Source of the DNA: a virus
DNA: 64,000 nucleotides
Reading direction: 5' to 3' (one strand)
Virus record (IMG/VR): IMGVR_UViG_3300008262_000231
Coordinates: 34,724 to 98,723 of that record
Part shown: positions 1 to 64,000 of the stretch, one piece after another
Position numbering within the stretch: the first letter of the stretch is position 1
Layout: every line of letters starts with the position of its first letter
Notes under the pieces: generated by a model
The model's input: the letters and a program-made list of their open reading frames with translations, nothing else
Database searches by the model: none
What the model was told of the DNA's origin: nothing
Made by a program: the position numbers and the translations under genes

Positions 1-2
1 AT

Positions 3-395
3 ATGAATATAAATCGAATTCTGAAACTTGGACATATAGAAGCTTGTATCACTTGGGGAAATGTGATAAATGTTTATTGGGATGATATAGAAAAAGCTAT
101 TGAGAAAGAATATGGAAAAGGATGGAGACTTCCTACCTTAGAAGAACTCCTGTACATAAGAAATTTGGAAACCGATTTGGGTATTCTATTAGAATTTGAT
201 CTAGACGATGATTATTGGACTTCTACCCCAGGAACCCCTGAATATATACCGGATCGTAATGAGTTTGGTGTAGACCTTAGATGGTTTTACCAGGTGAGAA
301 TGGAACACGAGAACCCAAGGAATATAGATTACTCTAGAGGATTTCTTTGCCATGTAGATTACTATGGAAATATACTTCCGGTTAGAGATATATAA
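3..395 (+). CDS. DUF1566/Lcl-like (C-type-lectin-fold) small protein
   Basis: GWRLPTLEEL, YWTST and C-terminal ILPVRD motifs typical of DUF1566/Fib_succ_major-type domains. Confidence 0.7.
   Translation: MNINRILKLGHIEACITWGNVINVYWDDIEKAIEKEYGKGWRLPTLEELLYIRNLETDLGILLEFDLDDDYWTSTPGTPEYIPDRNEFGVDLRWFYQVRMEHENPRNIDYSRGFLCHVDYYGNILPVRDI
387..394 (+). promoter_or_regulatory. putative late promoter core GATATATA
   Basis: Octamer recurs just upstream of many virion-gene starts; analogous to T4 TATAAATA. Confidence 0.65.
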
Positions 396-408
396 AATAA
401 AAAATTAA

Positions 409-1200
409 ATGAAAAATCTAAAAAAATTCAACGATCTAGTTCAAGAAGGATTTTTTGATCATGAGGTATTGGGTACTTTCGGGAATGTTATTAAAGATAC
501 TATGTCTTCTTCGGTAAATACCGATAGTATAGAAAACGAAACAGAATTAGAGGGGTTACCCGAGCCAGGAGGTTCTTTCTCAAATTCTCCCGCAGGAAAA
601 GGAATGCCTTTAGATTCTAATGCTACTTTATCTGCTGAGCAATATGATTCATACGGATCTAAGGTAGGAATATCCGACAAATCGGATAATGCTAAACTAG
701 AACAGCCATCATCCGGACCAGTTGGAAATATTGTAAATTCAGCATATGCTAATTTGAATGTTCCTACTAGAGGAATTCCCGGAACAGGAAGAGGAAATCT
801 CGGATGCGGAGCAGGAACTTCTTTAATGTTCTACCGAGCTACCGGATATTCTTTAGCAGGAAATACTAAAGTTTGCCTAAGTACTCAGACTATATACGAC
901 GAGTTAGAAGCAAAAAGCAAAGAACCGATGTCTGCTTGGAAAAAAATAGACAACTGGAGAACTAATTATAAACCGGGAGATATTATAGTTACGCGAAGGG
1001 GAGGAAGAGCTGGACACGTAGGAATAGTTGTTAATGATGGAAATATAATATCTAATTCTTCTTCTGGATTTGCAGGAGATAAAAGTGGCCAGATAGAGCA
1101 GAACTACACCATAAAATCCTGGGAAAGTGTAGCAAAAAGAAATCCTTCTAAAACCGCAATATTCAGATACCAAGGCCCTTATAAGAATAACTGGTCTTAA
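409..1200 (+). CDS. NlpC/P60/CHAP-like amidase with N-terminal head-targeting leader
   Basis: LGCGAGTS (Cys) ... PGDIIV ... GHVGIV (His) papain-like catalytic pattern; leader MKNLKKFNDLVQE/GFFD. Confidence 0.65.
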   Translation: MKNLKKFNDLVQEGFFDHEVLGTFGNVIKDTMSSSVNTDSIENETELEGLPEPGGSFSNSPAGKGMPLDSNATLSAEQYDSYGSKVGISDKSDNAKLEQPSSGPVGNIVNSAYANLNVPTRGIPGTGRGNLGCGAGTSLMFYRATGYSLAGNTKVCLSTQTIYDELEAKSKEPMSAWKKIDNWRTNYKPGDIIVTRRGGRAGHVGIVVNDGNIISNSSSGFAGDKSGQIEQNYTIKSWESVAKRNPSKTAIFRYQGPYKNNWS

Positions 1201-1445
1201 TGAAAAGATTTATAGCAGGAAGAGTAGAGGTTCATCTCGGATATAATTTCGAGGAAATGGATAAGCAGGATGCTATAGAAAAATGTAAAGAGTTAGGTCC
1301 TGAATGGAGATTGCCAAATAAGAAGGAAATCAATTATATTTGCTGGGATCTAGCTTATGGAGGTTCTTCTGATTTTTGGACATCTACCGGAACCCTGGGA
1401 GGAATAGTTAATCGAAGAGGAGGATACTTTAATGAACCCTCATAA
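1200..1445 (+). CDS. DUF1566-like protein, possibly C-terminally truncated
   Basis: DAIEKCKELGPEWRLPNKKEI motif; lacks the usual terminal VR strand. Confidence 0.55.
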   Translation: MKRFIAGRVEVHLGYNFEEMDKQDAIEKCKELGPEWRLPNKKEINYICWDLAYGGSSDFWTSTGTLGGIVNRRGGYFNEPS

Positions 1446-1739
1446 ATGGAAATCCCTGAAGATTCTAAAGATGGAAAATGGAAAGATTTTAACGAATTAG
1501 CGGAAAAAGAAGGATTTAGATTACCTACTTTAAAAGAGCTTCGGTATTTGTATTCATTGAAAAAAGATCTTGAAATTGGATCTTTTCCTGGTAGTTGGTT
1601 TTGGTCCTCTGAAGTCATGAAACTAAACGTATATTCTTCTGGATCTAAATATTACTTTAAGGATTTTAGGGGAGGAATAGAAGATTGGGAATATGGAAAT
1701 AGTCCCCATGCTCTTCTCATAAGAGTTTACGATAAATAA
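1446..1739 (+). CDS. DUF1566-like protein
   Basis: GFRLPTLKEL, FWSSE and LLIRV motifs. Confidence 0.65.
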   Translation: MEIPEDSKDGKWKDFNELAEKEGFRLPTLKELRYLYSLKKDLEIGSFPGSWFWSSEVMKLNVYSSGSKYYFKDFRGGIEDWEYGNSPHALLIRVYDK

Positions 1740-1745
1740 CCACAC

Positions 1746-1776
1746 AAAAAAACCAGAATCCTTTGGATCCTGGTTT
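1746..1776 (-). terminator. intrinsic terminator for the MTase gene (possibly bidirectional)
   Basis: On - strand AAACCAGGATCC-AAA-GGATTCTGGTTT stem followed by a T-run; lies between convergent genes. Confidence 0.75.
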
Positions 1777-1797
1777 ATCTTAAATTTATTTAATATA

Positions 1798-2805
1798 TTA
1801 TTTTAATTTCTTTCTTAAAATAACTCCCGCTTGATAAGAAGGAACAGGAACACCTGGATACATTTTAGGGTAAGTTCTCATGAATAGTGTTTCCGGAATG
1901 TGTCTGTGCATATAAAGACCGTAATATTCCATATCTGGATTATTCTTAAGTACTTCGTCCATAATCATAGAAGATAGTAAATAAGGCTTTTTATTCTGAA
2001 TCATGTCCTTGATCAAAGTAACGAAGTATCCACCTGGCTTTAAAAATTCAATACCTTGGGTGTACATACCATTAACAAGATCCCAATATTCGCTTCCTTT
2101 AGTTAGACCGATATTATTTGGATGCTCATAATCGAAAGTTTTATCATTTAAAGTTCCATCTGCATTTTTAGCCATTCCTCTTTGTGGAGCATCTGAAGAT
2201 TTTCCACTTAATTTAGGGTATGGAGTACCGTTAACAATTAGAGATAATTGTCCTCTTTTAATTCCTGAACTCTCTAGATTTTCTGTGGTATTTCTAGCAT
2301 CTCCCTGAACTAGCTTAGCAGTAACATCAGTTCTTTCTACCTGAGCTGCAATGTTGTTATAAGCAATCTGTGGATACTCTAGCTCAACTCCGATTGAATT
2401 TCTACCGTTATTATATGCTTCAACTAAAGTCGTCCCTGTACCACACGTAGGATCAAATACCCAATCCCCTGGTTCTGTTAGATTCTGGATTGCCCATCTG
2501 TACCCTTGCCAGTGTCCTGGACATAGGTGTTTATCCTCTTGTTTAGGATAATACTTATATCTTGCAGATTGAGAATAGTATTTATCTCTTTGTGTATCAT
2601 AGATTTCACCTAAGAAGTTTTGGGTGTAATCTGTAGTGTGATAGTCAGAAGGCAATTCCATTCTTACCAAAAGTTCTTCCGTAGGAGTTATATCGTTTCT
2701 ATAAACGCTTTTATCCTTAGGATCTTTTTTGATCTTTTCTACAGGAGCTGGAGCTTCTTTAGGTTTAGTTTTGTCCTCGAAAGGGACTTGTTTCATTTCA
2801 ATCAT
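1798..2805 (-). CDS. SAM-dependent amino (N4-C/N6-A type) DNA methyltransferase-like protein
   Basis: Motif I VFDPTCGTGTT, GVELE, GDAR, motif IV-like VNGTPY, LKPGGYF. Confidence 0.75.
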   Translation of the reverse strand: MIEMKQVPFEDKTKPKEAPAPVEKIKKDPKDKSVYRNDITPTEELLVRMELPSDYHTTDYTQNFLGEIYDTQRDKYYSQSARYKYYPKQEDKHLCPGHWQGYRWAIQNLTEPGDWVFDPTCGTGTTLVEAYNNGRNSIGVELEYPQIAYNNIAAQVERTDVTAKLVQGDARNTTENLESSGIKRGQLSLIVNGTPYPKLSGKSSDAPQRGMAKNADGTLNDKTFDYEHPNNIGLTKGSEYWDLVNGMYTQGIEFLKPGGYFVTLIKDMIQNKKPYLLSSMIMDEVLKNNPDMEYYGLYMHRHIPETLFMRTYPKMYPGVPVPSYQAGVILRKKLK

Positions 2806-2866
2806 TTTTTCAATTTTGATAATTATATAATGATTTTTATAGACTATTTGTTTCTAAAAATTTCGG

Positions 2867-2874
2867 GATATATA
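2867..2874 (+). promoter_or_regulatory. putative late promoter GATATATA
   Basis: Motif 18 nt upstream of ATG 2893. Confidence 0.65.
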
Positions 2875-2892
2875 ATAAAAAATTACCTATTA

Positions 2893-3966
2893 ATGACAAA
2901 TTTGGAAAGTTTTTCGGGGTGGAGCTTAAATGAGGGACTATTCTTCTCTGATTTTAAGTGGGTATCTGCACCGAAAAATCTAACTTCTACCCAAAAATCT
3001 TCGATAGAGGGAAAAATGTCAATATTCGGTTCTGATATTATAGACACTGTAAATTTTTCATATACAAGCAGATACTGGGAATCCCTGAAGAAAAGACTAG
3101 GAGAAAATAAGATCCAATTTAAATACGGAAATTCTTCTGCTATTCCTAAGCAATGGATATACTGGAGTGAAAAAGTCATATATTCAGATCAAAGACCTTT
3201 ATTATCTAAGAATTCATCAGGACAGAAAGTCATAGCTTATTATCCATTATCTTATAATGGAGCTGTTCTTGATAAATTTTGGGTGATTGCGATATGGAAA
3301 GGGGAAGATGGAAAAAAATATCTAAGAGAAATGACTCTTAAGGACTTCCTAACTAAGTCAACTAAAGATATTATAGACAAAGATTTTTTATCCACTTCAG
3401 CGGTAAAAACCGACGTAGCTAAACAAAATAAAATAAATAAAAAAGATTATTGGACTTTAATTACAATAATAGCCTGTGAGAATTTTCCAGATCAAAAACA
3501 GGGAATGGCAGATGTTGCACAGTCCATATACAATAGGTACCACGTCAGTGGAAAGCCTTACGGTAAAACTATATCTGAAATCATATTAGCTAAATCCCAA
3601 TACGAACCGGTTACTAAGGGACTAAAAAAAGGAGCAGACTGGAAAAATATAAATGATAAGACTAAAGCTATATCAGTGTATATGAAGACAATTGGGGTTG
3701 ATATTAAGAATGCAACTAAAGCTATAGAATCAGCCATATCAGCTCAGTCCAACAAAACGTATATGGATAATGCAAGGTCCCACGTAAAAACAAGAACCGA
3801 GTTTCTAGCAAATCCCCCTTCTGCTTATTCAGCAGTTAGTCCGGTAGAAAGACCAGAAAAAAATAAAAACAATTCTTTTTTCTGGAATTATGCAGGGAAA
3901 AAGACCTATTATGCCAAAAATGATTTTTCGGCAAAACCTATACCACCAGAAGTCAAAAGTGTTTAA
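2893..3966 (+). CDS. SleB/Hydrolase_2-like cell-wall hydrolase with head-targeting leader (start reassigned from 2620)
   Basis: C-terminal TIIACE...MADVAQSIYNR...TISEIILAKSQYEPV resembles Hydrolase_2; ATG 2893 is in frame, follows GATATATA and avoids overlap with the MTase; leader MTNLESFSGWSLNE/G. Confidence 0.7.
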   Translation: MTNLESFSGWSLNEGLFFSDFKWVSAPKNLTSTQKSSIEGKMSIFGSDIIDTVNFSYTSRYWESLKKRLGENKIQFKYGNSSAIPKQWIYWSEKVIYSDQRPLLSKNSSGQKVIAYYPLSYNGAVLDKFWVIAIWKGEDGKKYLREMTLKDFLTKSTKDIIDKDFLSTSAVKTDVAKQNKINKKDYWTLITIIACENFPDQKQGMADVAQSIYNRYHVSGKPYGKTISEIILAKSQYEPVTKGLKKGADWKNINDKTKAISVYMKTIGVDIKNATKAIESAISAQSNKTYMDNARSHVKTRTEFLANPPSAYSAVSPVERPEKNKNNSFFWNYAGKKTYYAKNDFSAKPIPPEVKSV

Positions 3967-3967
3967 A

Positions 3968-3975
3968 GATATATA
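3968..3975 (+). promoter_or_regulatory. putative late promoter GATATATA
   Basis: Intergenic, 14 nt before ATG 3990. Confidence 0.65.
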
Positions 3976-3989
3976 GATAAAAAAGTATA

Positions 3990-4430
3990 ATGTCAAGAAT
4001 ATACGATTACGGATCTTTTTCGAATAATAAATCTAAATTTTCAGATTCCAGAAACAAATTTGGGTTTGAGATGTCTTTTGTTGATATAGATATAACAGGT
4101 AAGCCCAAAGAATTTAGGGATATAAACGACGTTAAAGTTTTCATAGAGTATTCTACTGAGGTACTTTCTAACAAGAGAGGTTTAGAGGGAGTTAATTTTT
4201 CGGTAGACTCCATAGAACTTATTATGAAAGTAGAGACTTCTACCGGTAAAGTGGATGAAATTGATTTTGATCTTATACCAGGAAAAACTATAGATTACGG
4301 ACAGGTAAAATATACGGTAAACGATTTTCCAATACCGTCATATCCCGAGAGAATAGAAATAAATATGAATGGATTTACCGATCCTACCAGATTTGATGTT
4401 ATGGTTTATTTTGGAACTAATTATTCATGA
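3990..4430 (+). CDS. hypothetical protein
   Basis: 146-aa ORF after late motif; ATGA overlap with the next gene. Confidence 0.7.
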   Translation: MSRIYDYGSFSNNKSKFSDSRNKFGFEMSFVDIDITGKPKEFRDINDVKVFIEYSTEVLSNKRGLEGVNFSVDSIELIMKVETSTGKVDEIDFDLIPGKTIDYGQVKYTVNDFPIPSYPERIEINMNGFTDPTRFDVMVYFGTNYS

Positions 4431-5395
4431 GAGAAATATTAAATTACGACGGCTTTAATTCTTTAAACGAATCTAAAAAATATGAAAATTTAAGATCCGT
4501 TAAAAAGACATGGGGAGGAGAATATATCCTAGATGTTGACGATTACCAAAAAACTGGATCTAAACCATTAAAAGGGTCTATTCTGGTAGGTAAAGATAGC
4601 GGAAAAGCTGTTGCTCTTACATATCTTAATTCCGACGGAAGTGAAGCTAAATACCTTTGGGTTCCCTATTTTGGAGCATTCATAAATAGAAATATTAGGG
4701 GCGGAATAAGTTCAATTAAAATAACTCCATATAAAAACTGGTTATCCCAGCCGGAGAACGAATCTAAATTGGAACAATTCTTAGATGGGTATGAAGAATC
4801 TATAGAGAAGGAAAAGACCGAGAAGGAAAAGACCGTAAGCCTACAAGCTCAAAAAGATCTGGATCTTATATTAGATATGTACGGGATAAACTCAGGAATA
4901 AAAAAATTCGATAAGGGGGATAGAGAAAACGAATGGAGAGCTCTATTAGAAAATGGTTTTGTTGTTATGATAAAAAAGAGATCTTCTGAAGATCTTGTGG
5001 GAGAATTTAGAATATACCCTAAAAACGACTCGGATGTTCCTTATATAGAAATAAACACCGAAAAAAATAGCGAAGGATTCAACTTCAGAAGACCCGGTGA
5101 GTACATAGTACAAAGAAGAATAGGAATGACCGAACTAAAAGAAGATCCAGTTGCTTCTTACCTATTTAAAAATATAACGGGTCTACAAGAATACCAAGAC
5201 GAAAAGTCTTTATTAGATTACTTCGAATCCATAATTAAATCGGAGGATACTTCATACCAAATGTCAGATGATTCCAGATCTTACAGAAGGGGACAAGCTC
5301 AAAGAAAGGAAATAGATCTTGTTTCCAAATTACTTGAAGATTTCTTAACCTCTAAAAAAATAGAAGAAATCTACTCCAAAAACAGAAAAAAATAG
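4427..5395 (+). CDS. hypothetical protein with head-targeting-like leader
   Basis: 322-aa ORF; N-terminus MREILNYDGFNSLNE/S. Confidence 0.7.
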   Translation: MREILNYDGFNSLNESKKYENLRSVKKTWGGEYILDVDDYQKTGSKPLKGSILVGKDSGKAVALTYLNSDGSEAKYLWVPYFGAFINRNIRGGISSIKITPYKNWLSQPENESKLEQFLDGYEESIEKEKTEKEKTVSLQAQKDLDLILDMYGINSGIKKFDKGDRENEWRALLENGFVVMIKKRSSEDLVGEFRIYPKNDSDVPYIEINTEKNSEGFNFRRPGEYIVQRRIGMTELKEDPVASYLFKNITGLQEYQDEKSLLDYFESIIKSEDTSYQMSDDSRSYRRGQAQRKEIDLVSKLLEDFLTSKKIEEIYSKNRKK

Positions 5396-5423
5396 AAACT
5401 TTTCTTTTTTATTTTTCTATTAT
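5395..5423 (+). promoter_or_regulatory. putative bipartite phage promoter GAAAC-N18-TATTAT
   Basis: Same 18-nt spacing seen at 30552, 47733, 52745 and 63706. Confidence 0.45.
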
Positions 5424-5428
5424 CTTAG

Positions 5429-5710
5429 ATGAAAATTGATGATTCTTTTGTCCTTAATAAAGGAGAAACCCTAATATTGAAGAAAAAGGGTGGATTTAGT
5501 TATTTGGAATTTACCAGAAGAAATGAAAAACATCTTAGCGATATTATAGAATTGGAATATAAAAATTCCAGATCTAAGAAAAAAGATCCTTCGGTTTGGA
5601 TAATAGAAAAAGATTTCATCAACAGAATTTCTTATGAGATTAATACCTGTGGATTTGAATTTCATGAGATTAAAAAAGTAGAAAAACCAAATAAAAAAGA
5701 ATCAAAATGA
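5429..5710 (+). CDS. hypothetical protein
   Basis: 93-aa ORF in operon-like packing. Confidence 0.6.
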   Translation: MKIDDSFVLNKGETLILKKKGGFSYLEFTRRNEKHLSDIIELEYKNSRSKKKDPSVWIIEKDFINRISYEINTCGFEFHEIKKVEKPNKKESK

Positions 5711-5716
5711 TTCATA

Positions 5717-6352
5717 ATGAGAAAATTAATTTCTTTATTCAAAACGAAAAAACAATCCTCAAAAATGGAAACTAAGGAGAAAAATTTAGAAGATTTAAAA
5801 TTAAAATATCAGGGAATGATATTTGAGTGGATTAAAGGTGATCTTACGGGATCCTCTAATGTATTTAAAGAGGTCAAACAAACAGGAGAAAATTTCTTTA
5901 TAGAATTTATAGAAGGGGGAAGGATAAATGAGGATCTAGTAGAAGAATACACCCTTTACTATCCGGCACCGGTAAATCCTCCAGCACAAATTCATTCTAC
6001 CCCTGAAAAATCTTCTACCGTTACTTCTATAGTTTACGGTGAATCCCCTAACAATTCCTCTAACCCGGATTCCCCTATCTATAATCTTTTAAGAAAACAA
6101 AAAAAGAATATGGTAGAGGTTTCAATTAAAATTGAATTGAATCTACCATCAAAAGAACTTTATGGTGTTCTTTCTTCTTCTTTTGAAGATGCAGAGAACG
6201 AAATTATAAAATTTGTAATTGACGGGGTTGATATAGAGGACATTAAAAAATCTTTATCCGAATCAATAAAAAGAAATTACTATTCTCCTAGCTCTTCGGT
6301 AGAAAAAAATTCTACAAAAAGGATAAATAAGGAAAAAGATATTAATGAATAA
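5717..6352 (+). CDS. hypothetical protein
   Basis: 211-aa ORF; alternative start at METKEK possible. Confidence 0.7.
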   Translation: MRKLISLFKTKKQSSKMETKEKNLEDLKLKYQGMIFEWIKGDLTGSSNVFKEVKQTGENFFIEFIEGGRINEDLVEEYTLYYPAPVNPPAQIHSTPEKSSTVTSIVYGESPNNSSNPDSPIYNLLRKQKKNMVEVSIKIELNLPSKELYGVLSSSFEDAENEIIKFVIDGVDIEDIKKSLSESIKRNYYSPSSSVEKNSTKRINKEKDINE

Positions 6353-6929
6353 AGAAGAAAAATTACTTTACTCCTCCAAAAGATTTGACGTTGTCGATGC
6401 AGGGGAAAATACAGGGGTAAGAACCAAATGGGATTCTGTTTTAATACTTCCTTTTACATCCGATGATAGAGGACTTCCCCTGATGCTAGGAGTTCTAAAT
6501 GAAAGAAATTTATTCAGGAGCGGAGGGTATGCTTTATCCATAATATCAGGAAGTCCTGAAGATGAAGATCCTAATACTCTATCTACTGCTCAAAGAGAAC
6601 TTCTAGAAGAAACTGGGTTTGACGTAAAAGAAGAAGAGAGGTGGTATTTTATAGGAACTTTAACTGGAAGTAAATTTGTAGATTCAATACATCCCTGTTT
6701 TGCAGTAGATATAACTGGTATTGAGCCAGGAGAGCCTAAAACAGATGGGTCTGAACAAGAAAAACTTTCTAAATTCACGTTAGTTCCTGCTAATGATGTT
6801 ATATCTATAGAAGATCCTTTTGTATCGGCTTTGTTCCTTAGAATTTTTAAATACGTAGTAGGAATGGACATATATAATAGAGAAGATTCCATATTTTCCA
6901 AGAAAAAAGAAATAAACACAGAAATTTGA
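6345..6929 (+). CDS. Nudix hydrolase
   Basis: Nudix box GSPEDEDPNTLSTAQRELLEETGF. Confidence 0.85.
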   Translation: MNKEEKLLYSSKRFDVVDAGENTGVRTKWDSVLILPFTSDDRGLPLMLGVLNERNLFRSGGYALSIISGSPEDEDPNTLSTAQRELLEETGFDVKEEERWYFIGTLTGSKFVDSIHPCFAVDITGIEPGEPKTDGSEQEKLSKFTLVPANDVISIEDPFVSALFLRIFKYVVGMDIYNREDSIFSKKKEINTEI

Positions 6930-6933
6930 TAAA

Positions 6934-7227
6934 ATGAATAGAGCACAAAGGAGAAAAATGCTTAAAGATGCAGGTTTATTAGGGAAACAGGCAGAGAAAA
7001 ACGGAATTAAAATAGATAAAAGAGAATTAAATTCCCTTATAAAATCAGGAGAAGATAAAAGAAGATCTGATCTCCAAAGAATAAAAAATAAAAGTATATC
7101 AGAAGGGAAAGGTGAAAAAAATACTTCCGAGGAATATATACAATTCGTTACATACCCAACAGATTCTTATAGCGGATTAGCTAATTTTTTAAGTAATCCT
7201 GATTGGGAAGATACTGGGAACGATTAA
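6934..7227 (+). CDS. hypothetical protein
   Basis: 97-aa ORF starting MNRAQRRK, a common phage small-protein start. Confidence 0.65.
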   Translation: MNRAQRRKMLKDAGLLGKQAEKNGIKIDKRELNSLIKSGEDKRRSDLQRIKNKSISEGKGEKNTSEEYIQFVTYPTDSYSGLANFLSNPDWEDTGND

Positions 7228-7571
7228 TGGAAGCTATCATGTCGGAAACTAAGAACTTGGTTTTTTATATCTCTAAATACAGTCCCAAGGAATCTAAAAA
7301 AAGAATAGAGGATCTTTTAGATCTCTATATAGTAGATATTTCTAAAATAATAAAAGATCTAGGATACGACACCAAAAATTTATCTCTTCAATCTGAATTT
7401 ATATTGAATTATTCAATTCACAAAAAAATTATTCATGGAATATATAATAGTAAATGCGAGGGTATTCTCATTTGCTACCGGGGTAATTCACCAGATTTTG
7501 TCGATAATTTAATATCATTTGTCGAAGAATTACAAGAGCCTATAGAATACTCCTTTAATTTTATAAATTAA
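7227..7571 (+). CDS. hypothetical protein (start reassigned to 7227)
   Basis: TAATG overlap with the upstream stop; in frame with ORF 7203. Confidence 0.6.
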   Translation: MEAIMSETKNLVFYISKYSPKESKKRIEDLLDLYIVDISKIIKDLGYDTKNLSLQSEFILNYSIHKKIIHGIYNSKCEGILICYRGNSPDFVDNLISFVEELQEPIEYSFNFIN

Positions 7572-7583
7572 AATTAAGGATTT

Positions 7584-9494
7584 ATGTATTACTATGAAGG
7601 AAATGATCCGAGTAACGGAACCACAGCAGGTGAATTCATTGTAGGATCTCCGCAAGTTCAGCAAGTTCTTGCGGACAGAGCTGGATCTATTGTCAATAGA
7701 TATAGTAATATAGGAGCAGATAATCCGGCAAAAACATACCCATTACCCCGTTCATTATTTTATGATGTTGCAAAGCTGGATCCAAATGTCAAGGAAGCTG
7801 AGAAATATGGACTTTTTATGTTCTATTCGTTTGGCTCAGGAGAAGGAAATGCATATTTGGATCAATATTATCTTTCAGAAAGATCCGAATATAATAGAAA
7901 AATATCAACCCCAGAGTCAAAAAATCCCACTGCTTATCAGCTGGTAAGAGACACCGCAGGGTATAGCCCTTTACTTCTGGCCAGCGGTGATACTATTCCA
8001 GGAAGTAGTGCGATTAAAGGAGGGGTTCATGCTCCTTATTATTGGAAAGATTTTATCTATTGTAAATATTACGGAACTATACCAAATAACAGACTGATAA
8101 CACTAAGAAGATTTTCTTCCCCTGTATTAGATAATTTTTCCGTACCCAAAGGTTTACAGACCCCGGAAAATATAAAGAAGGGAGTTGGAATGCCAGTTGC
8201 TCAGGCAATTACTTGGTTCGGGGGAAAAAGCGGAAACACGTTAAATAGTTTAATAGGATTTAGCTCGGGTCTAACGTGGACCAGCAAAAACATAAGCGAA
8301 GAAAGAATTCAGCAAGCCTTCGGAGATGGTCTTTTGAATTCTGCTGCTTTCGAGACTCTCCAGAATTTAGCATCCAGTTTTTCAGGTGAAGGAGATCCTA
8401 AAGGAGATTTTAGCCAAGATAAAAAAGATGCAGCTGATGCTATTGCAAATGCTCTTAGCCCGGAGGGAGATGAATTGACTAGAAGTAAATATTTTAGATC
8501 TTTCTACGATGTGGCAAAAGGAAGTGATGCAGGGAGATTGGGGCTTCTAAGTGAAAGAATCTGGGTCCCCGTAGACGTAATAAAAGAAACCCAGATAAGA
8601 GATTTTGGACTCTCATTTACATGGGGTGATTTAGTTCTTAAATTTTCGTACGACTTAACATCGGTTGGAGAGATTAACAGTAAGGCTGCATTATTTGACA
8701 TAATGGGAAATCTTCTCTCTATAGGAACAAATTACGGTAACTTCTTAGTACCTTACATAAAATATGAATCTGAATATTCTGCTTTAACCTTTCCCGGGGG
8801 AGACGAAGGAGCTAAATTGTATTTTACCGATCCAGAGCGTTTTGTTATTGAAAATATAAGTAAGATGTTTGTCCAGGATAAGCCTTCGGGAAAAGTTATC
8901 GGGAATACTACCATAGATCAAGGGTCATTAGACACTTTTAACCAGGACATTAAAAATTTGCAGAAATCAATAACCGACGGAACCGCTATAGATACTGCGG
9001 TTGCTCAAAGAGTATTTAAAGGGATAAAATCCCAATTAGCAGAAAAAGCATCAGAAAAATGGCAAGCCCCATTATCTTTGTATACAGGAGCTCCTATAGG
9101 AGAATGGCATGTTGTTATAGGAAATCCATATAATCCTATAGCAATGATAGGAAATCTAATTTGCACTGACATCACAGTTAATTTCGGCGATGCCTTAGGC
9201 CCAGATGATTTCCCAACAACTCTCGAAGCATCGATAACTCTAGCACATGGAAGACCTAGGGAAAGAGGGGAAATAGAAAGTATATTTAATCAGGGTGATG
9301 GAAGGCTATATCAAACTGTACAAAGTACTTCTTCCAATGCTCAGACCTATAATACCATTGTCGATATTAACGGTAATGTACTTACTAACGAGAATCTTAA
9401 TAATCTCTGGGGATCGGATGATAACGGAGGAGTTGTAGGAAGTAATGCCCCTGTCACTACCGGAAATATTTTTGATCAAGATGTAAATGTTTAA
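7584..9494 (+). CDS. baseplate/tail-tube-fold protein (T4 gp48-like)
   Basis: C-terminal WHVVIGNPYNP...ICTDITVNF...DDFPTTLEASITL tube-fold pattern; directly precedes a gp53-like gene. Confidence 0.5.
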   Translation: MYYYEGNDPSNGTTAGEFIVGSPQVQQVLADRAGSIVNRYSNIGADNPAKTYPLPRSLFYDVAKLDPNVKEAEKYGLFMFYSFGSGEGNAYLDQYYLSERSEYNRKISTPESKNPTAYQLVRDTAGYSPLLLASGDTIPGSSAIKGGVHAPYYWKDFIYCKYYGTIPNNRLITLRRFSSPVLDNFSVPKGLQTPENIKKGVGMPVAQAITWFGGKSGNTLNSLIGFSSGLTWTSKNISEERIQQAFGDGLLNSAAFETLQNLASSFSGEGDPKGDFSQDKKDAADAIANALSPEGDELTRSKYFRSFYDVAKGSDAGRLGLLSERIWVPVDVIKETQIRDFGLSFTWGDLVLKFSYDLTSVGEINSKAALFDIMGNLLSIGTNYGNFLVPYIKYESEYSALTFPGGDEGAKLYFTDPERFVIENISKMFVQDKPSGKVIGNTTIDQGSLDTFNQDIKNLQKSITDGTAIDTAVAQRVFKGIKSQLAEKASEKWQAPLSLYTGAPIGEWHVVIGNPYNPIAMIGNLICTDITVNFGDALGPDDFPTTLEASITLAHGRPRERGEIESIFNQGDGRLYQTVQSTSSNAQTYNTIVDINGNVLTNENLNNLWGSDDNGGVVGSNAPVTTGNIFDQDVNV

Positions 9495-9505
9495 TTTTTT
9501 AGGAT

Positions 9506-10090
9506 ATGTTAAATATAGATACTTTATCAGTAAATAAAAGGGTATTCAATCCCGATCTAGAACAACAAGCAAAATCTTTCGGAATATGGGATTTGACACA
9601 GTCCTCTGTAAATTACCAAATCGGATTCTTAAACTCTAGAAAGATATTCACTGTTACCTCAGATTTAACCATGAGGCCAGATCTTATTTCTCTCTATCAA
9701 ACAGGGGATTCACAGTATTGTGGATCCATAATGAAAATTAATAATATATCTAATCCTTTTTCTATAGAAGAAGGAAGAAAATTATTTATACTCAGTCCTG
9801 AAATGATAAGGAGAACTTACGACAAGAAAAAAGAAGAAATATCTTCCCAATCGACATCTAAAGAAAATAAACCATTGGACGATCTGAAGAAAGCTCAGGA
9901 AGATAAAATGTTTAAAGTTAGTCCAGGAAGAAAAAATTTCTTGGATAAAAATGTAAAAAATAAGCCAGCATTGATACTTCCTCCTAACGTAGCACAGCCG
10001 GGAGACCGAAAATTCGTAAGAAAAGGAGATGTTTTCACTTTTGCCCCAGATGCAGGAAAAGGGGGATTTAATAAGCCATTAAAGAAATAA
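9506..10090 (+). CDS. baseplate wedge protein, gp53/LysM-like
   Basis: MRPDLISLYQTGD...IMKINNISNPF resembles the gp53 RPD..S..YG...I...N.I.NP pattern. Confidence 0.65.
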   Translation: MLNIDTLSVNKRVFNPDLEQQAKSFGIWDLTQSSVNYQIGFLNSRKIFTVTSDLTMRPDLISLYQTGDSQYCGSIMKINNISNPFSIEEGRKLFILSPEMIRRTYDKKKEEISSQSTSKENKPLDDLKKAQEDKMFKVSPGRKNFLDKNVKNKPALILPPNVAQPGDRKFVRKGDVFTFAPDAGKGGFNKPLKK

Positions 10091-10091
10091 A

Positions 10092-11609
10092 GTGAAGGAA
10101 ACTAAAATAAATCAGATATCTCTGAATAATATAAAATTAGATCAGCAATTTTTAGTTTCAGAAGGTAATGACCCGAATGATAAAAAAACTAACGCTGGTC
10201 AAAGAACTGGGGTAGAAACTCCCTTTATAACTATAAATGCTTATCCGGTTAACCAGTACTTAACTTCTTTTAATCTAGATCTTAATGGGTTTTTACCGGT
10301 ATTGAATTTTTCTTTCTTTAGTGGAAATGACACTTTTATCTCGATAAATTACCCTAAGGACGGGGATGTAGTTTCCCTCTATATTTCTTCTCCCGAGGGA
10401 TATTATAAGCCAATAAGAATGGACTTTAATATTTTGAATGTTAAAAGTAGCGTTTCCAGCAGGTATTCAGAAAGCGGAAGAGCTCCGGATCCTGATGGTA
10501 ATCAACTAAGATTCTCTATCATGGCTGAATGCAGAATACCTTCTCTTTATACCCCGGTAATAAAGTCTTTTAGAAATAAAAGTTCATACCAAACTCTTCT
10601 TGAAGTTTCCCAGGATTTAGATCTAGGATTTTCTACTAATGAATCCTCTACCGAAGATCAAATGACTTGGATATGCCCAAATTATTCATATTATGATTTT
10701 ATTCAAGAGGTATGTTTAAGATCCTATAAAGATGATGAATATAGTTTTTTTGATTGCTGGATAGATCCGTATTATAATTTAAATTTTATAAATCTGGGAT
10801 CCCAATTTTCATACGAAGGAATCATACAGGAAGAAGTTGTATATGCAGAAGCATACTACTCCAATGATAATTACAAGCCAGATGCTAGCCTAAGTGGAAG
10901 TTTTTCTCCTACTATAAAAAAATCATATCTTGTACTTAAAAATATATCAGATAAGGATACCTATCCTTTTTCGATAAACGGATATACTTTAATTTCTAAT
11001 GCAGGTACTAACGTCAATAAAACAGGTTATATAGTTAATATTGGGTTTTATGATGAAAATTTAGAGGAGGATTCCCCAGAAAATAAGTATATCAATTATG
11101 ATATAGAATCCCTAACAGGATCAGATATATTTAGTGGAAAAATACTCCAAAAAGGTAGGGGTAGAGATGATGAATATAAAAGAGAGAAAAGAAGAGAATG
11201 GCTAGGTATATTAAATACTAAAGACGAAACCGGGGGAGTTCATATAAATTATTTACATTCAAAATACCAGAATTTAATAAATTATAACGACTGTACTAAA
11301 TTTTCTCTTAAAGTAGAATTGGATGGATATTTTCCGGGGTACTATAAAGGACAAATTATTCCCGTTATGATAGAAGTAGCAAAATCCAGTCTAAGAGGAG
11401 AAAATACAGGGAATACCCCGCCAGGGGAAAAAAATACTTCAGGGGATAGAAAAATAGATAATTTTCTATCGGGTAATTACGTAGTTATGGGTATAGAAAT
11501 ATCATGGAGTAATCAAGGGTTTAAACAAATACTTTATCTTTCTAAAAGAAACTGGGTAGTTAACAGAGCAGGAAATCTTCCTAAAGCATACCCTTTCGTT
11601 TTGGAATAA
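10092..11609 (+). CDS. baseplate hub protein (gp27/gpD-like)
   Basis: Position before the gp5-like gene; C-terminal FLSGNYVVMGIEI...QILYLSKR typical of hub proteins; GTG start. Confidence 0.55.
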   Translation: MKETKINQISLNNIKLDQQFLVSEGNDPNDKKTNAGQRTGVETPFITINAYPVNQYLTSFNLDLNGFLPVLNFSFFSGNDTFISINYPKDGDVVSLYISSPEGYYKPIRMDFNILNVKSSVSSRYSESGRAPDPDGNQLRFSIMAECRIPSLYTPVIKSFRNKSSYQTLLEVSQDLDLGFSTNESSTEDQMTWICPNYSYYDFIQEVCLRSYKDDEYSFFDCWIDPYYNLNFINLGSQFSYEGIIQEEVVYAEAYYSNDNYKPDASLSGSFSPTIKKSYLVLKNISDKDTYPFSINGYTLISNAGTNVNKTGYIVNIGFYDENLEEDSPENKYINYDIESLTGSDIFSGKILQKGRGRDDEYKREKRREWLGILNTKDETGGVHINYLHSKYQNLINYNDCTKFSLKVELDGYFPGYYKGQIIPVMIEVAKSSLRGENTGNTPPGEKNTSGDRKIDNFLSGNYVVMGIEISWSNQGFKQILYLSKRNWVVNRAGNLPKAYPFVLE

Positions 11610-11620
11610 ATCCGATTTCG

Positions 11621-11628
11621 GATAAATA
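11621..11628 (+). promoter_or_regulatory. putative late promoter variant GATAAATA
   Basis: One mismatch to GATATATA, intergenic, 12 nt before ATG 11641. Confidence 0.5.
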
Positions 11629-11640
11629 GAATAAAAGACT

Positions 11641-14091
11641 ATGAGTTTCGGGTTTGCAGGCGCTACGGATAGAGATAGATATAGGTTTTTAAGTGGATTT
11701 AAGCTTAATGACCAGGGAAAAAATGAAGACCCTACGTATCTAGGATTCTCTATAGATTTTGATTTTGGTGTACTAGGAATAGATCAAGAATACGGAATTC
11801 CAATAAGTCCACTATTTAAAGAAGGAAGCTATTATAACGATACGAATTTAAATATATTCGGTCAATATGATTACGAGGGAAGAGGAAAAACCCCAAAAGA
11901 TGTTCTTTTTTATTCTGCCCAAACCTATCTAGAGAATAGGGAAGTTGCGGTGACTAATAATGATTTTCCGGAAGCCGGGGGAAAAAGATCCCAAATGATT
12001 AAGCAATTTAAAATCCTTCTTAGGGATATAACTAAAAATCAACCCTGGTTTTTTCAATCTTTAGAAGGAGCAGATTCCTTATATAAGGTTGCAAGAGGAG
12101 GATATCAGGATGAAGATAAAGAATCTGATTTTAATGCATCAAGATCAGCAACTATAACAATAAGCACTTTAGAATCATTAAATCTTAGAATTACTGCATT
12201 AGCGGACCTTTACAATCACGCTACCTTCGATTTCATAAATATGAGAGAAACTATTCCTAAAAATCTTAGGAGATTTAGGATGTATATTTATGTTACCGAT
12301 TTAAGAAATTTCTTTAAGACCAATCGTCTTATAAATTCTTCTACTACATTAACAACGATAGCAAATACAGCTAACCTTATAGGATCTGGAATAAATCCCG
12401 GGAATAGTTTATCGGGAAGTACATTGGATAGTACCGGTAATTTTCCGGACGACACTGGTGCCCAAGGAGGAGCTTTCGGTAATGTTGTTGGTGATATAGC
12501 TAGATCCGAAGGTCTTACTAATCAGCAGGACCAATCCGGGATTAAACCTATAATCCTAATAGAATGTAGTAATTGTGAATTTGATTTTAATGAGACATCT
12601 CCTATATCCGCTAATATTAATGCGGGAACAGATTCTGGGGACCCACTAGGACAAAGTTTTAAAATACACGTAGGGAGAGTAAGAATAAGAAGTCAATATC
12701 CTAATATAAGAATGGATAAAAATCCTCTGATTATTTCCGATGATGTCTTCACTAACAAAAGCTCAGTTCAGAAGTATCAGGGAGATCCTTCGGGAAGAAC
12801 TGTTCTAGGTGTAGAAATACCTAATGGTCCAGCTGCAGATCTTTTAGAACAGGGAGCAAATCTGGGAACTAATTTTGTAGGTAATACGGTGAATAATCTT
12901 TACGATAGAGGGGTTCAGTTAGTAGCAAATGAACTCAGCGGAGCAGATCAGTTATTACTTGGGAACATCTATTCTTTTAATCCCTCCGAAGTTATGAAAG
13001 CTTTATCTGGGGATTTTTCAAACGTGGGTCTGAATTTTAACGAAAATTTAGGATTAGATTTTTCAAATCCCCTCTCAGGAGCATCTTCTGCTATTAAAAA
13101 CGGATTACCAAATCCTCAAACGATGGGACAAGGTGGGCCTCCCCAGAATAACTATTCCCCCGGGGATCTAGGAGGAGAGGGAATAGATTCTTATACAGGA
13201 GTACCGGGACAAGATCTAGGTGTTACCCCTCCAGGGTCTCCAACAATAGGAAGAGTCTATCCCATATTAAAACCGGAAGATTCATATCCTACTGTTCCTG
13301 GATCAGATCTAGGAGTTCCGGGGAGAGCTTACAAAGGGCCAGAAGGTGATGCTTATTCTACTGTTCCTGGATCTGATTTAGGTGTTCCCCAAAGAGCTTA
13401 TCCGAACCCTTCAGGGGATGCATATCTTAATGTACCCGGATCTGATTTAGGTGTTCCCCAGAGGGTTTACCCGGATCCTTCCGGAGATGTATACGATAAT
13501 GTACCGGGATCCGATTTAGGTGTTCCTGACAGAGTTTATCCACAGGTAACTGATGATTTCTATCCAGATGTTCCTGGAGTTGATCTAGGAGCTCCTGATA
13601 GGGTTTATCCTCAGATTAACGATGATGTTTATCTAAAAGTTCCGGGACAGGATTTAGGAGTTCCCGATAGAGCATATCCTATAGTAAACGATGATGCATA
13701 CCCAGACGTTCCGGGATCGGATCTTGGTTTACCTGGAAGGAGATACGAAGGAGTTAATGAAAATGTTTATTCCGGTGCTTCTACAGAATCCAATCAATTA
13801 AAATCCCCGGAAAGAATCTATACGGAAGAACCAATTAAGAAAGTAAATTTGAGGGAGGATGTATATGAGGATACAAATAAAAATTTAACAGAATTTTCGT
13901 CCAAACCTGCTCCGGTTTATCCTAAAGGAGATACTAAGTATTTTAGAGGGACTTTAGGAGATTTATATCCTCCAACACAAGAAGATTTTAATCCGGATGA
14001 GCCAGGAAATCTAGGAAACTTAAAAGTAGAAGGATCATATAATATAAGTCTAGGAGGTAAAAACCCAGATCGTACCAAATTTAATTCTTAA
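11641..14091 (+). CDS. tail-tube-initiator-like baseplate protein (gp54-like) with C-terminal 23-aa repeats
   Basis: Tube-fold-like N-terminal half (ITISTLESLNLRI...FRMYIYVTD...IECSNCEFD); Pro/Gly repeat tail. Confidence 0.45.
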   Translation: MSFGFAGATDRDRYRFLSGFKLNDQGKNEDPTYLGFSIDFDFGVLGIDQEYGIPISPLFKEGSYYNDTNLNIFGQYDYEGRGKTPKDVLFYSAQTYLENREVAVTNNDFPEAGGKRSQMIKQFKILLRDITKNQPWFFQSLEGADSLYKVARGGYQDEDKESDFNASRSATITISTLESLNLRITALADLYNHATFDFINMRETIPKNLRRFRMYIYVTDLRNFFKTNRLINSSTTLTTIANTANLIGSGINPGNSLSGSTLDSTGNFPDDTGAQGGAFGNVVGDIARSEGLTNQQDQSGIKPIILIECSNCEFDFNETSPISANINAGTDSGDPLGQSFKIHVGRVRIRSQYPNIRMDKNPLIISDDVFTNKSSVQKYQGDPSGRTVLGVEIPNGPAADLLEQGANLGTNFVGNTVNNLYDRGVQLVANELSGADQLLLGNIYSFNPSEVMKALSGDFSNVGLNFNENLGLDFSNPLSGASSAIKNGLPNPQTMGQGGPPQNNYSPGDLGGEGIDSYTGVPGQDLGVTPPGSPTIGRVYPILKPEDSYPTVPGSDLGVPGRAYKGPEGDAYSTVPGSDLGVPQRAYPNPSGDAYLNVPGSDLGVPQRVYPDPSGDVYDNVPGSDLGVPDRVYPQVTDDFYPDVPGVDLGAPDRVYPQINDDVYLKVPGQDLGVPDRAYPIVNDDAYPDVPGSDLGLPGRRYEGVNENVYSGASTESNQLKSPERIYTEEPIKKVNLREDVYEDTNKNLTEFSSKPAPVYPKGDTKYFRGTLGDLYPPTQEDFNPDEPGNLGNLKVEGSYNISLGGKNPDRTKFNS
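13186..13761 (+). repeat. tandem 69-nt/23-aa coding repeat, eight units (DxYxxVPGxDLGVPxRxY)
   Basis: Seen directly in translation: seven 23-aa units plus one longer first unit. Confidence 0.95.
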
Positions 14092-14771
14092 TGCCATCTA
14101 ATAAGTCATATTTAGGAGTTGTAGTCGATATAGCAGATCCTTTAAAACAAGGAAGAGCCAGAGTTAGGGTTTTTGGGATATTTGACGGTATTCCAGTTGA
14201 AGATTTACCCTGGGCAGAACCGGGAACCGCATGCGAGTACTTCGGAGGAGGCGGAGGCGGAGGAGCAGTTAGCGTTCCCCGGGTAGGAGCCGTAGTTTAT
14301 TGTTCTTTCGAGGGGGAAAATTATTATAAATTGTATTTTGATACGATAAAAGAATTTTGTCCTGAGCTTGTCGAGGAGATGAAAGAAGAAAATTCTTATG
14401 AGGGATTTCATTCTATAATATATGATACCGAAGCTGAGCCTGGAGCTTTAAAACTATTTTATAGTCGAAAAAAAGGTTTAGTATTTGAATTAGGAGATTC
14501 TAAAGTCCAATTAGATACTCAGAATGGAGGAGAGCTTAGAGTAGTTATAAAAATGGGAGATGACGAGATAAGAATGGAAAATAAAAAAGTTATAATAAAT
14601 TCCAATAATATAGAATTAGGAGAAGCTGCCGTCGAAAAAATAATAAAGGGAAGTACCTTTCTTACCCTCTTCAATTCTCACACCCACCCTACCCCCGTGG
14701 GACCTTCAGGAACTCCTATACCAACTATGGTCGATAATATACACTTAAGTCAGATATCAAAAACTAAATAA
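14091..14771 (+). CDS. baseplate central spike, gp5 OB-fold/gpV-like (no lysozyme domain)
   Basis: GVVVDIADPLKQGRARVRVFG...LPWA...VPRVGAVV; C-terminal FNSHTHP metal-binding tip motif. Confidence 0.85.
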   Translation: MPSNKSYLGVVVDIADPLKQGRARVRVFGIFDGIPVEDLPWAEPGTACEYFGGGGGGGAVSVPRVGAVVYCSFEGENYYKLYFDTIKEFCPELVEEMKEENSYEGFHSIIYDTEAEPGALKLFYSRKKGLVFELGDSKVQLDTQNGGELRVVIKMGDDEIRMENKKVIINSNNIELGEAAVEKIIKGSTFLTLFNSHTHPTPVGPSGTPIPTMVDNIHLSQISKTK

Positions 14772-14772
14772 T

Positions 14773-16203
14773 ATGCCAGCTAACTGGGGAGGGTTCATAA
14801 AAGATTTATCTAGCTATCTTTCTGATAAAAAAGAAAAAACTTCTCAGGAGACCGCTGACAAAATAATAGATTTATATATAGAAGCTCTTGGAAATAAAGC
14901 ACAACCTCTCCCTGGAACATCTCTATTCAATCCCAATGATCCTAAAGTTTTATCCGGAAAGGTAGCTCTAAAACAGGCTTTTGGTAAAGCCATGGAAATG
15001 CTACAAAAGGATCCAGATCAACAAAAATTAACTTTTGATAAAAAGAAGAAAGATACGAATTTTGTGGATCCTGAAAATCTTGAAAATATACAAAAAATTC
15101 CTCCTTCCCCTTCATCTTCCGGAGAATCCATTGAATTTCCAGAAATTGACGAAAAATATCTAGACGAGATTATAAATAATTCCACCGAAATTTTTGTTAT
15201 AAAACAAAAAGACGGTAAAAAATCAAATAAGGTATTTGATTATAAGACAAAAGTAGATCTAGCAGCTTATAATGGATACGGAATACCCCTTTCTTTATTT
15301 GGAAATACCATAAGCGAAGTTATATCTACTCTTTCTTCTTATGGATATTTACCGGGATTGCTTAAGTTAATTTCTTATAGGAATCCTGGATATGATCTAG
15401 TTCCGTATATAAACATAAAAGGGGTAAATACCAGCCACGGGGAACTAATAAAGTATTTTATCGACATGTACGGAAGAGGTGGTCCATATAGACAAATCGG
15501 AGATGCTTATAAAAGCGTAACGGGAGCAGCAGAAGAGAATTTAACTCCTACTATACAATCCGAACTTGGAATTATTATAAAACTTTATAGCGAATTTGGA
15601 TTAAAGAAATGGGCAGAGATAGCTAAACCTTATATAGAAAAAACAGCTAAGGATAAAGCTATAGAAGAAATAAAAAAATCTGAAAATTTAAAAGAGGGAG
15701 AAAAAATAGAGGGATCCGAAACCATATTGGATAAATCTATAGATCAGATATCTTCCTTTCTTTCAATAAGCCCTGAAAAAGATCCATATATGATTATGGG
15801 AAATGCCCTTGTTCTATTCTGGACGACTATAGGAGTATCTTCCCCTACACTATTTACCGGTCCTTTAGGGGTTCCCCCCTCCACAATAACAGTTCCTAAT
15901 ACATATCAGATAGTTTTTCCGGGGATTCCCTTTACAGTAGCAAAGGGACTAAAAATAGCTTTCAATGTTGGTGCAAATCCTAAATTTATACCAGATATCC
16001 CATTTGATCTTTTTCAGAAAAATAAAGAATTAGCAATGAATAAAATAGAAGAGATAGGAAAATTATCTTCTAAGGCAACAGCTTCTGCTTTAGCTTCTGT
16101 TTTTGCAGGACACCTATTAACTGTTAAATTTTTATATTTTGGACAGATCCCATCAGCTCCGAGCCCTATACCTGCACCTTCTTTCGTTTATGCAGTTTAT
16201 TAA
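14773..16203 (+). CDS. hypothetical protein, probably baseplate-associated
   Basis: 476-aa ORF coupled to the spike gene. Confidence 0.6.
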   Translation: MPANWGGFIKDLSSYLSDKKEKTSQETADKIIDLYIEALGNKAQPLPGTSLFNPNDPKVLSGKVALKQAFGKAMEMLQKDPDQQKLTFDKKKKDTNFVDPENLENIQKIPPSPSSSGESIEFPEIDEKYLDEIINNSTEIFVIKQKDGKKSNKVFDYKTKVDLAAYNGYGIPLSLFGNTISEVISTLSSYGYLPGLLKLISYRNPGYDLVPYINIKGVNTSHGELIKYFIDMYGRGGPYRQIGDAYKSVTGAAEENLTPTIQSELGIIIKLYSEFGLKKWAEIAKPYIEKTAKDKAIEEIKKSENLKEGEKIEGSETILDKSIDQISSFLSISPEKDPYMIMGNALVLFWTTIGVSSPTLFTGPLGVPPSTITVPNTYQIVFPGIPFTVAKGLKIAFNVGANPKFIPDIPFDLFQKNKELAMNKIEEIGKLSSKATASALASVFAGHLLTVKFLYFGQIPSAPSPIPAPSFVYAVY

Positions 16204-16214
16204 TTTTTTTCGAA

Positions 16215-16222
16215 GATATATA
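16215..16222 (+). promoter_or_regulatory. putative late promoter GATATATA
   Basis: Intergenic, 5 nt before ATG 16228. Confidence 0.6.
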
Positions 16223-16227
16223 GTTAA

Positions 16228-17631
16228 ATGACCGAAAGAAATCATATAGATAAACTTAATGCACTTTCATCTTCTGTAATAGGATTCGAATTTGAATTCT
16301 ATACAAATATGTTGAAAGGAGAAGCTGCCGAGTCAATAGGTAAAGAAATAAAGAAAAAGGTTCAGGTTTCGGAAAAATACCATTCCGATCTAAAAGTTAC
16401 CTCATCTTTATTTAAATTAGAGCCCGATTATTCCGGAGGAAATAAAATGGTGGAACTCATAACAGGACCAATGGAATATTCCGAAGCTATCCCTGTTATG
16501 ATAAAAATCCTAAACTGGATAGAAAAAAATGGATGGACCGATGATAGGTGCGCATTTCAATTTTCTTTAAGTTTCGATAAATTCAGAAGAGAGATAAAAG
16601 ACAGAATAGAAAATTTGGATAAACTTAAATTTATTCTAGGGATAGATGAAAATTTCATTTATTCTAAATTTGGAAATAGATCGAATAACGTATATGCAAA
16701 TACGGTAAAAAGAGTAGTTCCGGTTAATAGATTTTCTATGTTAGAAAACATCACTTACATAGATCCTAAATTATTTAAAGTACCCGATGAAAAATACTAC
16801 GGAGTAAATTTCACTAAACTTAAAGATGGATATTTAGAATTTAGGTATCTTGGAAATAGAGATTATCAAAGAAAAGTCAAAGAGATAAGAGAAGTTATAG
16901 ATTATGTTATCCTTTATCTTTATGACATTCTGAGTCATAGAACGAATGGATACACTAAAGAAGATTTAGCTAAGCTTAAAGAAATGATGAAGGACTATAG
17001 CAAAGTTGTAAGATGCTATAGTAATCCTGAATTGTTCTTTATGAATTTTCCGGATTTTCACGTTTTTGTTGATCTTAAAGGGCTTGACGAAAATATAAAA
17101 ACCTATTTTCCGATGATAAAAGACAAGATATTCGAACTCATTGTCGATGGAAATGTTAGATCTTGTTATTTTAATTATGACACTACAAACGGAAGGTATC
17201 AGGTTAAAGAAGCAAGAATAAGAGATTTTATGAAGATTAAAGATATGGATTTAATCTCTTGTGATATTAAAGGAGGGGCTTTAGAAAATTGTAATCTTTT
17301 TACCTGTGACATAAAAAAATCAAGAGTAGAAAACTGTAATGTTGCTAATGGATGTAAAATAAGTTCTTCCAAAGTTAATGATAGTGTAATAGAATTTTCT
17401 AACGAATTAACAAATTGCTTTGTTGATTGCAAAGGTAAAAACGTTAACTGTAAAATGGTCGGCGGAGTTCTTAGAGATGGGAATGTTGGGGAATATGCAG
17501 AAATAAGTAAAGATACTATAAAAGTTAAAGGGTTTAATGATCTCAGAAACCAAAGGTTTGTTACTGATAGTAGACTGAAGGATTTAAATTTCGATTACAA
17601 AAGATCCAAATTCGGAAACCTAAATTATTAA
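16228..17631 (+). CDS. putative amidoligase (COOH-NH2 ligase-like) with C-terminal beta-helix repeats
   Basis: IGFEFEF, EPDYSGG..MVELIT, KYYGVN and YLEFR motifs; pentapeptide-like LENCN/IKKSR/VENCN repeats. Confidence 0.6.
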   Translation: MTERNHIDKLNALSSSVIGFEFEFYTNMLKGEAAESIGKEIKKKVQVSEKYHSDLKVTSSLFKLEPDYSGGNKMVELITGPMEYSEAIPVMIKILNWIEKNGWTDDRCAFQFSLSFDKFRREIKDRIENLDKLKFILGIDENFIYSKFGNRSNNVYANTVKRVVPVNRFSMLENITYIDPKLFKVPDEKYYGVNFTKLKDGYLEFRYLGNRDYQRKVKEIREVIDYVILYLYDILSHRTNGYTKEDLAKLKEMMKDYSKVVRCYSNPELFFMNFPDFHVFVDLKGLDENIKTYFPMIKDKIFELIVDGNVRSCYFNYDTTNGRYQVKEARIRDFMKIKDMDLISCDIKGGALENCNLFTCDIKKSRVENCNVANGCKISSSKVNDSVIEFSNELTNCFVDCKGKNVNCKMVGGVLRDGNVGEYAEISKDTIKVKGFNDLRNQRFVTDSRLKDLNFDYKRSKFGNLNY

Positions 17632-17634
17632 AAA

Positions 17635-18321
17635 ATGACTCTAGACGAACTAGTACAAGAAATAGAAGATTCCATATCTTTTAGCTGTTCTCTTCCCTAT
17701 AATTTAAATAGGCAAGAGACTGAAAGAATTATAAAAAGAGCTAGAGCTTGGTTTTATGATAATTATCAATATGCAGTAGAAGAAAGAATAATTGTTCTTG
17801 CAAATCAATTATTTAATCATCCTGAATTTAGAAAAACCAGACAGATAAAACTTCCAGATTCCATAGTAACAGTTTATGACGTTAGGGAAGTTGGGGGAGC
17901 AGGTATTTCGGGTAACCCAGATAGGGATTTTAGTGATTCTAAATTGTTAGGATCCGAATTATTACTTTCTCCTTTTATCGGAGATAACTTGGTTTATAGA
18001 ACGGTAATGTATTCTTATTTCGATTTGGCAAAAGCACAATTAGCTCAAGGATTTGGATCCGGGGGTAGCGATGTTGCTGTTAGATGTTTCGTTGCCATAA
18101 ACGACGAGTATCTATACGATGATGAATTATTTGTTAGATACTGTATAGGAAAATGTAAATCCGCTTTAGGGACTATGTTAGGTGTTTTTTCTTATACCCT
18201 TCCGGGAGGAGTTCAAGTTAATGCAGGAGACATCAAAGCAAATGGAGAAGCAGAAGTTCAAGAAGTTATGGAAATGATAAATGGAGAAAATACAGCTTCT
18301 TACTTCCTTCAATGGTCTTAA
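17635..18321 (+). CDS. neck protein (T4 gp13-like), possibly with an internal gap
   Basis: C-terminal FVRYCIGKCKSALGTMLGVFSYTLPGGVQVNAGDIKANGEAE matches the gp13 LPGG..N pattern. Confidence 0.7.
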   Translation: MTLDELVQEIEDSISFSCSLPYNLNRQETERIIKRARAWFYDNYQYAVEERIIVLANQLFNHPEFRKTRQIKLPDSIVTVYDVREVGGAGISGNPDRDFSDSKLLGSELLLSPFIGDNLVYRTVMYSYFDLAKAQLAQGFGSGGSDVAVRCFVAINDEYLYDDELFVRYCIGKCKSALGTMLGVFSYTLPGGVQVNAGDIKANGEAEVQEVMEMINGENTASYFLQWS

Positions 18322-18353
18322 AATAATATACTTTTTTTGGATTTTTTTTCTCG

Positions 18354-18361
18354 GATATATA
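18354..18361 (+). promoter_or_regulatory. putative late promoter GATATATA
   Basis: 17 nt upstream of reassigned ATG 18379. Confidence 0.65.
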
Positions 18362-18378
18362 AAAAAATAAAAAAATTT

Positions 18379-18753
18379 ATGCTGAGAGAAATCTATAATA
18401 GAGACCCCGAAGATCCTAACTATAAAGAGGATCAGTTGGAGGTTACGGATCCTTTAGAAGCTTGCTTAGGTAAAATAAAAATGATGATATTTACCAGAAA
18501 GGGAGAAGTATTAGGAGATCCTTCTTTTGGATTAGATCTGGAATCTCTTATTTATGATATGAATTTATCGGAAACATCAATAAGAAAAGAAGTACAGAAT
18601 AATATAAAAGCATATATACCGGAATTTGAATCATTAGGGGGAACTTACCAGCTTAAATTCTATTTAGGAACTAATAGAGATATAGCAACTCTAGATTTTA
18701 GATTTAATTCCAATTCAGGTTTAAGTCCTATTGTTACATTGTTAATAACATAA
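18379..18753 (+). CDS. baseplate wedge/sheath initiator (gp25-like); start reassigned from 18337
   Basis: IFTRKGEVLGDPSFGLDLESLIYD is the gp25/GPW signature. Confidence 0.85.
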   Translation: MLREIYNRDPEDPNYKEDQLEVTDPLEACLGKIKMMIFTRKGEVLGDPSFGLDLESLIYDMNLSETSIRKEVQNNIKAYIPEFESLGGTYQLKFYLGTNRDIATLDFRFNSNSGLSPIVTLLIT

Positions 18754-18755
18754 AA

Positions 18756-20492
18756 ATGAATATTTATCAGAAAAATAACATATTAATATCAGGTCTTTTA
18801 TCTAGTACCTATAATTTCATCAGTAAAACCTATTCCCAAAGTAAAAACCTTTTTACTGTGGCTTCCGCTTGGGGACAAATTATGTTCGTTTTTCAGAACA
18901 TATCTCAGCTTATACTTTATTTCATAGAAGATTCCATAACAGAATTAAATATGGAACAAGCTACCCGGGATTATTCAGTAAGAAGTCTTGCGAGAATATC
19001 CGGATACGATCCTAAGAGGACAACAACTTCTCAGGGGGAAGTTATCGTATCGTGGAATTCTTCTAATAGCCAAGCAGGAGGAGGTTCTGTTATCATTCCC
19101 AGAAATACCCAGATAAGAAATCAGCAAAATGGACAAATTTATACTCTAATTATTCCTTCCGATAGAATTACTATTCCGCTTTCTTCCCAATCCCAGCCAC
19201 AAACATTTAAAGTGGTACAGGGTAATTTTGAATCCACTAACTTTACTTCTACGGGAGCAGCTTTATTGAGTTTTAATGTTCCTTCCGTAAGCGGACAAAA
19301 TATAGATCATTTTTATGTTGATGTATTTGTCAACGAAGAGAAATGGAGAAGGTATGATTCTTTATATGATATCCCGCTTAACGCAAAAGGATTTATTGTT
19401 AAAAGTGGGATTTCTAATGGTATCGATGTTTATTTTGGGAATTCTTTCTTTGGGCAAATTCCTCAAGCCGGATCTAGGGTTAGAATCGAATACCTTAGTA
19501 ATCTAGGAATAAAGGGAAATGTTTATTCAACCCAAAATAATCCTTTAACCTGGAAATTTTCTACCTCAGGGACTGATCTATATGGCGCATCTCTAGACCT
19601 AAATCAATATTTAAATATAGTAAATTCTTTAGATCCTGATTTTGGGACTGATGCAGACGCCACATCTCTAATAAGAATAGTTGCTCCTAAAACCAGTAGA
19701 GCTTTTGTCTTTGCAAATGCAGAAAGCTACGAAATATTTCTAAATAAACTTGGAATATTTTCACAGATACAAGCATACTCTACTTTTGGCGACGATGATA
19801 GTAATGATAATTTAGATGACGATAACGTTGTATACATTTATTTAGTTCCTGATATAACTCTAAATATAGCATCGAATCAAGATTATTTTAGTGTTCCGGT
19901 TCAGAATTTTATAGTTACCCAAGCCCAAAAAACTAGAATATTGAATCTAATAGAGGATTCTGGTTCTATGATAGCAACCACTGTGGTTCAAATAGTAGAT
20001 CCAGTAGTTAAAAGATTTATTATGAATATAACTATAAGTATATTTGAAGGGTTTGATCCGAATACGATAAAACAGGAGATAAGAAATAAAATATCGGAGT
20101 ATATGTTAAACCTCAAAAGGAGAGATAAAATACCTAGATCAGACATGATTGCTATAGTAGAATCTGTTTCCGGAGTAGATTCTGTTTATGTTGAATTTAT
20201 ATCAGAAGAGGATCAGGAAAGCTTAAAGGATTTACAGAAAACCGCAGGACCTGATGTAACTGTAAACTATCAATCTTCTTCTATAGATTCTTTCGGAGAC
20301 ATAATAATAGGTAAAAATCAATTAGTAATTTTTAGAGGGGGTTGGTCTGATTTAGATGGAAATAATTATACAGTTAGCCCAGTTGGTGGAAGCCTAGGAC
20401 CTATAAATATAACAATAGAGGGATTACCGGTTTTGGTTAATTTCAACAATCAATTGAATTCAAAAACTAGACAATCCATAATTAATAGCTAA
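18756..20492 (+). CDS. baseplate wedge protein (gp6/J-like)
   Basis: ATRDYSVRSLARISGYDPKR, VYFGNSFFGQIP, IVESVSGVDSV; follows gp25. Confidence 0.85.
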   Translation: MNIYQKNNILISGLLSSTYNFISKTYSQSKNLFTVASAWGQIMFVFQNISQLILYFIEDSITELNMEQATRDYSVRSLARISGYDPKRTTTSQGEVIVSWNSSNSQAGGGSVIIPRNTQIRNQQNGQIYTLIIPSDRITIPLSSQSQPQTFKVVQGNFESTNFTSTGAALLSFNVPSVSGQNIDHFYVDVFVNEEKWRRYDSLYDIPLNAKGFIVKSGISNGIDVYFGNSFFGQIPQAGSRVRIEYLSNLGIKGNVYSTQNNPLTWKFSTSGTDLYGASLDLNQYLNIVNSLDPDFGTDADATSLIRIVAPKTSRAFVFANAESYEIFLNKLGIFSQIQAYSTFGDDDSNDNLDDDNVVYIYLVPDITLNIASNQDYFSVPVQNFIVTQAQKTRILNLIEDSGSMIATTVVQIVDPVVKRFIMNITISIFEGFDPNTIKQEIRNKISEYMLNLKRRDKIPRSDMIAIVESVSGVDSVYVEFISEEDQESLKDLQKTAGPDVTVNYQSSSIDSFGDIIIGKNQLVIFRGGWSDLDGNNYTVSPVGGSLGPINITIEGLPVLVNFNNQLNSKTRQSIINS

Positions 20493-20493
20493 A

Positions 20494-21036
20494 ATGGAAG
20501 ATAAAAATCAAAAATTTTCTCCATTTTTTCCGGGAGATGAATTAAGAGTAAATTATACTCCTTTTGGGGCTAAATACCCGACATCAAATACAACTTTCTA
20601 TGAATCTAAGGATCAATACGAAACTTCTCAACTAGCAGAAGAAAGATCTCTCAATATAGGATGCTCGGGATATAGATCCTCTATAATAAATTCTAATGGG
20701 GATCTTAAATTTTTTCCTTGCAATACTTCTTCGGAATACATTTCTATTATGAAAGAAATGACCCCGGTGGATGAGGAAAGAAGGTATTATGATTTTGATC
20801 AGAGAAATAATATATTCGATGTGATGTATAGCAGCAATGATACTGCTTATTCGGGATTTGATTATAAAGATAAAATATTGAAAAAAACTTTATCCAAAGT
20901 CTTATTTAGAGATCCTGTTAAATCAAATATCTTATCATATTTCGAGAAAGGATTTTTTGCTTTAGTTGAAACCACTAAGCAAATAAAAAATTATTTTAAT
21001 TATACGGTACCAAAAAATAACAGAAGAGTTTTTTAA
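20494..21036 (+). CDS. hypothetical baseplate-region protein
   Basis: 180-aa ORF between gp6-like and gp7-like genes. Confidence 0.6.
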   Translation: MEDKNQKFSPFFPGDELRVNYTPFGAKYPTSNTTFYESKDQYETSQLAEERSLNIGCSGYRSSIINSNGDLKFFPCNTSSEYISIMKEMTPVDEERRYYDFDQRNNIFDVMYSSNDTAYSGFDYKDKILKKTLSKVLFRDPVKSNILSYFEKGFFALVETTKQIKNYFNYTVPKNNRRVF

Positions 21037-21038
21037 AA

Positions 21039-24000
21039 ATGGCGGATTTAAAACTTAGATTTTTTAATAAGAGGGGGAATCCCTTAAATTTCGAATATAT
21101 CGGACCGACTGGACCTAGTCCTTTAGATTCAAGATTTTTATACAAAACGAATTCTTCTTATTCCTCTAACGGAGACGTTACTTTCCAACAATCGGGATCA
21201 GATTATATTTTCCAGTTCAATTTCTCTGACGTTAATTTTTTCGATATCACTGAAATAGCGAATGAGATTGATTATTGTATAGATAGAGGATCTGAAATTT
21301 ACCTAAATGGTAGAGTTTTAGGGGGAAAAGAATTCAAAGGTAAAATTTCTTCTTGTGTGATTACCCTTAATGGAATTATTATAACGATACCGGTAAATAA
21401 TTTCATAGGACAAAATATAATTAGTTTAAGTAATACCATATCTTTTACTGTGTCCTATAAAAATAGACCAGGAGGATATTTTACGGGAAATATCTATTTT
21501 GATCCCGTTTCTGCAGGACTATACGAGAATGAACAGATATTTATAACCCAACAGATAATAGGTCCTTCGGGAGGAATTGATTACAGTTATCCTAGAACTT
21601 TGGCTACTGGTGCTACTTCAGGAAAATGGAGAACCAGATGGTACAATAATGCATACGGGAGTATAGACGTAACTGAAATATTATTTACATATAAGATATT
21701 AGACGAATTAGAAGGTGGAGAAGGATACCCTTTAATAGTTTCTTATCCCAATATAGTCTATAATGATGTAATAGCTTCTTCCTCGGATTATTATTCTAAT
21801 GGTTCTTTGAATTGTCCTTCTTTCACAAGTAGTGAATCTGAAGCTCTTTCCGTGAATGTGGCATTGAACGGCCCGGAAATATCAGAAGAAGTATACGAAA
21901 GAAAACTTATAATAGAAGATATAAGTGCAGGACCAACTGGTGATAATGTCACAAAGATCCTTGAAGTTAATTTTTATGGACAAATAATAGCAGAAGACGA
22001 GAGACTAAAGGTATTAGCAAATAACTTAGGTAGATCTTTTAACAATGAGGATTCTATAATCTTAAGAAATCATGATCCCAAAGAGCCTCTTCCTAATTAC
22101 GAAGAAATAAACGAAAAGAGAAAAGAGCTATTGTTAGCGGGAGAAGACATATTCCCGTATATAGGTAGTTATAAAGGACTTATAAATGCTCTTAAATTTT
22201 TTGGATATCAGGATCTACGAATAAAAGAATATTGGTTGAATCTGGATTTTTCCGAAGAAGATGATCTAACTTCTCCTTTAACAAAAAATCAAATCGTATT
22301 AAATGAGATAAAAAACCAGAGATCCCAATCGGGATCCCAATCTTATCAGATAAAAGACGTTTTAGATAATCCAAATTCTGGAAAGTATAGAATGGAACAA
22401 ACATATGGCCCTGATTCTGAAGGGAATTATGTTCTTGATATATCATCACAAAATACTTTAGTTCCTAGTAATACCTATAAGAAAACATCTCTTTTTGGAC
22501 TTTATTACGATTTAAATAAAGTAACTTCAGAAACTGATGAGTTTGGGTATCCTGTAGTCGTAGACTCATTCCAATTTACCCAAGAAGAAGTTCTAATAAA
22601 ATTATTTGGATTAAAACGAAAATTAAAAAAAGATTATTTACCTCTAAATGCAAGAATAATAGATATAACAGGGGAAGGAATTTATTTTTCCGTTGTTAAT
22701 ACCAAAGCTTGGGTAGATAAGGTAGATATAAACGTAATAAGATCTGGATCTGAATTTAATTTTAGACTAAATCCGGATCTAGCTTACATAGAGGATTTAA
22801 GAAATTTTAATATAAAACCAGATGCCCTTCCTATACAAACCCCTAGTTCATATTACGATACTTATGATATATCAGTAAACGTATTAGGAGGAACCGGAAG
22901 TGCCCTTTATTTTACAGGTTTTCCTGATTTGGGAATAACTGGACCTTCGGGTCCAAATCTTCCTTTAAATGTAGTCGTAGGGAAATCGTATAACTTTAGT
23001 CTTTCCACTGAAGGATTTACTTTTTATATAACAGAATCTCCTAGCTTTACCCAACAAGACCCATTAGGATTGATAGGAAATGGAGCAACCTCAGGATCTT
23101 CTCTTATGTCTTGGTATATAAATCCTCAGCAGACAACTCCAGTATATTACTATTGCCCAGAAAATCCTAATATAAACGGAACTATTAATATTTTACCTCC
23201 TGATGTATCGGATTTAGGTAATATAATAAATCCATTAGATTTTCAACAAAACTATAATTCAGTCCAAAATGAGAGTTTAATAAATTCAATAAATCAATTT
23301 TATGAGCTTAAGCAAGAAGGAAAAATACAGCTTTTAGGAGATGGTAAATACGATCCACCTTCTTACGTGGATCCTTCTACTAATTTGCCATACAAAGTTC
23401 CAATAGGAACTCCTCTCGTTTTAGAACTAGAGGTTGATAGATGGACCTGGGAAGAAATGAATTTTTCCTGGAGCGGAATAAATCTTCCGTCATTTAAAGT
23501 GGGGGATTTAGTAGAAATAAAACCGCAGACAGCTTCTTTAACAGCAGGATTAACTGGGGGAACTATAGGATCAGTTACTATAAATTTTCAAGGTCTAGGG
23601 TATACATCAGTTCCTCTCGTAACTATAACCGGGGGAGGTGGAGCAGGAGCAGTATTAATCCCAGTAATAACCGGTTCTAAAGTGACTTCTGTTACTATAT
23701 TTTCCTCAGGATCTGGATATACGTCAAGCCCTACTTTAACTATAGGTTCTCCTTCTGGTGATTCCGGGACTGTTGTTAACGTTAATTACAATAACGGAAC
23801 TTATGATGTTTTATTAGATTCCAATGGATTAATTTACACCTTTGAAGCTTTTGAATTGTCTTCCTCTTCTCAGACCTATAATTTGATGAACTGGAAAAAT
23901 ATAGATTTTTCTAATGATCTTGAAATAGAATGGATAATAAATAAAGATGCAACCCAGGATGGATCCCCTTATAATTTTGAATTTAGAGGTTCTATAATTG

Positions 24001-25469
24001 ACTTTAATAAGTTAGCCCACTTTATCCCATTCACAGGGGATTTTAATGTAACCTGTAACGTCTACGACGGATTTAACAACAAATCTACTAAGATAAAAAA
24101 CAAGAATCTAACTGTTCAGCCTAAAAAAATAAAATTGGAATCCTGGGCAAATGAAGAAGCAAGTTCTTGGACAAGATATAGAGAAGTTGAATACTATTTA
24201 TGGGATAATATTTATCGGGGATGGGACGAATATGAATCCATATGGGAATATCCAGCAGAAGGTAAAAGCGAGAAAAAAATGACCAATCTAATTTCTAAAG
24301 AAATTTTAGATTTTGCATTTTACGGAAATAAAGCAGAGGAAGGACAGGATGTATACGTTAAAGTTAAAACAGACCCAGTAGGTGCTACAGGGGAAATAAG
24401 ACTAGCTCAATCCTTTTTAAATATTACTGAAATATATTCTTTAGAGGTAACTCCTACCCAATACGGGTATGTTAGAATATCTTTTCCTTCTCCGCATGGA
24501 CTAAATACAGGAGACTATATTTACATCTCTAATAGTATACCTGAACTTGCTGGAAGTTGGGAAATTACGGTCATATCATCTACTATAATCCGAATAAATA
24601 CCGTTTTAGAATCTACCTGGTCAGGGGTAATACCCTCGGTTTCCCCGAATAGATTACAGGTGTCTTCTATTTTATATCCATCCCAACAGATTACAGGAAG
24701 CGGATTTGTTTCTGTTAACGTGGGGGGAGTTACTATAGGATCTACCCCATCAGGACAAAGTCTATACAATACCACTAATTATTTAGTCTCTTCTATAAAT
24801 AATTTAACCACATATCCCGATTATTTTGCATATTGTAGCGATCCTACTACTAATCCTACTTCTATAATAATACACGCTTCGGATGATCTCGGGAGAACAC
24901 AAAATGGAATTCCAATGGTTGTTACGACCTCTGGACTTATATCTACATCTTATTACGATCCTACATTAGAGAATGGATTAAGTCCTTTAGAAACCTATGA
25001 GTATTGGAGTGAATCTAGTGAAAAATACCCTAACGAAAATTTAAAATTTTGGGGAACTAAAAGGATAAATTGGGATATATTCTATAACAATACTTGGGAA
25101 GATGGATATGCTCATTCTTGGTTAGATTTTGAATTTAATAATGACTGGCTAGGAGGATTTGAATTACATAATTTAAGTGTGGGGGATTTAATATCCGTAA
25201 GTTCTGGAATATTAACTCCCCCCGATACTAATAATTATAATTCTTCTATCTACAGCTTAGGATTTTATGGGATAACCGGATCTACTATACAGGAGATAGC
25301 AAATGAGCTAAATGGGAATTCTAATTCTCATATAGGAAATTATGATTATAGACCGATACCAAATGATACCGGATCTTTTAATAGTGATTCTCCACCGATT
25401 AATGTGGGAATACAGAGTTTTTCACCTTCTGCATCCCCTTATCCGGCTCCTCCTTCTGTCCCTGTATAG
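21039..25469 (+). CDS. large baseplate wedge/fibre-attachment protein (gp7-like)
   Basis: YIGSYKGLINALKFFGY...IKEYW resembles the gp7/gpI KG....L motif; contains GSGYTSSPT and PHGLNTGD structural modules. Confidence 0.55.
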   Translation: MADLKLRFFNKRGNPLNFEYIGPTGPSPLDSRFLYKTNSSYSSNGDVTFQQSGSDYIFQFNFSDVNFFDITEIANEIDYCIDRGSEIYLNGRVLGGKEFKGKISSCVITLNGIIITIPVNNFIGQNIISLSNTISFTVSYKNRPGGYFTGNIYFDPVSAGLYENEQIFITQQIIGPSGGIDYSYPRTLATGATSGKWRTRWYNNAYGSIDVTEILFTYKILDELEGGEGYPLIVSYPNIVYNDVIASSSDYYSNGSLNCPSFTSSESEALSVNVALNGPEISEEVYERKLIIEDISAGPTGDNVTKILEVNFYGQIIAEDERLKVLANNLGRSFNNEDSIILRNHDPKEPLPNYEEINEKRKELLLAGEDIFPYIGSYKGLINALKFFGYQDLRIKEYWLNLDFSEEDDLTSPLTKNQIVLNEIKNQRSQSGSQSYQIKDVLDNPNSGKYRMEQTYGPDSEGNYVLDISSQNTLVPSNTYKKTSLFGLYYDLNKVTSETDEFGYPVVVDSFQFTQEEVLIKLFGLKRKLKKDYLPLNARIIDITGEGIYFSVVNTKAWVDKVDINVIRSGSEFNFRLNPDLAYIEDLRNFNIKPDALPIQTPSSYYDTYDISVNVLGGTGSALYFTGFPDLGITGPSGPNLPLNVVVGKSYNFSLSTEGFTFYITESPSFTQQDPLGLIGNGATSGSSLMSWYINPQQTTPVYYYCPENPNINGTINILPPDVSDLGNIINPLDFQQNYNSVQNESLINSINQFYELKQEGKIQLLGDGKYDPPSYVDPSTNLPYKVPIGTPLVLELEVDRWTWEEMNFSWSGINLPSFKVGDLVEIKPQTASLTAGLTGGTIGSVTINFQGLGYTSVPLVTITGGGGAGAVLIPVITGSKVTSVTIFSSGSGYTSSPTLTIGSPSGDSGTVVNVNYNNGTYDVLLDSNGLIYTFEAFELSSSSQTYNLMNWKNIDFSNDLEIEWIINKDATQDGSPYNFEFRGSIIDFNKLAHFIPFTGDFNVTCNVYDGFNNKSTKIKNKNLTVQPKKIKLESWANEEASSWTRYREVEYYLWDNIYRGWDEYESIWEYPAEGKSEKKMTNLISKEILDFAFYGNKAEEGQDVYVKVKTDPVGATGEIRLAQSFLNITEIYSLEVTPTQYGYVRISFPSPHGLNTGDYIYISNSIPELAGSWEITVISSTIIRINTVLESTWSGVIPSVSPNRLQVSSILYPSQQITGSGFVSVNVGGVTIGSTPSGQSLYNTTNYLVSSINNLTTYPDYFAYCSDPTTNPTSIIIHASDDLGRTQNGIPMVVTTSGLISTSYYDPTLENGLSPLETYEYWSESSEKYPNENLKFWGTKRINWDIFYNNTWEDGYAHSWLDFEFNNDWLGGFELHNLSVGDLISVSSGILTPPDTNNYNSSIYSLGFYGITGSTIQEIANELNGNSNSHIGNYDYRPIPNDTGSFNSDSPPINVGIQSFSPSASPYPAPPSVPV

Positions 25470-25495
25470 ATTAGGATTTGACCTTTTTTTGAAAG

Positions 25496-25503
25496 GATAT
25501 ATA
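25496..25503 (+). promoter_or_regulatory. putative late promoter GATATATA
   Basis: 16 nt before ATG 25520. Confidence 0.65.
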
Positions 25504-25519
25504 ATAATAAAAAGAATTA

Positions 25520-28500
25520 ATGCCGGGAAGTAGTATTTATATAAATCAGATAGATTTAGATTCGAATTTTTTTGTTTGGGCAACTGGGCAAGACGTAAGA
25601 AAATTTAATGGAACAGCATGGGAATATTACGATAGCTCAAATTCCGCAGTTCCTAGTGGATCCCCTTATTATTTGGATACAAGATCTATATCCATCGACA
25701 ACAAAGGAATATTGTGGGGGGGAATAGCACAGATATCCAATGGGATTTCTCCAGCCAATAGTGAGGATGTATCTTTTTATTCTCAAAGAACCTCGAGTTT
25801 TAATGGATCTGTAAATTCTACTGCCGTTCAGTCTGACGGAAAAATATTAATGGGAGGAATTTTTACTTCTTTTAATGGAAACACTAGAAATAGATTGGTA
25901 AGACTTAATTCCGATGGAACTGAGGATACTTCTTTCTATACTAATCTGGGAACAGGTTTTTCTTCTGGTGTTACTAGTATTTCCCTACAATCGGATGGAA
26001 AAATACTGGTAGGAGGAAATTTTATTTCTTTTAACGGAAACACTAGAAATAGATTGGTAAGACTTAATTCCGATGGAACTGAGGATACTTCTTTCTATAC
26101 TAATTTAACAAGTGTAGGTACGGGTACAGCGTTTACCGGTATAATAACAGTAACAAGAGAACAGACGGATGGCAAAATTATTATAGGAGGATTTTTTAGC
26201 TCTTTTAACGGAAATACAAGGGAAAGACTAATTAGATTGAATCCATCGGGGATAGAGGATTCAACATTTTATTCAAACTTGTCCCTTTACGGATTTGGAT
26301 TTAATGGGGGGGTTTATGGAGTATCTATACAAAATGATGGAAAAATTATAGTTACGGGGTCTTTTTCTTTTTATAATTCATATCCTAGAACTGGAATAGT
26401 TAGATTAAATAGTGATGGATTAGAGGATACCCAATTTTATACTAATTTAATAAGCACGGGGGATAATTCGGGACTTCAGAATGGAGTACCTCTTATTAGC
26501 AGGACACAATCAGACGGTAAAATAATAGTAGGAGGATCATTTACCGATTTTAATGATAACGGAGGATACAATAGAAATAGAATACTGAGATTAAATTCTG
26601 ACGGGACTGAAGATTCTTCTTTCTACATACCAATAAGTCCAGGATTTGATCTTCCGGGGGATATTTATACTATAGAAATACAAACTGATGGAAAAATTTT
26701 AATAGGAGGGGATTTTACTACTTTTGCCGGAAATACTAGAAATTATAGCATAAGATTAAATTCTAGTACAACAACTCCGGGTACTCCTTTGATATTTAAT
26801 CTGGATACTTCTGAAGTTACGGTAGGAAAATCCTGGAAATCTGATGATATATCAACTTTCGATAATCTTTTATATGAAACTTCATTGGTATATTCTTCTC
26901 CTTTCGGGAGCGAGGTTTTAGCCTACATAACTCCTTTGAATGGTATAGGATCTACTGGAGCTACTGCATATACAAGAATAAATGGGGTTACGGGAGGAAG
27001 ATTATTTTTCTATGACAAGAATATAGAAAAATGGAATGAAACCCTTTCTGGATACACTTGGCCTCATATATTTCAAATTAAAGCTAAAGGGTATAAAGGT
27101 AAAGAATATAAATATTTTCTAGGAACAACGGAAGGACTTTGGGTAATACCGCCGGGACTTCTTAGTAAACTTTCTTTAAATGATGGAGGCGAAATAGTTA
27201 GTCAGGCAAGAGTCTATAATACTAGTACTAGTGGGATAATATCTAATAATATCTACACTATAGATTTTGACGAGAACGGGAATCTATGGATAGGAACAGA
27301 TTTAGGATTATCTTTTTTCGACGGAAGAAAATTTTGGAATTATTACACCTCTGGTCCAGTTACTTATGTAAAATCGAGAGAAAATGGGCATGTTTTTTAT
27401 TCCATAGGGGATGGAGAATTATCTCAGGGAACAGGACTTTATCACTTCAACGGAACTACCCACACAAATATAAATTCTTCTAATTCAGATCTTCCTAATA
27501 ATAATATACTTGAGATAGAATTAATTCAGAATGGAACTAAACAAGGAGACGTAACTTTACACGAGAATTCTTTATGGATATTGTCTTTGAATGATCTTTC
27601 TTCTTTTGTTTACGATCTTCCACATGTCTATGCTTCTTCTAAGTCTGAAGGAGCAACTGGGTGGAATTTTACATATAGAGTTCCTATAGGAGGAACCGGA
27701 GAGACTGGAGCTCCTCCTATTCCCAAAATTAATAAATACACCTGGAATTACCCTGAATGGCAGACTTACGATAGCGAATTTGTTGCTTCGGATCTTCCAG
27801 GATTAGATCCTAGAAATCTTTTTCTTACCGTTCCACTTAATGATATAGCAGACGGAAAAGCAGGGGAGCAATATTATTGGAGTAATTCTCCTATTACTAG
27901 TTACGACGAAAAAGTTTTAGGAGAAAGAATAGGGGAATCTTTATGGGATTCCCAGATAACTTTAGGAGGGTCTGGTGACATTAAGATTACCTGTTCTACC
28001 TCTTTAGAAACTGATCTAGGAATTAAATACCTGATAGGAGGGTATATCTCTGGTGATTCTGAAGCCACTTTTGGATACTATAATGATCTAACCCCAGCTA
28101 CTATAAATAATCTAAATCCTACTATAGGAGCTTCAGGTGGAACGGCTGGTTCCTCTAGTTTTTACGGGGAAATGGGATTTGTTGTTTGCTATGACTATTC
28201 GGGGTCTGTAGATACCATACTTCCATTTAGAGGATATAGAACAAGAATAGATTCCTTAGATCCTAGCCCTGATGATAATACTTTTTCCGTATCTGGATCT
28301 TACGATTGGTTTATGGAATCTGGACCTTGGGTTTGGCATTCTTGGGAAGGAGCTAATTCTTTTTCAGGAAACGGGGTTACCGGGTCACCTTACGGAGCTA
28401 CAAACTTAAATTATCCTGGATTAACATCGGGTAACTACAATTGGATATACGACCCTTTATCCCCCACATCTTCACCAATACTATCTAGTTCTTGGACTTA

Positions 28501-30553
28501 TAATTCAGGGGCTACGGGAAATATATCTTCTGGAGAGTTTGACCTGTCTTACTCATTATCTAATGATTTTCCGTATGTCAATGGAATTTATATTTCTTAT
28601 TTTGACGATTTGTCATCGGATCAAACCTCGATATTAGATTCTTTACTTACCTCTAACGTTTTAAGTATATCAGTTTCCCCAGATGCTTTATACACCATAA
28701 CATCTATATCGGCGATAACCGGAGGATTGTTTATAGGTCTTAGCTACCAATATGGAAACCCCGGGGTATTTCCTTTTTCAACCGGAAATAGTGTAAACCT
28801 AGATTTTTACGAATGGACAAACTATACATATCCATTAGTTAAAAATTTAAATTCATTTCCTGGGAATCCGGAAGGGTATTCCTATGGAGTATTTACTGCA
28901 GAAATACAAAGGGATCTAGGTAATAAATTTTCTTTTACAGGGATTACCGGAGACTATAATTCAGGTATAAATTCATCATATAGAGTTACAAGATTTAGAA
29001 ATTTCCCGGTTAAGAATTTAAATATCCTTACAGGTAATCAAGAAGTTCCTCTTACATCTGTCCAATTAACAAATTACCATACTCACCTATTAATAGAATC
29101 CAATGTTTCTGGTAATTTTGCAGATTTATCCACTCTTAAAAACGAATGGAATCGATCAAATGATAATTATCTTGTCGATTCTTATCTATCTGATCCTGCA
29201 TATACCGGATTACTTTCTTACGTTAAACTAAATAATTTAGATTACTCCCTTCAATCCAATTATAATTCAAACACCCCTGGATCTAGTGGATGGAGAAGAG
29301 TAGGATCCGAAATAAATTCTTTGGATCTTGGAGAATCTGTTGTTATAACCGGGTCTGCAACAGGGGGATTCTATTTTTCTGGAAATTATTTATCCCCTAC
29401 GGGATCTTCAAATTCTCCTTTCTATATTTCCATAACTAGTAATCCTGTAGGATCTACTGGATTCTATTTAACCTCATTCGGAAATACTGGAAATAAAATA
29501 GGGGTAACTAAAGACGAATCTAACTATTACATAACTACTGTGGTTGGATCCTCTGGATCTTATTTTGGGAAAAATTTTATAGCTGAATCCGGAAATACCT
29601 ATTTTTTAACAGCAAAACTAACGGAACAAACTGTATGCCGAAGTATTTTCTACCCATCTGTAACAGGATCTAATTCTACATTGGATTTAAAGACCACACT
29701 AAAGCTTCCTAACCATCAATTTGTTATACATTATGAAAATTATGATGATCCATATACGGTTAAATTATTAAAAACTGATGAGGATTCTAGAGTGACTAAT
29801 ACTGTAACAATAGGAGGATTTAATGGGGATCTTACTGTATGTAATGATATGGAATCTAATATATTCTTTTCTGGGTTTAATTCTTTAGGGTTAACCTCTT
29901 CAGCATATGTCGATTTTGGATATGTTGATATTGGATATTTTGTCTATACGGCCACCGGATTTGTTTATCTTGCCAAACAATATAAACCTAACTTGGGCAT
30001 AAATGAGGGAGAGATAATATCCAGACCTGGATCGGATCCTTGGACTTGGAGTGATTCTCACGTAAAAGGGGAAGGATCTTTTGAAGTTCCCCTCCTGTCT
30101 ACAGTTATCTTTAATAATTATTCTTCTGAAATATACGGTAAAAATACAAATAAATGGGTTTTATCTAATGCTATTACTGGAGAAGAAATATTAAATATAA
30201 AATATTCTCCTTATTTTATTTATACTTTCACCGAAGAAGGAGAATACACTATTTATAATGAGGTTCTGGATTCTGAAGGAAATGTATACGCAACTACAGG
30301 AAATGGATTCATAAGAGTGCTAGATCACAAAAAGATGAGAATCCCAGGAAGAAAATCCGCACCTATAAATTCTTCTAATTACGGGGTAGATCAACCTTTT
30401 GACGATAGGACTTACCAAGGACAAAAATTACGAAAAGATTTAGAAAAACAGCAGATAGAGATAGAGAGAAATAATAAACCTAAATTTACCCCTGCTATAG
30501 TTATACCTGATAATCCAGATTCTACTTACAAAAAAATAAATTTGGAATCGTGA
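25520..30553 (+). CDS. large beta-propeller virion/receptor-binding protein with delta-60 (DUF5122) and Reg_prop-like repeats
   Basis: Six QxDGKI(L/I)xxG repeats; IYTIDFDENGNLWIGTDLGLSFFDG and NSDLPNNNI two-component-regulator propeller motifs. Confidence 0.7.
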   Translation: MPGSSIYINQIDLDSNFFVWATGQDVRKFNGTAWEYYDSSNSAVPSGSPYYLDTRSISIDNKGILWGGIAQISNGISPANSEDVSFYSQRTSSFNGSVNSTAVQSDGKILMGGIFTSFNGNTRNRLVRLNSDGTEDTSFYTNLGTGFSSGVTSISLQSDGKILVGGNFISFNGNTRNRLVRLNSDGTEDTSFYTNLTSVGTGTAFTGIITVTREQTDGKIIIGGFFSSFNGNTRERLIRLNPSGIEDSTFYSNLSLYGFGFNGGVYGVSIQNDGKIIVTGSFSFYNSYPRTGIVRLNSDGLEDTQFYTNLISTGDNSGLQNGVPLISRTQSDGKIIVGGSFTDFNDNGGYNRNRILRLNSDGTEDSSFYIPISPGFDLPGDIYTIEIQTDGKILIGGDFTTFAGNTRNYSIRLNSSTTTPGTPLIFNLDTSEVTVGKSWKSDDISTFDNLLYETSLVYSSPFGSEVLAYITPLNGIGSTGATAYTRINGVTGGRLFFYDKNIEKWNETLSGYTWPHIFQIKAKGYKGKEYKYFLGTTEGLWVIPPGLLSKLSLNDGGEIVSQARVYNTSTSGIISNNIYTIDFDENGNLWIGTDLGLSFFDGRKFWNYYTSGPVTYVKSRENGHVFYSIGDGELSQGTGLYHFNGTTHTNINSSNSDLPNNNILEIELIQNGTKQGDVTLHENSLWILSLNDLSSFVYDLPHVYASSKSEGATGWNFTYRVPIGGTGETGAPPIPKINKYTWNYPEWQTYDSEFVASDLPGLDPRNLFLTVPLNDIADGKAGEQYYWSNSPITSYDEKVLGERIGESLWDSQITLGGSGDIKITCSTSLETDLGIKYLIGGYISGDSEATFGYYNDLTPATINNLNPTIGASGGTAGSSSFYGEMGFVVCYDYSGSVDTILPFRGYRTRIDSLDPSPDDNTFSVSGSYDWFMESGPWVWHSWEGANSFSGNGVTGSPYGATNLNYPGLTSGNYNWIYDPLSPTSSPILSSSWTYNSGATGNISSGEFDLSYSLSNDFPYVNGIYISYFDDLSSDQTSILDSLLTSNVLSISVSPDALYTITSISAITGGLFIGLSYQYGNPGVFPFSTGNSVNLDFYEWTNYTYPLVKNLNSFPGNPEGYSYGVFTAEIQRDLGNKFSFTGITGDYNSGINSSYRVTRFRNFPVKNLNILTGNQEVPLTSVQLTNYHTHLLIESNVSGNFADLSTLKNEWNRSNDNYLVDSYLSDPAYTGLLSYVKLNNLDYSLQSNYNSNTPGSSGWRRVGSEINSLDLGESVVITGSATGGFYFSGNYLSPTGSSNSPFYISITSNPVGSTGFYLTSFGNTGNKIGVTKDESNYYITTVVGSSGSYFGKNFIAESGNTYFLTAKLTEQTVCRSIFYPSVTGSNSTLDLKTTLKLPNHQFVIHYENYDDPYTVKLLKTDEDSRVTNTVTIGGFNGDLTVCNDMESNIFFSGFNSLGLTSSAYVDFGYVDIGYFVYTATGFVYLAKQYKPNLGINEGEIISRPGSDPWTWSDSHVKGEGSFEVPLLSTVIFNNYSSEIYGKNTNKWVLSNAITGEEILNIKYSPYFIYTFTEEGEYTIYNEVLDSEGNVYATTGNGFIRVLDHKKMRIPGRKSAPINSSNYGVDQPFDDRTYQGQKLRKDLEKQQIEIERNNKPKFTPAIVIPDNPDSTYKKINLES
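25877..26104 (+). repeat. 69-nt perfect direct repeat (25877-25945 and 26036-26104)
   Basis: GGAAACACTAGAAATAG...TTCTATACTAAT identical in two copies 159 nt apart. Confidence 0.9.
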
Positions 30554-30617
30554 AATTTTACCTCTATTTTTTTCTAGAATAAATAACCAATTTGGATTTT
30601 TAACTATTTAAAAAAAC

Positions 30618-30625
30618 GATATATA
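30618..30625 (+). promoter_or_regulatory. putative late promoter GATATATA
   Basis: Intergenic, upstream of ATG 30648. Confidence 0.65.
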
Positions 30626-30647
30626 AAAATAAAAAATAAAACAAAAA

Positions 30648-31559
30648 ATGGCTTCAACTGTAAACATTACTGAAATTCTAGGATCAGATTCCATATCGGG
30701 ATCTAGGATTACTATTAATTCTAATTTTTTAATTCTTCAAAACTGGATAAATGGATACGTTCAAGTTTTCGGAGTAGATACCACTAACGGTATATTGGAT
30801 CTAACAACAGCATCCACCGGAAAGGTTATGGCGAAAATAGGAAGATTTGATTCCCTCTCTTTGCCTGCTTCCGGAACTGCTCTTACGTCTTTTGATTCGA
30901 TCGGGGGAGCTTCTTTTGTTTCTGTTTCATCCACAAATGTTACAATATCAGGAGCTCTAACTGCTAACGGATCAATAACACTAGGAACAGGATCAACATT
31001 CGTATCAGGAGGAACTTCTAGCTTTAATGGATCATTAAGTGCAAATGGAGCTTTTTATCTAGGAACCCAAGGACACGTAATAAGTCAAAATACTACCGTT
31101 GCTACCGGATTAACCGCAGGTACACCATTTCCTTCTACCGCTCTAGGAGGTGGAGGGTATCAAACTCCTAATTCTGCTTCTCCTTATGCAATAACAGGAT
31201 TAGAAGATGTTATATTTGCAGATTGCGGTCCTACTGGATTCTTTATTAAAGTTGTAGACGGAACTTCTCCTGTAGGAGGAACTTTACCTAATTTACCACA
31301 GGGAACAAGAGTAACTATAGTAAATACTAATCCAGCGACAGGATACATCTGGACAGGACTTACCGGCTCTACTACATATTATACCGGATTTAATACGGAT
31401 TCTTCTTACGGAGGGTATTCTTCTTCTGGTATTGTAATTCCTCAGAGCAAATCATACAGATCTTCCGTTACTCTTCAATGGGAGCCTAGGGTAGGACAGG
31501 GGCAAGCCACAATGAATGGATCTTGGGTAGTTATAGGTTCTAGTAACGTTACAGTATAA
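30648..31559 (+). CDS. Gly/Ser/Thr-rich fibre-like structural protein
   Basis: N-terminal ILGSDSISGSRITINSNF anchor-like motif shared with the collagen paralogues; beta-rich shaft. Confidence 0.6.
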   Translation: MASTVNITEILGSDSISGSRITINSNFLILQNWINGYVQVFGVDTTNGILDLTTASTGKVMAKIGRFDSLSLPASGTALTSFDSIGGASFVSVSSTNVTISGALTANGSITLGTGSTFVSGGTSSFNGSLSANGAFYLGTQGHVISQNTTVATGLTAGTPFPSTALGGGGYQTPNSASPYAITGLEDVIFADCGPTGFFIKVVDGTSPVGGTLPNLPQGTRVTIVNTNPATGYIWTGLTGSTTYYTGFNTDSSYGGYSSSGIVIPQSKSYRSSVTLQWEPRVGQGQATMNGSWVVIGSSNVTV

Positions 31560-31577
31560 TATTTATAATTTTAACAG

Positions 31578-33779
31578 ATGGCAAAAACACCTTTTATTAG
31601 GCCGCTGCAAGTTCAAGGAGGTACTTTTTATACCTTTACTTCTTCTTCAGAGGATTTAGCTTTTACGTTTAATAACGATACAAATAAATTTACATTCTCA
31701 AAATTTGCCCTGTTAAATATACCTAATATAGATAACAGCTCTTCTTCGGATACGAATTATATTAGATTAAATGGTCCAGATGGAGCATTTTTAGATTGGG
31801 CAAATAATACCCAAAAGATAATAACTGGAAATTCCAATATAGATTTTTCTCAAAGTTTCCAAAGCTATTGTTTAAATTTAGAATCTATAATAATAAGTGA
31901 CGATAATTACGATCCTACTAAAAAACAAAATGTATCGGAAAGAGTATTTTTTAAATGGCTTAAAGAAATAGGAGCTATGAGATTTAGGCCAGCAAGCTCG
32001 AGCGAGGTTGCTTCTACCCTAAACCAAAATACAGTTACTATAGTTAATGATCTTCCGGTAACCCAGAAAAGATATGTAGAAGGAGATAACGCTGCAGGAA
32101 CTACAGGATCCTATGGTATGACTGGATCTACTTACAATAAAGTTGTTCAGTATGTTGGATCTTTGGATATAGTAAATTCAGTAACGAATAATAACAATTC
32201 TTATTCCGAAGTATATGTTTATGTTCCTACATCAGCGGGAAATACCCCTACTGTTTTATTCAAAAATGTTGTAGATTCCAATTACTATCCAGACTATCAA
32301 TGGACAAATAGCCCATTAAATCCTCTTAATGACGAATACCTATACGGAAGAAATTATACAGAAATAAATCCCAGTGGAATTACTAGTCTTGCTATATATG
32401 ATGACGATGTTTTAGGATCCCCTACTGCTTCTTATATCGACACAGGTCTATCGACTACCCCGATATCAGGAAATTGGTACTCGCCAAGAGATACTGCAAA
32501 TACTTATTTTACGGATTCTCTTTTTACAGATCCTTCTAATTACGTACTTACTAAAAGTGCGAATTCAAATTCTCTTACTTACGTTAGAAGTAAATTAGAT
32601 TCTATAGGTATAGATTTTGATCCTAATTCATACAAAGCTATAGTAGATGATACTTCTATATCAACACTTGATGAGTACAATTCTACCCCTATAGCTTCTG
32701 ATTTTGAATTCAATGCAGCTTTAATCTATTATGATGTCTACGATCCTGCAAATCCTACCGATAGAGCAACTAATCTATATGGGGTTTTGTTTTTGGATGA
32801 AGTTAATTCATCTTCAGGGGATATATTCATACCAAGAACCAAAAAATACAAACCAAATCCTGTAACAGGACTAAATGGAAATTCCTACGGATTCAAGATA
32901 AACATAAAATTTGATACTGATATAGATCAAACCGGAATAGAGCAGGCAATAAATGATTATTCCCCTTTCTCCCTTTCTATGTTTATGGATGCTATGAATG
33001 TACTTCAGGATTCTAGCTCTACCCTTAATAGATCTTCTTCTCAATTTATAGATCTTTCCAATAGGGTTACTAACTTAGAAAATATAGCTTTAACTACGGA
33101 AACCTCTGTTAATTTCAATGCAAGAATAGCAGCAATAGAACAATCTTTAGCTGCAAATCAAGCTTTATTTAATAATACACAATCTATATTAAATCTCATA
33201 AATCAAAATTATGATTTAACTAGATCTATACTTAATAATGAAACGAGCGTTGAGGTTTCATATAACTTAAATACAATAAATCAGGGATTAGGTATAAATG
33301 TAGACAGATCTGTAGAAAATTTAGTAACTATAAATAATTCTAGCCAGGATTTTAATATAGGCGTAAATAAAGGATATGGTATTTTAACCCAGACCGGACA
33401 GAATACTATAGAATTACTAAATTTTTCAAATTACTTTAAGCACATAAATAATGGGATAGATATAAATCTGACAGGAGACATGACTATCAGATTAGACGAT
33501 ACCAATGTTAAATGGAAAAATGGACAAAGATTTAGAATTTCATTCGGAGACAAGGTATACCCACAGTCTTCTATAATAACTATAGTAACAGACTCACAAG
33601 GTCTTTACCCCCTAAGCTCTCCTTCTGGAGGAATATACTCAACAACGATAGTAGTATTAGATGATACTATTTTTTCTGAATGGGGTTATAAACCAGTATT
33701 CGATATAGTTTGTATAGACGATCAGAATTTAATATTCCAAGTTGATGCAATAGGAAAAAGTTTGACAGATAATCAATAA
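31578..33779 (+). CDS. putative virion structural protein
   Basis: 733-aa ORF with a central coiled-coil segment, in the late module. Confidence 0.6.
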   Translation: MAKTPFIRPLQVQGGTFYTFTSSSEDLAFTFNNDTNKFTFSKFALLNIPNIDNSSSSDTNYIRLNGPDGAFLDWANNTQKIITGNSNIDFSQSFQSYCLNLESIIISDDNYDPTKKQNVSERVFFKWLKEIGAMRFRPASSSEVASTLNQNTVTIVNDLPVTQKRYVEGDNAAGTTGSYGMTGSTYNKVVQYVGSLDIVNSVTNNNNSYSEVYVYVPTSAGNTPTVLFKNVVDSNYYPDYQWTNSPLNPLNDEYLYGRNYTEINPSGITSLAIYDDDVLGSPTASYIDTGLSTTPISGNWYSPRDTANTYFTDSLFTDPSNYVLTKSANSNSLTYVRSKLDSIGIDFDPNSYKAIVDDTSISTLDEYNSTPIASDFEFNAALIYYDVYDPANPTDRATNLYGVLFLDEVNSSSGDIFIPRTKKYKPNPVTGLNGNSYGFKINIKFDTDIDQTGIEQAINDYSPFSLSMFMDAMNVLQDSSSTLNRSSSQFIDLSNRVTNLENIALTTETSVNFNARIAAIEQSLAANQALFNNTQSILNLINQNYDLTRSILNNETSVEVSYNLNTINQGLGINVDRSVENLVTINNSSQDFNIGVNKGYGILTQTGQNTIELLNFSNYFKHINNGIDINLTGDMTIRLDDTNVKWKNGQRFRISFGDKVYPQSSIITIVTDSQGLYPLSSPSGGIYSTTIVVLDDTIFSEWGYKPVFDIVCIDDQNLIFQVDAIGKSLTDNQ

Positions 33780-33783
33780 AAAA

Positions 33784-36700
33784 ATGGCAGGTACAAATAA
33801 TAGTATAAGTTCTTTAATAGCTCAATTTCTAAGACTCCAATCTAATTCTTTGGAGATAATAAATGGATTAAACGAGGTAGCAACGTCTACAAATGAATCT
33901 GTTACTATACAAATATTAGACGAAAATGGGTTACCCAAAACAGTTAATATCCCTTCTTATGGGTATATGAGCGGGGAAATCCAAAGATTGAATAATAATG
34001 TAAAATCCTTAGCTGGATTAGAAGAAAATTCTGCAACAGTAAGAAATTCAGATGGAACATATTCACAGGTCTATAAATCTAAAACATTAAAAGAACCTTC
34101 AAGTCCTTCCGAACTTCAAATACCTAGTTCTTTTAAGGTAAAAGATAATTGGTTCTTTGAAAGCTTTCTAAGCCCTCTTTTATATGTTAGCATAGATGTT
34201 ACTGGAAAAATTCCCGAAAATTCTGATAGGATAGTAGTTAAAAGAATTATAGCAAATACCCAAACGGAATCTGAGAAAAATTTCTTTGATCTTAACCTTA
34301 AAGGTAAAAATGATATAAGTCATGACGGGTTTATATCGGCTTTAGAAGGATATGGGATTTCCTATTTTACTGATGAAGATGTCGTAAGCCTCCCTCTAAA
34401 AACTATAAGATACGTAGGAAATTTTGGGGTTCTTAATTTTATAGACGATGTCGTAAATCAGACAGATTCACAAGGTAACTCATTCCAGGTTACAGTTAGA
34501 AATTATAAGCTGACTTCTTTAAATTATACCGATACTACAAGTTCTGTTACTAACGGGGAGACTTTAAAAAACGGTGATACCCTATCAACTCCGGACGGAA
34601 CAAAATATAAAATTACCTCAGTGAACATATCCGATTCTACGGTACAATTAGAAAGAGTATCCGGATTTCAACCGGTTTTATTAGGTAGTAATTCTCTTGC
34701 AATAGCAATGGCAGATTTTGGAAATAGATTTGCTGATGTAAACATAGGAAATGACGAAAGACAAGGAATATTTTTCAAAAGTATTGACGATGATTTTAAT
34801 ATCGTTGCAGCAACCTGGTCTACGGGGGTTACTTTTTGGTCTAGTGAATTAGAAACAACTACAACCGACGGTAGCGTAGTTGATCTTTCAACTTATTATA
34901 AAGATAGTGTTTCTGATTTCGGGAAGCTTTTTATAGGACTCGCTAAAGAAAATACGGTTACCGCTATTGATGGATTGGTTCCTAATATACCAACCATTAC
35001 CCAGGATTCTTTCAAAGTAGTTCAAATAAATAAACAGATAACAGATTCTACCTCTGTAAAAAATATTGACGACAAATTAAAACTTAAGACGTCAATAAAG
35101 AGCGAAATAGATTCCATAGATCAAGCTCTTCAACAAACTAAATTACAGATAAATAATTTAAATTCAGGAAGATCCGGAGGGGGATCTTCTTTCTCGACTT
35201 TCACGGATCAAAAATCTTCTTTAGAAAATAATTTAAAATCCTTAACTGAAGAAAGATCTAATAAATCTGAGCTTTATGCTTCTTTAGTTAGCGAGGTATC
35301 TACTTTAACTAAAGATGTTCCCCAGCTTTTAGAAAAGCCAAAATACAGGGTTAGAGGGTTTTGGCCTATACCAGATCCTAAAGTAAGTGGAACCACAAAA
35401 CAGGAAGTTATCCAATTTGTAGTCAGATATAGATATCTTTCGGATTCCGGAGCTTCTCAACCTTCCGATCAGATAGAATATACAGACAAAGACGGTCTTA
35501 AAAAGAATGCTGCTTTTTCCAACTGGGTAGAATATAAAACTCCAGAAAGAAAAAAAGTATACGATTCATCAAAAGGAATTTATGTTTGGTCTACAGAGGA
35601 CCCTTCTAATGCAAATTCGGTAAATATAAACCAATTAGATATACCAATAACAAAAGGGGAAAAGGTTGAAATACAGATAGCTTCTATTTCTGAAGCAGGA
35701 TGGCCTCAGAATCCTTTAACCTCTGATTTTTCTCCTTCTGTTACCATATCATTTCCTGACAGTCTTAATGTTAATGGTGCTTCGGATACCTTATTAAAAA
35801 ATAATGAGGATTCTGCAGTAGTTAAAGTTCAACAAAATTTAAATTCTCAAGGTTTACCTCAGCATTTATCTGAACAATTTACTGATGGATCAGTTACATA
35901 TTATCACAATGCATCTAATATAGCAAGCGGGTTTTATACCACTAGTGGATCAGTTTTAAGTTTATTTGAAAAGATAACGGATCTTCAAAATCAGATAGAA
36001 GTTCTTAAATCGCAGATCACTAATACTAAAGGAGTTCTAGAAGTTTATATCGTAGATTCTTCTAACCAAAAAATTAAAGTTACCAAAGGCTCTTTAGTTA
36101 GCTTAAATGCTGGATTTTATGACGGGATATTCAGTAATCCTTTAGGAACAGATGCCGGAAAAATTGCTTCTGTTACTTATAATATTCAACTTTATAATTC
36201 TCAAACTACTGCAGTTGAATTGGCTTCTATAATACCTGGAGGACTAGGAGTTAAATCACCTAATGTTATCTCTTCATCATCTCCTGTTGGTTATAATGAT
36301 AATTTAAGATATGGGCAATGTCCTATTTCTATAAGTTCTTTAACCTCTTCCCAGGTAGAGGACAATACATATTTTAGACAGGTTTCTCCTTTTGCTTCTT
36401 CTGGATCCTATTCCCAATTTCTTTATCCTAGATATAGAAATGTTGGATTGAACGAAATACTCTATTGTGCAGTGGATAATAATGTATCTACTAATACTCC
36501 TGTCGGGGATAGTCCTTCTGCTCCGGTTATACCTGGAGCATTTACTTCTCTGTATAATCCGACATATTCTTACGACGGGTCTACGCAAATCAATTTTAGT
36601 ATTTCCGGAACATATCCGCAGAACGGAACTATTCTTACCCCTTACGATCCTACGGTTACTCCTTCTTCTGCAGCAGGAGCTACTTCTTCCGGTGTTTGGG

Positions 36701-37386
36701 CAGGATCGTTTTCTGGTACAACCGGGGGAACCCCAGATGGAGGTGGTAATGTATCTGAATTTTGTATCTCTACTAGCCATCCTTATCTGATAGAAATAGG
36801 AAATGCATATAGCTATACAACATATGGAGAATTGGTAAAACCTTATTCGGCAGACACCAAAGTATATCCTCCTTTTAGGCATACCCAAACTTTTTGGGGA
36901 GATACTTCTCTTTCTAATTCTTCGGTTCAGCAGGGATATAGAGATCCTATTACATTTGCTTCAGGACCAACAGCAGATAGAGAAGATAGAATGTATTCGG
37001 ATAAACTAGGATTTTCGGCAAACGATGAATATCTAATAGGAAAATTTTCTTGCGGAGCTTATTTATTTTTAAGCCCTGTGGATTCTTCTTTCTTACAGGT
37101 TCCCGGTAGAAGCGCATTATCTACCATATATCTAGATAGCGGAGAATCCAATTCTATAAATGTTCCTTTGGTTTTCCAATTTAGAGCAGTAGATAAATTA
37201 GGATATGTCGGAGGTTTTAGAAAATCAGGAAATCTTTCTAATATAACATACACTAAAAAATTAGGAATAGATATCCAAATTAAAAACGATGATGTTTTTT
37301 CTTTTGATGTCCAAGTTACAGGTTCATATAAAAATGAAACCCTAGTAGCTCCTAATTTTAATAGTGCATTAGTTAGTAGATCTTAA
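33784..37386 (+). CDS. putative virion structural protein
   Basis: 1200-aa ORF with coiled-coil segments, in the late module. Confidence 0.6.
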   Translation: MAGTNNSISSLIAQFLRLQSNSLEIINGLNEVATSTNESVTIQILDENGLPKTVNIPSYGYMSGEIQRLNNNVKSLAGLEENSATVRNSDGTYSQVYKSKTLKEPSSPSELQIPSSFKVKDNWFFESFLSPLLYVSIDVTGKIPENSDRIVVKRIIANTQTESEKNFFDLNLKGKNDISHDGFISALEGYGISYFTDEDVVSLPLKTIRYVGNFGVLNFIDDVVNQTDSQGNSFQVTVRNYKLTSLNYTDTTSSVTNGETLKNGDTLSTPDGTKYKITSVNISDSTVQLERVSGFQPVLLGSNSLAIAMADFGNRFADVNIGNDERQGIFFKSIDDDFNIVAATWSTGVTFWSSELETTTTDGSVVDLSTYYKDSVSDFGKLFIGLAKENTVTAIDGLVPNIPTITQDSFKVVQINKQITDSTSVKNIDDKLKLKTSIKSEIDSIDQALQQTKLQINNLNSGRSGGGSSFSTFTDQKSSLENNLKSLTEERSNKSELYASLVSEVSTLTKDVPQLLEKPKYRVRGFWPIPDPKVSGTTKQEVIQFVVRYRYLSDSGASQPSDQIEYTDKDGLKKNAAFSNWVEYKTPERKKVYDSSKGIYVWSTEDPSNANSVNINQLDIPITKGEKVEIQIASISEAGWPQNPLTSDFSPSVTISFPDSLNVNGASDTLLKNNEDSAVVKVQQNLNSQGLPQHLSEQFTDGSVTYYHNASNIASGFYTTSGSVLSLFEKITDLQNQIEVLKSQITNTKGVLEVYIVDSSNQKIKVTKGSLVSLNAGFYDGIFSNPLGTDAGKIASVTYNIQLYNSQTTAVELASIIPGGLGVKSPNVISSSSPVGYNDNLRYGQCPISISSLTSSQVEDNTYFRQVSPFASSGSYSQFLYPRYRNVGLNEILYCAVDNNVSTNTPVGDSPSAPVIPGAFTSLYNPTYSYDGSTQINFSISGTYPQNGTILTPYDPTVTPSSAAGATSSGVWAGSFSGTTGGTPDGGGNVSEFCISTSHPYLIEIGNAYSYTTYGELVKPYSADTKVYPPFRHTQTFWGDTSLSNSSVQQGYRDPITFASGPTADREDRMYSDKLGFSANDEYLIGKFSCGAYLFLSPVDSSFLQVPGRSALSTIYLDSGESNSINVPLVFQFRAVDKLGYVGGFRKSGNLSNITYTKKLGIDIQIKNDDVFSFDVQVTGSYKNETLVAPNFNSALVSRS

Positions 37387-37401
37387 ATATAAAATATTAA
37401 A

Positions 37402-40400
37402 ATGGCAGGAAAATCAGGACCAAAATTATTTGATTATAATTCATCATTTTCTGTTCTCAGAACAAATCCAAAGATAACTGGGAATTTAAAAATAACGGTA
37501 GATTCTAATGGATCTGTTTCTTTTAATTCTTTTTCTGCTAATACTACATTAAGCTCAAAAGAGTATAAGAAATTTAATATAACGGGAAAAAATTCTTTTA
37601 ATGTAGACGTATATAATTTTTTTAAGCAGGGTCAAACACCTATCGAATCTATATTCCAAGTAGCAAAAAAAACAAACGGGGAAACAAAAACCTCTACTAA
37701 TTATACAGGACAATATGATTTCTTTTATGGAAGCGGAGCTTCTCTTTTTATAGATCCTAACTACCCTGAAGCTTTTAGTTATCTTTCTCCCCTTTGGTTA
37801 AAAGATCAATTACCTGATTTTTTTGTTATATTTAAAGTTCCAGGACCTTTAAATTATTCTTATACAGAAAATCAAACTACTATAAACGGTGGAACTTTTT
37901 ATAAAGTTATAGCAGATTATGATAGCTCATACATAAATCCGAATACTAATCTTCCTGATTATAAAATAAAATACGGAAAGGATCCTTTAGGTAATGATGT
38001 TTATTATACGGGGGGAAGTATATTTGAAGGTAATTTATCTTATAACTCATATACGCCTTTCGAAGGGAGTGGAAAAGTTGTAATTTTTGATGAACTTTAT
38101 AATCTGGGAAAAGTTGATGACGTTGAAACTACTTTTAAGGACAAGATACTTACAAATTCTACAGTTATCAAAACTTTCGATCTTAGAGAAAATACTTTAA
38201 TAGGAACCTACATAAGATCTATAATCAATAACAATAATTTCTCAAAATCCCCTATAGATATAAATTGGTCTCCTAATGGATATTCTTATTGGAATGGGGT
38301 TGATATAAAGAATGGTGTTTTTACCTCTAAAGGTGAAATACTATATGATTACTTAAGATCTTCTGATTCTGATTCTATGATAGATCTGGAAGATTATGTC
38401 ACTTCTGGATTTTCTAGAAATGGTATAATTTGCCCAAATCTATTAAATCTAGAATTTTTATTCGATGACGAGGATTCTGATCTTTATACGATAAATAGGT
38501 ATTTCGGAATGTATGTTTCCCGAAATGATATAGGATCTCTCAGAAGTAATGGAAATTTTTTCTATGAATTTAAGGATCTTCCGGGAAATGAGAATCTACC
38601 AAAACCCTCTAGAAATAATGTGGGATATTATTACAACACAGAAAGTAATAAAATAGGAGCTACCTCCGGAATTAAATTCTTTTATGAGAATGGATCTGGA
38701 TTTATCCCTGGATCTAATGATGTTAATCTGTATGATCCTAATAAATTATTTTATTTAACCGATAAGAATGAAAATTTCTATAGTCTTAAAAGATCTGAGA
38801 ATTATGATATTAATGGTGTAAATTCCCCGGATTTCTTTGGTCCTTATGATTACAACACTCTTTCTTTTGGAGGAACCGGCTCTCTGGGAGCCACTTCAGG
38901 GTCTCTTTCCTTGCAGGATACTAAAATAGATCTTTTAGATTTTACCGGGGTCGGTAAAAAAATAGCTTCTGTTAAAGCATCTAAACCGGAAGATGCAGGA
39001 AGATCCTATATAGATATAGAATTTTTAAAACCTTATGATTTACCTTCTACTTTAACTTTTAAAATATTTTGGCCAAATGGATCCCAAAAAGAAGGGTCTA
39101 GAAAATATGATATCGTAGAATCTAAAGACCTATCTTCTATATTTCCTTGGCTAAAAGGAGCATATTATTCATCAGGGGATTCTTATTATTTTAATGCCTA
39201 TTTAGGGGACGTTAGCGACATTTCTGGGGCCTTTGCTAATGTATTAGATGACTTGAATGTTACTAGCTGGGACACCGGATCTAATGAAGGTTACACCACA
39301 ATCAGACTTAAGAACACGGGTACTTATGGAAATTCTTCTTTCTCTGTGAGTATTTTTGATGACTATTTAAATTTTAAATCATCTTATAAAAAAGAATGGA
39401 ATAATACTGATCCATATTCTACTGGGGATATTGTTTTATATCTGGATAAATATTACCAGGCTAATAGCTCTATACCTTCTCCCTTAGTAGGAAATTTCAA
39501 TAGTCCTCCCTTAGATTCTTTTTCCTGGGATTTCTATTATACTTTCTCCCAATCAGATTATATTAAAATAAAAGGAATTGATGCTGTATCTAATCAAAAT
39601 TTTAATTTTATAGGAGGAACTAAAACTAAAAATAATAGATTGGTTTTTGAAAGCAGATATTCGAATCAGGTTCAAGTAGGAGATTTTATACAGACCCTTA
39701 GCGGATTTAATGAAATAAAGGGGGTAACCAAATACATAGATTCCCCTGTAGTAGATTCAAATACAAAAAAAGTTATTTCTTTCGATGGGCTTTTGACTAA
39801 ACTAGTAGTTGAATTCGAGGATGATTACGCAAGAGTAGATCTAGGATCTGATGAATCTTTTAATACTTATTCTACTCCGGATTTAAAGGTAGGAGTTTTT
39901 ACATTTTTCGACTTTAAAGAATTTGATTTTGATTTCTTTACATCTTCTTATTCCTACAATCCTTTCCCTGAAACTTATAAATATTACGGGATAAAGCCGA
40001 ATACGGATGGGTCCATAGAAGATGGAATACCTTATTTCGTTAAACAGGGGGAAATAATCTATAATTCTAATATTTTTGGTACGGGATCTCTTTTTTATGG
40101 GGTTACGGGCATAACATCCTATTCGGAATACAACCCAAATCCTAATTTTCCTGTAGTTGTATTTCCTGCACAGTATTCTAATGTTGAATACAATAGTACG
40201 TCAGTTACTTATCCTAATATCGGATATGAAACAAATTTAGATACATTTAATGGATTTATAGGAATACAGAAATTAAATCCGGGATCTCCTTCCACTACAG
40301 ATACAAAAGAGCAAATATTTTCTTTTGGGAAATTGGAAACCGAATATGAATATCTTTTAGAAAATTATAATCCAAGATTATCCAATTATTCCAGAATAGT

Positions 40401-42921
40401 TCCTTTTGTGAATAAATGGGCTTATTCTTCAGGAACTGATGCTAGAGGAAATTCTTATAGATTAAATTCTACACCTGCTTTTTCCCCCACTAATTTTTCC
40501 CCTTCTGTAGATAGAAACAGAAGAGATCCTAAGTATCTTACCCATGAATGGTTTTTATTGGAATCTCCTCCTTCTAAATTTCCTATAGAATATATGGGGG
40601 ATCAGAATAACTATTTGCCTTATCCTATAGATTTATCTAGTGCTAAAGATGCGGACCCTAATTCTGGAAATTACAATTATTTATCTTCTTATTTTACAGT
40701 AGAACCCAAAGATTATCCTATTGTCTTTTCCGATTCTAGGAATTACACTAAAGAATTATTTACCCCTTTAATTTATAATAAAGCATCCCAGTATTACGAA
40801 ACTCTTTTCAGGGGGGTTAAAATATCAATAAAGAAGAGATCTGATATATCCGGAAATGATCCAGAGGATAAAAATAGATATGTACTCGGATATAAGGGAT
40901 TTGAGGATTATAAATTCTCCGCTGTTTTAAGAGCTATCCCTGAGGGTTCTTCAGTAATCCAATCCCCGGTAAAATATGAAATTATAGAAAATGTTTCCCA
41001 GAAATTTATAGTTTTTATTTGTGATGTTGTAATTAAAGACCAAAAAGCTTTTAATCTGGGGTACACAGGGGGAACGGGATCGACCCCGGTTTTAGACTAT
41101 ACCCTATTGTATACTCTTTCAGATAAAGAAAAAATAACTTTTCCTCTAGTAGATGGGAAAAAATTTAATTCTATAGATGATATAAAATTAAGTGTAGGAC
41201 TAGATCTTTCTCTATCCTCGGGAAGTTTAGTGAATACGATAGATCCTAGCGGATTTATTTATTCAATACCAAATCCAGAATATAATACTGATTTAAGAGA
41301 AGAAATTACTAAAACATTTTCTGCAAATACACCGGGAGCTACTTCCTCTCCTGGAGCTAGTGGTCCTTTAAGCTTTTACGTTCCAAGTATATCTACTGGT
41401 CTTAATTATCCCTGGCCAATAGGAGTAAATTCGAATTCTATAGAATTTGGAAAAATAACGGCTTCTCCGGATTACACTTTTAATATACCATACTCTTTTG
41501 TTAGCCCTGCAACTGTACCAGTAGGTCCATCGTCAATATACAAGGATCAACCTGTTTTCCAGGTAGAAGGAGGATCTAATTACTATGATGCTATAATGAA
41601 TAGAATATCGGTAGGATACATATTCGGGGAATTACAGAAAAGATCTTCTTATATAAAATATAAAACATACTCATGGGATTCTAATTCATCTTCGACCAAA
41701 GTATCCTCAGATTCTTTTGAAATTGAATTCGAAAGACCGGATCTATTATTAAAACCACAAGGATCTATTGTCTTACCTTTATATAATGGACCTAAAACAT
41801 TAGGATCCAATGATCCTACGGCATATACTTTCGAAACCGATCGAAGTCCTAATCTATCTTCTAGCCTTATTAGATATTCGGGAAAATATGATCCAATATT
41901 TAGAAAAATATTACATTTCGATAAGGATAAATCCGATACGATATCAGGAGATACCTCTATAGATCTTTCTTTTAGAAATTGTAATTTCGCACCACATAAA
42001 TATTATTTTGGAATATCTAGAAATCTATGTTTTACGAAAGTTGATCTAGGTTCTAATATATTATCATTGAGTGCTAATCTTCCCCAAGGTAGCGTTTATC
42101 CTTTAGTTGGCCAAACCCCTATATCCAGAAAAGATTTTAATGTTTTTTCTTCTTCTTGGGATCCCGGATATTATGAGAGATTTACTTTACCTGAAACTTC
42201 GGTTAAAGTTGCGGGAACAAGATCAATGGAGGAGTATAAAACATTTATGGGATCTAAGATAATGAAAACTCCTTATGAGATTTATGTTAATAACTATACA
42301 GTTTTAGAGATTTCTAGAACTTCTGGGGATAATTCTGTTTCTACTATAAACGAAAAATTAAATTCTTACATAAAAGATATTCAGAATATAGATAATGCTA
42401 ATTCGGGAACTGGGATAGGATTCGGGGGAACCTATTTATCCGGAGTAGATCTTCCTTCTTTAAATCAAAATCTATTTTCTAATGTGGAAGTATTTTACCA
42501 GTATTTACCAGATACAAATAAAATTTTCGGTATCATAAGATTGGATAGGATATTAAGAAGATATCTTTTGAATTCCGGGATAAAAAATGTATTCCAGAAT
42601 AATATAATATCTGAATTTGGTGTAGGAGATCCTAATTCTATAAATGATGATATAAACACTTATATAGATTTAAATATAGCTCCTGCCTACGAGGGAGGTA
42701 ATTTTAATTTATATGTAAAAAAGACAGCTTCGGAAACTATATCAATAAATAATTTAGTCATAGGAGATATCACTTCTTACAAAAGAGCTACGGGAGGGTA
42801 TTCTTTAAATGGAAATTACACTTTAACTAAAATAAATAATTTAGTTTATAATTTTACTTTCGATATGGAGAAAAATTTTAATTATTCTTTATCTTTTTCA
42901 ATCCCGATTATTAAAATTTAA
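37402..42921 (+). CDS. very large putative virion protein with an internal CBM5/12 (ChtBD3)-like module
   Basis: 1839 aa; EWNNTDPYSTGDIVLYLDKYYQAN...W resembles the chitin-binding type 3 motif. Confidence 0.6.
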   Translation: MAGKSGPKLFDYNSSFSVLRTNPKITGNLKITVDSNGSVSFNSFSANTTLSSKEYKKFNITGKNSFNVDVYNFFKQGQTPIESIFQVAKKTNGETKTSTNYTGQYDFFYGSGASLFIDPNYPEAFSYLSPLWLKDQLPDFFVIFKVPGPLNYSYTENQTTINGGTFYKVIADYDSSYINPNTNLPDYKIKYGKDPLGNDVYYTGGSIFEGNLSYNSYTPFEGSGKVVIFDELYNLGKVDDVETTFKDKILTNSTVIKTFDLRENTLIGTYIRSIINNNNFSKSPIDINWSPNGYSYWNGVDIKNGVFTSKGEILYDYLRSSDSDSMIDLEDYVTSGFSRNGIICPNLLNLEFLFDDEDSDLYTINRYFGMYVSRNDIGSLRSNGNFFYEFKDLPGNENLPKPSRNNVGYYYNTESNKIGATSGIKFFYENGSGFIPGSNDVNLYDPNKLFYLTDKNENFYSLKRSENYDINGVNSPDFFGPYDYNTLSFGGTGSLGATSGSLSLQDTKIDLLDFTGVGKKIASVKASKPEDAGRSYIDIEFLKPYDLPSTLTFKIFWPNGSQKEGSRKYDIVESKDLSSIFPWLKGAYYSSGDSYYFNAYLGDVSDISGAFANVLDDLNVTSWDTGSNEGYTTIRLKNTGTYGNSSFSVSIFDDYLNFKSSYKKEWNNTDPYSTGDIVLYLDKYYQANSSIPSPLVGNFNSPPLDSFSWDFYYTFSQSDYIKIKGIDAVSNQNFNFIGGTKTKNNRLVFESRYSNQVQVGDFIQTLSGFNEIKGVTKYIDSPVVDSNTKKVISFDGLLTKLVVEFEDDYARVDLGSDESFNTYSTPDLKVGVFTFFDFKEFDFDFFTSSYSYNPFPETYKYYGIKPNTDGSIEDGIPYFVKQGEIIYNSNIFGTGSLFYGVTGITSYSEYNPNPNFPVVVFPAQYSNVEYNSTSVTYPNIGYETNLDTFNGFIGIQKLNPGSPSTTDTKEQIFSFGKLETEYEYLLENYNPRLSNYSRIVPFVNKWAYSSGTDARGNSYRLNSTPAFSPTNFSPSVDRNRRDPKYLTHEWFLLESPPSKFPIEYMGDQNNYLPYPIDLSSAKDADPNSGNYNYLSSYFTVEPKDYPIVFSDSRNYTKELFTPLIYNKASQYYETLFRGVKISIKKRSDISGNDPEDKNRYVLGYKGFEDYKFSAVLRAIPEGSSVIQSPVKYEIIENVSQKFIVFICDVVIKDQKAFNLGYTGGTGSTPVLDYTLLYTLSDKEKITFPLVDGKKFNSIDDIKLSVGLDLSLSSGSLVNTIDPSGFIYSIPNPEYNTDLREEITKTFSANTPGATSSPGASGPLSFYVPSISTGLNYPWPIGVNSNSIEFGKITASPDYTFNIPYSFVSPATVPVGPSSIYKDQPVFQVEGGSNYYDAIMNRISVGYIFGELQKRSSYIKYKTYSWDSNSSSTKVSSDSFEIEFERPDLLLKPQGSIVLPLYNGPKTLGSNDPTAYTFETDRSPNLSSSLIRYSGKYDPIFRKILHFDKDKSDTISGDTSIDLSFRNCNFAPHKYYFGISRNLCFTKVDLGSNILSLSANLPQGSVYPLVGQTPISRKDFNVFSSSWDPGYYERFTLPETSVKVAGTRSMEEYKTFMGSKIMKTPYEIYVNNYTVLEISRTSGDNSVSTINEKLNSYIKDIQNIDNANSGTGIGFGGTYLSGVDLPSLNQNLFSNVEVFYQYLPDTNKIFGIIRLDRILRRYLLNSGIKNVFQNNIISEFGVGDPNSINDDINTYIDLNIAPAYEGGNFNLYVKKTASETISINNLVIGDITSYKRATGGYSLNGNYTLTKINNLVYNFTFDMEKNFNYSLSFSIPIIKI

Positions 42922-42923
42922 AT

Positions 42924-44504
42924 ATGCCAAATACTAACATACAGGGACTTAATTATTCGGATAGCCAGAATGAAATTGTTAATAAACTTAATAACAATTT
43001 TGATGAATTAATAGAGCTCCACGGAGGGGTCCAGGGAAATATTGGTCCTACGGGGGGAGAAGGACCTATAGGGCTAGCCGGAAAAAATGGAAGCCCGGGG
43101 ATTACTGGTCCTAGGGGAACAAGATGGTTTGTAAGATCTACACAGCCCGGAGGAACCGGATCCTATGCCGTAGAAGGTGATTATTGGGTAGAGATTCCCT
43201 CATCTAAAATCTATATTTTTACCGATTCAGGTTGGCAGGATACTGGATACACTCTATCCTCACAAAATGTATTATTTAGGGATATAGCATACACTTCTAT
43301 AGGAGGATCTGCTGGAACTTCTATAACGGAAAACCAAAATTCACCTTCACTATATACATTTGTTATAGGAGATCAATCCCCCGAGGATTCTCCTCTGATA
43401 AATAAAGAACTTTCTAAATTTAGGATTTCGACAGATACTTCTATAAATTCTGGACCTTTATTGGAATTTTCCAAAAGCGATATAGAAGACGGGTCTATTT
43501 CGGATTATTCTTCACATCCTGTTTTCTATTGGGGTAATTCAGTATCTAGTAATTCAGATTTAAATCTAGACGTATTGGGAGGTAAATTCTCTATAGGAGG
43601 AAGTGGAGGAGTAGGAATATCAGCTTCTAATATAAATTTAGATTCTCCAGTAGGTATTACTTTTGAAGGTACTTATGAAATTCAAGCTATAGGGGGAATT
43701 AATTTAAATTTTCCATCCGGTACAACAACTATATTATCGGATAATCTTGAGACAGGATCTACTTTTACGTCAATGAAAAGAACTCTTAGCTTAATTCCTA
43801 CTCTAACGACATCGATCCCTAGTGTTTATGTTTCATCGGGAGTAAATGTAGGTCTAAAAACCGAAAGAACAGGGGACACTTACGATGATATTCAGCAATT
43901 CCCTGCATATAACGTTATGTTGGAATCAAACGGTGCAACTGCTTCAGAATCTCAATTTTTTATAAGTACTAAAGGAAAGATAAAAACAAATAAAGTAGAT
44001 GGGGGAATAACCTATCCTAGCAGTATTCCGGGAGCTACCTCTATGGACGGGGCCAATTTAATATATTGGTATCTCGGAGCTAGAACTTCTTCCCCTGCGG
44101 CTTCTACCAATTCTAATGTATATAGGCCTTTCCCTTTAAATTCCGGAAATATTGCGGTAATTAACACTTATTCTTCTACCGTATATTCTAGTTCTTTTTG
44201 TGGAATTGGAATATATTCAGGATCTGATTATTCCTGGGGATCAACCGGGGGACTGGAGAGAGGCCAATCCATGAGATTTTCTGTTTACTGTAGTCAAAAT
44301 CCAAATTCGGCATTAGGTTTTAGCGGATTTAAATATATAGGATACGGGATAAATAGTTCAAGTATAAATACAGTAAACGAACTTAATTTCTTTGCGTCCT
44401 CAGTAGATTTTGTAATATCTAGGGGAGCAACAGGATCCGGAACTAGTGTAAGCTATCTAGCATACGGAACATCTGGCGGATCTGGAGGATCTTTTTACTT
44501 CTGA
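42924..44504 (+). CDS. collagen-repeat fibre protein (paralogue 1)
   Basis: DSQNEIVNKLNNNF then 10 Gly-X-Y triplets, GTRWF, GDYW. Confidence 0.75.
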   Translation: MPNTNIQGLNYSDSQNEIVNKLNNNFDELIELHGGVQGNIGPTGGEGPIGLAGKNGSPGITGPRGTRWFVRSTQPGGTGSYAVEGDYWVEIPSSKIYIFTDSGWQDTGYTLSSQNVLFRDIAYTSIGGSAGTSITENQNSPSLYTFVIGDQSPEDSPLINKELSKFRISTDTSINSGPLLEFSKSDIEDGSISDYSSHPVFYWGNSVSSNSDLNLDVLGGKFSIGGSGGVGISASNINLDSPVGITFEGTYEIQAIGGINLNFPSGTTTILSDNLETGSTFTSMKRTLSLIPTLTTSIPSVYVSSGVNVGLKTERTGDTYDDIQQFPAYNVMLESNGATASESQFFISTKGKIKTNKVDGGITYPSSIPGATSMDGANLIYWYLGARTSSPAASTNSNVYRPFPLNSGNIAVINTYSSTVYSSSFCGIGIYSGSDYSWGSTGGLERGQSMRFSVYCSQNPNSALGFSGFKYIGYGINSSSINTVNELNFFASSVDFVISRGATGSGTSVSYLAYGTSGGSGGSFYF

Positions 44505-44510
44505 TATATA
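44503..44510 (+). promoter_or_regulatory. putative late promoter GATATATA
   Basis: Overlaps the upstream stop, 9 nt before ATG 44520. Confidence 0.6.
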
Positions 44511-44519
44511 GAATAGAAA

Positions 44520-46166
44520 ATGAAAGAATTAAAATTATTATTATTAGAAAAAGGAGATTCACAGAAAAATCTAGTGGATAAGGCCAATTTTAATTTTAGC
44601 CAGATACTTTCTTTTGAAGGAGGTCCTTATGGAAAATTAGGACCCGAAGGAAAATCAGGGAATCCTGGATCCCAAGGACCTACTGGATCTTTTGGGCTCC
44701 AGGGAAAAAGAGGGAATAAATGGACAGTTTCGGATACTTCCCCTTCAGGACCTTTAAATGGAGATTATTGGATGAACCCCAGCTCTAACAATGAAATTAG
44801 AGTTTATAATTCATCCACAGGGATTTGGGATTTCTATTCTCTTAACATAAATGCATTAGATCTTTTTAGGGAATTTGGACCTCTCCAAACCCAATCTGGG
44901 GCTTCCTCTAAAAATGGATATTTTTTCTCCTTTCAGTATCCTTCTTTAAATACTTTCGTTCTTAGCGATTCTTATCTTACGAATGGATCTATTACAGCGA
45001 ATCCCCAATACACAAAAATGGTGATTTCTACCAACTCGCAGATTCCAGAAAGAAGGATACTAGAGTTTACAAAAGGCCCTTATCATGGTACTTCTTTTAA
45101 TCAAGAAACTCCTTCCTTCTTTTGGACTACCGGCCCAACATCAAGCAACGGGAACTATGGTTTAGGTTTTTTATGTCCTCAATCCCTTGATTTTAATCTA
45201 GACGGGGATCTTAATTTAAAATCCTTATCCGGATCTATTCTATTTAAATCTGGGGATCCCTCTAGTTTTGGCATGTACACTGATCTTAATGGTCTTTATT
45301 CTGCTAGTTCTTCTTTTGGGAATTTAAATATTAATATAGGACTAGTGTACGGAGATTCTCTTATTTTCGAATCTCAAAACATTAATTTCCAGAACACAGG
45401 GCTTAATAAAATAGAAACCTCCACGGTCTTAGACATAAGAACTACGGGATCTACCGGATCCCAGCCTTCTTTAAATCTGATAACAAGTAACCCGGGAGTA
45501 GGAAACCTATATTATAAAATGGATGAGGTTTACCCTTCTACTAGATCAGGATCTACCTTATTTAAAGCTACTAATTCGACAACAAGTATTTTAGAAATAT
45601 CAGGAAAGGGGGATTTTAAGGTTGATAAAATCATGTACCCCTTACACCCTTTAGAATCCCCTTCTGCTTACACCCCATCTTCAATTAAATATCTGATATT
45701 TAACCCTACTGTTTCATTAAACGGCCAAACGGATTCTTCATCTTTTAATGTTTCGAGAGGAGTTGATTATTATATAACCCCACCTGCTCTAGCGGGAAAC
45801 GGGAATGGATTATTGTTATGGACACCTAGCGATATCAATTCGGATAAAGGGTGGACGGATTTAATAGAGAAGGATGAGTATGTGAATTTTAGAATACATT
45901 CCGATTCAGATAAAAATGGGTTTAGGGTGGTTGGTATAAATACCTCTTCAAATAAATTAGCCCAGCCTGTTGGTACCGGTGCTGCTAATATAGTACCAGT
46001 TGGACAATATTGTACTTCGGTTGAATTCACAATAATAAATATAAGCAAAACCTCTACGGGGACTTCTACAACAAATAGATGGTTTAAGGTTCTATATCAT
46101 GCTTGGGGAGGAACATTAAGTGTTCCAGTATGCGGTGAATTATATACTAATGGATCTACACCTTAA
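44520..46166 (+). CDS. collagen-repeat fibre protein (paralogue 2)
   Basis: GDSQKNLVDKANFNF then 10 Gly-X-Y triplets, GNKWT, GDYW. Confidence 0.75.
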   Translation: MKELKLLLLEKGDSQKNLVDKANFNFSQILSFEGGPYGKLGPEGKSGNPGSQGPTGSFGLQGKRGNKWTVSDTSPSGPLNGDYWMNPSSNNEIRVYNSSTGIWDFYSLNINALDLFREFGPLQTQSGASSKNGYFFSFQYPSLNTFVLSDSYLTNGSITANPQYTKMVISTNSQIPERRILEFTKGPYHGTSFNQETPSFFWTTGPTSSNGNYGLGFLCPQSLDFNLDGDLNLKSLSGSILFKSGDPSSFGMYTDLNGLYSASSSFGNLNINIGLVYGDSLIFESQNINFQNTGLNKIETSTVLDIRTTGSTGSQPSLNLITSNPGVGNLYYKMDEVYPSTRSGSTLFKATNSTTSILEISGKGDFKVDKIMYPLHPLESPSAYTPSSIKYLIFNPTVSLNGQTDSSSFNVSRGVDYYITPPALAGNGNGLLLWTPSDINSDKGWTDLIEKDEYVNFRIHSDSDKNGFRVVGINTSSNKLAQPVGTGAANIVPVGQYCTSVEFTIINISKTSTGTSTTNRWFKVLYHAWGGTLSVPVCGELYTNGSTP

Positions 46167-46172
46167 AAAAAT

Positions 46173-47699
46173 ATGCATTTTAATAATAAATATATCAATC
46201 AAGGGGATTCCCAATCCGAAATAAAGGATAAAGTTAATTATAATTTTAATCAAATTCTTTCTTTTGCAATAGGCCACGAGGGATTAATAGGTCCAAAGGG
46301 AGCTACTGGAATTCCTGGACCTTCTGGAAAAATAGGGACAACAGGAAATACAGGGGATAGAGCTTCTGATTGGTACAGGGGAATAACTTTTCCTACTACA
46401 GGAAATCCCCAAGAATTCGATCTTTGGGTTAACGATTCTTCCGATTTAGCGGATATCTACGAAAGAGGTATTTCTTCTTGGTCTTATACTGGATTGTCTC
46501 TTTTTAATTCTAATTATTTTGGGGTTTATTCCGGAATAGCTATTTTTTCTTTTTCAAAATCGAATGGAAATTCTATAAATCCTCCTTCTTTTTATTGGAA
46601 AAATACAGGAACTTTATCCGATTTAATTTTTAAAAGCTCAGGAAAATTATCAATTAATACCTTATTGGACCTGGAGTTATCCTCTTATGAAGCTTCAGGA
46701 GGAGGGAATATGCAAATAAATGGTTCTTCTTTTAATGCTAATACTCTAGGGGATATTAATATCATAAGTCCTGGATACGATGTAAAATTTAAGACTAGTT
46801 CTTTTTCTTCTCCCCCAGTCTCCCCTATTTTAATATCTTCTCTTAATATAGGAATAGACACATTTAAATTATACACTAAAACTTTAACCGAGATTTCTCA
46901 TTATTCTGGACTTTATATTTTAAGTTCTAATCCTACCCCGGGTTCTCTCTTTAATTATTTTGGGGGAATTTCTATAAATTCAGATTCCACCACATCTAGG
47001 GTATTTGATTTCACAGGAATGGACGGTCATTCTGTTCTATACGGGCTTCCTTCGGGATCCGTTACATCAGGAAACCACAAACAAATTGTTTTCGGAGCAA
47101 GCGGAGGAGGTCCTACTGGTTCTACTGGAGCTCCCTATTCATATCACGTAAAAAGGCTAAACAATATATCTTTTTCTTCTGTAATTGCAGGATTTTTTAT
47201 TCCCTATAGCAAAAGAAATAATACTAAAATCACATTAGCGGATTTGGTAGGGGTTTCCGCTTATTTGGACGTTTCCAATGTTTCCCTTTGGAATTCCAAT
47301 ATGCTAGTATTAACTACCCCAAATGCTATTTCTGATGATGCTTATATATTTATACCTTCTTCTACTTCCCCATCTTTTGAACCTTTATTTTATTCCGGGG
47401 AAGGAAATGAATATAGGGTTTATCTGAATTCTATGATAGGAGCTAGAAAAATAAAAGGGATAGCTTATACTTATGTATATGAAGATACATCGGGTTCTTT
47501 AATTTCAAGAATCGTATATATTAATTTTCCTTCTACCTGCTCTTACGTAGATTTATTTTGGGCTTATCGGGGAAGTTCTACAAATCCAAACGGTAGGATA
47601 TTCTGGAAAACTTGTTCAGGATCTTCGGGAATACTTGAGACGACTAATCAATTTACCATATCTGCAAATACTGCTCCTACTTTTCCTTTATCCAGTTAA
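46173..47699 (+). CDS. collagen-repeat fibre protein (paralogue 3), apparently missing ~55 internal residues
   Basis: GDSQSEIKDKVNYNF then 10 Gly-X-Y triplets, SDWY, FDLW. Confidence 0.75.
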   Translation: MHFNNKYINQGDSQSEIKDKVNYNFNQILSFAIGHEGLIGPKGATGIPGPSGKIGTTGNTGDRASDWYRGITFPTTGNPQEFDLWVNDSSDLADIYERGISSWSYTGLSLFNSNYFGVYSGIAIFSFSKSNGNSINPPSFYWKNTGTLSDLIFKSSGKLSINTLLDLELSSYEASGGGNMQINGSSFNANTLGDINIISPGYDVKFKTSSFSSPPVSPILISSLNIGIDTFKLYTKTLTEISHYSGLYILSSNPTPGSLFNYFGGISINSDSTTSRVFDFTGMDGHSVLYGLPSGSVTSGNHKQIVFGASGGGPTGSTGAPYSYHVKRLNNISFSSVIAGFFIPYSKRNNTKITLADLVGVSAYLDVSNVSLWNSNMLVLTTPNAISDDAYIFIPSSTSPSFEPLFYSGEGNEYRVYLNSMIGARKIKGIAYTYVYEDTSGSLISRIVYINFPSTCSYVDLFWAYRGSSTNPNGRIFWKTCSGSSGILETTNQFTISANTAPTFPLSS

Positions 47700-47732
47700 T
47701 ATCATTTGAGGAAAAAAATATATACTTAAAAG

Positions 47733-47761
47733 GAAATAGAACATGAACTCCCTAATATAAA
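47733..47761 (+). promoter_or_regulatory. putative bipartite phage promoter GAAAT-N18-TATAAA
   Basis: Conserved 18-nt spacing across five intergenic sites. Confidence 0.5.
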
Positions 47762-47770
47762 CTTAAAACT

Positions 47771-48028
47771 ATGAAAAGATTAAATAAAAGAGAACAGAAT
47801 GAAATATTAAATTTATCTAAAAGATTTATCGACATACATTCAAAAATAGTTAAAGTTGAAAAAGAGATTCAATTTTTAGAAACCCAATCTTCTAATCTAA
47901 TTTTAGATCTTGAATCCTGTAGAGAAATAGAAAAAGAATTCTGTGAAAAAATGAGCGAAAAATACGGAATAGGAGAATTAGACCCATTATCAATGACATG
48001 GAAAATAAAGACGGAAAAAGTAAAATGA
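47771..48028 (+). CDS. small coiled-coil protein
   Basis: 85-aa heptad-rich ORF ending EKYGIGELDP. Confidence 0.65.
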   Translation: MKRLNKREQNEILNLSKRFIDIHSKIVKVEKEIQFLETQSSNLILDLESCREIEKEFCEKMSEKYGIGELDPLSMTWKIKTEKVK

Positions 48029-48870
48029 AAAAAATTAGTGAAACCTTAGAATCTGTTTATAAAATAGTTTCTAATAGATTAGTTCTTATAGGAGTAATAG
48101 TTCTTCTTATATTTTTATCTATAAGGCAGTGCGAAAGAGCAAACGGGGCTGAAGCAGATTCTAAAAGACAACATAACAATTATCTTGCTATGCAGGATTC
48201 TGTTAGAATCATAAAGAAAGAAAAAGATCTCCTTGTAGTAGAAAAATCTGCAATGGAAATGAAAGTTTCTGAATTGACCGAGGATCAAAAAGAGCTAATA
48301 AGAAAATTAGGTTTAAAGGATAACGGGAAAGGAACAACCCCTTCCGTTGTAGTTAGAACCGAAGTGGTTTATGTAGATAGATTTATAAACGTTCCAACTA
48401 AGGTAGAAAAAGATAAAGACGGGAAAGAATTTATATCTTTTACTCATTCCCCTAAAATGAAAGGGAATAATAGTTTAACTATATCGGGGAAAATACCCTA
48501 CACTTTGGATATAATAAAGAGTACAGAAAAAGAGGATTTAGTTTTTACTAAATTGAATACCAGTCCTGCTGAACTCGACATAAAACAAAATATAGAAATA
48601 ACTACTGGAATTTATAGGGATCCTGAAACAAAAAGGTTAATGACTAGAGTAGCTACAGAATATCCGGGAATAGAATTTAAGGATGTTAATTCCTTTACTA
48701 TATTGGATACTAAAGAAAATAGGGATGCTTTGAAAGCAGCAAGAAAACCTTACGGAATAGGAGTTAATTTCGGAATAGGCCTAGCAGCAAACCAAAAAGG
48801 AATAGGACCGGGTATTTACCTTGGGATTGGTCTTCAATACTCTCCTAAATTCTTACAATTCGGAAAATAA
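48025..48870 (+). CDS. membrane-anchored coiled-coil protein, spanin-like candidate (start reassigned to 48025)
   Basis: N-terminal TM LVLIGVIVLLIFLSI, coiled coil, C-terminal amphipathic Gly-rich beta hairpin; ATGA overlap with upstream gene. Confidence 0.5.
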   Translation: MKKISETLESVYKIVSNRLVLIGVIVLLIFLSIRQCERANGAEADSKRQHNNYLAMQDSVRIIKKEKDLLVVEKSAMEMKVSELTEDQKELIRKLGLKDNGKGTTPSVVVRTEVVYVDRFINVPTKVEKDKDGKEFISFTHSPKMKGNNSLTISGKIPYTLDIIKSTEKEDLVFTKLNTSPAELDIKQNIEITTGIYRDPETKRLMTRVATEYPGIEFKDVNSFTILDTKENRDALKAARKPYGIGVNFGIGLAANQKGIGPGIYLGIGLQYSPKFLQFGK

Positions 48871-48872
48871 AT

Positions 48873-51251
48873 ATGTCTTTTAGCTATACATCTAAATTCT
48901 TCCAGCTGACATCATACCTATTGATGGAATATCGATATGCAGATCAGCCAAATCCAGAAACGTACTTCACAAATACCGGTCCAAATACGGTAACCTACGA
49001 TAAATTGGTGAATGGATTCATTAGTGATTCTATCCAGATATTTAATCCAGTTGTGGATTCTGCTATAACAAATAACACAACAGAGACTAGTGTTGTTAAA
49101 ATATCCGAGACATCTTATGTTACTTTAGATTCGAATTTAATAGTTCCTTTTAATGATTTTGCGGACGAATTAACAAATACAGCAAATTTACCGGTTACAT
49201 TTCCTTCTAACCTTTCGGTAGTTTACGATAGTGTTAGATATCATATAAGAGCAGGATACAATCTAAACAATATAGACGGACTTATTGCTTGTATAGAATT
49301 CCCTGATCAAAATGGGAAATATGTAACAATGTCTCAGGTTCTTATTAGAAAGGGAACAAATCAAGAATATGAATTTAGTCCTAGCCCTATATCCATAGGT
49401 TCTGCTATATACGATAAGTATTTGGAAATTAAGATACCGAATCTAAAAGATATGAACGACAAATATCTTGCAGCTTCGGACTTTTTTAAACCGAGCACTT
49501 TAGCAGGTTTGATAAGTCAAAGCGGAAAAGGGTTTATATATGGAGCTCCTTTAAGAGTTTCTATAAATGAGGTTCAAAATATAAACACATATAACGGATA
49601 CGAAAGGTATAACACTGCAAGATTAGCTACATTATCTTTAGAGCAAGAAGATCCTTTTTCTAATATAGGGTCCATAATAAAGGAATCTGACCAAGGACAG
49701 TTTTTTGAATATTATGCTACTGACAATGAAGGGTTTATAGAAGATTTTATACTTTTTCAGAATTCTATAGGAAATAGTTATTTCATATCACACCAAATAC
49801 AGGTAATAGAACAGATAGGAGCTTCTTTTATAGAAACTTCTAGATTCGAAAGCATACAAACCACAGCTTACGACGTTCCTAACTATTATAGACCGATAGT
49901 TAGAAATGCTGGAGTTGCTGCAAGTTTTACCCTTAGATATACTATGTCTTTGGTTAACAACAAAGATCAATCCCGAGTAATAAGAATAGGAACTTACACT
50001 TCTTCCAATCCTTCAGAATGGGGTATTACTATATCCCCTATACAGCTTTCCAACTTCCCTCAGGTTCAGAAAATATACAATAGAATATATGGACAATCGG
50101 TAGTTAATAATTCTACTAAAAGTTCTCCTGTTAAAATATTGGAAAGAACAAAATATGTTAATAGCATACTTCAACAGAATTCGGTAACTACCGTATTTAA
50201 TAATCTCACATTACCGAATGAAAATAAATCTACTACGGGGAGTTCAGAAACTACTGCATTAGGTACAGGAAAATTAACTGTAGAGGTTTCTCCTTTTGAC
50301 AATTTATATAAATTTAAATTCATAAAATCGGGATCTGATGGTTCTCCCGTAGATATAGATTTAACCTCGTATGGAATTCTTAGGATGTCTTTTCTTTTAG
50401 AAAAAGGGGAAAAATTGAATGTGAAATCATTTTCCGATAATACTATAGCAAATCCATCTAAAGGAGAAATATTATTTAAACTTGATGAATCTAATTCCTA
50501 TAGGGTATTAAATCTTAAGGACAGAAGATTTTTTATAACCTCAGGAACTGAAGATCCGGACCCTTCTAAATCTTTAAATCCCCAAAAATCGTTAGTTCCT
50601 TCGCTTAAGCCAATAAAAACATCATTAAAGCAAGGTATAAAGGGAAGAATACTAGAAAGATCCAATGCTTTAAATTCCGCAAAACAATCTTCCAATCCAG
50701 CACAGACTTTTCAAGCAAATGTTATTTATTGGGGATATTGGAAACCTTCGGGAGAACAAGATGTAGTAGTTCCAACTTCATCTTCATCTGCGATAGGATT
50801 AGAAAGTTTACCTGTTATAAAAAGACCTATAAATACTCCTCTTAGATCTCCAAATAAACCTTCTGTTAATTCATTAAATCCTGCTTCTTTACTTAATTCG
50901 GGAGCTACAGGAGGAAATATTACATCTCAAACAACTGTAGATCTTTCCTCTTTATCGGGAACAGCTTTAGATAATTCTGTGGTATCAGGGATAAAAGCAG
51001 TATTCGATACAGGCAATAGCCCAAATTCAAATCCTCTTAACCAATTTGGGATATTTAATCTCCCTTCGAGTTCTTCAGGTTCAGATTCTTCTTCCTATGT
51101 GAGTTCTCTTGTTGATCTTTATTCTAAATACCCTCAGATAACAAAAAATAAATTTTTGACATTATATACTAAGGCTACTAACAATCTAAATTCTTATTCC
51201 CCTGCATTTATATCGTCAATTAAGCTTAAACTCACCACACAATTAGATTAA
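48873..51251 (+). CDS. putative virion structural protein
   Basis: 792-aa ORF with low-complexity Ser/Pro C-terminus, in the late module. Confidence 0.6.
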   Translation: MSFSYTSKFFQLTSYLLMEYRYADQPNPETYFTNTGPNTVTYDKLVNGFISDSIQIFNPVVDSAITNNTTETSVVKISETSYVTLDSNLIVPFNDFADELTNTANLPVTFPSNLSVVYDSVRYHIRAGYNLNNIDGLIACIEFPDQNGKYVTMSQVLIRKGTNQEYEFSPSPISIGSAIYDKYLEIKIPNLKDMNDKYLAASDFFKPSTLAGLISQSGKGFIYGAPLRVSINEVQNINTYNGYERYNTARLATLSLEQEDPFSNIGSIIKESDQGQFFEYYATDNEGFIEDFILFQNSIGNSYFISHQIQVIEQIGASFIETSRFESIQTTAYDVPNYYRPIVRNAGVAASFTLRYTMSLVNNKDQSRVIRIGTYTSSNPSEWGITISPIQLSNFPQVQKIYNRIYGQSVVNNSTKSSPVKILERTKYVNSILQQNSVTTVFNNLTLPNENKSTTGSSETTALGTGKLTVEVSPFDNLYKFKFIKSGSDGSPVDIDLTSYGILRMSFLLEKGEKLNVKSFSDNTIANPSKGEILFKLDESNSYRVLNLKDRRFFITSGTEDPDPSKSLNPQKSLVPSLKPIKTSLKQGIKGRILERSNALNSAKQSSNPAQTFQANVIYWGYWKPSGEQDVVVPTSSSSAIGLESLPVIKRPINTPLRSPNKPSVNSLNPASLLNSGATGGNITSQTTVDLSSLSGTALDNSVVSGIKAVFDTGNSPNSNPLNQFGIFNLPSSSSGSDSSSYVSSLVDLYSKYPQITKNKFLTLYTKATNNLNSYSPAFISSIKLKLTTQLD

Positions 51252-51257
51252 TAGAAT

Positions 51258-51803
51258 ATGATTTTAAATCCTAGAGGAAATAGCTTTTATTTTAACTTCC
51301 CTAGAGGATTTTTTCCTCAGAGGGTAACTGAAAAGTATTTGCCGTATATAAAGAAACAACCAATTCCTTTCGATACGGTAGAGCAGTATATAAATAGTAC
51401 AATACAATCTATATCTTTTCCTAGCTTAGCTCTGGATTCTGTTGAACAGGTGAGAAAATTAGGTAAAAAGATTGCATACAAAGGATCTAATCCAGTACAA
51501 GATCTCTTCAGTAAAGAATTCTCCATCAATATGAAAATGACGGATGGATTTATGAGCTATTGGATAATGTTGGATACTATATTAGATTTTATAAATTTTG
51601 CAAATCCAGAAGTTTTTTTGATGAACCTTCCTCTAAGAATAATGGATAGCCAAGGGGATATAGTTGCTTCTGTTGTTTTCCAAGAAGTTCTATTCACCTC
51701 TTTTGGAGAAATAGAATTAAATTACACTTCAAATAATCCTCAATTCTCTGCATTTGCGGTGGGATTTAAATGCAATTATTTGGATATAAAAATGGAAATA
51801 TAA
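51258..51803 (+). CDS. tail tube terminator/completion protein (T4 gp3-like)
   Basis: IQSISFPSLAL...EFSINMKMTDGFMSYW tube-fold pattern; near uvsY/uvsW as in other T4-like phages. Confidence 0.55.
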   Translation: MILNPRGNSFYFNFPRGFFPQRVTEKYLPYIKKQPIPFDTVEQYINSTIQSISFPSLALDSVEQVRKLGKKIAYKGSNPVQDLFSKEFSINMKMTDGFMSYWIMLDTILDFINFANPEVFLMNLPLRIMDSQGDIVASVVFQEVLFTSFGEIELNYTSNNPQFSAFAVGFKCNYLDIKMEI

Positions 51804-51813
51804 AAATAAAAAA

Positions 51814-51821
51814 GATATATA
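51814..51821 (+). promoter_or_regulatory. putative late promoter GATATATA
   Basis: 17 nt before reassigned ATG 51839. Confidence 0.65.
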
Positions 51822-51838
51822 GATTAAAAATAACAACT

Positions 51839-52075
51839 ATGAAAACATTTACGGAATTAAAGGAAATTAATGAAATGAAGTACGGTCAGTCACTTTATAG
51901 TGCTAAAGACCAAATGAAAAATGCTTTAATAGCTGCTAGTGGTAACGACCAAAGAGTTCTAAACGATCTAGTAGACTGTCTTTCTGATCAACAAATGAAA
52001 GCTTGCTTTGATAAGCTATCTAAAGAGTATGGTTATACCGGTAGTGTAGGGCAAACCGAACCAGCTGATCTATAA
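51839..52075 (+). CDS. small internal-head-protein-like ORF (start reassigned from 51770)
   Basis: MKTFTELKEINE/M closely resembles the T4 internal protein capsid targeting sequence. Confidence 0.65.
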   Translation: MKTFTELKEINEMKYGQSLYSAKDQMKNALIAASGNDQRVLNDLVDCLSDQQMKACFDKLSKEYGYTGSVGQTEPADL

Positions 52076-52084
52076 TACAATTTT

Positions 52085-52741
52085 ATGAATCTAGTTGGGA
52101 TAGATTTTTCGATCAATTCCCCTTCTTTTTGCTGTCTTAAAGGCGATAAGTATGTATGGGGATCTTTGACGAGATCAGATAGAACGGAAGAATCTCTTAA
52201 AAAGAATTCTAAAAAACCATTTGCCATTCTTGGTGAAATGGAAAATTTAAGATTTATTTTCCTGGACAAAAAAGAACTTCCCTCAGAATATTCTGAGAGG
52301 GAAAGAATAAAAATAGAATATTTTTTAGAAATAGTTGATAATCTATGGGAAGCAATTTCTAATGAGATGGGGGATGAACCATTTAAAGTAGCTATGGAAG
52401 GACTTAGCTTTTCTTCAAATGGAAATTCTCTTGTTGATATAGCAATGGCTACTGCTCTACTAAGAGAAAGAATCATCAATAAAATAGGAGTGGAAAATTT
52501 TCATGTTTTTTCTCCCACATCAATTAAAAAGTTTGCAGTAAAGGGAAATGCCAAAAAGGATGAGCTTTACCATGCTTTAGTTGATTTAAAAGAGGGCGGA
52601 ACTAATATGAATGAATTGACCCAAATACTGGAAGAAAACCAGGAGGAGTGGATTACCCCGAAAAAGGTAGTAAATAAGCCAGTGGATGATATAGTAGATG
52701 CAACGTGGATACTATTATTTTTGAAAAATAATTTAAAATAA
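52085..52741 (+). CDS. RuvC-like Holliday junction resolvase/nuclease
   Basis: LVGIDFS, VAMEG, PTSIKKFA.KGNAKK and DDIVDA acidic RNase H-fold motifs. Confidence 0.8.
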   Translation: MNLVGIDFSINSPSFCCLKGDKYVWGSLTRSDRTEESLKKNSKKPFAILGEMENLRFIFLDKKELPSEYSERERIKIEYFLEIVDNLWEAISNEMGDEPFKVAMEGLSFSSNGNSLVDIAMATALLRERIINKIGVENFHVFSPTSIKKFAVKGNAKKDELYHALVDLKEGGTNMNELTQILEENQEEWITPKKVVNKPVDDIVDATWILLFLKNNLK

Positions 52742-52744
52742 TCG

Positions 52745-52773
52745 GGAATATTTTCTCGATGCTAGTGTATAAT
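52745..52773 (+). promoter_or_regulatory. putative bipartite promoter GGAAT-N18-TATAAT upstream of gp32-like gene
   Basis: Same spacing as other instances; overlaps a small hairpin at 52741-52760. Confidence 0.5.
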
Positions 52774-52806
52774 TTGTGTTAATTTAAAATTTAAAAAAAA
52801 GTAATT

Positions 52807-53826
52807 ATGGAAAATTTGGACATTTTTAATTTGAGTGCAGATTCTTTGGTAACCAAAGTAAATGCAAAATCTGAAAAGGATTTGGAATTTTATAAGCCTT
52901 ATCCTGAAAACGGAAAAGATGGAGTTTATAAATCTCTAATTCGTTTCGTACCTAATCCGGTAGATCCGGCTAAATCTAAAATCCACAAGTATTATGTTTA
53001 TTTGAATGATCCAGTTTCTGGAGAATCATTCTCTGTAGACTGTCCTTCGACTGTGGGTAAAAAATCTATCGTAAAAGACCTTTTCTGGAAACTTAAAAAT
53101 TCTCATTCTGCAGCAGATCAAGAATTAGCTAAGTCTTTCTCTAGAAAAGAAGATTTTTACGCTTTGATTCAAATCGTTCAGGATAAAAATTCACCTGAAT
53201 TAGAAGGAAAGATTATGATCTTTAAGTTTGGTAAAAAACTTAATGACATGATCGAAGCACAATTAAAGCCTGAATATGGCGATGCTTCAAATCCATTTGA
53301 TTTATTCAATGGTAGAGAATTTGCTATCCAGGTAAGAAAAGTAGGTGAGTGGAATAACTACGATCTTTGTTCTTTTGTTGGAAATCCATCCCCTATTAAA
53401 ATTGAAGGGATTCCTATGCAAAGAAGCGAAGGAGATATGAAAAAAATTGTAGATTATCTTAACAATGGCCCTAAGAATTTATCTTCTTTCGATTATAAAG
53501 ATTGGGACGATTCTACAACACAAAGAGTTATGTCAGTAATTAGAAATTCTGTTCCTGAAGGAAGATTGGTTAATGAGGTTATCGGAGGAGTTTCTTCTGC
53601 GCCTAGCATACCATCTAATAATTCTTATACTTCTCCGGTTCAGTCTTATACTACACAACAGGATCCTGCACCTAGAGCTCAAGCTACATCCGAACAAATC
53701 TCAGATTTTAGTTCTTTCTATAACGAAGCATCTAATACAAAATCATCTTCGGATAATACCCCAGATTCTTCCCCTAATACATCAGGAGGAATTTCTTCAC
53801 TAGATGATCTTTACGCAGATCTTTAA
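52807..53826 (+). CDS. single-stranded DNA-binding protein (T4 gp32-like)
   Basis: LIRFVP, PELEGKIMIFKFGKKLNDMI, NPFDLFNGREF...KVGEWNNYD, acidic tail LDDLYADL. Confidence 0.9.
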   Translation: MENLDIFNLSADSLVTKVNAKSEKDLEFYKPYPENGKDGVYKSLIRFVPNPVDPAKSKIHKYYVYLNDPVSGESFSVDCPSTVGKKSIVKDLFWKLKNSHSAADQELAKSFSRKEDFYALIQIVQDKNSPELEGKIMIFKFGKKLNDMIEAQLKPEYGDASNPFDLFNGREFAIQVRKVGEWNNYDLCSFVGNPSPIKIEGIPMQRSEGDMKKIVDYLNNGPKNLSSFDYKDWDDSTTQRVMSVIRNSVPEGRLVNEVIGGVSSAPSIPSNNSYTSPVQSYTTQQDPAPRAQATSEQISDFSSFYNEASNTKSSSDNTPDSSPNTSGGISSLDDLYADL

Positions 53827-53843
53827 TAGATAAAAAATAAATC

Positions 53844-53871
53844 AAAGGCAGCTTTTTTAAGCTGCCTTTTT
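53844..53871 (+). terminator. intrinsic terminator after gp32-like gene
   Basis: AAAGGCAGCTT-TTTT-AAGCTGCCTTT perfect stem ending in a T-run. Confidence 0.85.
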
Positions 53872-53884
53872 CATCTCATTTAAA

Positions 53885-54946
53885 ATGGAAGCTTCAAGAA
53901 TTGAAGAATTAGTATCTGGTGTTTTGAGGAAAGAATTTCCAGATTTTCCTTTAAAGCAGAGTATTTCTAAATCTTTAAATAGATTTAATATATCTTGTCC
54001 CTATTGCGGGGACAGTAAAAATCCAAGAAAGAAAAGGGGAAATTTCTATTTAGACACTTTAACATATAAGTGTTATAACGGAGGATGTGGTGTATTTAAA
54101 GATTCTATTTCTTTTTTTAAAGATTTTGGTCTATATGGAACTTTATCCGGAGGAGAAAGAAAAGAGATATCTCAGATCTTAGATGAAAATAAAAATAAGA
54201 GAAATAACTCCTACGGAAAAATAGATTTTTCTTATTTTATAGATAATGATTTTAGCTCAGTCCTTATAGATAGAAATGATTTTTGCCAATCTTTGAATCT
54301 TGTAAATGTCTGGGATTCTAAAATCCTAGTTTATGTAAAAAGAAGACACCAAGCACCAGATTCTAAATTTGCTTGGGATCCTAAAAAAGAAAGACTATTT
54401 CTTTTCAATTTAACCCCGGATAATAAAATAATGGGTTTACAAATTCGAAATATGAATTCTATAAAAGGATCTTCTAAATACCTTACATATAGACTAAGTG
54501 GAATTTATTCTAAACTTTTAGGAATAAATGACGAATCTGTTATCGAAAAAGCTCAAAGAGTAGATCCGGTCTCCCATGTTTTTGGTCTAGGTACTTTAGA
54601 CTTTGGGAAAGATATTACCGTATTTGAAGGACCTATGGATTCTTGGCTTTGGGGAAATTCGGTAGGACTTTGCTCAATAGAAAATAGATTTCCCTTTGGT
54701 GTTAATAATCTAAGATACTGGTATGACTGGGATACCGCAGGAATAAATAAATCCATGGAACTTCTGGGTGAAGGGAAAATGGTATTTAACTGGGGAAAAT
54801 TTCTAGAAGAACATGAAATAACAAAGAATAAAAAATGGGATCTTAATGATTTAGTAATACATTTAAGATCTTCAGGAAAGAAGATAAAAAGATTTGATAA
54901 TTATTTTACTAAAGATGTACTGGACCTTAGATATTTTGTCAGATAA
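53885..54946 (+). CDS. DNA primase (T4 gp61-like)
   Basis: Zn finger CPYCGDS...KRG...YKCYNGGC; TOPRIM VFEGPMDS and YDWD. Confidence 0.9.
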   Translation: MEASRIEELVSGVLRKEFPDFPLKQSISKSLNRFNISCPYCGDSKNPRKKRGNFYLDTLTYKCYNGGCGVFKDSISFFKDFGLYGTLSGGERKEISQILDENKNKRNNSYGKIDFSYFIDNDFSSVLIDRNDFCQSLNLVNVWDSKILVYVKRRHQAPDSKFAWDPKKERLFLFNLTPDNKIMGLQIRNMNSIKGSSKYLTYRLSGIYSKLLGINDESVIEKAQRVDPVSHVFGLGTLDFGKDITVFEGPMDSWLWGNSVGLCSIENRFPFGVNNLRYWYDWDTAGINKSMELLGEGKMVFNWGKFLEEHEITKNKKWDLNDLVIHLRSSGKKIKRFDNYFTKDVLDLRYFVR

Positions 54947-54956
54947 AGATCCTTCC

Positions 54957-55181
54957 ATGTTGGAGGATAAAACCCATTCTTGGGAAGAAGAGTTAATAGA
55001 AGATTCTTCCCCAAAATTAAAATTTCCTTTAAAACTAAAAGAAGATCCTTTGAAAGGAGAAACTATAGAATTTAAAGATCCTATAATAAAAGAACCAGTT
55101 CCCAAAAAGAAAGAATCAGATAAATCCTTTAAGGTTGTGGATATTGGAAAAAACAAAAAAGATAAGAAAAAATTATTTTAG
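54957..55181 (+). CDS. small hypothetical protein (start reassigned to 54957)
   Basis: Fills the gap between primase and the next gene; charged sequence. Confidence 0.5.
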   Translation: MLEDKTHSWEEELIEDSSPKLKFPLKLKEDPLKGETIEFKDPIIKEPVPKKKESDKSFKVVDIGKNKKDKKKLF

Positions 55182-55625
55182 ATGTCAGACGATAAAGTAG
55201 ATTTTAGAAAAATATTTGAACAAGAGAGATTCGAATGGAGAGAGAAAATTCAAGTAATTTCTTTACAATTAAAAGATATAAAAACTGTAGCAAATGCTCA
55301 GATAGATCTTTTTACGCAAAGACAAATCCTGTTAGAATATAGTTATAAGCTAGCTTCAATTATAGCTAAACTTAATTCTAGATACCGTTCCGAAAGAAAT
55401 AGAAAGACTAAGGATTATTCCGAAAATAGTAATTTCAGATATGGTGCAAACGAAATAAAAACACTTGTAGAAGGAGATCTTTCCGAGATAGTCGAAAAAC
55501 TAGAATTGGTAGAAGGACATAGAAAATTTATAGACCAAACAGTTCAAACCGTAGATCATATGCTCTATGGGATAAGGCAAAGAATAGCTCTTGAAGATTA
55601 TTTGAGAGGTTCTACTATTAAATAA
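55182..55625 (+). CDS. recombination mediator UvsY-like helical protein
   Basis: 147-aa all-helical protein directly upstream of UvsW; C-terminal YGIRQRIALEDYLRG. Confidence 0.55.
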   Translation: MSDDKVDFRKIFEQERFEWREKIQVISLQLKDIKTVANAQIDLFTQRQILLEYSYKLASIIAKLNSRYRSERNRKTKDYSENSNFRYGANEIKTLVEGDLSEIVEKLELVEGHRKFIDQTVQTVDHMLYGIRQRIALEDYLRGSTIK

Positions 55626-55635
55626 TATATAACCC

Positions 55636-57177
55636 ATGCTAAGATTTCAAGTTTCCGAGGATGAGCAATGGATGATTCTTTTAGATTTCGAAGATGAGGT
55701 GGAGAGGAAGCAGATCGAAATATCCTTAACTAAAAAGATCCACAATTTCTATTTCCACCCGTTAGTTAAGAAAAAAATATGGGATGGATCTATATGTTTC
55801 ATAGAAAAGAAAGGGGGATTTTGGAAAATCCCGATAGGACTTTGGAGAGAAGTTTTACAAATAGGAGAAGAGTATTCTATAAAAATAGAAATAACAGGTC
55901 TTGATAAGATAATTCTAAAGGATCTAACTTTAGAGGATTTTACCAAGTGGGTTAACGATTTTTTCGAGGGAGGAATAGGGGGAAATCCAGAAGTTATGCC
56001 AAGAGACTATCAGATAGAAACTGCTTGGAAAATAATCAAATATAGGTACTCTATAAGCGAGGTAGCTACCTCTAGTGGTAAAACCTTAATCTCTTTCATG
56101 ATACTTGCGTACCTCAAATCTATGGGACTAATACGGAAGTATCTTATGATAGTACCTACCACAAATCTAGTATTTCAGGGGAATGATGATTTTATAGACT
56201 ATGGTCTTGATAAATTAGAAGGATCGAGAATTCAACAGATAGGGGGAGGAAGTAAATTAAGAGGAGACTGCGATATTATAATAGGAACCTTTCAATCCCT
56301 AGTTAAAAAAGAAGCTGATTTTTTCGAAGATGTTGATGTAGTTTTTATTGACGAAGCTCATTACACAAATTCAAATTCAATCAAGAAGATAGTTTCTAAA
56401 TGCATGCATTCTAGATGGAGATACGGTCTAACCGGAACTTTAACAAAAAGGGGAACTGCAGATCATCTTACGATACAGCAATTCTTAGGTCCTCTTATTA
56501 TGGAGATATCCCCTAATTTTTTATTCCAGAATAATTACGCTACCCCGGTTTCGATAAAAGTTGTTATTATGGATTGGCTTGATCCTGAATATAAAGAAAA
56601 ACTTGCGGACCTAAAGACGAACACTAACAATTTGGAGGGAAATGATGTTTATAATCTAGAGAGGAAATTAGTAATTGAGAGTAAGATTAGGCTAAATTAT
56701 GTTGTAGATTTTATTTCTAAAACTTCTAAAAATTCTCTAGTTCTTTTCCAATCAGTAAAAGACGAATATGGAAAAAGCATATGGAATTTATTAAGAGAAA
56801 AAACCTCGGATAAGGAAGTATTCTATGTTGATGGTGATACCTCAGAAAATTTGAGGGAAGAATATAAATCAAGAATGGCTAAAGGTGAAAATAAGATCCT
56901 TATAGCTACATATGGGACTTTCTCCACCGGTATATCCATAAATAATCTGCATAATATATTTTTAGTGGAATCCTATAAGAGTGAGGTTCTCATAAAACAG
57001 AGCTTAGGTAGGGGAATGAGAAAGATGGAGGGAAAAGAAAGCGTTAATATAATAGATTTTGTAGACGACTTCAGTGTTTCTAAGTATCAAAACTATTTAA
57101 TGAAGCACAGCCTTGCTAGAATAGAAATATACAAAAAAGAACAATTCCCTTACAAGATATACAAAGTAAAATTATAA
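55636..57177 (+). CDS. uvsW: SF2 DNA helicase UvsW-like
   Basis: WDGSI, PRDYQ, ATSSGKT, DEAH, GLTGT, TFSTGISI, QSLGRGMR. Confidence 0.9.
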   Translation: MLRFQVSEDEQWMILLDFEDEVERKQIEISLTKKIHNFYFHPLVKKKIWDGSICFIEKKGGFWKIPIGLWREVLQIGEEYSIKIEITGLDKIILKDLTLEDFTKWVNDFFEGGIGGNPEVMPRDYQIETAWKIIKYRYSISEVATSSGKTLISFMILAYLKSMGLIRKYLMIVPTTNLVFQGNDDFIDYGLDKLEGSRIQQIGGGSKLRGDCDIIIGTFQSLVKKEADFFEDVDVVFIDEAHYTNSNSIKKIVSKCMHSRWRYGLTGTLTKRGTADHLTIQQFLGPLIMEISPNFLFQNNYATPVSIKVVIMDWLDPEYKEKLADLKTNTNNLEGNDVYNLERKLVIESKIRLNYVVDFISKTSKNSLVLFQSVKDEYGKSIWNLLREKTSDKEVFYVDGDTSENLREEYKSRMAKGENKILIATYGTFSTGISINNLHNIFLVESYKSEVLIKQSLGRGMRKMEGKESVNIIDFVDDFSVSKYQNYLMKHSLARIEIYKKEQFPYKIYKVKL

Positions 57178-57202
57178 TTTTTGAATATATAAAAATAAAA
57201 CA

Positions 57203-57526
57203 ATGATAAAAGACATAAAAGAAAACGAGCTAAGAGAATCTATAGAAAATTCCAAAAAACCAATTCTAATAGATTTTTATGCAGTTTGGTGTGGTCCTTG
57301 TAGAGCAGCAGATCCTTTAGTTAAAGAATTCTCAGAAGAGAATTCTGATTTTGTAGAATTCTATAAAGTTAATGTCGACGAGAATAGATTTATTGCTGAG
57401 GAATACGGGATAAGAAATATTCCTAGCTTTATTGTTTTAGAGAACGGGGAAGTTAAAAGTAAATTGGTTGGTTCCCCAACTAAAGAGAAATTAGAGGATC
57501 TAATTTCTGAATATAAATCAAACTAA
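57203..57526 (+). CDS. thioredoxin
   Basis: IDFYAVWCGPC active site; YGIRNIPSF. Confidence 0.95.
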   Translation: MIKDIKENELRESIENSKKPILIDFYAVWCGPCRAADPLVKEFSEENSDFVEFYKVNVDENRFIAEEYGIRNIPSFIVLENGEVKSKLVGSPTKEKLEDLISEYKSN

Positions 57527-58464
57527 TGGAAAAAGGGTACTTAAGATTTGGAGATTTTTTAAAACTATTTGAAGGAGGAGCTGCTATAAAGACCGCAAGG
57601 AAAATTAGAGAGGATGAATTCCCAAAAACTTTAGAAAGTATCCAAAATGATTTATTACCTCTTTTAGGGATAGACTCTCTAAAAATAGGTGAAGAATATA
57701 TCATAATAGGAAGTATAGGAAAAAAGAAAAATCCTTCGGACGAATCCGGGGATTTAGATTTAGGGTATGATGGAAATATTTTTTCTAAGAAAAATGGAAT
57801 TACATATAAAGATTCTTCCAAGAAGGTATATGAGATTTTAACTTCTGACCTTAAAGAGTTATTAGGATTTGAACCCGAAATAAATTTCCTTAGAGGACTT
57901 AATATAGTAAGTATAGGATGGCCAATAGAAGGAGATCCGGAATTAGGAATAGTTCAATTGGATCTAATCCCTTTATCTTCTATGAAATGGGCTAAGTTTA
58001 TTTATTATTCTCCAGACTACAGATTCGGAGAAAGCAAATATAAATCTGCACATAGGAATTGGCTTTTGTCTGCAATACTTTCAGCAAAAAGAAATGTTTT
58101 GGCTTCTGATGAAGAAGGTGAAGTTTTAGATTACGAATCTCCGGTGATAATACTTAGTGATGGGTTATATTTAAACACTAAAAGCTTCAGAGGGAAATTA
58201 AAAGGAAGACTTAAGAATCCTAAGAAGGTTGAGGGAGGAGAAAAATTCATAACTAACGATCCCCAAGAATTTATAGATTATACATTAGGAAAGGGGTATA
58301 ATCAAGATCAAATTAAAACTTTTGAAGCTCTTCTTAAAATAATAACTTCCCCGGATTTCCCGGATAAGGATAAATTACCAATTATAAAGGAGAGATTTTT
58401 GGAATATATGGAGAGAACTGGTCTTCCAGTTCCTTCTGAAATAAACTATTTGCCTTCTAACTAA
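57526..58464 (+). CDS. pol-beta-superfamily nucleotidyltransferase-like protein with head-targeting-like leader
   Basis: IIGSIGKK...SGDLDLG and VQLDL acidic triad; leader YLRFGDFLKLFE/GG. Confidence 0.6.
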   Translation: MEKGYLRFGDFLKLFEGGAAIKTARKIREDEFPKTLESIQNDLLPLLGIDSLKIGEEYIIIGSIGKKKNPSDESGDLDLGYDGNIFSKKNGITYKDSSKKVYEILTSDLKELLGFEPEINFLRGLNIVSIGWPIEGDPELGIVQLDLIPLSSMKWAKFIYYSPDYRFGESKYKSAHRNWLLSAILSAKRNVLASDEEGEVLDYESPVIILSDGLYLNTKSFRGKLKGRLKNPKKVEGGEKFITNDPQEFIDYTLGKGYNQDQIKTFEALLKIITSPDFPDKDKLPIIKERFLEYMERTGLPVPSEINYLPSN

Positions 58465-58487
58465 TTTTTTTTTAACAGAGAAAATCT

Positions 58488-58495
58488 TATATTTG
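58488..58495 (+). promoter_or_regulatory. Bacteroidota-type sigma-A -7 element TATATTTG
   Basis: Matches TAnnTTTG; intergenic, 21 nt before ATG 58517. Confidence 0.45.
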
Positions 58496-58516
58496 CCAGA
58501 AACGAAATAAAATAAA

Positions 58517-60298
58517 ATGTCAGGAATATCACATCTTTACGATCTATATAACAAAAAAGGACAAGAGTTTATAGAGAAATTGTTTAATACCTACGTTACT
58601 GTAAACGAGAAAATGGACGGTTCTGCTTTTATTTTCGAAAGGGGTTTAGAAACTGGTAAATTTAAATTCTATAAGAGGGATCAGAGAAATCCAATAACAA
58701 TGGTGGATAGAACTCTGATGAAATACTATGAAGTTCCTATCCAATATATAGAATCTCTTCCCCCACACATATTAAATAAAATACCGAGAGGGTGGAAATT
58801 CGGTCTTGAATATTTTTCAAATCCACAGCCAGTAGAGATTGCTTATGATAGAATTCCTAAGAATAACCTAATTCTTTCATATGTTCATGTTCTAGACGAA
58901 TCTGGTACAGTATGTAGAACTATCCAGGAAAAGGAAAATTAGATACATGGGCTGATCTATTAGGAATAGAAAGACCCCCTATTATTTTCCAAGGAGAATT
59001 AGATGACGATCAAAAGAATAAAATTCTAGAGTTTTTAAGAACTCCTTTTAACGAGTTAGTAGAGGAATTTAAAACCAAAAGTTTTGTTAGGTTCATAATA
59101 GGTATATTAAATCCTGAATTAAAAAAGACCGCACTAAACGAGGATCTAGATAAAGCTATAGAAGGTATAGTTTTTAGATTTGGGGATCCTGCAGGAGGGG
59201 ATCCGGTTCTTTCTAAAATGGTAGATCCTTTGTTTACCGAGATAGCAAAATCCAAAGCTCAGAAAAGAAGAGAAGAAAAACCTAGTGATTTTTTAGGGAT
59301 AACCCTAATAGATGTAATGAATTTTATTCTGGAAAAAGGAGTAGATTCTTTCGAATGCAAAGGAGATACTAACGACGAAAGATATGTTTCTTTCATGTCT
59401 TCTGTATTTGTGGAATTTCTTAGCGAGTATTCAGAAATGTACAAGGGAGCAGATTTCCAAGAACCTGAATACCTAAAGAAAGATGAATTTAGAATAAATA
59501 AAAAATTCATAACAAATAAAGATGTTATAAACTATCTAGAAGAAGACGAATCTTTTGAATCCCTGTTTAAACTAATGCTAAATTCTTTTAGAAAGATAAA
59601 GAAGAGAGCAGGTGGATTAATAAACCAAGGTGCTTTAGAACAATTCAATTTATTGGTTACCGACATTCAAAAAAGAGTAGAAAATGTAAATGAATCTTTT
59701 GTTTTCGAATCGGATTTACCGACTTTCCTAGATTTCAAAAGGAAAAATTCGGACAAGAATAAAGTTAACTATGTTACCGAAGAAACCGAAGGAGAAAAAG
59801 AAGAAGATCCTTTTTATTCTTATAATGAATTTATATCTGCTTTAGAAACTATAGATACCTCAAAAAAACCAAAATCTGATTTAATCGAGGAAGAAAAAGA
59901 ACCAGAAAAGGAATTAGAAGATGTAAATATCCTAATAGGAAGATTCCAGCCATTCCATAACGGATATCGTTAATAGAGGACTTTTAGGTGTAATATATGG
60001 AGCTGCTAAATCTCACGGATTCAATGTCAAATCCATAGGAGCAGGAGAAGATAGAATATTAGATTATAGAAAACAGATAGACTATTTAAAAAAGAACGGA
60101 TCTGATTTCCCTAAAGACATCGAAATAGTGAAAACCCCTAGAGCCACTAGTGCTACAGAGGTAAGAGAAAAAATAAAAAATGAAGACTTTACTTCTTTTA
60201 GAAAATTAGTCCCTCCTTCTATATCTTCACTCTATAATTCATTAGTAACTGGGATGAATTCCCACGTTAAGACTAATGAATCTTTAGAAAGTGAATAG
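58517..60298 (+). pseudogene. RNA/DNA-ligase-like plus HxGH cytidylyltransferase-like fusion gene interrupted by two frame breaks (near 58938 and 59964)
   Basis: VNEKMDGS (KxDG) in 58517-58942; -1 frame from 58939 is open into ORF 59218-59973 (IEGIVFRF...KMVDP); GRFQPFHNG then +1 frame 59963-60298 gives IGAGEDR...TSATEVREKI. Confidence 0.7.
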
Positions 60299-60305
60299 AT
60301 ATATA
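60298..60305 (+). promoter_or_regulatory. putative late promoter GATATATA
   Basis: Overlaps the upstream TAG, 4 nt before ATG 60310. Confidence 0.55.
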
Positions 60306-60309
60306 AGAT

Positions 60310-61164
60310 ATGGAAAAATTAAAATCTTTTTACGAATTCTTAAGTATTACAGAGTCTTTAGCAAAAGAAGGATCTGAAATACCGCCAGATCTAACTAAAA
60401 GCTCAGCTCCTTATTCTCCCACATCAGAAGCTCCAGAGAAATCTTCTTCTACTCAAACCTTAAATTTGGATAAATATGAGGAATATGGAATTGATCCTGT
60501 AGAGATATCAAAGGATTTTCAGAATATTGCTAAAGGTGGTTACGCTTGGAAAGATGGAAGTTCAGGTATGCCAGTAGACATTTATTTTAAATCCGAATCC
60601 CCACTATTTAAAAAACCATCAGATGGAAGCACATATTGTACAGGATTTACCTTTGCGGTAGGTTATATTACCTGTCTAAATAGAGGACTTCTGAATGATC
60701 TTACTGATTCAGATATAACTAAAATGCAGAAAATCTGGAATCAAGGGGATGCCAAAACATACCCTAAATTATGTGTTGATGCAATAGCTAATACTGAATA
60801 TTCTAACGGTAAAACATTAGGGGAAGAGGTCACTATAGAAAATGTAAAATCTGGGGATTTTTGCCAAATATGGAGAAATACAGGATTCGGACATAGTGTC
60901 ATAGTTCTGGAAATGATTAAGAAAGACGGTAAAACTGTAGGTATAAAATACTACAGTTCTAATACTAAAATTAACCCCCAAACTAAAAGATCTGGCCCTG
61001 GAGAAAATACAGAATATTTTACTGATGCCACCGGAATGGGAGGAAAAGTTCTTAGAAGTAAAACCTATTTTTCAAGAATATCCCCATTAGCCGTAAACAT
61101 CGAAGATGCAACAAAAACAATTGTGAATTCGGTTAAAAGCTTTGCTGGAAGTTTAGGAGATTAA
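60310..61164 (+). CDS. NlpC/P60/CHAP-like cysteine amidase with head-targeting leader
   Basis: TYCTGFTF (Cys) ... SGDFCQIWR..GFGHSVIV (His) ... YYSSN; leader MEKLKSFYEFLSITE/S. Confidence 0.6.
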   Translation: MEKLKSFYEFLSITESLAKEGSEIPPDLTKSSAPYSPTSEAPEKSSSTQTLNLDKYEEYGIDPVEISKDFQNIAKGGYAWKDGSSGMPVDIYFKSESPLFKKPSDGSTYCTGFTFAVGYITCLNRGLLNDLTDSDITKMQKIWNQGDAKTYPKLCVDAIANTEYSNGKTLGEEVTIENVKSGDFCQIWRNTGFGHSVIVLEMIKKDGKTVGIKYYSSNTKINPQTKRSGPGENTEYFTDATGMGGKVLRSKTYFSRISPLAVNIEDATKTIVNSVKSFAGSLGD

Positions 61165-61169
61165 ATAAA

Positions 61170-61835
61170 ATGGGAAAAATAAAAAAATTCTTGGATTTCG
61201 TAAATGAAGGCTTCTTTGATAATGAAGTTTTGGGAAATTTTGGGTCTATAATTTCAAATACATCCCGAAATTACGGGAGAGTAAATGAATTACCTACTAC
61301 TTTAGATACTGAATCCCCAAGTCCTTTTTCGACATCTAGAAATGATGAAACTTCTTGCGAAGGAAATGATTGTTGGACTTGGTTCGGAAAAGAAAAATTC
61401 TGGAACGGAGTTAATAAAGTAAATAATAAAACAGTTCCTAAAATTACTATAGATAAGGACCCAAAAAGTTTTAATATAACTTACGAAGGACCACCTTCTG
61501 GATTTCTGCTTAAGCATAAAAACGGAGGAAAAGGAGATACAATTCATCAGCTACTTAATGTATTGACATTAGAATTAAATTCTTATCTAGAAACTATATA
61601 TGCAAAACCGGTTTTAAGCGGAATTAAAATGGATTTAAGGGGAAATAAATTAAGTGTCAGTGTTCCCCTTCAGAGTTCCCCTAAACACTACGAAATCCAC
61701 AGAAGAGGGGGATTAGGACACGGAGGGGATTTTTCTGGACTTATTAAATACGAGTCTAATCCAGGATACGAAGAAGCAATACATAAATCCGGAAGACTAA
61801 CTGAAAAATTTGTCATCTTCCATAAATCAATTTAA
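61170..61835 (+). CDS. hypothetical protein with extended head-targeting leader
   Basis: MGKIKKFLDFVNE/GFFDNEVLGNFGSII shared with ORFs 409 and 61839. Confidence 0.7.
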   Translation: MGKIKKFLDFVNEGFFDNEVLGNFGSIISNTSRNYGRVNELPTTLDTESPSPFSTSRNDETSCEGNDCWTWFGKEKFWNGVNKVNNKTVPKITIDKDPKSFNITYEGPPSGFLLKHKNGGKGDTIHQLLNVLTLELNSYLETIYAKPVLSGIKMDLRGNKLSVSVPLQSSPKHYEIHRRGGLGHGGDFSGLIKYESNPGYEEAIHKSGRLTEKFVIFHKSI

Positions 61836-61838
61836 TTA

Positions 61839-63161
61839 ATGAAGAATCTAAAAAAATTTTCTGATTTTATAAATGAAGCATTTCTAGACGATAAAGTACT
61901 TTCTACGTTCGGAGCTATAATTAACAATAGAAAAGATTATTCATATTCAGAATCTCCTTCTATTGTTTCCTACGGAAATCCTGGATCGATAAATAAAACT
62001 TTGGTTCCCATTAAAAACACAGATCCCAAGAATATTTTATTTATAGGGGATTCACATACTGCTATTAAGAACAAAGAGGGAAAAGCAGTAACCTACACCT
62101 TTCCTAATATATTAAAAAAAGAATTAGAGCCAAATGGATATAAAATAGACGTCTTGGCTCTCGGAGGAATGACTACCCAATGGATGCTTGATAATCTTCC
62201 TAATCAGCTAAAAAATAAAAAATACGATAGGGTTTACATCTACGGGGGAGCAAACGATGCTGCAAATTCTAGTATTACCCTAGATAAAGCGTTATCCAAT
62301 ATACAAAAGATGGTAGATCTTTCCAGAAATAATGGAGCTGATGTATTTGTAAATCAGGGTTATATTATCGAAGGAGAAAATGGAAAATTTGGAAATTGGA
62401 AAAAAATGTCAATTTCAGGTACTCTTCTCAAAAAACAAGAAGAATGGATACCTTACATAGAAAGAAAAAAAGAACTTCAGAGAAGAATACCTTTAGAAAT
62501 AAAAAATTCTAATTTCATTTCTCCTTACGATTTAAAAGGATTAACTTCCGATGGAATACATGCTAATTCTGAGGGACAAAAGATTGTAGCTAAAATTTTC
62601 TCTGACTCCATAAAAAACACTTCATCTTCTTCAGAAAACTATAAATCTATTTCTAGTCCTAGAGTAGGCCCAGCAGGTAAAAGTATAGTTATAGGAGATT
62701 CATTATCTCCCAACGTAGCAAAGTGTTCACAAGCTGATTTAATAAGTAGCACAGGAGGTTCTTCTTCTCTTTGGAAAGGAGGAATAGCAATAGGAACCTT
62801 ATTGGATTATGTAAAATCTTACGGAAAAACTGATGCTACTATTAAAAATGTTGTGATATCCATAGGAACAAATGGTATATTCGGTAGAAGCACAGACACG
62901 GTAAATAAATTAATGGATGAGTTAAAGAAAAAATTCCCAAATGCAAAAGTTTTAGTTGTAAAAGGAACTTACGGTCCAAAAGCTACATGGTCCCCTGCTT
63001 TAACTAAGGTTAGTCAAACTACAGTAGATAATTACTATTCAGATTTTTCTAATAAAGGAGCTTTCGTAGTTCCTACTGCGATTGGGAATCAAAAAGATGC
63101 TCATAACTATACGGATATATACACTACTATCGGAAAAGAGATAGACGCTAATCTGAGTTAA
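61839..63161 (+). CDS. tandem double SGNH/GDSL hydrolase with extended head-targeting leader
   Basis: Domain 1 FIGDSHT...GGAND...DGIHAN; domain 2 VIGDSLS...SIGTNG...DAH. Confidence 0.8.
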   Translation: MKNLKKFSDFINEAFLDDKVLSTFGAIINNRKDYSYSESPSIVSYGNPGSINKTLVPIKNTDPKNILFIGDSHTAIKNKEGKAVTYTFPNILKKELEPNGYKIDVLALGGMTTQWMLDNLPNQLKNKKYDRVYIYGGANDAANSSITLDKALSNIQKMVDLSRNNGADVFVNQGYIIEGENGKFGNWKKMSISGTLLKKQEEWIPYIERKKELQRRIPLEIKNSNFISPYDLKGLTSDGIHANSEGQKIVAKIFSDSIKNTSSSSENYKSISSPRVGPAGKSIVIGDSLSPNVAKCSQADLISSTGGSSSLWKGGIAIGTLLDYVKSYGKTDATIKNVVISIGTNGIFGRSTDTVNKLMDELKKKFPNAKVLVVKGTYGPKATWSPALTKVSQTTVDNYYSDFSNKGAFVVPTAIGNQKDAHNYTDIYTTIGKEIDANLS

Positions 63162-63173
63162 CTAATATAAAAT

Positions 63174-63704
63174 ATGAAAAATTTATTAAATTTTAGAGGA
63201 TGGGAATCAGTAAATGAAGCTGATGGATTTGGTACTTCCCCTTTTCTTCTAAAAAAAGAAAAAGATCAATATAACTATTTCTTCAACCTAGAGGATAAAA
63301 AAGAAGAAAAAGGATTTCACCTTATAATAGGTAAATACTCAGAAAAAGAAGTTATATCGGGATCTAAGAATTCTTATTGCGTTCTAGGACTATATCAAAT
63401 TTCCGAGGACTTAATATCAGATATTGCAGTAGATAAAGCAGAGATACCTTCTTCTAATAACAATAGATTTAAATCCGATGAAAATGAAACTTCTAGAATT
63501 TTAGAATGCGTTTCTAAATGCCTTTTGGATTATCTAGAAAAAAATTCTAAAGTTAGTCGAATTTATGATGAGATACAGGAAACTCTATTCTTTAAAGGAA
63601 AAGGAAGCTATTTAGAATATATGAAATCTGTTATAGGCCCAGTAATCGGAGATTGGGCTATCCAAGATGGAAGCGATAAAAATTCGGTTTTAATCAGTAG
63701 ATAA
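63174..63704 (+). CDS. hypothetical protein with head-targeting-like leader
   Basis: MKNLLNFRGWESVNE/A; GATATATA at 63114-63121 upstream. Confidence 0.7.
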   Translation: MKNLLNFRGWESVNEADGFGTSPFLLKKEKDQYNYFFNLEDKKEEKGFHLIIGKYSEKEVISGSKNSYCVLGLYQISEDLISDIAVDKAEIPSSNNNRFKSDENETSRILECVSKCLLDYLEKNSKVSRIYDEIQETLFFKGKGSYLEYMKSVIGPVIGDWAIQDGSDKNSVLISR

Positions 63705-63705
63705 A

Positions 63706-63734
63706 GAAACATTTTTGAACTAATGACATATAAA
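63706..63734 (+). promoter_or_regulatory. putative bipartite promoter GAAAC-N18-TATAAA
   Basis: Conserved spacing; intergenic. Confidence 0.5.
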
Positions 63735-63766
63735 TTCTGTAATTTTAATAATAAACACAGTAACAC

Positions 63767-63940
63767 ATGGAAAAGTTCGAAGAACTAGTGGCTCTACTAG
63801 AACAAACAAGAGCAGATGCAGAGAAATTTTTTGATAAGGGAAATGACTCAGCAGGAACAAGAGTTAGAGTTGCAATGCAAAAATTGAAAGCAGTTGCACA
63901 AGATTTAAGAGTAGAAATTCAAGAAGCTAAAAAGAAGTAA
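63767..63940 (+). CDS. histone H1-like Hc1-family small protein (57 aa; absent from ORF track)
   Basis: Manual translation MEKFEELVALLEQTRADAEKFFDKGNDSAGTRVRVAMQKLKAVAQDLRVEIQEAKKK; DxEKF..KGN..AGTR.R motif. Confidence 0.85.
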   Translation: MEKFEELVALLEQTRADAEKFFDKGNDSAGTRVRVAMQKLKAVAQDLRVEIQEAKKK

Positions 63941-63943
63941 GAA

Positions 63944-64000
63944 ATGAGTTATTACCTAGTAAAAACAAGTTTTGAAACTGGAGAAGTTACCAAAAAAGGG
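63944..64000 (+). CDS. partial ORF running off the window end
   Basis: MSYYLVKTSFETGEVTKKG..., 3 nt after the Hc1-like stop. Confidence 0.5.
   Translation, partial: MSYYLVKTSFETGEVTKKG

Follow-up and report, generated by a model that had tools for sequence, protein, structure and literature searches.

A shared two-part N-terminal leader on unrelated proteins of a giant freshwater phage: candidate modular lysin cargo of the phage head

Several proteins of a giant freshwater phage with unrelated bodies carry a common two-part N-terminal leader, and we put forward, tentatively, modular, head-packaged lysin cargo as the best reading of it. Judging from the sequences, the phage probably carries tagged wall-cutting enzymes inside its particle. 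We showed a shared module, its selection and shuffling, the classes of its cargo, and T4-type head genes in the lineage. The window, i.e., the whole analysed stretch of 64,000 nucleotides, belongs to a 98.7-kb record that is 36% complete.

ORFs 409 (409–1200), 61170 (61170–61835) and 61839 (61839–63161), all on the plus strand, begin exactly as quoted in an earlier note on this DNA, with a common N-terminus of 28–30 residues. The note's claim that this leader stands on unrelated bodies was confirmed: without their first 32 residues, the three proteins gave no mutual blastp match at E<0.01. Part 1 of the leader has 13 residues, resembles the capsid targeting sequence (CTS) of T4 and follows the consensus M-K-x-[IL]-K-x-F-x-x-F-[ILV]-N-E. 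Part 2 follows the consensus [GASN]-F-[FL]-D-x-x-[VF]-[LF]-x-x-[FL]-G-x-[IV]-[IL] and passes into a Ser/Thr/Pro-rich linker; the linkers contain 43–66% S/T/P/G/N, against 35% in the proteome. In ORF 409, part 1 (residues 1–13, positions 409–447) ends in V-Q-E, and part 2 (residues 14–28, positions 448–492) reads G-F-F-D-x-x-V-L-G-x-F-G-x-V-I. Using a profile of the leader, as the note had proposed, we found four places in the genome (E from 1e-22 to 4e-19) and six further genes in two close relatives. The fourth two-part copy, G000:C1:12258-13022, lies upstream of and outside the window. Overall, the two close relatives and metagenomes yielded about ten extra two-part copies. A leader search among 1.84 billion representative proteins gave roughly 11 genuine matches, which begin at the annotated N-terminus or a few tens of residues from it; four other matches were unrelated repetitive proteins. 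Pfam gave no family over residues 1–35 of any tagged protein.

The copies of the leader differ in their DNA at synonymous sites. For codons 2–28, dS was at least 1 or saturated in most pairs (0.5–0.9 in three pairs with G1_51752, a gene of the relative G001), and dN was mostly 0.26–0.45, reaching 0.69 in pairs with G1_51752. Judged by these rates, the leader, part 2 included, is under purifying selection and is not a product of recent copying. Since the synonymous sites of most paralogous leaders are at or near saturation and dN mostly stays in this range, part 2 has been kept for a long time by selection on at least nine different bodies. This argues against an explanation that we regard as unlikely but still of some weight, in which part 2 is not a signal by itself. 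It would be the downstream half of a longer propeptide or spacer inherited by the lysin family, and would be kept because recombination in the linker gives rise to new cargo and because the protease or the scaffold needs a helical context around the cut site. One-part leaders also speak against it, as they show part 1 to be enough for a leader by itself. Consistent with this explanation, part 2 varies by clade at constant part 1, ORF 60310 manages without the part 2 that its orthologue has, and a single ancestral leader could underlie all two-part genes. AF2, at low confidence for the leader, also places a helix, a break and a helix over the E-G junction; in ORF 409 the helices span residues 2–12 and 18–33 with pLDDT near 50.

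To place part 1 against the T4 CTS, we used a MAFFT alignment with T4 IPII and IPIII, in which T4 Y4, F7, I8 and E10 correspond to leader F7, F10, [ILV]11 and E13. In T4, CTS positions 4 and 7 serve targeting, and positions 8 and 10 processing (PMC9026906). The leaders hold the aromatic F7 and F10 at the two targeting positions, and the CTS resemblance of the first ~13 residues, which the earlier note had pointed out, extends to all four mapped positions. At the level of sequence, [ILVA]-[NQE]-E followed by G, A, S or N occurs in 10/10 two-part leaders and in most one-part leaders. A part-1 matrix scored at least 5 bits at 9/94 N-termini, compared to 12/29,625 internal windows and 0/370 internal Met. 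By the profile list, part 1 heads about 20 genes of the 98.7-kb record (~20% of its genes), located on both strands and including minus-strand genes among non-structural ones. For most one-part cargo, no domain could be recognised. In an Fe/Mn superoxide dismutase the leader is an add-on, an extension of 18–22 residues. The leader has no Sec, lipoprotein or SAR signal features, and the true signal peptides found elsewhere in the same genome differ from it. A SAR or signal-peptide endolysin, which would need an uncharged hydrophobic N-terminal stretch able to span or enter the membrane, was rejected: Lys, Asp and Glu occur all along the leaders, and part 2 has a net charge of 0 to -2 and a hydrophobicity of 0.41–0.56. 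A recognition tag of a radical-SAM maturase was rejected as well, since G000 (the phage itself), G003 (100% complete) and G007 gave no PF04055 match and have no such enzyme to use the leader; 14/14 control genomes were positive.

Head genes of the lineage include one for a gp23-type capsid protein and one that fuses a Peptidase_S77 domain to a scaffold. Its heads are closer to those of Lak-type phages, LR756500 and a Tenacibaculum phage than to those of phiKZ, 201phi2-1 and SPN3US; we know of no cultured isolate. The first ORF of the record, upstream of the capsid gene, is the scaffold part of this fused protein (31% identity to LR756500), and in each of its 16 tandem repeats Y-[LIV]-A-E precedes an N. 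Peptidase_S77 itself gave no match in the 36%-complete record, where the contig end cuts off the N-terminus of the fused protein; the domain is present in LR756500, PTm1, G003 (complete) and G007. Both genes directly after the capsid gene have N-terminal leaders of the part-1 kind, of which the part-1 profile recovered the first only.

ORF 409 (263 aa) continues behind part 2 with a Ser/Pro/Gly-rich linker to about residue 130 and then with a CHAP/NlpC-P60-like body (linker and body, positions 493–1200). Residues 133–244 matched PHROG endolysin and tail-lysin families, and residues 177–213 matched CHAP at 25.4 bits (E 2e-5), just below the Pfam cut-off of 26. ORF 2893 (2893–3966, plus strand) encodes a SleB-like cell-wall hydrolase (Hydrolase_2, 28.6 bits, above the Pfam cut-off) with the part-1 leader M-T-N-L-E-S-F...L-N-E and a degenerate part 2, G-L-F-F-S-D-F-K-W. 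Both ORFs adjoin the baseplate module. The gp5-like baseplate hub (14091–14771, plus strand, 226 aa) is without a lysozyme domain; its match is limited to positions 19–97 of the 868-position PHROG 430, 'baseplate hub subunit and tail lysozyme'. The promoter-like motif GATATATA is located on the plus strand at 387–394, 22 nt upstream of ORF 409, and a similar motif lies upstream of ORF 2893. This late-type, promoter-like motif also precedes baseplate and tail genes, and was found upstream of 9/18 leader genes compared to 19/77 other genes (Fisher p 0.036). Its sharing with tail genes and the CTS-like leader give indirect support to a place of the tagged proteins in the virion.

The position of ORFs 409 and 2893 beside the baseplate module would also fit a leader that does not load the head at all. 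The tagged proteins would then be lysins attached to the tail or baseplate, soluble enzymes of lysis, or proteins destined for another site or fate in the infected cell, and the likeness to the T4 CTS would be convergent. Known virion lysins are indeed mostly tail proteins (PMC6116005), and part 1 on ~20% of genes, including minus-strand genes among non-structural ones, also fits. We nevertheless consider this explanation rather improbable. The four functionally mapped T4 positions match, the protease-scaffold and the capsid protein of the lineage are of the T4 type, and such leaders also head the two genes that directly follow the capsid gene. The lack of Sec, lipoprotein and SAR features in a genome with true signal peptides, and of a radical-SAM enzyme that would use the leader as a recognition tag, argues in the same direction. 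The frequency of part 1, about one gene in five and far above that in T4, counts against packaging and could mean another role.

Four genes of the window form a plus-strand cassette (60310–63704) with intergenic gaps of 5, 3 and 12 nt, preceded by GATATATA at 60298–60305. The first gene (60310–61164) encodes a one-part leader ending in I-T-E, a Pro/Ser/Thr linker and an NlpC/DUF1175-like body; it gave an Atlas lead of 0.92 to DUF1175/NLPC_P60 clusters and no Pfam or PHROG match. Its orthologue G1_51752 in G001 has the full two-part leader. In ORF 61170 (221 aa), the leader (residues 1–28) and a linker (29–55) precede a body that starts at S-R-N-D-E-x-S-C. This body has about 76 homologues and no Pfam or PHROG family. 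AF2 gave pLDDT >90 for most of it and <50 for residues 13–47, and no PDB fold matched (Foldseek E>0.07, VIA best Z 5.7). Members of the family are always found among tagged lysins, and this conserved family is a candidate new cell-wall enzyme. ORF 61839 (440 aa) has a two-part leader, a linker, an SGNH/GDSL domain (residues 66–253), a Ser-rich spacer and a GDS-motif domain at about 278–440. The double SGNH hydrolase described in the earlier note held for domain 1 (GDSL, 53 bits); for the second half it comes down to the GDS motif, as stand-alone homologues gave weak GDSL matches only. The note's other body annotations mostly stood, with CHAP/NlpC-P60 just below the cut-off in ORF 409 and no family in ORF 61170.

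In G2_73972, domain 2 of ORF 61839 stands alone, immediately behind its own leader (89% identity). The variable cassette is closed in all three relatives by a conserved 176-aa gene (63174–63704), which has a one-part leader ending in V-N-E and is 88–96% identical among G000, G001 and G002; the genes upstream of it differ between these genomes. Among relatives, the tag is joined to shuffled domains. The modularity that the note had suggested was supported: in close relatives, one body occurs with either kind of leader, one-part in ORF 60310 and two-part in its orthologue G1_51752.

Part 2 is found almost only on cell-wall hydrolases and esterases: CHAP/NlpC, Amidase_2 (44 bits in G2_72887, above the Pfam cut-off), GH24 lysozyme (Phage_lysozyme, 33 bits in P0085, above the Pfam cut-off), SGNH and alpha/beta-hydrolase. 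The nearest structural cluster of the two-part alpha/beta-hydrolase is viral, with PG_binding_1. The association of the two-part leader with cell-wall enzymes gave p 0.0017 by a lenient count and 0.064 by a strict count, and involves few families. Conservation of the motif that would remain after cleavage, also claimed in the note, held across different bodies in the close clade and failed beyond it: more distant homologues of the ORF 61170 body have second elements of other kinds. In a sister clade, an SLT transglycosylase and an ORF 61170-type body follow this design, with a second element that differs from part 2.

Part 2 is acidic and moderately hydrophobic. Its mean hydrophobicity is 0.41–0.56 compared to 0.32 for the proteome, and its helical hydrophobic moment is mostly ordinary (0.15–0.32 in 7/10). 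By composition, it does not look like a membrane or periplasmic anchor. The raised hydrophobicity would suit a cleaved part 2 that acts as a free Gly-initiated hydrophobic N-terminus and, in the manner of viral fusion peptides, would enter the host membrane and pin the enzymes in the periplasm. The predicted mature N-terminus starts G/A/S/N-F-F/L and has many Phe, Gly, Leu and Ile residues, and a long flexible tether and envelope-acting enzymes come next. Against this stand the net charge of 0 to -2, the ordinary moment, and the sister-clade element, which is polar, Ala/Glu/Lys-rich and of hydrophobicity 0.02–0.31 on the same kind of cargo. We consider such insertion quite improbable.

According to the head-packaged cargo reading, the tagged proteins would form a family of virion cargo built from part 1, part 2, a flexible linker and an exchangeable enzyme. 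Part 1 would act as a T4-type CTS that brings the protein into the prohead scaffolding core, and a gp21-type prohead protease would cut it off after the Glu of [ILV]-x-E. The remainder, with part 2 foremost and the Ser/Thr/Pro-rich tether behind it, would stay in the filled head and be expelled at infection, perhaps ahead of the DNA. The part-2 cargo, mostly cell-wall hydrolases and esterases, would be the entry lysins of the phage and would replace the lysozyme domain missing from the gp5-like hub. For part 2, the likeliest role is that of a protein-docking peptide specific to the lineage; speculatively, it would hold this subset of enzymes at a defined partner in the particle, and the linker would let the catalytic domain of the docked enzyme reach its substrate. 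A two-step version is unlikely in our estimate. Part 1 would load any cargo into the prohead core and be cut, and the part 2 exposed by the cut would direct a single functional class, the enzymes that degrade the wall, to one specific partner close to the exit (the portal, the tail channel or a complex of several enzymes). These would leave first and act in the periplasm, and other cargo would follow the DNA into the cytoplasm.

The T-even internal proteins are a diverse set with the CTS alone in common (PMC3012670, PMC9026906), and cargo swapping on one targeting sequence is already an established principle there (PMC3012670). The leader resembles the CTS of T4 IPI, IPII, IPIII and Alt in being short, with aromatic targeting positions and [ILV]-x-E for a gp21-type protease; unrelated cargo and variable loci are also shared with the T4 internal proteins. 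In contrast to the T4 CTS, it has 13 residues, three of them extra at the N-terminus, it is present on about 20% of genes and not on a handful, and in a subset it adds a conserved 15-residue second element and a Ser/Thr/Pro linker. T4 internal proteins are small, basic and anti-restriction, whereas the cargo here consists of predicted cell-wall breakdown enzymes, known from sequence alone. The T7 core protein gp16 has a lytic transglycosylase domain inside the capsid, is expelled at infection and opens the wall locally (PMC6116005). A peptidoglycan-degrading domain carried in the head is thus common to both, as a prediction in our case. However, gp16 is a single large core protein with several functions and has no targeting leader to be cleaved off, while here several small single-enzyme proteins of varied catalytic classes share one tag in a contractile-tail phage. 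In phiKZ, 201phi2-1 and SPN3US, dozens of head proteins have N-terminal propeptides cut after Glu by a gp21-related protease (PMC9026906). Unlike the leader, phiKZ-type propeptides are long and are not a shared short tag.

T6SS effectors of the MIX, PAAR or LXG type and the dockerin-linker-enzyme proteins of cellulosomes join a short address module through a flexible linker to interchangeable catalytic domains, including amidases, muramidases and esterases. This is an analogy only: delivery here would be by the phage head, not by a secretion system or scaffoldin, and Pfam gave no known trafficking domain (MIX, PAAR, LXG, etc.) in the leader.

If true, the head-packaged cargo reading would account for the passage of huge phages through the cell wall when their tail spike lacks a lysozyme, and capsid targeting as known from T4 would reach into a large freshwater lineage that is uncultured. 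The leader would provide a tag, natural and portable, with which enzymes can be loaded into phage particles, and its second element, specific to one class of cargo, would give the first indication that packaged proteins are sorted by function within the head.

The earlier note described a shared two-part N-terminus in three proteins with unrelated bodies, ORF 409 (409-1200), ORF 61170 (61170-61835) and ORF 61839 (61839-63161). This observation stands, and the N-termini at the claimed starts are exactly as quoted. Part 1 of the leader (residues 1-13) ends in [ILV]-x-E, and part 2 (residues 14-28) is followed by a linker and the cargo body. A fourth gene with the same N-terminus lies outside the window (G000:C1:12258-13022), and two such genes are present in the close relative G001 and four in G002. 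A leader profile had been proposed as a check; one built from ten leaders gave about 11 true members among 1.84 billion representative proteins. In these the match starts at the annotated N-terminus or no more than a few tens of residues from it; the four remaining matches are unrelated repetitive proteins. After removal of the leader, the three ORFs and the fourth gene gave no mutual blastp match, so the bodies are indeed unrelated. Synonymous sites vary between the leader DNAs. Over codons 2-28, dN is mostly 0.26-0.45, and dS is at least 1 or saturated in most pairs. Thus, the shared N-terminus is old and kept by selection, and is not a recent copy.

The note also likened the first residues to the T4 capsid targeting sequence. 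With ipI, ipII and ipIII as T4 references, MAFFT places the ten-residue T4 leader on residues 4-13, which agrees with this likeness; T4 Y4, F7, I8 and E10 pair with F7, F10, [ILV]11 and E13 of the phage leader. According to a review (PMC9026906), residues 4 and 7 of the T4 leader are the main determinants of targeting, and residues 8 and 10 those of processing. A part-1 matrix (residues 2-13) reached 5 bits or more at the start of 9 of the 94 genes; among 29,625 internal windows 12 did so, and among 370 internal Met none. By profile, about 20 genes of the record carry the leader, on both strands. Judged from its sequence, part 1 is a general tag. For example, in an Fe/Mn superoxide dismutase (G000:C1:13022-13687) the leader is an 18-22-residue add-on ahead of the Pfam domain, and this may be a packaged enzyme. 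Four N bases lie inside this gene (13244-13247). A radical-SAM recognition tag was considered as another explanation of the leader and rejected, since no radical-SAM enzyme was found in this record, G003 or G007.

The window covers bases 34724-98723 of an IMG/VR virus record of 98.7 kb. The record has 33% G+C and carries a T4 gp23-type major capsid protein. With a CheckV completeness of 36%, its length points to a genome of about 270 kb, and contigs related to it are 249-290 kb long. By capsid and primase, the nearest relative is the 462-kb uncultured phage LR756500 (LR756500.1), followed by Lak megaphages, Tenacibaculum phages PTm1/PTm5 and Flavobacterium phage MaF61. LR756500 shares the part-1 leader (M-K-Y-I-K-x-Y-x-x-F-x-N-E) but not part 2; there it heads leucine-rich-repeat proteins as well as a ligase-like protein, in which a K-x-D-G ligase motif is present. 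At the sensitivity used, part-1 profiles found no match in PTm1 and MaF61 and hardly any in Lak-A1. The capsid gene (G000:C1:1590-3175, upstream of the window) is split into two frames, 1590-2543 and 2588-3175, with their overlap close to a GGGG run (about 2470-2490); either an indel from assembly or a genuine frameshift may account for the split.

The first ORF of the record (G000:C1:2-1558), truncated by the contig end, is the scaffold part of a fused protease-scaffold. It shares 31% identity with the corresponding scaffold region of an LR756500 protein of 632 aa that has an N-terminal Peptidase_S77 (gp21-type) domain, and the fusion is also present in the complete relative G003 and in G007. 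The Peptidase_S77 domain was not found on this 36%-complete record, whose first ORF is end-truncated. Within the ORF, a 14-residue unit (Y-L-A-E-N-x-D-K-N-I-S-Y-S-E) is repeated 16 times in tandem; every copy has Y-[LIV]-A-E and then N, and the array looks like a string of putative protease sites. The idea that the leader is a copy of this repeat was rejected: hhalign pairs Y-s-E-Y-L-A-E-N with F-x-E-F-I-N-E-G with a P of 0.096, and repeat-matrix scores of the leaders are not above those of shuffles or of other N-termini (Mann-Whitney p 0.58). Leader and repeat have just the cut-site motif in common; a 7-residue pattern was counted 5 times at N-termini, 15 times within the scaffold and 8 times in other places.

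Behind the two-part leader, ORF 409 carries a CHAP/NlpC-P60 domain (Pfam 25.4 bits, just below the cut-off; PHROG lysins), and ORF 61839 tandem SGNH domains. The second SGNH-like domain stands alone in G2_73972 of G002 and in the metagenomic proteins P0081 and P0083. Other cargo includes Amidase_2 (G2_72887 of G002), GH24 phage lysozyme (P0085) and an alpha/beta-hydrolase in the fourth gene, whose nearest Atlas structural cluster is viral, with PG_binding_1. For G1_51752, the G001 orthologue of ORF 60310 (60310-61164), an NlpC/DUF1175-like domain is a lead only, and the ORF 61170 family and P0091/P0092 are unassigned. The AF2 model of ORF 409, built from five sequences, had a mean pLDDT of 44.8 and was left out of the fold search. 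Counted per family, cell-wall enzymes are enriched relative to cargo with part 1 alone (p 0.0017 lenient, 0.064 strict); because the latter cargo is mostly unannotated, the tie of the two-part leader to cell-wall enzymes is suggestive only. In the metagenomic relative P0082, the two-part leader precedes an SGNH-like domain together with a dual-specificity phosphatase match that is weak (E 7e-5, below the cut-off).

ORF 60310 is the first gene of a tightly spaced four-gene cassette. The stretch that contains it recurs in metagenomes from lakes and freshwater, sampled in several studies. Upstream of a conserved 176-aa gene (63174-63704), the cassette varies among close relatives, with genes of 284/221/440 aa in this record, 275/213/449 aa in G001 and 236/362/228 aa in G002. 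ORF 60310 has part 1 only and its G001 orthologue both parts; in G002, the second domain of ORF 61839 forms a protein by itself, with its own leader. Of a "hub and tail lysozyme" family, the gp5-like hub (14091-14771) covers the N-terminal part only, and it therefore lacks a lysozyme. Several baseplate and tail genes have a GATATATA-like motif 12-31 nt upstream, and the motif is also present ahead of ORF 409 and ORF 60310; 9 of 18 leader genes have it upstream, compared with 19 of 77 among the other genes. A set of short paralogous ORFs (3-395, 1200-1445 and 1446-1739 of the window, and G000:C1:11785-12213) shows weak Lcl_C (DUF1566-like) matches and a G-W-R-L-P motif; ORF 409 and the fourth gene are each immediately preceded by one of them. 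Two near-identical minus-strand genes (G000:C1:26192-26680 and 28303-28779) have classical signal or lipoprotein-type N-termini, and each has a leader gene as its neighbour; the two leader genes (24866-26125 and 26821-28215) are paralogues.

The note expected the motif remaining after cleavage to be conserved across cargo. It is indeed present on several cargo families, but among ORF 61170 homologues the second element changes with the clade. Among the 76 homologues of the ORF 61170 body, nearly all full-length ones carry a part-1-type leader and a linker. Their second element is of the G-F-F-D-N-x-V-L-G type, the Q-L-F-x-D-A-N type or an Ala/Glu/Lys-rich helix. Word searches with the leader alone returned only orthologues, and sister-clade cargo was therefore tabulated from flanking DNA. 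In the sister clade (G003), the Ala-rich element is common to the ORF 61170-type gene and the adjoining SLT transglycosylase, and the next gene encodes a CHAP enzyme. Thus, the design recurs and the sequence does not. This pattern would fit a peptide co-evolving with a lineage-specific partner. Part 2 is acidic, with only moderate hydrophobicity and an ordinary hydrophobic moment; its charge and moment do not support a membrane anchor, and this role was rejected. In AF2 models the leader is not packed on the body, and two helices are drawn at low confidence only. In the ORF 61170 body, numerous Asp, Glu, His and Arg residues are invariant and a pair of Cys is conserved, without a known fold (Foldseek found nothing at E<0.07; best VIA Z 5.7). 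Its gene lies among tagged lysin genes in every clade seen, and the body is a candidate for a new enzyme acting on the cell wall.

T4-style packaged cargo, in this phage for the most part entry lysins, is the best reading of the tagged proteins. A separate sorting or docking role of part 2 is attractive but unproven. T4-style cargo packaging is a known principle; if this reading holds, the form that it takes here is new.
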